In this document: piece after piece, positions 1 to 31,059 of the stretch | Layout: every line of letters begins with the position of its first letter | How positions within the stretch are numbered: position 1 is the stretch's first letter | Assembly: GCA_001179505.1 (NCBI GenBank) | Contig: CDMY01000683.1 | Coordinates: 1-31,059, forward strand | Length of the DNA stretch: 31,059 bases | Origin: Vitrella brassicaformis CCMP3155 | Taxonomy: Eukaryota; Protista; Chromerida | Direction of reading: 5' to 3' | Made by a program: the position numbers and the translations under genes | The notes under the pieces: generated by a model | Told to the model about the DNA's origin: nothing | Database searches by the model: none | Seen by the model: the letters and a program-made list of their open reading frames with translations, nothing else

Positions 1-329
1 CGTCCCATCGCCCGCCACTCCTCGCCACTGCCCCGCTCCAGCGCGTAGACCACCTTCAAGCCGGCCTCCACATCACCGCCACTGTCGAAGGCCAACACGT
101 CCGCCAGGCCGAGATGACTGAGGGCCTTGCCAATGTGCTGCTCGACGAGCATCAGGATCTCGGCCACTTCGCCGGCATTGCTGCCATTGATTTGTGAGTG
201 GAGTGCGGCGCGTCTGTTGGGGTCAACGGACATGGCCATGTCGGCGGCCTTGCTGATGGCCGCGCTGCGCAGCGGGGGGACTGCCCGAGGGGCGGTGGGG
301 GGCCGGCCGTTGGCAGGCCGGGACGACAT
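1..329 (-). CDS. Family B protein, copy B1 (5' part only; runs off the window start)
   Basis: Manual minus-strand translation from ATG 329: MSSRPANGRPP...ISKAADMAMSVDPNRRAALHSQ...VEQHIGKALSHLGLADVLAFDSGGDVEAGLKVVYALERGSGEEWRAMGR. This closely matches ORF 23612-24721 (VEQHIEKALNRLGLADVLAFDIGGDVEAGLKAVYVLERGSGEEWRVMGR). It is missing from the ORF track because no stop lies in the window. Upstream exons may exist (candidate intron 409-347). Confidence 0.85.
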   Translation of the reverse strand, partial: MSSRPANGRPPTAPRAVPPLRSAAISKAADMAMSVDPNRRAALHSQINGSNAGEVAEILMLVEQHIGKALSHLGLADVLAFDSGGDVEAGLKVVYALERGSGEEWRAMG

Positions 330-839
330 CGCCACCAGGGAGTGGTCTGGATGAAGAGGGACACACACATGGGAATCAGACCGAGTGAATTGGACGGCAG
401 GATGCTCACCGTCAAAGCTGGGCGAGATGGCAGCAATCGTCACGAACCGCGGTGACTCTGCAGACACACAGCAGCACACACATCTGGGGCGCACGCACGC
501 AGCGCCATGATCACCGCACAGCCTCACCGATGTCAGTCAGTCACGAGAGCCGTGCGACGGCGAGGCCGTCACAGAAGCGCAGACAAAGCGATGAAATGAG
601 TTCGCTATGCGGACGTCGTCACCTCCCGGCACTGAGGCGGGACGGGTGAGGTCTGCAGGCCGGCCACCAGACACGAAGCAGCAGCCGCTATCTGAAGCTT
701 CTTTTGGATTCTTCTGCCTCTCTGGCTGCCATCTCACCCTCCAGTGAGCTCCAAAGGCCAGCAGCGGTTTCAGGGAGCTCCAAAGGCCACCGCTGCGAGC
801 TTCGCACGGATCTCTCCTTCCTTTTTCTTTTCGCGCGTC

Positions 840-953
840 TCCGGTGCCAACAGGGCGGTGGTGGGTCTGTGTGACATACACAAAGTCGCGCTGTGATGAT
901 ATCAATCGGCACAGAGGTCGCCCTCATCGCTCTGGCTGCAGTTGTTGATCTGA
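840..953 (-). promoter_or_regulatory. Conserved intergenic element E, copy 1 (between divergent B1 and A1)
   Basis: Its reverse complement aligns to 18526-18636 with about 6 substitutions and one 3-nt indel (hand count). The function is inferred only from its position. Confidence 0.6.
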
Positions 954-1242
954 CGAATTGAAGTGCGGTGGGGTGGGCAGCAGGAGGTGATGTTGTCATT
1001 CGTGACAGCGTGTGTGATTTCTCTGTGTGTTTGTGGCGGATCTGTGACTCACAGGGTGAGATGGACCAACCGCCAGGATGCTTCGCCGGCATGTTCAACC
1101 TGTGGCGATGGCTGAAGGCCTCACTCACGGTGAGTCAGGCGAAAAAAGAAAGCACCACATGCAATCATGATGGCGCTGGCATATCTAAGACGACACACGC
1201 TGCGAACGGTGACCAATACTATCGCTGCAGAACGACACAATC

Positions 1243-2337
1243 GTGCAGACACACAGCTGTCTGAGTGTGTGTGATGGTATTGCAGGTGTCAGCACTGCAA
1301 CGCCCGTCAACCAGCAGCAGCAGCATGATAGCGCCGTCAGTGCCTCTGACGTACCTGAGGAGGCAGTGCCGACCGTCGCCGAGTACGTCAGGAGCTACTC
1401 ACAGCTGGAGGCTCTCATCGACGCCCATCCCACCCAATTCACAACCGCCGTCCTCCTGCCCATTCTCAAGCAACTGCTTTCTGCCGTGGTGGAAGGCATC
1501 TTTGGTGCATCTGTGGAGGCGACCGTCCCTCAGCTGGCCCTGGACCGAGCCATCATGGTAGCCATCACACGATGGCTGTTCATGCTGGAGCGTGGGGGCG
1601 ATTGGGGGAGGTGGCGGCCCCATTTGGAGCTGCTCTATCACCTACGCGGGAAGAGCCCATTGGTGCTGGGCGATGAGCATTTCAGCGCGTTCGGCAGCCG
1701 GGCGGCCTTCATCGGCGAGCGCGAGGCGGTCTGCCAATGGAGGGTTCTTAGCCGAGAGGTCAATGTCCGTCGTGGAAGCCAACAGATGCGTCTGATGGAT
1801 GGCTGCCGCCTCCCCTTCCTTCTCGACGCACCCAGCCCCCTCTTCCCTCGCGACACATTCGACGCCGCCGACCCGCCCACACAGCTGGACGGCTGGACGT
1901 ACCCCAGTTACGCTTCTTTGGTGGCGTTCAGCCTCTTTAGTTGGCTTCGTGACGGCAGCTACATCACTTTCTCCAGAGACTGTTCGTCTTACTGTCGTGC
2001 TTCTGCCGCATCTCTTCGTGTGCGTGAGCTGCTGGCGGCCCCTCAAAGCGATGCGGCACAGTGGGGTTCGGGGGCGGCCGTCTTCGACAGAAAGTGGCAG
2101 GTGTGGGCGAGGCCATGGCATGAGCGGCTGGTGGTGCTGGGGAGTGAGGTGATGGGCCAGGGGAACATGGCAGCGATTCGGGTGGAGGATTGGGGAGACC
2201 TTCGTTCTGTCAGAGTGTTTACGACAGAGTCTGCCCCCGACGACCGCACGCGCACTACCGTGATGAGAGTACTAGGGCGGCAGTTGGGGGGCAAGGCGTG
2301 GCGGATGGAGGACGAGTGTGGATGCCTTGCAATGTAG
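1243..2337 (+). CDS. Family A protein, copy A1 (lineage-specific, unknown function)
   Basis: 364-aa ORF with motifs SDVP..VAEYVRSYSQL.ALIDAHPTQF, LE.GGDW, FGSR.AF, PSPLFP..FD.ADPPTQ, QWG.G.AVFD, RLVVLGSE and TTESAP.D.TR, all shared with 16652-17875 and 20818-22908. The true start is uncertain. A possible upstream exon 1061-1129 (MDQPPGCFAGMFNLWRWLKASLT, GTGAGT donor) would join in phase to an acceptor at 1230. Confidence 0.8.
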   Translation: MQTHSCLSVCDGIAGVSTATPVNQQQQHDSAVSASDVPEEAVPTVAEYVRSYSQLEALIDAHPTQFTTAVLLPILKQLLSAVVEGIFGASVEATVPQLALDRAIMVAITRWLFMLERGGDWGRWRPHLELLYHLRGKSPLVLGDEHFSAFGSRAAFIGEREAVCQWRVLSREVNVRRGSQQMRLMDGCRLPFLLDAPSPLFPRDTFDAADPPTQLDGWTYPSYASLVAFSLFSWLRDGSYITFSRDCSSYCRASAASLRVRELLAAPQSDAAQWGSGAAVFDRKWQVWARPWHERLVVLGSEVMGQGNMAAIRVEDWGDLRSVRVFTTESAPDDRTRTTVMRVLGRQLGGKAWRMEDECGCLAM

Positions 2338-2671
2338 GCAAGGCAGATGGCCATTGGCCAACCAGATAGGCCAAGAGTGTGATGCTCGTGACTGGCGTGA
2401 GTCACGTTTGTCTACTCATTTCCGGGAGTGATGTTTTTACGTGCCTTCTTTTATCAAGAATGAGGGCTGGTTGTGTGTGGCGTGGCCATCGCATAGAGAC
2501 AGAAGTAGGATGGGAAAGTAAGACTGCTCGTATCTGCTCGTCCATGGGCGAGAATGAAATGCGTGCATCTCTGCAGCCAGCTCATGAGTCACTCGAACAC
2601 GGCCGCACTTGCACACGCTTTCAACTTAGCCCAGAGCTCATCGACACGAGAAAGGTGTATCTGTTGTATGT

Positions 2672-5600
2672 TCATATTTGCAGCACGTAGGCCTTAAGAG
2701 TGACAGAGAATTCCTGTGTGGACGGGCAGCCAGAGGGCACATAGCCGCCCGACAGCACGACCTTGGCTTGGGCAGTGACCCACATGCCGACGCCAGCCAG
2801 CATGGGCAAAGCTGCCGACTGCAGGGGGAGGACATTCAGGCATTCATTCGCAGAGCTGTTTTGTCTGTCTCTGTGCCTCATCACGTGTGTGTGCGTGCAG
2901 CGTGCCTCTGTAGTATCGCCGTCTCTCATGAAGCTGAATGTCACCTTCTGGCTGCCGCCTGAAGGAACGGTGACACACAAGGAGGCCCCCTTGTGTGTGG
3001 TGCGTGTGGTGCGCGTAATTGTGTGGATGTGTGTGTGGGTGCAGACCGCTCTGCACTGTGCCCTTGCTGCTGTCGACGGTGAAATACTTGGACGCATCGG
3101 ACTGCAGGGAAGACACACACACGTGTGGGTCGATGGAGAGACATATAATTGGCACACACACAGCGGAGAGAGACCTGTAAGATAGCGACATCAAAGTTGC
3201 CGCCTCCGCCCTTGCCCTCGGCCTTGCCCTCCCCACGGGTGCCGGGCGGCCAGCAGCAGCACACCAACAGCGACTGCGTGCTCTGCACCCACAACCACAA
3301 CCACAACCACAACCACACACACACGCACACACACACACACATTGATGCCTGTGCCTGTGTGTAGGTGCTGGGGGAACTGACGGTGCTGCTTTCTTTGTCG
3401 AAGGTCAGGTGGAATTGGCGTGACGGGTCGATTGGTGTCTCTGCCTGCTGCTGCTGCTGCTGCTTGTCCTTCTTGTCGGCAGCAGCCTTCCCCTTGGCTG
3501 CCTCGGGCGTCTTGGTCTCCTCTCTCTCCTGCGGCTCGTCGGCTGCCGATATGTCGGTGGCCAGGGGGTGGACAGATGGCTGCACGCACACACACATAGG
3601 CAGGAGAGGATGCATGTGTAAGAGTGCAGGTACGCACCTGTCGGTCGAAAGCGCATGGAGGCTCGTCGTAGGTGAGGTACATCTGTGTGTTAATGTGTTG
3701 GGGGGGATGGGACAAGAGCACAGAGCACACAAACGCGACAAACGTGTGTGTGTGTGTGTGGCTGTTTGCCGAGTAAGTGAGTAGTTACTTGGTATTTCCT
3801 GCAGGTGGCGTAGAGGTAGAAGTACTGCGGGGGCGAGTTGAATATCGGACACTTGACCTGACAAAGACACAGAAGCGGCACAAATGCATAAGCACATTGT
3901 ACCAGACGCACGTACAGCACATACCCAGTACTTCTCTCTGTAGACGTCTTTCGCCTTGAATGGCCTACGAGCCCACACACACAGAAATGGACATGTGTGC
4001 CCCTGCCGGCCGACAGATAAGCTCACCTGAATGTCACTGTAAGGTCCACCTGCCCGTCTGCCTCCACCGTGCCCTTGGCAGGCACCACAGAGAAGGCAGG
4101 CAGCCTGAAAACACCACCAAACCCACACATAGGCACCTAACACATCCATGTGCGTGTGGCTAAGCTACTTCGCGGACCCATCAGTGTTGGCCGGCTCCCG
4201 CACACACTCAACCAGCGTGTAGGGGAGGGGATACGCAGAGGGATTCTGAATCGACACCGTCTGTGTGAGGAAGTCAGAGTGACCTGCACACGCCCATACA
4301 TTCACACACGCACACATGGATGGATGGATGGATAGATGCGTACGCACCATCGACGAGTGCGTCCATGTCAACGATGCCGTCTGTTGGCACGAGGGCACAC
4401 AGGGGGGTCACTCCACGGCCAGACAGGGGGAGGGAGACGCTGCATTCATATGCGCAGATCCGTCTGTCGTTCTCTCTGTGTGTGTGTGTGTGTCTGTGCG
4501 ATAGAGAGACCTACCTGGTCCTCTCTGAGTGAATGCGCAGCTCTGAGACATACGCCTACACCCCCGCACCCACGGATATGTGCATACATACACAGAAAGA
4601 GACAGACCTGAGTGCTGGGCGGTTTGAAGCGCACGGACAGCGCAAAGGGGCGGCTGCCCACCTGCACACACAGTGTCACACACACAGAATTCCATGTGTT
4701 CATTCATGTGGTGTTGTACAAGCCTACAGGTCTTGGCGCATTCACTGTCGCAAAGCCAGAGGACTGCGGCAGAGTGTCGACCCTTCAGACCCACACACGG
4801 CACAAGAAATACACAAATGTGGGTGTGTGTCCTGCATCGATGGATTACCGACCGAATGTGATGGCGTCCCTCCTGCGGGAAGGCGTTGGTGAGGGTTACG
4901 TGCATTATACTGATGGATGGCGAACATGACACAAAAGCAATAAGTAGGCAGGGAGATATGTGTGTGTGTCTCATTCTCAGATGTGCCCGCCAACCGAACC
5001 GTTCCTCGCCCACAGACACGTCGCCGAAGCGCAGCTCAGACGGCTCGTATCTGCATTGCAGTGGATTCGTGTGCGTGGATATATGTGAATACATTCCTAT
5101 GGATCGGTACCTCAGTGAGGCCGCCACTGTGCACGTGTGCGCTTCCATGAAGACCGTGTGGCTGCTGCCAGCTGGAAGATCGATGCACATACAGGGTCTG
5201 TCTCTGTGTTTGTGTGTGTATGTGTGTGTGTCCGTTCCCCACCATCCCGTCATACCATTCTTGTTGCTTTCTGTGTGGAAGTAAATGGGTATTTTCCAGC
5301 TGCAGTGCACAGAAGTGTCGCTGCGGTCGGGACGGGTGTACCTGCACATTGGCCACAGCCATGCATCGACATGTGGTCACAGAGCAACCCACCTACCGTC
5401 TCCCGCCGGATTGTCGAATGCGCGTGGCGATGTCCGCTTTTTCCTTCACACATTTGTGCATGCAAGACATGCATACGATACGATGTGTGTACTTGTGTCC
5501 ACATATATGTGCATCGATCGGTGGTCCGTACGTACCTGGGGCTCTGTGGCGCTTTGCTCGTCCTCTTTCTCCTCATCTTCTTTCTGCTCCGTACCCTCAG

Positions 5601-8600
5601 CTGTCAGTCACACACGCATCGCATCAGTACGAAGAGAAGCGTGGCATCTTTACCCACCGTCTGTCTGTGTGGGTTTCGGGTCGTCTGTTAGAGTGCGATA
5701 AGCCTCCGTCGGTGTGAAGGCGATCTGTGTGTGCGCGAGAGTGCAGGCACACGCAGCCGTCCATCGCTGTCCATGCTGCCGACCTGTATGCGTCTGGTCT
5801 CCTGAGGGGCGAGTTTTGCGTACAGCGGGCCGATCGACAAGACGCTGTATGCATGTAGTACACGTGCGCGCGTCTCTTGTTTCTCCTTCGCTGTCTCTTT
5901 CTTTTTGTGTGTGCTGGACGGTACCTGAGCTCTACTGGTGGAGAGGCTATGTTGACCGTCTGTGTGTGCACACGCACACACACATCCGTCTTGGCATTTT
6001 CAGGCCTTCGCTCCACTCACTCACTCACCACATGGCTTTTGGTGCTGGTATTTTGGATGACGCAGCTCGCGCGCACCGACTCGTTTACCGGAATGCTGTC
6101 GACATACAGACATGAGACAGACAGGCACACGTGTACACGTCTGCACCGGTCGCAGGGGATGCGCTTGTGTGTACCGACCTGGCGAGTTTGCATATGGTGG
6201 GATATATGCGTATTGGGCAGAAGACGCCCTTGCCCGTGCACTTGATGGGCACCTGCAGAAGAACATTCGCGTCTCGGTGTGTGCAGGCCCCGCAAAGGGG
6301 CAGGTGTGTGTCGTTGGTTGCCTCTTTTGCACACAGGTCGCCGTATTGCACTTTGAGCTTCAGCGTCTCGCTCTGGGTGCATACACAAACCATGCACAAA
6401 CAAAGAGATGAGATAAGGTAGGTTGTGTGTACTTACTACCATGTCCATTGCTGCGTCTGGTGTGTATGTGACCATCAGGCGCTGCGTGTCGCCGCCTGCA
6501 TGCATGTAAAACAACGTGTTGTGGTGTGTTGTGTCAGTGATGTGACGCTTGCCTACCCAGTATGACGCCGATGCTATCTTCCTTCTCGATGGCTGGCCAC
6601 ACACACATACCCACACACGCACGTCTATGTGCATCACACACATCTGCACATACGTACGTGGCTCGTCCTCATTTTGGTTGCTGTCGTCCTGACACACACA
6701 CGCACACGCACACACATACACACACGCACACACGCACACACACACACACACACGGACAAATACACACACATGGAGCCACACATGTGACGTCAACTTACGT
6801 TTTGCGATCCGACGGGAAAAGCCTGCACACAGAGAGAGACACGGAGAGGTACAGACACAGAGAGAGACAGCAAAGAAACAGTCCACATACTCACATAAAC
6901 ACACACACCCATGGGGAAACGATATGTCTCACTTTGAAGATGCTTCTCATCTTGGTCAGCCCGTATGTGCAGGGCAGCATGCATCTGTTGGTCAGCCGCA
7001 CCAGCAGCGACCGGCCAGTACCCACAAACACCTGCATCCGTCGGCACACACGGGGATGCATGTGTTTGTGTCATCAATAATCCTGCCCTCGCACCGAGCC
7101 AAAATGCAGCTGCCTGCAAACACAGAGAGACACATACGGTGCTACCATGCAAATGCTGGCGCCGAGCCACGAACTTGGGCGTTATGTTTATCTTTGCCAG
7201 AGTGAGAGTGCCTGTGAGGTGCGTCACCGCCGGCAACACCTGCATATGTACCCAGCATTCACGCATTGATGTCCATATGTGTGTGGGCGTGTAGGTACCT
7301 GGTCAGCACCCCTGACAACCACAGGGATGTTGAAGCGATCGCACACCACACTAGCATCTGGTAATGATGATGGCGCAGCGACCTGATGGATGAACGACAC
7401 CCGTGCACATCCGTGTGTGCTGCTGCTGGTGGTGCGTACTGTCTCTGCTGCTGCTGGTGGTTGCTGCTCGTCGGCATCCTCGGCGCTTCCCCCTTCGTCT
7501 TCACCGCCCTCCTGCGCATTCGTGAATTCATTAACTAACACGCTCTTTCTCGTCTGCATGCCCTCTCTGTGGCTTATTCCTCCCCCTCTGTCTCACGTAC
7601 GTACGTCATCAGCACTTTTCTGTTCTTCCTGCGCGTCAGCCGCTCCCTCCTGCACACAGACAGACAGACAGACAGACACACCCAACTACACTGACATACA
7701 GAAAGACAGGGGGACAGAAGTGTGGGCGGATTTGTGTGCCTGTGTCTGCTGCTGCTGCTGCTGCTGGTCTTGTTGCTCCTGTAGGTGGTCGGTATATTGT
7801 GGGTGTCGGGTGCAGAAGCCCTCATGGGGGGCGAAGCGCACGTTGAGCACCAGAGACGAGTGGCCCTGCGTGTACACACACACACCCATTGGTGTGTGCC
7901 AGGTAGACGGGCAGATGGACATACACACTTGTATGAAGGCCATGGTGGGGTTGAAGGAGAGCTCCTCGGTGTTCTGGCTGGGCTGGTCGATCCATATCTT
8001 CATTGCCGTCGGCTGCCTGCATTGCAGTGCAGTCCATTCCGTTGTGTATGCACACACACACAGGCGATTTCCGCTTTTTTACCTGTTGCTGACCACAATC
8101 TGGTGGCGGAATGTGTGACCTGCCAGCCATAAGCGCACACACGGGTACATTCATGTGCGTTGATATGTCTCTCTCTGTCTCTCTGTGTGTCTCGCTGACC
8201 GTAGGTGATGGTGTTGAAGTCATAGATCGGCTGCTCGATGTACACCGGCACATCCACACACTCACAGCTGCACACACAGATACAGACACATACGCAGCTG
8301 TGCTCTGTGATAGTGTACCAGCCCACCTTAGGATGGCCACAGTGCTGTCCGTGTTCTGTGCGTCCAGCACAAACGCGGCAGTGTACACGCCGCTCTCCAC
8401 TGGGGAAAACTTCACGCACAAGGCACAGCAAGACACACAGTGGGTGGCGGGCGACTGATGCCGCTGACCCACCCTCCCACCCACCGTGAATTTGATCTTG
8501 TGCGTGTCGTGTGCCATGAAAGTGCCCTCCTTGCTGACGATGTCCAGGCGATCCACAAAGGCTTGGGAGCTGTCAAGTGCTGCATACACACACGCACACA

Positions 8601-11600
8601 TGCGTACCATTGTTTTCACGTGTGAATGCGCACACGTACATGCAGTCTCCTGCTGTATTTCGTTGATGAGCTTCTCGTCGTCTGTGAGCAGGTGGCGGGC
8701 CCTCGTCTGTCCATTGTGGTGTTGTGGACACACAGACACTCTCATACACGCAAGAAAAGGTCAGTCAGAGTGCCTACCTGCAAGTCTTCTGTAGGCATCA
8801 GTGGCCTGAGCTGATAAAGGAGAGAGAGAGACATACATGTGTGTGTATGTGTGTATGTGTGTGTGTATGTGTGAGGAGGAGCTTTCAACAGACAGATCCC
8901 AGCGTACATGGAAGTCGGCTGCAAGGGCCCCCTCATTCTTCACCGTCAGAACGGACGACACACTCTCGCCCCTGCACACACACAGGTAGTAGGTTTCTTG
9001 GGGGGAAGGGCTGGGCTGGCATACCTGAGCACTCGTTTCATCCTGATGTGTATGTATGAGTCGGCTGCAGATTGCGGTGGATCGAACACCAGCACTGCCA
9101 CACACACGTACACGTGTTGCACGTCTTCATGTCTCTCTGCGTGTTAAAGCACAGACCCGTTCTCTTTTTCCTGCAGACGATGGGGATGTCCTCCCTGCCG
9201 GTCTTGGCCAGCAGCGGCAGACAAGTGTACACGTCCTCATTCACCTTCATGCACCCATGACATGCGCACAGCTCCGTGTAGATAGATGCATGTCGCACGC
9301 ACCATTTTGTCCAGATTTGTCGTGCACACATACCTTCGGTGAGAACTGAATGTTGAGAGTGCACGAGGTGCCTGCAGACATCCGGCCGGGCGGGGGCAAG
9401 GACACCTGTACACTCACACATACACACATCGACCGACACGCACAAGTCCATCCATCCATCCATCCATCGATCCATGTGTGTGCGAAGCTTACATGGAAGA
9501 AGTCTCTGGCTTTATCCTCGATGGGCATCGTCCGGAAGTGGTTGAACGAGAGGCTCACGTTGGTCAGCTGCACCTGCTGCGCGTACACCTCACCCACCTA
9601 CGCACACACACAGACAGACACGTGCGCATTTTCCATTTATATCCTCCGCATCTGTGGTGTATGTGTGTGCTTGTGTACGTCGAAGTCGTTGAACTGAATG
9701 ACGGCTGGTTTTGAGAGGAAGGAGCGGCCCCTGTGGACGCGATTGCACACCTGAGTGAGTGAATGGCGAGCGGCGAATGCATGTGTGTGTGTGTGTGTGT
9801 GTGTATGCATGCAGAATGGTGAGTACCTTCTGCACTTCCCCCTGCTCAATCCACTTTCGGTGCCTTTCACGCGCCCTCTCTCTGCATATGTGTGTATGTG
9901 ACGGCAGACAAATACGTCATGTATATGTAGATGTCTGTTGGTCGAGCGATCACCGGTATGATCTCTCCAGCTGTGTGTCCTTGGGCACCCAAAGCTTGCC
10001 CTCGCCCTCATCAGATCCGTCCTCTTCCTGCGCGTGCATGACATGTGCTTGTGGGGTGTGGATGTTTGTGAATCGGTGGGTGTAGTGTGGGAGTGAAGAA
10101 AAGTGTGCAAGAGTACCCACGTCGGTGTCTTCATCTGAGGTGTCCATGGCCCGTGCGTGGGGCGCCTAAGCACACACACACACACGTATTACATGTCTGT
10201 CATCATATACCTCTCTCCCTCTCTGTGTCTATCGATTTTCTACCTCCTCCTCTGTCTCTTGTTTGTCTTCTTGTGTTGCCGTCGTGAAGGGGTCCTCTTC
10301 ATGCGCCAATGGATCCACAAACTGCGTCCCGTCCTGTCATATCCACACATACATACAGACACACAAATGCGTCTGTGTGTCGTGCGAATGGGTACGTGCC
10401 TGTGTGACAAGTCCCTTTCGTTTCAGCTTGGTCTCCTCTCTGGTCAGGATGGCCTCATGAATAAGGCCAGCCGAGCCAGCAGGAGGGGCCATCCTACACA
10501 CGTATCCACACACACACATCCACACACACATGTGCAAGCCGTCCTCGAGTGTGTGTATGGTTACCCCATTCCTATTTTGGGCGTCTTGATGAGTGTGAGC
10601 TTGGAGGGAAATATGTGCTGCAGACGACTGGTCGGATCCAATGTCTCGTTGCCAGCTACAAACATCCACACACACACACACACACACACGCGTGCGCACA
10701 GACAGAGAGAGAGAGATGGATGGATGGATGGATGGGTGTGGGCACTCACTTACCGATAGTTTTGTGTCGGATGTATTTCGCGTTCTGCTGGTCCTTGTTC
10801 AGGCCACCTGAATGCGCAAAGCAGTGCTGAGAACCATGCAAGGGCATAAATACACACTGACACCCCTGTGTGTACTCACCAGCTGCAGCGCGCTGTGACA
10901 GTCGCTCGGCCAGAGCTCTCCTGCAAACATACACACGTACATGCGTGTACGTGTACCTGTGTGTATCTGTGTGTATGGTGCACACCGACGGACCGACCGT
11001 CTTTTCTGTTCGTCTTTGTTGTGTGTGTGTTCCTCTGCGGCCATCCTTCGGGCGAGCACCTCGCGGCCCTCACGCAACCTCCCCTCTGCTGCGCTGTGCG
11101 TGCTGTCCTGTGGTGTGTGGACATGCGGGAACACATACTCACATTTGCAGTGTGGCGGATTGTGGCTGCCTGCCTGCCTGCCTGTTGTTTCTTGAGAGCC
11201 TCGCGTCTGAAAATCTCATAGGGGTTGATGCCCTCGCTGAATGAATGGATATACACGCATTCACACATAGGTGCCTCCCTCTGTGCGGATTGGGTGGCCC
11301 CAAGTACCCTGCCTACCTCATAAGCCGCTCTTTGTCCCTTTCCAGCCTCTCCTTCATTGCATTCTCGGCCTTGACGTGACGCGCGCGCACTGCCGACAAA
11401 TGAGATTTCACCTGAATGAATGAATGCACATTCCATTCATGCAGACATCCTCGCATGTCATCCCTGTGTGTGTGTGGGGGGGGGGGGAGGAGGGGAAACG
11501 TGCCTTGTCAATGTTGCCTTTGAGATTCACGATCCTGTCTGCCTTTGCAGTGAACTCGTCCTCCTCTGCCTCACGCACAAGCGCCTCGTCGTGCCTCATG

Positions 11601-12963
11601 GCCGACTGTCGTGTGCACACACACATTTAGAGGTCCACAAGCCATGTTCTGCGAACGGGATGGATCGGTGGATGGACCAACAAATGCAGGTACCTGCACT
11701 TTCTTCAGTCTCATTTTGGCCATCCGCTGGCCGTCCGTCTCGCCCTCATAAGAAGGTTTTCCTGCCACCTGCACGCACAAACGCGTAATACTGTTGCGCT
11801 GTCTGCACGCAGGCAGGCAGGCAGGAAGGCCTATATGTGCACTGCACGGGTACCTCTTTGCGTGTCACGTCGATCTTGTGCTGCAGGTCCTTCAACGCCC
11901 TCTTGCCGCGCTTCTCTTCCGCTTTTCTCTTCTCACCTGCAAGCCTACACACCAATCACGAGGACGGTGGCACACACCAATATATGTGTAGGGTGCGTCT
12001 GCTCAATCTGGGTGTGGTGTGTTTGTGTTGGGGGAGAGAGGGGGTTACTTGTGCGCTGCAGCAGTTGCTGCTTCCCGTGTGTGTTGGTCTTTGTCCGCCT
12101 CTCCCTTTCTGTGAATGCCCGGAATCTGCACGTCCATCTCTCTCATCTGCAGCTCGTGTGCGTGGACGCGGCTCTCGCACTCGGACACACTGCACGCCAC
12201 GCCGCCATTCCCACACACACCCAATTAATCGCATATCAGAGTTTGTGCCTGTACGTGTGGTGTGCGCACTGTAGGTCTGTGTGTGTGTACCGTTTCCAGG
12301 CCCTCTGAATCTCCTGCCGGTTGTATTCCCTGGCCGCCTCGTCTCCTTCACCTTCATGAGCGGCCGCCTCCTTGGCAGCTGAGTGAGGTATATATCCATT
12401 CCATCCGATGTGGGATGTGTTCATCTTGCCTTGCCACCACTCCACTTGGCAAGCACTGGCTGACCCGCTTACTTACCCGTCTCCTGCACACGCAAGCCAT
12501 CCATGGCGCGCTGCAAGTTGGTTTGCAGCCGAGACCACTCCTGCCTGCACAACAACATACGCGCGTATTGGGTGGTGGATATGGCGTCTGCAGCATTGGC
12601 TGCCTCTCCTGCCTCCGTCTGACTTCATTCGTTCGTTCTGCCGCATTCGGCGCAGGTCGACGTCTGCCTGTGGCTGGGTGCCCCTGCACACAGACACACA
12701 CAGAGAGGAAGATGGATTTGCATACTTACTGTACATGCATTCACATGCTGTCCATAGACGCGTGCATACGTCGTTGCCTGCTTTGGTTGCCACCGGCTCG
12801 CCTCCTTCCCGAGCACTGGCCCAAGGCCAGACAGCATCAGATTCTCTCCTTCTTGAAGTTCGTCAGCCATGCTCATCGGCCCGATGGCATCATGCCCATG
12901 GAGCAAGGGGGGCGGATCCACCATTTCCCCTGCCGCGTACTCCTGATCACTCTCGTCGCTCAT
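2672..12963 (-). CDS. CFAP74: Cilia- and flagella-associated protein 74 (multi-exon, dozens of short introns)
   Basis: Stitched exons give MSDESDQEY... (ATG 12963), an N-terminal coiled coil with NPYEIFRREALKKQ, and then GRSFLSKPAVIQFNDFDV / GEVYAQQVQLTNVSLSFNHFRTMPIEDKARDFFHV / PPPGRMSAGTSCTLNIQFSPKV / NEDVYTCLPLLAKTGREDIPIVCRKK. This matches my recollection of the CFAP74 first ASH/Ig-like domain. Further ASH-like exons follow, ending in WVTAQAKVVLSGGYVP...TLKAYVLQI* (TGA 2672-2674). Not every exon boundary was resolved. Confidence 0.85.
3290..3340. repeat. Compound microsatellite (CACAAC)n followed by (CA)n in a CFAP74 intron; representative of many intronic CA/TG, GATG and CAGA repeats in the window
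   Basis: Directly visible tandem units. Confidence 0.9.
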
Positions 12964-13475
12964 TGCACAGCGCTCTCGAGACTGGGGGCAGCTTGCGAGC
13001 TCGGCCTCTTGCCCCCGCACGCGAAAAGATCCCGCCGGTCCGCTTCCGACCCGACCACGACGAGGCCAACAATAGCTAACCTGCGCCCCCCCCCCCCCCT
13101 GCGGCGAACGCTTTTCTGACACGTTTTGTCGCGGATTTACAATTTTCGGTTGTGTACGGTGTGCAGGGTGAGAGCGATCGGCTTCGGTTCATCGGGTTTT
13201 CTTGTGTCCTTCCTTCGCACCCTTATCGCACCTGTTATCGCATCATCAGTCTGTGACTGTCTGTAGCAAGCCTTTTCCTCCCGTACATCCTTCCATACCC
13301 TACCCTACCTTCCATCTCGTGAGTGCGTGTGCGTGTGCGTGTGCGTGTGCGTGGAGGAGGCCTCGAGCGTGAAGCAGAGTCTAGTTGGTGTGCGTGTGCC
13401 TGAGTGAGCGTGTCGAAGTGAGTGCATTCATTCCCCTTGTTTGCCCTTTCCTTTGCCTTTGCTGTCATCAAGAGG
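12964..13475. promoter_or_regulatory. Divergent (probably bidirectional) promoter/5'UTR region between CFAP74 and the gene at 13476
   Basis: About 510 nt separate two outward-facing ATGs. It contains a poly-C run (~13086-13099) and a T-rich stretch (~13110-13210). Confidence 0.55.
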
Positions 13476-15458
13476 ATGATGCTGTCGAGCAACGCTTCGC
13501 ACGATGAGGAAATCGCCGTCAGCGACATCCACACCACAGGTACACACACACACACTCACACACACACACACGCACTGCACGCATTCGTTCTGCCAACGTA
13601 TGTTTGTATGCGCCGTTCTCCCCACATGCAGGCCCCCTCACCAGCAGCAACGGCAAGCAGCGCCAGAACGGCACAAATCGTTTTTTAGCGTGGCTGTCGG
13701 TGGCTCTCACTGTCGCCCTCATAGCCGTATCGGCAGCACTCACCGGTGCGTACGGACATACCCATGGGCGCGTGAATGTGCACATGTGCGCGCGCGTGTG
13801 TGTGCAGTGGTGTGTCTGGGTGCTGCTGGGGGCAACAGCAAGGAGGCTGCACGCGTCAACCAGACCGGTGCGTACCCGCCCCCAGCTTTCCCCGCTGTGC
13901 CCTCATCGAGCACCGAGCCCATCGGTCAGTCAGTCCAGTCGGCAGATGCACCACACACAAGTGCGCTCCTTCCGTCACATTGTGTGTGTTACGTAGGCAT
14001 GATGTCCATCCCTGACCTGTACGAGGCCAACATGGAGGAGATATCATCCTTCGGCGCACTCACCATGCAGGCGCGGCCACACGCACACCCACCGAGACGA
14101 ACACTCAGTCATGGATGCGTGTGTGTTTGTCAATGAGTGAGTGCAGCTGTTGGGTGGGCGAGACGGCTGGTTCGGTGTCATCTCTGCCCAACAGGACGAG
14201 AGGACAGGTGGGCAGACACCCACCATACATAACATAACATAGCCCACACATACCAATGGGGATGGGTATGTGCGTCTCCCCATGCACCCAGGCAATGTCA
14301 TCGTCTTGCTGACACCGTCTGCCCCACTGAGCGAGGTATACACTTTCCACTCGTCCGTCCGTCCGTCCATCCATCCATCCATTCGTGTCTGTCTGTCTGT
14401 CTGTCTGTCTGCCCACGCACAGGATGAGATATATCGTCTGGATCAGGAGACTCAGGAGGAGTGGAACGAAATCGTAAGTGCAGTGCAAACATGTGGTGCT
14501 TCCGAACAGGCCTGCCTCGATGAATGTGCGAACAAACAGGACTGCGACCCTCTGATCGAGAAACTCGCCCCCTGGACACTCACCGTCGAGAAAGGTACGT
14601 AAGTGTCTGAGCCACTCTTCTTTGCTGCTTGGTTGGCAAATGTGTGTGTCTTTTCAGCTTCGGCGAGCGTTGCGGACGGCTGTGGCCGCACACAGGGCGT
14701 TGTGGAGGTGAGGACACACACTTGTATGCAGGCAGGCACACACACTCACACATGTCTGTGTTGCGCCGTAATGTGTGTGTATATCAGTGGCAACCTGAGC
14801 AGCCTGAAGCAGACGCAAACCAACTGAGTGCGTGTTGACGATAAACACATGGACGACGATCCACACCTGGTCTGTGCTGTGCAGGTGCTGACAAGAAGCC
14901 CCGCATCGGTGCCGAGGAGGGCGGCTCCAGCAGCAGCGACAAGGGCGATGACCAGCAAGAAGACGACGGAGGTAACATAACAGAGGGAGAGACAGAGACA
15001 TGCCTGACTGACACGGCTTTGTGCTGTGTGAGTGTGTGTGTTTGTAGGGGATCGGCGTCGTTTGGGTCAGTACAGGTCTAAGGTCGGCAAGCTGTGTCTC
15101 GTGCAGTCCTGCGGCGGTATCACCTGTAAGTGACCACCAGTGCACCACTCCACGACGCCACACCGGCGACACACACCACACACGTTGTGTGTTGTCTGTC
15201 TGTCTGTGCATTGCAGTCAGGCTGAACCCCTACCTTGACGCACAGAGGCCCTACCTCGGGATGGCCTACAATCCCTACCCCTACAGCCAAGCAGTGGCAG
15301 CAGCGGGGGCCCCGCCCCCGGTGCAGTACGTCCAGCCGGTGGTCAACGGGGGTGCGGCGGGCAATGCCATCGGCGCCCCTGGCACTGGCGTGGCGCCACT
15401 TGGGAGCGGCATTGGTGAGGTGCCGGGCAGCGTCCCCGCCGGAATCGGCGGGCCTTAG
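13476..15458 (+). CDS. Hypothetical membrane-anchored/secreted protein (about 11 exons)
   Basis: Exons stitch in phase: MMLSSNASHDEEIAVSDIHTT / GPLTSSNGKQRQNGTNRFLAWLSVALTVALIAVSAALT (hydrophobic helix) / GMMSIPDLYEANMEEISSFGALTMQ / LLGGRDGWFGVISAQQDERTG / NVIVLLTPSAPLSE / DEIYRLDQ...TCGASEQACLDECANKQDCDPLIEKLAPWTLTVEK / ... / GDRRRLGQYRSKVGKLCLVQSCGGIT / RLNPYLDAQRPYLGMAYNPYPY...GIGGP*. No family recognised. Confidence 0.75.
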
Positions 15459-16651
15459 ACGAGATGCCATGAGAGAGAGGTCCGTGCAGTGTCAGTGTCA
15501 GTGTGTTTGTGTGTGGAGTTGGTCTCGTGTGGTCTATCTAGTACTCGCCTTTTTATTGTGTGTCGATACGGTATGGGATCGATGAGGTGGATGACGCAAT
15601 CGTGTGCCTTGTGTGGTTTTGTTTTCCTTTGTGTGAAGCAAGGCGGCCGCACAGAGAGCCACAAAGCCACACAGAGAGCATTGCGTGTATGCTATGTAGC
15701 CCTGCCATGCGTGTGTGTATTTTCTTACCACCCGATGGGAGTAGGTGCTTGTCGATTGTGGCGGATGAGATGAGTGTGAGTGCGTGATATACTATATATG
15801 CCTGCCTCCCTCCCCGCCCCCTCTGTGTCAGTCGTGCGTGAGACACAACGTGTGTGCATACGCGTGTGTGTGCATGGGGGTGCGTACGAGGGATCGCACA
15901 GAGAGACTGTCTGACCTCTGAGTGAGTGAGTGGGTGAGACCTTTTTCAGTTTCTTCAACCAAAGCCACACGGTCGATCGACGATCGATGCAGACAAGCTC
16001 ATGGACACAGGCAGATCACAGCAGTGACACCTGTCAGCAGTACAAACAACGTATGCGCTTCCCGATCGACGCACAGACAGACAGACAGACAGACGGGCTA
16101 CCGCACACACAGCACACCCCTCCATGTGGCACACGCACGAAGACAAAATTAGCAGGCCCCACGTATAATAGGGCCTTAACAAGCACCCCAGCCATCCCCG
16201 CGTTCGCCTGCAATGGGAAAAAAGCCTCCCAGCACAACGACCCGATTTACTTGCAAGCTTAGACGTGCAACAGCCACTCACTCGACTAGGAGGGGGGCGG
16301 GAGAGAGGGAGGGGTACAGGTGCGGATCGTTTGTATGATGCGTCACAGTCCATCCGTCGTGGATGCGCATGCGTGTGTGTGTGCGCTGGCCATACATGTC
16401 GAAAGCGAATTAACGTCATGTCAACACGCGCACGCACTCAAACAAACAATACAGCAATCCATCCATCCATCTATCCCCATTACAGCCCATCACTGTCGTC
16501 GAAGGTCACCCGTGGGCGGGAGGCACGCACCGAGCACTCACACACTGCATGGTTTCGTCCATCAGACGCGGTCTGTCTGTCTGTCTGTCTGTCTGTCCGC
16601 TGACCGATGAGGAAGACAGTGAGGAACTCTCTTCTGCCTCCCTTGACCAAT

Positions 16652-18094
16652 TCACCTCTCAACCCGTTCCCACCACACTGTGTCTCCCAGGTCATCCCCC
16701 AACACACCCATCACGGCAACACGCGTGCGGTCATGCGGGGCCGACTCGGTCGTGAAGATGACAATCTTTCGTGCATCATCATCCCCATCCCCTCTCTCTC
16801 TCGCCAGCCAAATCGCTGCCATCTTCCCCTCGTCGATCGCCTCACTCCCCAAGACCACCAGCCGCTCATGGCGTGCCCCCTCACGCTTCTTGTCGAAGAT
16901 CGTCACCCCTGGCCCCCACTGTGCCACTCCGTTGTTGTTGTGAGAGGCCATCAGCAGCTCATTTACACGACGGTATGCGGCGGAAGAAGGGCAGAAACAC
17001 CACAACCACCGGATGCGCCGGAGGTTCTGGTTTTGGCGGCCGCGACGGAGCCAATCGACCAGGACGAAAGCCACCATCGACGAGTAAGTGCAATACGTCC
17101 AGCTGTCCATCTGCGTGGGCCGGTCGGCGGGGTCAAACGTGTCAGGAAAAAGTGGGCTGGGACTGGCGATACAGGAGGGCAGACGGTATTCGTAGTGCCA
17201 CGAGTCGAGAATCTTGATGCCGGACATCAGACGTATCTGTTGTCCTCCACTATGGAAAGTCAACCCCCGGCTGAGTATCTTCCACTGGCGGACCGCCTCG
17301 CTCCGGCCGACGAAGGCCGTCCGGCTGCCGAACACGCTGAGGTAATCATGCCGCAGCACCAACGGCACCTTGCCGCAAAGGTGATAGAGTAGCTGCAGAT
17401 GCGGCCGACACCTTGCCCAATCGCCACCATACTCCAGCGTGAACAGCAGCCGGGTCAGCTGCTCGACAACGGCACTGGTGGCCCCGCCCTGGGTCAGCTG
17501 GTAAAGGGGCACCTGCACCAGGCCGCCAAAGATAGTGGCCACCATGAAGGGCAGCAGTCGTGTGAGGATGGGCAAGAGGACGGCGGCGGTGAATTGTGTG
17601 GGATGGGCGTCGATGAGGGCCTCCAGCTGCGAGTAGCTCTTGACGTACTCGGCGATGGTGATTGCGAGGTGCTGCGGCACATCAGCGGCACTGATGGCGC
17701 GCTCAACTGGCACACACACACACAGACACAAACATATAGACAGCGGTTTCAGGCACATTATGCATTGCTTCTGCGAACCATTGATGGTGCCGTTCATGAG
17801 TGTGACGATGAGGAGGGCGGGGGGCGGGCGAGAGGTGACAAACACCTGATAGTTGAGGTGGCCGTACCTACACACACACGCAGAGAGAGAGAGAGAGAGA
17901 GCTGCACTGACTGTGTGTGTTGTCTAACCATTCACGGCATCGATGCTGTCTGTGTGTCCGTACCAGGTTGGTGGGTTGTCCCAGGACCCTCGCCCGTCGT
18001 GCATGACGAATTCCATCCCGCCGCTCTCATCAGGGACCTCAACACGAACCTTCACCCAGCCGCGCCCAACGCCCTGGTCACCGAGGGTAAGCAC

Positions 18095-18125
<31 letters not shown>

Positions 18126-18284
18126 CATGCACACACTCAATGTACGCGGACTGATTCCCTCCGACCCCTTTGTGTGTGCCTTGCGGACCTTCATGTGGAC
18201 GTCCCGCCATGTGCCTTGTCCGTGAGGACAGTAGTGCACCGCACAATTGGGCCAGCCCGTTTGGTATCGCAACTCAATCAGCAT
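16652..18284 (-). CDS. Family A protein, copy A2, with N-terminal CBM25-like starch-binding module
   Basis: Exons 18284-18180, 18073-17964 and 17867 onward join in phase (0, then TG|G = Trp) into the open frame of ORF 16652-17875. The N-terminus reads MLIELRYQTGWPNCAVHYCPHGQGTWRDVHMKVRK-GVGRGWVKVRVEVPDESGGMEFVMHDGRGSWDNPPTWYGHLNYQV, followed by the family A domain. Confidence 0.75.
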
Positions 18285-18525
18285 CCGATTCGCTCGACAA
18301 CCGACACAACAAACGGATCGTCAGCCTGTCAAGAACACACCGCGTGAACACACGCTGATGATGCACGCCCTCTTCTCTCTGTAGATGTACCTCTGTCTGC
18401 CACCGGCAAAGATCAACAACGCAATGAGGTATCTCAAACCTGCCACAAACACACAGAAAACACACACAGTGGCATCGCTGACCCTGTGATCCCCCTCCGG
18501 CTTGTCCTCCCTTTACACCTCGTCC

Positions 18526-18636
18526 TCAGATCAGCTGCAGCCAGAGCGATGATGCCGACATCTGTGCCGATTGATACCATCACAGCGCGTCTTTGTGTAT
18601 GTCACACAGACCCACCACCGCCCTGTTGGCACCGGA
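18526..18636 (+). promoter_or_regulatory. Conserved intergenic element E, copy 2 (between divergent A2 and B2)
   Basis: Near-identical to the reverse complement of 840-953. Confidence 0.6.
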
Positions 18637-18839
18637 ATGCGAAAAAAAGGGGAAGCCCGCAGGCAGGCCCACGAATTGCGCCAACTTAGCTCGCAGGCCG
18701 ATCCGGGCGAGCAGAAAACTGGGTTTGTTGGTTGCGCTGTCAACTATGTTTGTGTGGATGCAGATCTCTCTCACAGGCACGCCACGCTGAAGCTCATTCA
18801 GCCGCTGGCCTTTCATGTGCTGACTGAGTGATTGTGGCG

Positions 18840-19879
18840 ATGTCTGATTCGTTGCCCGACGACCTGTGGCGCCGGCGCATTCTGCCGTCCCTTCTCGTCC
18901 ATGAGGCGGTCTGTGTCCGAGCGACCTGCCGGGCGAAGGCGGCTCTAGTGACGACCGCTGTGCTGCTGATGGAGCGCATCGACGGCTCCCTCGCCCGCCG
19001 CTCCCTCACCGGCCTCATCGACATCGACCGCACCGCCCCTCTCCCATTCACCTATGTGCTGCGGGCGGCCTATGTGCTGGAGCAGGGCAGCAACGAGTGG
19101 CCTGGGATGGGGCGGTTCATCCGGCTGGCCGCCATCTATCGGCTGACGCCTGCCAACGGGCTGCCCCTGGTGCTGTCGGCTCAGTGGCTGACAGCCCACC
19201 TTCCCAGCAGGACGGCATTCCACCAGCTGCCATTGGCGATGGCCATCTATCGGCTGTTCGGCCACCTGCTCACACACAACACACACAGCCTGGCGCTGCA
19301 GCCGGCCGACAACGGACACTATCGGATTGGCAACATGACCTTTCGTGTGGTGCCGTTGGGTGAGCTGCCGGGCGGCCATCCTTATGCTGACGGCTACAAG
19401 AGGACCGATCCCGCCATCCGACGGGGCGGCAACCTCTACCCCTCCTTCTCGGCAGCATTCCTGCTTGAGAGGCTGCTCGTCAGGTGGTGGGATGGAGAGG
19501 GGGTGGGTCAGAGGCTGGTGCTCACTTCACACATCGGCCGTGATGACGCTCGCTATGGCCGTCTGCTGAGGACTGACTCCATCACAGAGGATCTGGGCAT
19601 CGTCGCCGACTGGCGTTACGACCGGGGCGATCTGGATGCTGCTGGTGCGACTGACTGTCGTCGTGTGGTAGTGAGCGGCTTCAGACCAGGCGAGACCGTC
19701 GCTGCCCATCTGAGGGTGACGCCGGGCTGCATCCAGCTGTACACTATGAGCCATCTGCTGCCAATAGGTCTGCATCACTCGCCCACCGCTTTCCCATCTC
19801 GGAGCCCGTGTGGCGCCGTGTGCTGCGGCGGTACAATCTGGAGAGTGACGTCATCGACAGGGGGACGGTGATGTGGTGA
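18840..19879 (+). pseudogene. Family B copy B2, F-box-like N-terminus, apparent 1-nt deletion near 19746
   Basis: ATG 18840 gives MSDSLPDDLWRRRILPSL... The body aligns with B3 (LE.GS.EW..MGRF.R.A.IYRLTP, AFHQLPL.MAIY, QADNG.YRIGN, DYRDDRGDL). After TACACTA the B3-homologous tail (EPSAANRSASLAHRFPISEPVWRRVLRRYNLESDVIDRGTVMW*) lies in another frame and ends at TGA 19877-19879. An assembly error cannot be excluded. Confidence 0.7.
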
Positions 19880-20118
19880 GGGTGCTGCTTGGCGATTGAT
19901 GTTGCGTGTGTCGCTGGCCGGGCAGTATGTGTGTGAGTAGTGGAGGGGGAGGAGGGCCTTTAAAGGATGGATGACGGTCACTCTCGCTTGTGTGTGTGTG
20001 TGTGTGTTAGACTCAGAGCCTTCATGGCATCGCTTTTGTGAATGAGTTGATGACCGAATGACCTCGCGTCTGTGTCGGTTCATTTCACCAGTCGTAGAGG
20101 AATGCGTCTCCATGATAA

Positions 20119-20419
20119 NNNNNNNNNNNNNNNNNNNNNNNNNNNNNNNNNNNNNNNNNNNNNNNNNNNNNNNNNNNNNNNNNNNNNNNNNNNNNNNNNN
20201 NNNNNNNNNNNNNNNNNNNNNNNNNNNNNNNNNNNNNNNNNNNNNNNNNNNNNNNNNNNNNNNNNNNNNNNNNNNNNNNNNNNNNNNNNNNNNNNNNNNN
20301 NNNNNNNNNNNNNNNNNNNNNNNNNNNNNNNNNNNNNNNNNNNNNNNNNNNNNNNNNNNNNNNNNNNNNNNNNNNNNNNNNNNNNNNNNNNNNNNNNNNN
20401 NNNNNNNNNNNNNNNNNNC
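20119..20419. other. Assembly gap (~300 N)
   Basis: Run of N. Confidence 0.98.
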
Positions 20420-20644
20420 CACACACACACACACACCACGTCCATGGGAATCGATCTGACAAATAGTGAACTGAACCGAACCGACGTCTCTTGGCATGGT
20501 GTTGGTACACAAATCACACAGAACGGCCACCACACTCAGGCAGACTTGAGGCGTTTGTGTGTGTGCTGAACGGCTGCCTCTTCCCTTCAAATTTGCCGCA
20601 ACATTTACTTGTTTCCGTCCTTTGACCATTCACCATCCCCCCTT

Positions 20645-20794
20645 TCACCATCCATTCACCGTTACCCGGCACACCACCGTGTCCGCCAGGTGCGAGCGGT
20701 CGTCGGTGACCGACTCGGTGGTGTATATGTATATGTCAACGTAGCATCGACCGTGTCGCACATCGCCCTCGCCCGTCGCCTCACTGCCCAAGAC
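20645..20794 (-). pseudogene. Degenerate remnant of a family A C-terminus
   Basis: Translates to VLGSEATGEGDVRHGRCYVDIYIYTTESVTDDRSHLADTVVCRVTVNGW*, which retains the VLGSE..EG and YTTES..DDR motifs of family A. Confidence 0.55.
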
Positions 20795-20801
20795 TGACTC
20801 T

Positions 20802-20863
20802 TCAGATCAGCTGCCAGTCAGAGAGATGATGGCAAGATGCATCGAGATCGATAGCCTCTCAGC
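20802..20863 (+). repeat. Diverged partial copy of element E (copy 3)
   Basis: TCAGATCAGCTGCCAGTCAGAGAGATGATGGC...GATCGATAGCCTCTCAGC versus TCAGATCAGCTGCAGCCAGAGCGATGATGCC...GATTGATACCATCACAGC at 18526. Confidence 0.55.
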
Positions 20864-22908
20864 AGGTCCCATGAAGCCACGCTGTCATCCAACCGACTCT
20901 CGTGCTCCATCCGCCACACCTTGCCCCCCAGCTGCCGCCCCAGTACTCTCATGACGGCATTGCGCGTCCTGTCGTGAGGGACAGACTCCGTCGTGTACAC
21001 TTTGACAAACATTCCTTTCCCAGCCCGGAAATCCACAAAGTAAATGACTGCGGTATTCGCCCCTCCCATCACCTCACTCCCCAGCACCACCAGCTGCCAA
21101 CGCCATCGACCCGCCCAGCTCTTTTCGAACACCGCCACCCCCGGCCCCCACTGTGACGCATCGCTGTGAGGGGCCGCCAGCAGCTCACGCGCACGCCGGT
21201 GTCCGAAAGAAGCCGGAGAGAAAGACCACCCGTTTTTGATCCAACGGGTAGTACTATCGTCGCCTCGAACAAGCAAGCCGCGGAGCCAGTCGAAGAGAAC
21301 GAAGGCCACCATCGATGTGTAGGTGGGGTGCACTTCGCTGTCCAGCTGTGTGGGCCGGTCGGCGGGGTCGAATGAATTCGGAAAGACGGGGCTGGACGAG
21401 ATGAGCAGGGAGGGGCGGCTGGACCAGACAGTCTTACGGCAGAGAATCTTGTCGCCGTCCATCAGCAGTCTCTCTTGGCCGTTGTCATTCACAGTCACCC
21501 CTCGGCTGATTATCTTCCACTGGCGGACCGCCCCTCTTTTGCCAAAGAAGGCCGCCCGTCTGCCGAACACGCCGACAACGACGAAAGACAATCTGCGCAC
21601 TGCTGTTGGCAGAGACACTCAGGCACCGAGCCAGCCATTCACCGCCATCGTGCCGCTCCCGTCACACTTCACTCAGCAGGTGCTCCCCCAGCAAACCCAT
21701 CGCCGCACTGCGCGTCTGGTCGTGCGGGGCAGACTCGGTCGTCGTGACATCAACAAATTGGTGATCGTCCCAATCGTCCAGCCGAATGACCGCCACGTTT
21801 CCCTCAACGACCGCCTCACTGCCCAGCACCACCAGCCGCTCATGGCCCTCACTCCACCGGGGTTTCCTGTCGAACACGGCCGCCCCCGCCCCCCACTGCG
21901 CCGCATCGCTGGGACGGGTCGCCAGCAGCTGACACACACGCCGGAATGCAGCAGAGGAATGTGACCAGTCCTCGATGCGACAAATGTAGTAGTCGCGCTT
22001 GACCAGGAGAACAGGACGAATGCCACCATCGATGAGTAGGTGGCGTATGTCCAGGCCATCAGCTCTGTGGGCGGATCGGCGGGGTCGAATGCATTGGGGA
22101 AGAGGGGGCTGGGTGCGGCGAGGATGGTCGGGAGGCGCCAGGCCCAGCCAGCGTGGAGGCGAATGTAGTTGCCGTACATCAGGCATATCTGTTTGCCTAG
22201 ATCACGGAAAGTCGCCACACGGCTAAGAACCCTCCTCTGCTGGACCGCCTCGCTCTCGCCGATGAAGGCCTCCCGGCTGCCGAACGCGCTGAAATGCTCA
22301 TCGCCCAGCACCACTGGCCGCTTCCGGCGCATGTGATACAGCAGCTCCAAATGAGGCCGCCACCTCGACAAACCGCCGCCACCCTCCAGCATCTTGAGAT
22401 GGCGGCTCAGCTGCTCGATGGCGACTGCCATGCGGCAGCCGTGGCTGAGCGCCGCAGGAAGCGGCAGCCGGGGGATGACCCTCATCAGGAATGAGCCGAG
22501 GCCGACAATGGGCAGCAGCACGCCCAATACACGCATGAGGAGGGGCAGGAGAAATCGGCTGAGGGCGCCGCGACGAAGGGACGAGGCCATCGGAGCAGCA
22601 GCCGCCACGTCCATGGCCAGCTGAGGAATGGGTACCTCCACGAGAGCACCAAAGACGGCTTCCACAACGACGGGTAGCAGTCGGATGAGAATGTGTAGGA
22701 TGACGGTGGGGTTAAATTGTGTGGGGTGGGCGTCGATGAGGGCCGCCAGCTGTGAGTAACTCCTGACGTACTCGGCAACTGTTGGCGCGAGATCTTGCGG
22801 CACGTCAGAGACGCTAATGCCGCACTCATGCTTCTCCTGCTGCTGGTGCTGCTGGTGGTTGGCAAACGACGCTGTGCTGGTACCTGCCCAACAGACCGCC
22901 ATACTCAC
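20818..22908 (-). pseudogene. Family A copy A3 with two tandem A domains, disrupted
   Basis: ORFs 21673-22908 and 21662-22186 are one A domain split by a 1-nt deletion near 22002 (W-[L]KRDYY). TGA at 21662-21664 sits where other copies have Trp (KVWR). A second frame break near 21575 leads into a second A domain (ORF 20818-21618). A possible upstream exon starts at ATG 23043 (MSAAAAAADGVGPS). Confidence 0.75.
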
Positions 22909-23341
22909 AAACCTGTGTGCCTCCGGATTGTGTCACTGTGCAGCCTCCCTGTTAACTTCAGCTGCCGACGCAGATGACGATGAGGATGCCTCGTCAGCTA
23001 TAGAGGGACCGACTCCATCAGCAGCAGCAGCAGCAGCCGACATCTGCACACCCACAAACAGAAACGTCACGAACATCATGGGAGCGAATGAGTGAATGTG
23101 TGGCGCCTCATCGATCTGTGAACATCCGAGCGGCTTTCTTTGCCTTCCGCACCTCAGTCGGCGGCTTGGCTGCCCCTGGTGGGCTCAGATACCTGCGGTG
23201 GAGTGCTCTCCTCCTCTTTCTCTCAACCGCACCAACACGACGGAGAGTGCCGGAAATCTGCCACAACCACACAGAAACCACACCGGTTGTCATTGCTGAT
23301 GTCATCAGGCCCTCCTGCCTGCCCTCTCTCACCTCAACTCG

Positions 23342-23402
23342 TCAGATCAGCGCCGCTCAGAGAGGAGGGTGGCACATCTGTGATCGATATCATCTCGGCA
23401 GC
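23342..23402 (+). promoter_or_regulatory. Diverged copy of element E (copy 4, between divergent A3 and B3)
   Basis: TCAGATCAGC...CAGAGAGGAGGGTGGCACATCTGTGATCGATATCATCTCGGCAGC, colinear with copies 1 and 2. Confidence 0.5.
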
Positions 23403-23638
23403 TGTTTGGGCATCTCCCAGGCATTCCGCGCGGCCCCGCTGTCAGCAAAACGCCCCAAAAAGGGAAGAGATTCTGCAAGCCAAGCTCGCAGACCGATGCA
23501 GCGGGCGGTGGGGGGCCCGAGCTCTCAAGCCACTCAGTGAAGAAGGTAAAGGGACGGAAGGGGGGCAAGCGAAGCATGAAAAGTGCTGAAAAGAGCTGTC
23601 GTGTCTGATCTGTGCGGCGGCAGCAGATAGCTCACGCA

Positions 23639-24787
23639 ATGCCTGAGACCCTCAAGACACTCCCGATGCAGCCCACTGGTGCGGCGCCCTCGTCCCGTCC
23701 CCCCAGCCCTGCCCTCTTCCAGCCCGCCGACCTCTTTGACCTGTCATTGCCCATCAGCAAGATGGCCGCCATGGCCATGGCGACTGACGAGGCCAAACGA
23801 GCCGCTCTCCGCTCGCAGCTCGCCACCCGCACTCGGCAACAGGAGCTGCTGGGCCACACTGCGGAGACCGTCAACAGCACCCTGCTCAACGCCGTCGAGC
23901 AGCACATCGAGAAGGCCCTCAATCGTCTCGGCCTGGCGGACGTGTTGGCCTTTGACATTGGCGGTGATGTGGAGGCCGGCTTGAAGGCGGTCTATGTGCT
24001 GGAGCGGGGCAGTGGCGAGGAGTGGCGGGTGATGGGGCGGTTCCTTCGGATGGCCTTCATCTACCGGCTCACCCCCAACACGACGCGGCCTCTCCGTCTG
24101 TCGGCCGACTCGCTGCCCACAGGAACGGCCTTCCACCAGCTGCCCCTCACCATGGCCATCTACAAGATCATCGGACAGCAGCTCACATACGCAGGGACCA
24201 GCCTGGTGCTGCAGCAGGCCGACAATGGGGCCTATCGAATCGGCAATCAGTTCTTTCGTGTGGTGTCATTGGGTGAGCTGCCGATGGGCTATCGCTATGC
24301 TGAGGGCTACAAGCGGACCGACCTCGCCATCCGACGGGGCGTCAGGCTCTTTCCCTCATTCTCGGCATTCCTGCTGGGCAGGGTGCTCCGCTGGTGGTCG
24401 GATGAAGATGGAGTGGGCGACAAGACGGTTCTCGCTGCTCACGTCTACCGTGGCGACCCTCGCTATGGCCGCCTGCTGACCGACACCATCACGGAGGATT
24501 TGGGCATCGCTATCGATTATCGCGATGACCGGGGCGATCTGAATGATGCTCATCCGATTGACTGCCGTTTTGTGATTGTCAGCGGCTTCCGATGCAACAA
24601 GACCGTGGCTGTTAATCTGAGAGTGGGGTTGGCCGAAATCGTGCTGCGGACGACCGAGGCTTCTGTTGCTGATCGATCTCGGTCACTCGCTGTCCGCTTC
24701 CCCATTTCGGAGCCTCTGTAGCGCCGTCTGCTGCGGCGATTCGAGTTGGAGACCGACGTCATCGACGGGGGGACGGTGGTGGGGTGA
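23639..24787 (+). CDS. Family B copy B3; premature TAG at 24719-24721, 22 codons before the ancestral stop
   Basis: ORF 23612-24721 (first ATG 23639). After the TAG the frame continues RRLLRRFELETDVIDGGTVVG* (TGA 24785-24787), homologous to the B2 tail, where the same codon is TGG. Confidence 0.75.
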
Positions 24788-25088
24788 GCAGTGCTGCTTG
24801 GCGAGTGGCGTCGTGTAGCCGTACGCCGGTGGGGCAGTGTGTGAGTAGTGGAGGGAGACTGAGTGCATCTGAATGGCGGACGTGACTGACTGCATGGCAT
24901 TGCTTTTGTCAATGAGTGAATGGATTGATGACATGATCGCATCTTGTCGAATCAAAGTCGGTTCATTCCACCCGATGCACGTTTGTGAAAAAATGCCCCC
25001 ACACCTATCACGTCCACAAAGTCCACCTGACAAATACTGAACTGGACACACGACCTCCCTCAATCAGCTGTCCATCCATCCACATCAG

Positions 25089-28000
25089 TTAGGCAGCCGA
25101 GAACTGAGTCTTCTTGGCCTGTGCGTGGCAGTGCTGGGCCGTCCTCAGCAGCAGGTCGTTGAAGTCCCGTGTGTGCCGCAGTCTGTCGTCGAGGGCCGCG
25201 TCGTAGAAGTGCTGCTTCTGCTCGGGTGGCAGGAGTGCGTCGGGGAGCTGCTTGAGTGCATCCAGGAAGACCTCCTTGCCCTCAGGCCGGTCCAGCAACG
25301 GGATCAGCGCACTCGACGTTATGCCCACGCCCTGAGGGATGTCTGCACACACAAAGACAGCGGGATGGTGTGAGTGCGTCTGCTCTCTCTCTCTCTCTCT
25401 CTGTCTGTGCGTGTGTCGGTGTCACGTATATGCACCGATGGCTGTCGTGGCGATGACCTTGAGCAGCACCTGGATGACCACAACCAGGCCGCCCTCCTGC
25501 AGTATCAGCCGTGAGGCCGCCTGACGGGCGCCGGCCTCCTCTGCACGGAACGTCTCAGCCGACACGCGAAAGTGGGGCAGCCGGGTCACATCTTAAACAC
25601 AACACCCAGACACATAACACACGGCAATATACACTCATCGAGGGCATTCTGATGTGTGAAAGACTGACATTTCTCGTCGGCGAGCCATGCGTCCAGCCGG
25701 GCGAGAAACAGCAGCATCACGGCACCCAGCTGTCAATCACGACAGACACACAGACACACACGATGCACAGCAGGGGTGGTGTGCGCCCATGTGGCTGGCT
25801 GGCCGACCTTCGGATGTGCACAGTCGGGTAGCATCTCAAAGACGAATCGCAGGAGGGCGGGGAACCACTGAGCGTTGAGGACCTCCTTGGCGAGGGCCGG
25901 GTGGCTGAGCACCAGGCCCTGGTTGAAGCAGTCGATCGACAGACCCACCAGGTCTGGATGACGCAGGTACTGCGTCACCTCGGGCGCCGGCTGGGCACCT
26001 AGTTGACACACACACCGACACACACAATGAGTGCTGTGTCTTTCTCCTGTGTGTGGGTTATGTGTTGTGACGGACTGACCAGTTGTGGGCTGCCTTTGGC
26101 TGAGTGCGACCTCGGCGAGCAGCTGGAGGAGGTCGCGCAGCCCGTGGACCACAGGGGGGTCGAAGGAGCGGCCGAACATGCCGACGATCTGTGGACACAC
26201 ACCAGACAGACAGACAGACAGACATCGACGAGGGAATGGGCGGCAAACAGAGAGGTAGGGGTGTGTTTGCTGACCGATCTGAGAGCCCCCAGGTGGAAGC
26301 ATGTGGGTGTGTTGCGGAAGCTGCTGCCCATCACACGCAGCACCGGGTGAAACAGACTGCGCAAGGGGAACAGACACATGGATGGATTGACAGATACGAC
26401 GATATGGCCATAGTGCAGCTTGCCTTGAGTCCATGGCCTGTTCCCTGGTGTCTGATATGATCTGGGTGATGGCCTGGCACACAGGCTCCATTATCGCCTC
26501 ACTCGACCCTACACACACACACACACACACACATCCATCCATCCATCCACACGAGCATTCTGCCTGCCCGTCTGCTGCCTGACCGTGTTCAGCGAAGAGC
26601 CTCTCCACCAGCGGCCACTCCTTCTCCAGCACTATCAGTGTCGGGTGCGCATTCCGCTGCGCTTCAGACACGCCATTGGCTGCAACCAACACACACAGCA
26701 CCCATGTGTATGCATGACGCGTTGCCCACCACACTGACCTTCCTCTCCCTTTGGCATTGGCGGGTGGGGGGCAGCCCCTGCGCCGCAACACACACCGGCC
26801 AAGTCGCTCCGCACACTTCTGCATCCATCAATTCCATGAGAGAATGGATGGATGGATGGATGGAGACCGACAAACACCATGGGCGGGTGTGCTGACTTGA
26901 GTGCGGTGCAGAAGTGGCGCACGTCATCGACCAGCGACGACCGGCGACCTGCGAGCGACTCGCGGACTAAATCCGCCAACGGCTGCGCACGTACGCACAC
27001 GCACACGGACGCACACGTGTGTGGGGTATATGCCACNNNNNNNNNNNNNNNNNNNNNNNNNNNNNNNNNNNNNNNNNNNNNNNNNNNNNNNNNNNNNNNN
27101 NNNNNNNNNNNNNNNNNNNNNNNNNNNNNNNNNNNNNNNNNNNNNNNNNNNNNNNNNNNNNNNNNNNNNNNNNNNNNNNNNNNNNNNNNNNNNNNNNNNN
27201 NNNNNNNNNNNNNNNNNNNNNNNNNNNNNNNNNNNNNNNNNNNNNNNNNNNNNNNNNNNNNNNNNNNNNNNNNNNNNNNNNNNNNNNNNNNNNNNNNNNN
27301 NNNNNNNNNNNNNNNNNNNNNNNNNNNNNNNNNNNNGGGGGGGGGGGGGGCTGCCTACCTTGACGAGGTGGTAGTGTGTTTCCTCCAGCTTTGGGCGCGA
27401 GAGGTGGCTGATGAGTGTGCCCGCCGACGACACCAATGTGCCCTTCTCCTCACAATCAACATATGTACTGAACACACGGACACACACACGAGTGTATCGT
27501 GTGTGGGTCGTCTGTGTGTCGTCGACCTACCTCATAATGAGCACGGCGAGCGGCTTGAGGGCCCGCAGGATGTCCTCACTCCCGCGCACCGTCATGATTT
27601 CCTGACCTGCACACACACACGCACACGATGGTGGAAGCGATTGTGTGTGTACTGCACGGCCATCTCACCACTTGAGCAGAGAGCCTGTATGGCGCAGACG
27701 CACACGTGCATGCCCGACTCGCGGAGAGACGCATCAGACACCTGACCTCCCACACACATGGATGGATGGATGGATGGATGGCTCCATGCGCACCTGTGCC
27801 TGCCCGAGAAAGGGCATCAACTGCTCGGTGAGTAGGGCGTAAATGGGTGCAAAGAGCTGTGGCATGAGGCCGATGTACCCCGATGTGAAGTAGACCAGCC
27901 GGCTGGCCGTCTGCCGCAGCAGCACCGCTGCCACACCTGAACTGGGGTACGGCAATGACGGAAGCGCCTCCAACGTCTGAAAAAAGTGTCGCACAGATGG

Positions 28001-28673
28001 ATGGATGGATGTACGTGGCGCATGTGGCCGTGCAGACCTGTGGGATGACATTGTCTTCGCCGGCCGGTGCGCGTGGCGCCACGGCCGTCAGCACAAAGAG
28101 ACAGCCCTCAAGCGCCTCCCACGGAGGCAGCACAACACCCTGACAGACAGATAGACAGACAGACAGACAGACACAGACAGCGTGTTGTGTGTCGTGTGTT
28201 GTGTGTGTGGTGGTGTGGTGTGGTGTGGCCCACCTGCCCTGCCCCCTCCTGCTTAAATCTCTCCAGCTGCTGGCCCACTGTGTTGAGGGCGTGGGTGTAG
28301 CCCACCAGCCGGCAGCTCTCCGTCAGCAGAGTGGCACACTCGTCGCGGAACTGATGGAACAGCTGCAGGCACAGCACACCCACACACAAGCACACAGACC
28401 GACCGACACATGAGGAGCCTGCATTGCGCGTGTGTGTGTGTGTCTGACGGTGAACTGGAAGTCTTGTTGTGTTTCGCAGGCCTTGGGGTAGCGCAGCACC
28501 TCCATCAGCACAGACACCATCCTAACCCAACACACACATACACACACGGCTACATTACTCAAGGCGATGAGCCAACGCACCCACTCACTTGGTGAAGAGG
28601 GGCTTGAGGAGCTCCCTGAGCTCTTGCCGAACCGCCGACCGATCGGTGCTCACCAAAGGGATCACCTGCGCCT

Positions 28674-28704
<31 letters not shown>

Positions 28705-30610
28705 CGGTTTTCCCCAAGTCTCTTTGCCTCCGTCTTTGTCCTGTTTTCTTTCCTCTCACCCCTCCCGCAGCGATGCCGATGGCCATTTCGTGCAGCTGCG
28801 GCGTCTGGTGATCCAGCAGGTGGGACCACACTCCCAACGCGCTCGTGGCCACCTCCCAGGGAGACTCACCTGCCACCCGACCGACCAACACAGCCAACAC
28901 ACACAGCCAACACACACACACACACACACATTCGCATGCATACGGATGAATCGATTGTGAGCGAGAGCGAAAGTGACAGCCTGTACCGATTCCCCTGCTG
29001 CCGACGGCCGACATGAAGTGGGTGGCGAGGTCGGCAAGTCGGTCGAGTAGGGGGCGGGATGGCTCGTGGTAGTAGTAGAGATATGGAAAGTGCTCCCGGG
29101 CCAGGGCAGACAGCACCTCGCCTGCACCCACGGCCGTGTGACAGTGTCTGAGTGAGAGCCCAGTCGGCTTGGCTTACATGCCACGAGACAAGCGTCGATA
29201 TTGCTGCCCATCTTCATCTTCTCTCCACCTGCAGCCCACACCCCCACACAGCAGCACGCAAATGTACAATTATCCCCTGGCTGGTCGCCCGCCCGCACCG
29301 ACCTTGTGCCAGAGCTTCCGCGATGGCGAGGACGATTGCCCTGTCAGTGTCAGGGTGGGGCGTCACCTCACGCATGAGCGACAGCACCGCCACACACACA
29401 TCCCCACTGGGACGCAGCAGCGTCTCGTGGCTCGCGCGGATGCCTGACACACACACACACACACAGGGAGGGAGGGAGGGAGGGAGGAAGGGCCGTTCGT
29501 GCATCCGTGTCAGTGAGCCTGTGTGTGTGTATTGGCTCCTTCTGACCTTCGAGTGCGAATCGGAAGAGCGGCGCGTCGGCCATCTCTCGCGCCAGTGGCG
29601 AGGTCCTCACCGGCTGCACCCATCCATCCATCCATCCATGAGCGACATTCCTATGACCATGGCACGCGCACACGGACGTACCTGTGAGTTTGGCGGCGGG
29701 TCGATCTCGTGCGATTTGACGTGTGCGTCGAGCCATGACGACAGCACCCGGAGCGACTTGGCCTGCCGGTGCGGGGCCACCTGCGGATCCACAGGGGCCT
29801 GCACACATTGGAACAACACTCGCATTGTTGCTGCCGCTAGTGGTGGTACCTGGAAGATGGTTGCAGCAGCGTTGAGGGCGACATTGGTCTCCTGCAGTAT
29901 CTTGTGCCGCGCCGCAGCCCGCCTGTCGGGGTCGATGGCTATCTTCCGGTTGAAGAGCTCCTCAGGCAACGCTATCAGGATCTCTGCACCACATGCCACA
30001 CACAACACACATCACAGAAGGCCCCCTCTTGATGCATCCATCACCTCCCCATCTCCCTTAGCTTACCAAGCAGCACGTCGTGGCCCTCAGCCGATGCAGC
30101 CACGGCAGTGATGACGCCTTGCACGAGCTGGTCCATCTGGTCGGCGCAGAAGATGACCAGCGCACATATGGCGAGGCAGAGCTGCCGCACGATGATGGGC
30201 GGGCTGGCGTGGAGGGCCAGTGTGAGCTGCAGGAGGGAGGTCCGGAGAGCGGGGAACGACTCCTTGGCGAACTGGAAACCCGCCTGAGCCAACACAGCTA
30301 TCGTCTGAGCCGCAAAGAAGGCTGCAACCATCACAGACACATTGCTGCATGTCTGACTGACACGTGTGTGTGTGTGTGTTGTGTGCATGCTTGTCTGACC
30401 TGCTTGTTGCTGCATGGGAGTGTTCATTGGCTGCTGCAGTATCTGCTGCGCCACGGGCCAGGCCTGGGGACTCTGCTGGAAACGCTCCAGCCATGCCGAC
30501 GTGGCTGTGGCGTGCTGCGGCTGGGTGTAGAGCTGATGGATCTTGTCAACCACGCTGCCGTATGTGAACTCATCGGCTGGTGCTGCTGGTGAGGGGTGAT
30601 GAGTTGCCAT
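25089..30610 (-). CDS. TNPO3: Transportin-3 / MOS14 / Mtr10-like importin-beta family nuclear import receptor (multi-exon)
   Basis: The N-terminus IHQLYTQP...SAWLERFQQSPQAWPVAQQILQQ, FFAAQTI, LQLTL...IIVRQLCLAICAL, EILIALPEELFNRKIAIDPDRR and WEALEGCLFVLTAVA are hallmarks of the TNPO3/IPO13 branch. The last exon ends ...AKKTQFSAA* at 25089. Probable ATG 30610. TNPO3 versus IPO13 was not formally resolved. Confidence 0.78.
27037..27337. other. Assembly gap (~300 N) inside the transportin gene
   Basis: Run of N; right edge approximate. Confidence 0.95.
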
Positions 30611-31059
30611 CGTTGATAGATCAATGACTCCACATTGCTTCAGATCTCGCTGCCAATGCTTCAGGCGCTTCGAATGCCGCCTTTCTGCCTTTTCGTCGGC
30701 CACGCGAGCTCAAGAGCTTCTGCAACCTGAGACAAGTAAGGCGTGTGCGAAAAGGCCGGTGAGGACCTTTCCTGTAGTTAGCTCAATAGAGGATCTGCTG
30801 GGCGGTAAGTCCCAGAGTAAGAGTGCTCTTACTTTAATAAGACCGATGGACTGGCCAATCAGTCAAAGTTGTTTTCGTCCATGTATGGCATCATGAAGGG
30901 TGGTCAACACAGATCTCACTTCGGTGATGGCTGATAAGATCGTGTCTCCTCAGAATGCTTTCCTTGTCTTTCCTTGTCTTCTCCTCTCTCTCTCCGTTAC
31001 ACAGCAATCTACCCTAGCTCACAAGCTCGCAGTGGTTCGTCTTGCCAAGTTGGCAAACC

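Follow-up and report, generated by a model that had tools for sequence, protein, structure and literature searches.

What keeps two gene families, A and B, head-to-head three times over on one short contig of the alga Vitrella brassicaformis CCMP3155: a joint function of the two products, or the way in which the genes were multiplied? Vitrella is among the closest free-living relatives of apicomplexan parasites, and these genes, with about 190 or more fast-evolving loci restricted to it, are among its larger unexplained gene sets. The original prediction from the DNA took A and B for the two components of an obligate, co-regulated module that is old yet maintained, and that was duplicated as a unit. 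The window, by which we mean the whole stretch of DNA that was analysed, is the entire 31-kb contig (CDMY01000683.1).

Three gene pairs and their spacers

The head-to-head pairs B1/A1, A2/B2 and A3/B3 are all present where the prediction had placed them. In the window every B gene lies divergently to an A gene, the start codons proposed for the pair members are ATG in every case, and those of A and B are 732, 556 and 596 nt apart in pairs 1, 2 and 3, respectively. A3 did not stand as a single gene, being two family A copies (A3a and A3b). The family members, and the gap between two of them, are as follows.

1-329, minus strand: B1, 5' portion of a family B gene that runs off the contig end, with its ATG at 329
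1061-2337, plus strand: A1, intact gene of family A, whose annotated protein is P0064 (399 aa)
16652-18284, minus strand: A2, coding region of a family A gene with CBM25-like N-terminal exons, whose annotated protein is P0079 (419 aa)
18840-19879, plus strand: B2, gene of the short-headed subtype of family B, whose open frame stops at 19871
20119-20418, no strand: assembly gap (N), in the 3'-3' spacer that separates B2 from A3b, outside all family ORFs
20818-21618, minus strand: A3b, 5'-truncated family A copy, ORF product P0108 (214 aa)
21641-23043, minus strand: A3a, near-full copy of family A, in which the frame changes near 22003/21973 and a TGA lies in frame
23639-24787, plus strand: B3, family B gene, product P0001 starting at 23666

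The minus-strand translation of B1 resembles the N-terminal region of B3; the two are 92% identical in DNA over 1-147, and a tblastn search with P0002 as query covers residues 27-124 in B1. A1 consists of two exons, 1061-1210 and about 1285-2337, recovered by tblastn as two blocks of 100% identity, and for A2 a spliced contig (X6 record 28) joins 17610-17703, 17958-18072 and 18188-18324. A3a, with a family match over 22884-21641, is a probable pseudogene. Its neighbor A3b shares only 68% DNA identity with it and matches the family over 21567-20896, equivalent to A1 residues about 185-394. In B2 the frame changes near 19745-19770, about 40 codons ahead of the family's normal end, and the C-terminal tail of the family lies in another frame; contigs of runs X3, X5 and X6 cover 19352-19867 and have no indel at the frame change. 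B3 carries a premature in-frame TAG at 24719-24721, 21 codons short of the family's usual stop. Both complete B genes of the window, and A3 likewise, are damaged.

The assembly gap is bordered by a GT/CA microsatellite and sits between the stops of B2 and A3b, so that no reading frame runs across it and no gene is cut. These stops are 947 nt apart (300 N included), a distance that fits the range of the other convergent A-B junctions (377-1157 nt). Of the long ORFs in the region 2400-16600, none matches Pfam and one lacks any homologue.

The spacers between the partners hold the following elements.

794-802, minus strand: AAGCTCGCA 9-mer of the pair-1 spacer, exact match, oriented towards B1
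840-956, plus strand (A-sense): conserved leader element upstream of A1, which holds a short uORF (MISIGTEVALIALAAVVDLTN*)
18189-18640, minus strand: 5' leader exons of A2, with joints in runs X1 and X6
18687-18695, plus strand: TAGCTCGCA of the pair-2 spacer, with 1 mismatch to AAGCTCGCA, oriented towards B2
23482-23490, plus strand: AAGCTCGCA 9-mer of the pair-3 spacer, oriented towards B3

A common spacer element had been predicted and is indeed there, with a weak match in pair 3 (895-1041 vs. 23256-23394, 70%); what was described as non-coding DNA is actually transcribed, as the first 5'-leader exon of A. The copy at 840-956 is 91% identical to 18523-18636 over 117 nt and 95% identical to four copies on contig C377, and the strongly conserved form has only 7 copies in the genome, each inside an A/B spacer. 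Spliced contigs connect 18519+ to the downstream A2 exons via GT..AG introns. Leader exon 1 of A2 is the conserved element itself (18519 to about 18636), the leader introns are 18440-18518 and 18326-18390, and a third GT..AG intron (18074-18188) follows just downstream. With 91% identity between A1 and A2, as against a dS of 0.63 in the adjoining coding sequences, this leader exon is unusually conserved. The A/B spacer is probably a compact bidirectional promoter.

Kinship, pairing and decay across the genome

That A and B are two unrelated components is not supported. A C-terminal module of about 230 aa is common to A and B (hhalign probability 88.7%, E 2.5e-6, 222 columns), and AlphaFold2 models of the C-terminal halves have the same order of secondary-structure elements, the model of B being confident (pLDDT 84, pTM 0.83). 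A and B are ancient, remote paralogues with different N-terminal heads. Every named database match to either family is from Vitrella brassicaformis, and an A profile run against 1.84 billion representatives gave only 45 matches, all ten of those inspected (weak ones included) being Vitrella. As far as these searches reach, the superfamily is seen only in this species; a diverged metagenomic relative (L032) retains a head-to-head B/A pair. MMETSP transcripts exist for both families, and many intact copies have full-length products in the annotation.

The Vitrella genome contains at least 61 A loci and at least 128 B loci, which are lower bounds as the genome search scores best candidates only. 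The A/B unit does recur beyond the window, with 32 A-B junctions within 2.5 kb, 20 divergent, 12 convergent and none tandem, and alternating arrays of the type found on contig C868 (B- A+ B- A+ B-) fit its duplication as a unit. That all adjacent A and B genes lie on opposite strands fits tandem amplification of an inverted-paralogue unit. B-B junctions are divergent in seven cases, convergent in two and tandem in one. According to Woo et al. (2015; PMC4501334), closely spaced genes of Vitrella are in general head-to-head beyond chance.

The pairing is not obligate. A head-to-head partner from the other family was found for just 20 of the 128 B loci (16%) and 22 of the 61 A loci (36%), fractions that could be somewhat higher because only the best candidates are scored, and solo copies and B/B pairs occur as well. 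Among the 30 best B loci (local tblastn), 11 have an A gene head-to-head, 6 have another B and 11 have no family neighbor within 1.5 kb. Two independent B searches found no B beside 34 solo A loci. Upstream of some "solo" A genes there is spacer-like DNA that includes part of the B-head region, and thus some solo A loci may be decayed pairs.

The closest B pairs have dS of 0.20–0.28 and the B family a median dN/dS of 0.64 (91 comparisons), while A has dS of 0.29–0.90 and a median dN/dS of 0.55 (55 comparisons); NG86 dS may be biased at the genome's GC3 of 0.71–0.76. In-frame stops occur in 10 of the 30 best B loci, at different codons, and pseudogenes occur among the paired copies as well (L010, L011, pair 3 and the B2 tail). 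The prediction had reasoned that well-diverged proteins imply an old yet maintained arrangement, a view at odds with dS of 0.2–0.9, dN/dS of about 0.55–0.65 and many broken copies. The proteins evolve fast at modest dS and many copies decay to pseudogenes, which is birth-and-death evolution; many others are still under constraint, as dN/dS of 0.55–0.65 is below 1. Incongruent histories of the partners had been named in advance as evidence against the module, and the data come close to this. Mantel tests show no clear congruence between the distance matrices of the partners (r 0.16, p 0.16; for the core regions, r 0.29 and p 0.064), and when A and B come from the same cassettes, dS is about 0.25 for B, roughly half the value for A (0.45–0.6). 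With A and B distantly related, most of their copies lacking a partner and many of them broken, an obligate two-part machine is not supported.

Domain searches and fold leads

The original statement that neither family has a described function holds, as no clear match came from Pfam, PDB sequences, Foldseek, BFVD or the ESM Atlas. The sole Pfam domain in A or B members is CBM_25 (PF03423), significant in two B members. Residues 1-75 of P0079, which are the N-terminal exons of A2, have no Pfam match at E <= 0.01; A2 does have a short local match to the CBM_25 region of the B member P0012 (11/22 residues, single-comparison E 1e-4).

The heads of A follow an F-box-like pattern (LPxEV..IA..L..Y..L..F.RIDK), and in the A model three helices span 74-83, 87-96 and 103-122 (pLDDT 66–77), the sole F-box structural match of this model being FBXO42 (Z 3.8). 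By profile, no F-box (PF00646/PF12937) was found in 33 A members (hmmscan, E up to 10), none of the 49 PF12937 and 51 PF00646 places in the genome coincides with an A or B locus, and an A-head profile retrieved no F-box protein among PDB sequences. The UniRef label of member P0082 reads F-box protein. Another label, TLDc for P0075, has no counterpart in Pfam, since PF07534 matches none of 33 A members with E up to 10.

For B, the SUKH-type matches of VIA-align recur over residues 109-299 and, within these, 117-247, all with Z below the tool's noise guide of 7–8: 2icg (6.0, 109 aa), 2prv (5.3), FBXO3 9kbf_C (5.1), 2pag (4.3) and Knr4 5j1b (4.2). Sequence profiles gave no SUKH membership, as 40 B members have no SMI1_KNR4 or SUKH Pfam match at E up to 10 and a profile of the B middle domain found no SUKH protein among PDB sequences. 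Foldseek against the PDB returned nothing at E <= 0.001, and the A model has no SUKH structural matches. The SUKH-like fold and the F-box-like heads may be taken as leads only.

Explanations and comparable systems

We consider it probable that A and B form one fast-evolving Vitrella superfamily, amplified as an inverted-paralogue unit, frequently but non-obligately paired, and serving as a diversifying adaptor or recognition repertoire; the functional part of this reading, which leans on weak fold scores, is held with low confidence. The head-to-head pair, with a short spacer in the middle, would have arisen by inverted duplication. Through unequal crossing-over the unit of roughly 4 kb would then have multiplied into arrays that alternate (divergent, convergent, divergent), and losses, gene conversion or exchange of partners would later have left solo genes, pairs of two B genes and partners whose histories are incongruent. 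The common module would be a protein-binding domain, not an enzyme, on interchangeable heads: F-box-like helical ones in A, helical ones in B and CBM25 starch-binding inserts in a few. One superfamily, amplified in this way and paired non-obligately, narrows the question to the binding target of the 230-aa module and to the reason why the leader exon of A stays near-constant as the coding sequence drifts.

The same arrangement might be kept by selection if A and B were a co-regulated functional pair, for example a paralogous heterodimer, or a sensor and its executor as in paired NLRs. The opposite strands of all 32 adjacent A-B junctions speak for this, as do 20 junctions with a common spacer of about 0.5–1.3 kb, the strongly conserved leader exon and promoter-like 9-mer in the spacers of all three window pairs, an extra CBM25 domain in some members of both families and the B/A pair retained in the metagenomic relative. 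Paralogues, moreover, frequently heterodimerise. The zero tandem A-B junctions and the L032 pair would also be expected from selection on the pair, and dN/dS below 1 leaves room for a pair function; these points count against our preferred reading. However, the orientation counts are not independent because all descend from few duplication events, and head-to-head spacing is a habit of the whole genome. The majority of copies are partnerless, B/B pairs occur, paired copies include the pseudogenes listed above, and the partners' distances are not clearly correlated, with dS about two-fold apart, so that we regard selection on a functional pair as unlikely. A bolder version, in which A and B would be a paralogous recognition pair with paired-immune-receptor logic and an undescribed domain, is a long shot; F-box-like A might, for example, direct ubiquitination of the B-bound target or of B, conflict would drive diversification, CBM25 inserts would act as baits or localisers, and the uORF leader would set A dosage.

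At the other extreme, the arrays could be mostly decaying, functionless duplicates kept by recent amplification only. Stops in one third of the best B loci, the damage to A3a, A3b, B2 and B3, and a high gene-wide dN/dS (0.5–0.9) agree with this; dN/dS is nevertheless consistently <1 in the 91 B and 55 A comparisons, many copies are intact, transcripts are present with A2 correctly spliced, the B model is confident and the family persists in a diverged relative, all of which makes mere decay improbable. We think it very improbable that a mobile or selfish element (such as a non-autonomous transposon or toxin/antidote-like locus) carries the cassette as cargo and so spreads both genes at once. 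Copy number is high across many contigs and the repeated unit has conserved non-coding parts, but Pfam detects no transposase, integrase, reverse-transcriptase or toxin domain in members, and self-comparison of the window shows gene-body and spacer similarity only, without terminal repeats or sharp unit borders, DNA similarity ending close to the coding ends. The copies are 67–92% identical rather than near-identical and are clustered in local arrays rather than scattered singly, and the strongly conserved element is confined to its few A/B spacers.

Among known systems, the paired NLR immune receptors of plants (RRS1/RPS4, RGA4/RGA5) resemble the superfamily as paralogous head-to-head genes around a short common spacer, in fast-evolving clustered families with an integrated extra domain in some members (CBM25 in Vitrella). 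Unlike them, Vitrella A and B lack NB-ARC, TIR, CC or LRR domains, their pairing is non-obligate and known from sequence, and their host is an alveolate alga. The weak leads would give a layout like that of human FBXO3 (F-box plus SUKH) among the SUKH (SMI1/KNR4) proteins, whereas the profile searches found neither domain and the A model no SUKH match. The lineage-specific F-box and adaptor expansions known from plants and Caenorhabditis (e.g. FBA, FTH/DUF38, MATH-BTB) are likewise large, taxon-restricted and tandemly arrayed, with birth-and-death evolution, elevated dN/dS and many pseudogenes; in Vitrella, however, F-box membership is not demonstrable, the common domain is undescribed, and the alternating inverted arrangement is atypical of such families. 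If the F-box and SUKH leads were true, an alveolate would have a new set of ubiquitin-ligase receptors, one that diversifies. Histone pairs (H2A-H2B, H3-H4) in tandem arrays are similar in geometry, as units of two head-to-head genes that share a short bidirectional spacer and are amplified in tandem; histones are highly conserved, stoichiometric and always paired, while the Vitrella copies diverge fast, decay and are often solo.

Recurrence and arrangement of the A/B cassette

The pairing of gene families A and B is real, and their cassette is recurrent. The best account of it is a Vitrella-only, fast-evolving superfamily with birth and death of its members, in which amplification of an inverted-paralogue unit would have given rise to the alternating arrays; head-to-head spacing is common in this genome to begin with (PMC4501334). 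The original prediction described an old, obligate, co-regulated two-component module duplicated as a unit; for A and B generally, the results do not support a two-component module of the obligate kind, though for the intact pairs it is a less likely possibility.

The assembly comprises 72.7 Mb in 1,064 contigs, of which the window is contig C683 (31,059 bp). Three six-frame genome searches yielded 61 or more merged A loci and 128 or more B loci; the best candidates were scored, and the counts are therefore lower bounds. The cassette recurs beyond the window, as had been expected, at 20 divergent and 12 convergent A-B junctions and in an array on contig C868 with the order B- A+ B- A+ B-; arrays of this type show an inverted two-gene unit repeated in tandem.

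Junctions between neighbouring family members within 2.5 kb
A-B: 20 divergent, 12 convergent, 0 tandem
B-B: 7 divergent, 2 convergent, 1 tandem
A-A: 1 divergent, 1 convergent, 3 tandem

These counts do not support the claim that pairing is obligate: in the lower-bound locus lists, a head-to-head partner of the other family is present at just 20 of the 128 B loci and 22 of the 61 A loci, and both B/B pairs and solo copies exist. When the best 30 B loci were searched with 1.5-kb flanks by local tblastn, 11 had an A gene head-to-head, 6 had another B gene head-to-head, and 11 had no family neighbour on either side. Solo status was taken from the coordinate tables of the three genome searches together with the 30 fetched B loci, and a further B query, taken from another subtype, placed B beside none of 34 solo A loci. 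Spacer-like DNA is found upstream of some solo A genes, and thus a few of these loci may be decayed pairs. A mobile-element reading of the cassette was rejected, as the Pfam searches gave no mobility gene and the window self-comparison no terminal repeat.

The gene pairs of the window and their spacers

Sequence comparison within the window placed A and B copies where they had been predicted. Every start codon that had been named proves to be an ATG; from A start to B start, the three pairs (B1/A1, A2/B2 and A3/B3) measure 732, 556 and 596 nt.

Family A and B copies in the window
1-329, reverse strand: B1, cut by the contig end
1061-2337, forward strand: A1, intact, annotated as protein P0064
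16652-18284, reverse strand: A2, annotated as protein P0079
start at 18840: B2, ATG start; family tail, in another frame, ends at 19879
22884-21641: A3, first copy (A3a), near-full family A copy with a frame change and a TGA
21567-20896: A3, second copy (A3b), 5'-truncated family A copy
start at 23639 or 23666: B3, ATG start; family tail in frame to 24787

The A3 region does hold family A sequence, as predicted, in the form of these two copies rather than a single gene. The first has its frame change near 22003/21973 in addition to the one TGA, and in the window self-comparison the DNA identity of the two is just 68%, so they are not a recent internal duplication. B3 carries an in-frame TAG at 24719-24721, beyond which the usual family tail continues in frame, and B2 switches frame approximately 40 codons before its end; contigs from three sequencing runs cover 19352-19867 of B2 without indel, and this lesion is thus not an assembly slip. 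Of the three pairs in the window, no more than one can be fully intact; that one is pair 1, whose state is hidden by the cut in B1. B1 and B3 share 92% DNA identity over the available 147 nt (1-147 vs. 23893-24039), with 73% between B2 and B3, and this closeness could mean that conversion or duplication has recently linked the two ends of the contig.

The assembly gap at 20119-20418 lies between the stops of B2 and of the A3 copy, within a GT/CA microsatellite, and is crossed by no family reading frame. The stop-to-stop distance is 947 nt including 300 N, other convergent A-B junctions measuring 377-1157 nt, and sequence continuity across the gap is plausible. A second gap of 300 N at 27037-27336 falls outside the A/B pairs. 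None of the long ORFs in 2400-16600 and 25700-30100 has a Pfam match, and for the one at 2941-4149 on the reverse strand (402 aa) no homologue was found among 5.8 billion proteins; the genome being 58% G+C, the ORFs that separate or follow the pairs may be non-genes, and the two unrelated genes noted between the pairs are putative.

A shared spacer element had also been predicted, and it is present on the A side, with 91% identity over 117 nt between pairs 1 and 2 (840-956 vs. 18523-18636) and a weaker match of just 70% in pair 3. Described as non-coding, it proved to be transcribed. At A2, contigs from runs X6 and X1 show minus-strand splicing, and after correction of cut offsets each of the three introns (18440-18518, 18326-18390, 18074-18188) is bounded by GT..AG; the element thus belongs to the A2 transcript as its first 5'-leader exon. 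There are 7 genomic copies on contigs C377, C683 and C350, every one in an A/B spacer and most 95% identical; locus L030 carries a copy at 3042-3149. The leader contains a short upstream ORF, alike in A1 and A2 (M[VI]SIGT[DE]V..IALAA). This exon of approximately 110 nt is 91-95% identical between loci with a coding dS of approximately 0.6, and between A1 and A2 it diverges by approximately 9% against a synonymous dS of 0.63 in the adjoining coding sequences. Conservation so far above that of synonymous sites points either to constraint or to gene conversion on a very local scale. An Rfam search of the window, leader included, gave no family match, and the predicted fold of the leader is no more stable than that of shuffled sequence (z -0.85); the three copies compared are too similar to one another for covariation to show.

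Between the leader and B, every window spacer also contains the 9-mer AAGCTCGCA, pointing to B.

Copies of AAGCTCGCA in the window
794-802, reverse strand: exact, pair 1 spacer
18687-18695, forward strand: 1 mismatch, pair 2 spacer
23482-23490, forward strand: exact, pair 3 spacer
31023-31031, forward strand: exact, fourth copy at the end of the window

Relationship, age and decay of the two families

A reading of the two families as unrelated components is contradicted by the profile-profile comparison of A (33 proteins) with B (40 proteins) (probability 88.7%, E 2.5e-6, 222 columns). The alignment takes in two thirds of each, on the C-terminal side, and includes the common motifs LERGG..W, RPL.L and TTE; in AlphaFold2 models (A pLDDT 71; B pLDDT 84, pTM 0.83), strands and helices of this region follow one another in the same order. 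Taken together, the profile match and the modelled element order show that the cassette is an inverted pair of ancient paralogues. The heads fall into two subtypes in each family, AEYVRSYSQLEALIDAHPTQF and AQCL.SYADLCAFRRIDK.R in A, and in B one long (MQPTGAAP) and one short (MSDSLPDDLW). More than 20 additional loci, for example on contigs C307, C308, C406 and C1019, are matched weakly by residues 104-217 of A1 (24-36% identity; E from 1e-7 to 1e-3), and sequence similarity of this kind hints at a possible wider superfamily around the LERGG..W..RP region.

It had been argued that, the proteins being well diverged, the arrangement is old. In a set of 14 intact B genes with a single exon, dS falls to 0.20-0.28 in the closest pairs and the median dN/dS over 91 comparisons is 0.64 (0.51-0.89), and for the main exon of A at 11 loci dS is 0.29-0.90 with a median dN/dS of 0.55. 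Because dS is modest and dN/dS high, the large protein divergence is fast protein evolution, not great age. In-frame stops occur in 10 of the 30 best B loci; they are a mixture of TGA, TAG and TAA at differing codons, which rules out stop-codon reassignment or readthrough and indicates that these loci are pseudogenes.

Co-phylogeny, expected of a module, was found to be weak: the A and B distance matrices of 11 head-to-head pairs give a Mantel r of 0.16 (p 0.16), and the core regions of the same pairs an r of 0.29 (p 0.064). In the cassettes L001, L006 and L009, dS is approximately 0.25 for B vs. 0.45-0.6 for A. Given this weak correlation and the lower dS of B, the two halves have partly separate histories, whether through conversion between copies of B or through an exchange of partners.

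Searches for function, expression and distribution

Neither family has a described function, in agreement with the original prediction. Pfam searches, strict and permissive, of the window ORFs and of 33 A and 40 B members returned one domain, CBM_25, found in two B members; searches of the PDB with sequence profiles of whole families and of single domains gave no relevant match, and no match came from Foldseek against PDB (A and B models) and BFVD, or from the ESM Atlas by shape and by features. TALE matches to the A head reduce to a short leucine/proline stretch. With VIA-align, the A model has weak adaptin-appendage and CENP-N matches (Z of 5.3 or less). The only outside clue to function is the alignment of B residues 117-247 to several SUKH/SMI1-KNR4 structures, at Z 4.2-6.0, below the noise guide of the tool; these include FBXO3, a SUKH-bearing F-box protein. 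On visual inspection the A head resembles an F-box, and one member bears the name F-box protein in UniRef; genome-wide, Pfam F-box models matched no A or B locus. A predicted complex of P0076 residues 50-421 with P0023, an intact head-to-head pair on another contig, scored 0.00 with the fold of the partner uncertain, and speaks neither for nor against binding. As a tentative working idea, the families might consist of a binding module carried on interchangeable heads.

Both families are represented among MMETSP transcripts. A2 is spliced in contigs assembled from sequencing runs, the form of read evidence used here. At 17958-18325 on the reverse strand, the CBM25-like N-terminal exons of A2 lie in a spliced contig and are thus part of the A2 mRNA; their Pfam score is below significance, and they have the short motif FV..DG.G.WD in common with the CBM_25 insert of P0012, a B protein.

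All named homologues of the window proteins belong to Vitrella brassicaformis CCMP3155. The A profile had 45 matches among 1.84 billion representative proteins, and 10 of 10 checked, the weakest included, are from Vitrella. Two ENA metagenome contigs (ERZ893784; L031 and L032) carry A/B relatives whose DNA is 81-89% identical to that of the nearest reference locus. In one, B and A are convergent, and in the other a B head and A are divergent, so that the A/B arrangement survives in a diverged relative. At just 81-89% identity, these contigs also place a second, diverged Vitrella-like organism in public data.

What the first reader, a model, noticed from the sequence alone, without database searches (positions are those of the whole stretch)
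17770..18284. CBM25-like starch-binding domain spliced onto a family A protein
Three exons invisible in the ORF track join in exact phase and give Y-x-T-G-W...HY...G-x-W...GWVKV-x-V-E...EF-x-x-x-D-G-x-G-x-WDN...NY...TL-x-NG-x-I. This follows the pattern I recall for bacterial CBM25 modules of Bacillus-type amylases (Y.TGW..PHIHY...G.W...GYVKVTIE...FNNG.G.WDN...Y...TL.DG.I). It continues without a stop into the A domain. A1 and A3 lack it and have short unrelated N-termini, so it looks like an acquired, swappable module. Apicomplexans store amylopectin (established; chromerids presumably do too), so this could target the A/B system to starch granules or act as a glucan sensor analogous to an integrated domain. 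A bacterial origin followed by intron gain is possible (inference).
Basis: partly seen in the sequence, partly recalled or inferred. Interest (0 to 1): 0.75.

Follow-up and report, generated by a model that had tools for sequence, protein, structure and literature searches.

The report
Starch-binding module on orphan alga protein
A gene of the alga Vitrella brassicaformis really does start with a divergent CBM25-type starch-binding module, copied from another Vitrella gene and spliced onto a protein family of unknown function, which the public annotation misses because it starts the protein 30 residues too late.

Summary
On the minus strand, three coding exons (18284-18189, 18073-17964, 17867-17779) join in phase to exon 17706-16652 and give a 449-codon ORF. 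A spliced contig of a public run shows these junctions, and the public gene model uses them too. One correction: the first donor is at 18188, not 18180.

The window is a whole contig of Vitrella brassicaformis CCMP3155. The module belongs to the CBM25 family.
- Exons c and d, searched alone, each find the Bacillus halodurans CBM25 structure 2C3V, in colinear order.
- A profile of the Vitrella copies hits three CBM25 structures (E 2e-7 to 2e-5).
- A 61%-identical paralog passes Pfam's CBM_25 threshold.
- Four of the five ligand residues of 2C3V are kept.

No Pfam model hits the window's own pieces.

The module was not inserted here from bacteria. Its closest relatives are two other Vitrella genes that share its intron positions. 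An ultimately bacterial origin stays open.

Of 37 family A proteins found, only this one carries the module. The A domain matches no known family or fold. Starch tethering is inferred, not shown.

Other first-stage notes report CBM25-like modules elsewhere in this genome; I did not check them.

The parts
18519..18640 (-). Leader exon a (5' end approximate). Carries an upstream ORF that starts at ATG 18580.
   Evidence: 91% identical to 840-956 upstream of copy A1 and alignable with the A3 leader. Its junction to exon b is seen in a run X5 contig.
18391..18439 (-). Leader exon b, non-coding for the main ORF
   Evidence: Joints 18437>18517 (skips 79) and 18324>18390 (skips 65) in X5; the latter also in X1. 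The flanking introns are GT..AG.
18189..18325 (-). Exon c. Main start codon at 18284, then the first 32 codons of the CBM25 module, holding the equivalents of His26 and Trp34 of 2C3V.
   Evidence: Contig piece 18188-18324 in X5 and X1. In-frame stop at 18323-18321. Only PDB hit is 2c3v_A, residues 13-35. Both paralogs start with the same N-terminal motif, preceded by a stop in the S6PP-type transcripts.
18074..18188 (-). Intron 1 of the coding part, phase 0, 115 nt, with a (GTCT)n repeat
   Evidence: X5 joint skipping 115 nt; GTCCGC..CCAG. Same position and phase in P0038 and in the S6PP-type gene.
17964..18073 (-). Exon d, the middle of the CBM25 module, holding the W-D-N ligand motif (Trp74, Asp75, Asn76 of 2C3V)
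   Evidence: X5 contig piece. Top PDB hit is 2c3v_A, residues 48-76. It is the only six-frame fragment of the window hit by a Bifidobacterium CBM_25 repeat.
17868..17963 (-). Intron 2, phase 2, 96 nt
   Evidence: GT..AG. Absent from X5 record 20, as the arithmetic shows. Homologous position in both paralogs. DNA homology to the P0038 locus runs through it.
17779..17867 (-). Exon e, the last strands of the CBM25 module
   Evidence: The 86 unplaced letters of X5 record 20 equal this exon's remainder plus 3 nt. Present in public model P0001. The P0038 gene has an exon of the same length, 89 nt.
17707..17778 (-). Intron 3, phase 1, 72 nt, in frame and without a stop, yet spliced out
   Evidence: Shared with P0038 and absent from the S6PP-type gene.
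16652..17706 (-). Exon f, the family A domain (about 350 aa) and the stop codon
   Evidence: Paralog homology starts exactly at this exon's start. 37 Vitrella relatives. Contiguous contigs 16608-17703 in X5.

Best explanation
The stretch encodes the N-terminal CBM25-family starch-binding module, about 98 residues, of a 449-codon Vitrella brassicaformis gene. The coding exons are 18284-18189, 18073-17964, 17867-17779 and 17706-16652 on the minus strand. The rest of the protein is one copy of a Vitrella-specific family of unknown fold ('A', at least 37 paralogs).

Shown:
- the gene structure and its splicing to the A domain;
- kinship with CBM25;
- retention of four of the five ligand-contact residues of 2C3V;
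- origin by DNA-level duplication from another intron-bearing Vitrella CBM25 gene.

Inferred history: a starch-linked gene such as the CBM25-S6PP/HAD phosphatase donated its 5' exons. These replaced the usual low-complexity N-terminal exons of an A gene, which kept the family's leader exon.

Inferred function (about 55% likely): the protein starts directly with the module and has no signal peptide, so it is cytosolic. The single module binds alpha-glucan chains of Vitrella's cytosolic starch with modest affinity and brings the A domain to the granule surface. What the A domain does there is unknown.
For: Splicing and ORF.

CBM25 kinship:
- Exons c and d alone both find 2c3v_A, colinearly.
- Exhaustive phmmer with P0001:1-72 finds P0038 (E 4e-22), P0039 (E 9e-17) and a Bifidobacterium protein with three Pfam CBM_25 domains (E 2.3e-4).
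- The full N-terminal domain of the S6PP-type paralog scores 28.7 bits on Pfam CBM_25, above the cut-off of 27.3.
- A profile of the Vitrella domains, including window exon c, hits 2c3v_A at E 2.2e-7 and 2laa/2lab at about 2e-5.
- The ESM Atlas model of the paralog's residues 1-104 is nearest to bacterial amylases with CBM_25 (TM 0.75 by query).

Ligand residues: W34, W74, H26, D81 and N76 are given in PMC4625611. H, W, W and N are matched in the alignments.

Constraint: dN/dS is 0.33-0.42 against the paralogs.

Intragenomic origin: shared intron positions and phases, and intron-spanning DNA homology to the P0038 locus.

Setting: Vitrella stores starch in the cytosol (bioRxiv 10.64898/2026.09.25.754361).
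Against: - No Pfam hit for the window's exons or for the truncated public model, even at E 10.
- The AF2 model of the closest full-length paralog domain is weak (pLDDT 62) and finds no CBM25 fold by Foldseek.
- Asp81 of 2C3V cannot be aligned.
- One CBM25 alone binds granular starch weakly (Kd about 30 uM; PMC3398936).
- dN/dS is higher on this lineage than between the two paralogs (0.16).
- An upstream ORF of 52 codons overlaps the main ATG.
- Transcript depth is low.
- No binding or localisation data exist.
Confidence: 0.75

Rival explanations
1. A young chimeric gene without a selected function. Exon shuffling put CBM25 exons in front of one A copy by accident. The product is transcribed, but the module is drifting and does nothing useful.
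For: - Only 1 of 37 family members carries the module.
- dN/dS of 0.42 against P0038 is well above the 0.16 seen between the two paralogs.
- Contig depth is low.
- An upstream ORF overlaps the start codon.
- The sister copy P0038 has lost the His26 equivalent and most of the A domain.
Against: - The ORF is intact over 449 codons and all splice sites are canonical.
- Four of the five ligand residues are kept.
- dN/dS is clearly below 1.
- The gene is spliced correctly in two runs.
Confidence: 0.15
2. The module acts as a glucan-sensing or 'integrated' domain of a diversifying A/B recognition system, or aims an E3-ligase-type adaptor at starch-bound proteins, rather than being a simple tether.
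For: - A is a large, fast-diverging, lineage-specific family with variable heads.
- A and B ORFs sit head to head twice in the window.
- The sister gene P0038 carries RING-finger pieces after the module.
- UniRef names one member an F-box protein.
Against: No F-box, RING or other known domain is detectable in the A proteins by Pfam, by PDB profiles or by fold search. No interaction data exist.
Confidence: 0.07
3. A direct transfer of a bacterial CBM25 into this locus, with the introns gained afterwards.
For: CBM25 structures and the only non-Vitrella hit with a Pfam CBM_25 domain are bacterial. No relative from another eukaryote was recognised among the hits at E 1e-3 in 1.84 billion representatives; only the three best-supported hits had their source looked up.
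Against: The closest relatives (61-72% identity) are Vitrella genes with introns 1 and 2 at identical positions and phases. Intron sequence itself is homologous to the P0038 locus. Bacterial modules are under 40% identical.
Confidence: 0.02
4. A chance resemblance, or a different beta-sandwich family such as CBM53, CBM26 or an Ig-like domain.
For: No direct Pfam hit. P0038 scores about equally poorly on CBM_25 (E 0.083) and CBM53 (E 0.096). Some phmmer hits are Ig-repeat proteins.
Against: Two exons independently pick the same CBM25 chain, in order. The profile's three top PDB hits are all CBM25. The paralog passes the CBM_25 gathering score and shows no CBM53 hit.
Confidence: 0.01

Closest known systems
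CBM25 of Bacillus halodurans alpha-amylase G-6 (PDB 2C3V) and of Paenibacillus polymyxa beta/alpha-amylase (2LAA, 2LAB)
   Same: Colinear sequence match over about 65 residues (profile E 2e-7 to 2e-5). The His26, Trp34, Trp74 and Asn76 equivalents are kept. About 100 residues, predicted all-beta.
   Different: The known modules are bacterial, secreted, attached to amylases and often tandem. This one is eukaryotic, interrupted by introns, single, at the very N-terminus of a cytosolic protein, and joined to a non-catalytic orphan domain. Identity is only about 25-30%. Asp81 is not alignable.
Vitrella brassicaformis CEM33027.1 (UniRef A0A0G4GR71), CBM25 + sucrose-6F-phosphate phosphohydrolase-like HAD domain
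   Same: 61% identical module that starts at Met1. Introns 1 and 2 lie at the same positions and phases. UniRef already names it a CBM25 protein.
   Different: Its module runs without an intron into a HAD phosphatase domain, and only the exons are alignable at the DNA level.
Vitrella brassicaformis CEM02272.1 (P0038)
   Same: 72% identical module. All three introns are shared, and the intron DNA is homologous. It has the same junction into the first 14 residues of the A domain.
   Different: After those 14 residues it continues into RING-finger pieces and low-complexity sequence instead of the A domain. The His26 equivalent is Arg.
Non-catalytic starch-targeting proteins such as plant PROTEIN TARGETING TO STARCH (CBM48 + coiled coil; PMC4339375)
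   Same: The working principle proposed here: a CBM brings a non-glycoside-hydrolase partner to the granule.
   Different: A different CBM family, a different partner and a plastid location. No homology is claimed. This comparison rests on the paper's title and abstract and on general knowledge.

Membership tests
CBM25 (CAZy) / Pfam PF03423 CBM_25 | Match to the family HMM at or above the curated score | tested here: inconclusive
   Window exons singly and the truncated public model P0001 give no hit at E 10. The 61%-identical paralog domain (L002:19-330) scores 28.7 bits against a cut-off of 27.3. P0038:1-105 reaches only E 0.083. The joined full-length window protein was not scanned.
CBM25 (CAZy) / Pfam PF03423 CBM_25 | Significant sequence kinship with experimentally characterised CBM25 modules | tested here: met
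   Profile A3, which includes window exon c and P0001:1-72, hits 2c3v_A at E 2.2e-7 and 2laa_A/2lab_A at about 2e-5. These are the three top PDB hits. P0001:1-72 hits a Bifidobacterium protein with three CBM_25 domains at E 2.3e-4 among 1.84 billion proteins.
CBM25 (CAZy) / Pfam PF03423 CBM_25 | Ligand-binding residues of 2C3V: W34, W74, H26, N76, D81 | tested here: met
   The residue list comes from PMC4625611. Alignments place window His (exon c), Trp (exon c) and Trp-Asp-Asn (exon d) at H26, W34 and W74-D75-N76. D81 lies beyond the aligned stretch, so 4 of 5 are matched.
CBM25 (CAZy) / Pfam PF03423 CBM_25 | Beta-sandwich fold of starch-binding modules | tested here: inconclusive
   AF2 of P0038:1-104 with a 4-row alignment gives an all-beta model at pLDDT 62, with no usable Foldseek match. 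The ESM Atlas model of paralog P0046 residues 1-104 is nearest to CBM_25, CBM_20 and CBM26 amylase modules (TM 0.70-0.77 by query). The window's own full domain could not be folded.
CBM25 (CAZy) / Pfam PF03423 CBM_25 | Binding to starch or alpha-glucan | not testable with these tools
   Needs a pull-down or ITC with recombinant protein.
CBM53 (Pfam PF16760, starch synthase III type) | Match to the family HMM | tested here: not met
   Only P0038:1-105 gives E 0.096 (13.4 bits; cut-off 27.6). No CBM53 hit for the S6PP-type domain or for window pieces.
F-box (considered for the head of the A domain) | Match to F-box HMMs or to solved F-box proteins | tested here: not met
   No Pfam family in 25 members at E 10. 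A PDB profile search of the head region finds no F-box protein, and neither does the whole family profile. UniRef's 'F-box' name for P0016 is not reproduced here.

The most novel reading that the evidence does not exclude
Vitrella has put CBM25 modules in front of parts of the protein-turnover machinery. One sits on a RING-finger gene (P0038) and one on a member of the fast-diversifying A family, whose head may be a very divergent F-box. Together they would form starch-granule-directed ubiquitin-ligase adaptors, working like the laforin-malin pair on glycogen but built from unrelated parts.
Probability: 0.1. Interest if true: 0.7.

Novelty: new member of a known kind. Interest (0 to 1): 0.4.

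Why it matters
CBM25 is known almost only from secreted bacterial amylases. This is an intron-bearing, cytosolic eukaryotic copy, reused by exon shuffling on at least three different partners in one chromerid: a HAD phosphatase, a RING-type gene and an orphan family.

It gives the first functional handle, a likely place of action at the starch granule, for one member of a large Vitrella-only family with no known fold.

It corrects a public gene model: the true start is 30 codons upstream of the annotated Met, and that truncation hides the domain.

It also flags CBM25-bearing proteins that a 2026 survey of myzozoan starch metabolism does not mention.

Biochemically the module itself is ordinary.

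Tried and rejected
- Pfam on single exons and on the public model P0001: no hit. The pieces are too short or truncated, so this is not evidence of absence.
- PDB search with exon e alone: nothing.
- AF2 of the closest full-length paralog domain with 4 rows: pLDDT 62, and the Foldseek matches are meaningless.
- Word-based search with P0046 residues 1-104: only itself.
- A domain:
  - Pfam on 25 members: nothing.
  - PDB profile: nothing.
  - AF2 at pLDDT 74, but the best Foldseek E is 0.02 and the best VIA Z is 6.2, on generic alpha/beta sheets.
  - ESM Atlas: nothing usable.
  - F-box test of the head region: negative.
- B ORFs and other large ORFs of the window: no Pfam family.
- ATG 18580 in the leader exon as the true start: rejected. 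After splicing its frame ends at TGA 18280-18278, out of frame with the module (with the junctions).
- Retention of the in-frame 72-nt intron 3: rejected by the contig arithmetic and by paralog homology starting at exon f.
- Low-GC bins in the window are two 300-N gaps, not biology.
- Phmmer hits P0040-P0042, P0044 and P0045 are repeat or low-complexity proteins without CBM domains and were set aside.

Full report
**What is there.** The window is a whole 31,059-bp contig of Vitrella brassicaformis CCMP3155. The public protein P0001 matches it at 100% and its longest contig has that same length. Paralogous loci lie in assembly GCA_001179505.1.

On the minus strand I read these coding exons:
- exon c, 18325-18189, with ATG at 18284 and an in-frame stop at 18323-18321;
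- exon d, 18073-17964;
- exon e, 17867-17779;
- exon f, 17706-16652.

Two leader exons lie upstream (about 18640-18519 and 18439-18391). All five introns are GT..AG. The four coding pieces sum to 1350 nt, which is 449 codons plus the stop.

**Transcript evidence.** I laid Logan contigs of four public runs on 15600-19400. Run X5 holds one 520-nt contig whose pieces lie at 18188-18324, 17958-18072 and 17610-17703. Its joints skip 115, 65 and 79 nt and have CT..AC ends on the + strand. The 86 letters of that contig between the exon d piece and the exon f piece equal the remaining 83 nt of exon e plus 3 nt of exon f. So exon e is included and the in-frame 72-nt intron 3 is removed.

X5 depth in the bins over introns equals what exon-only coverage predicts, so X5 behaves as RNA. 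Its library type is not on record. X1, from another study, shows the 18324>18390 joint as well. X3 is colinear with the genome across introns and so behaves as DNA.

The public model P0001 uses the same three coding junctions but starts at the second in-frame Met (ATG 18194). That drops 30 residues.

Each exon alone, and P0001, give no Pfam hit. The other evidence is as follows.
- Exon d alone has 2c3v_A, the Bacillus halodurans CBM25, as its top hit among 177,635 PDB sequences (residues 48-76). Exon c alone has it as its only hit (residues 13-35). The two matches are colinear.
- An exhaustive phmmer of P0001:1-72 against 1.84 billion representatives found two close relatives, P0038 (72% identity, E 4e-22) and P0039 (61%, E 9e-17). 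It also found a Bifidobacterium protein with three Pfam CBM_25 domains (E 2.3e-4).
- Transcript contigs of the P0039 gene give its full N-terminus, which starts at Met1 right after a stop. That 104-residue domain scores 28.7 bits on Pfam CBM_25, above the gathering score of 27.3. UniRef already calls the full-length protein (CEM33027.1) a CBM25 protein.
- A profile of the Vitrella domains, with window exon c and P0001:1-72 as rows, hits 2c3v_A at E 2.2e-7 and 2laa_A/2lab_A at about 2e-5. These are the three best PDB hits and all are CBM25.
- The ESM Atlas model of the paralog's first 104 residues is closest to bacterial amylases with CBM_25 (TM 0.75 by query).
- A Bifidobacterium CBM_25 repeat searched against the six-frame window hits only the exon d fragment.
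- My AF2 model of the P0038 domain was too weak (pLDDT 62) to test the fold.

The ligand residues of 2C3V are W34, W74, H26, D81 and N76 (PMC4625611). The window protein keeps His, Trp, Trp and Asn at the aligned positions. D81 lies outside the alignment.

**Where the module came from.** Intron 1 (phase 0, after residue 31/32) and intron 2 (phase 2, in the Trp codon before YGH) are at the same places in the window gene, in P0038 and in the S6PP-type gene. Intron 3 (phase 1) is shared with P0038 only.

DNA homology between the window and the P0038 locus runs from exon d through introns 2 and 3 (18061-17711; 68% over 380 nt). Against the S6PP locus only the exons align. P0038 also keeps the first 14 residues of the A domain after the module.

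So a CBM25-A fusion arose inside the Vitrella genome from an intron-bearing CBM25 gene and was duplicated later. A direct bacterial insertion at this locus is not supported. The remote origin of Vitrella's CBM25 remains open.

Exon-wise dN/dS is 0.42 against P0038 and 0.33 against the S6PP type. This means constraint, though weaker than between those two paralogs (0.16).

**The partner.** The A domain has 37 relatives, nearly all named from Vitrella or unnamed. It matches no Pfam family, no PDB sequence and no convincing fold, despite a fair model at pLDDT 74.

All other members have Ser/Ala-rich and His/Gln-rich N-termini. None of them carries the module. The window's other copies (1216-2301 +, 21653-22827 -, 20914-21576 -) lack it too. 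The gene keeps the family's conserved leader exon (91% identity to 840-956).

My tests did not reproduce it.

**How it most likely works.** The protein begins with the first strand of the module and has no signal peptide. Vitrella keeps its starch in the cytosol, around the pyrenoid (bioRxiv 10.64898/2026.09.25.754361). CBM25 has one binding site for single alpha-glucan chains. A lone module binds granular starch with a Kd of about 30 uM (PMC5715617, PMC3398936).

The best reading is therefore a modest-affinity tether that brings the A domain to starch. This step is inferred. The A domain's activity is unknown.

**Verdict.** The fusion is real and expressed. The proposed bacterial-transfer history does not hold for this locus. 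Starch targeting is plausible but untested. This is a new, divergent member of a known module family in a new architecture, of moderate interest.

Noticed in passing
window 18194 versus 18284 (-); L002:19-105: The public model of this gene (P0001, 419 aa) starts at the second in-frame Met and lacks 30 residues, among them the His26 and Trp34 equivalents. The JGI model P0039 of the S6PP-type paralog is cut short in the same way.
   Followed up: yes
window 18580-18278 (-, spliced); 896-960 (+); 23393-23333 (-): The leader exon shared by copies A1, A2 and A3 carries a conserved short upstream ORF. In A2, splicing extends it to 52 codons, ending at TGA 18280-18278 and overlapping the main ATG. In A1 and A3 it stops inside the leader exon.
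   Followed up: partly
L001:4558-5060 (Vitrella CDMY01000322.1, gene of P0038 / CEM02272.1): Pieces of a RING finger lie on separate frames, split by GT-started gaps. The public model reads through one of these gaps, so the RING is not recognisable in P0038.
   Followed up: partly
L005:3001-5244; L002-L004: A Vitrella HAD phosphatase of the sucrose-6F-phosphate phosphohydrolase family (Pfam S6PP, E 6e-44) carries an N-terminal CBM25. It is a candidate starch-associated phosphatase that the 2026 preprint on myzozoan starch metabolism does not mention.
   Followed up: partly
Contig depth over 18900-19400 is 10-50 times the local baseline in all four runs, so this is a multi-copy family.
   Followed up: partly
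window 20119-20418 and 27037-27336: Two runs of 300 N (scaffold gaps) cause the low-GC bins. ORFs listed across them are artefacts.
   Followed up: yes
window 18095-18127 and at least five other sites (7652-7684, 14385-14412, 16072-16110, 16571-16605, 28136-28179): A (GTCT)n microsatellite lies in intron 1 and recurs across the window.
   Followed up: no
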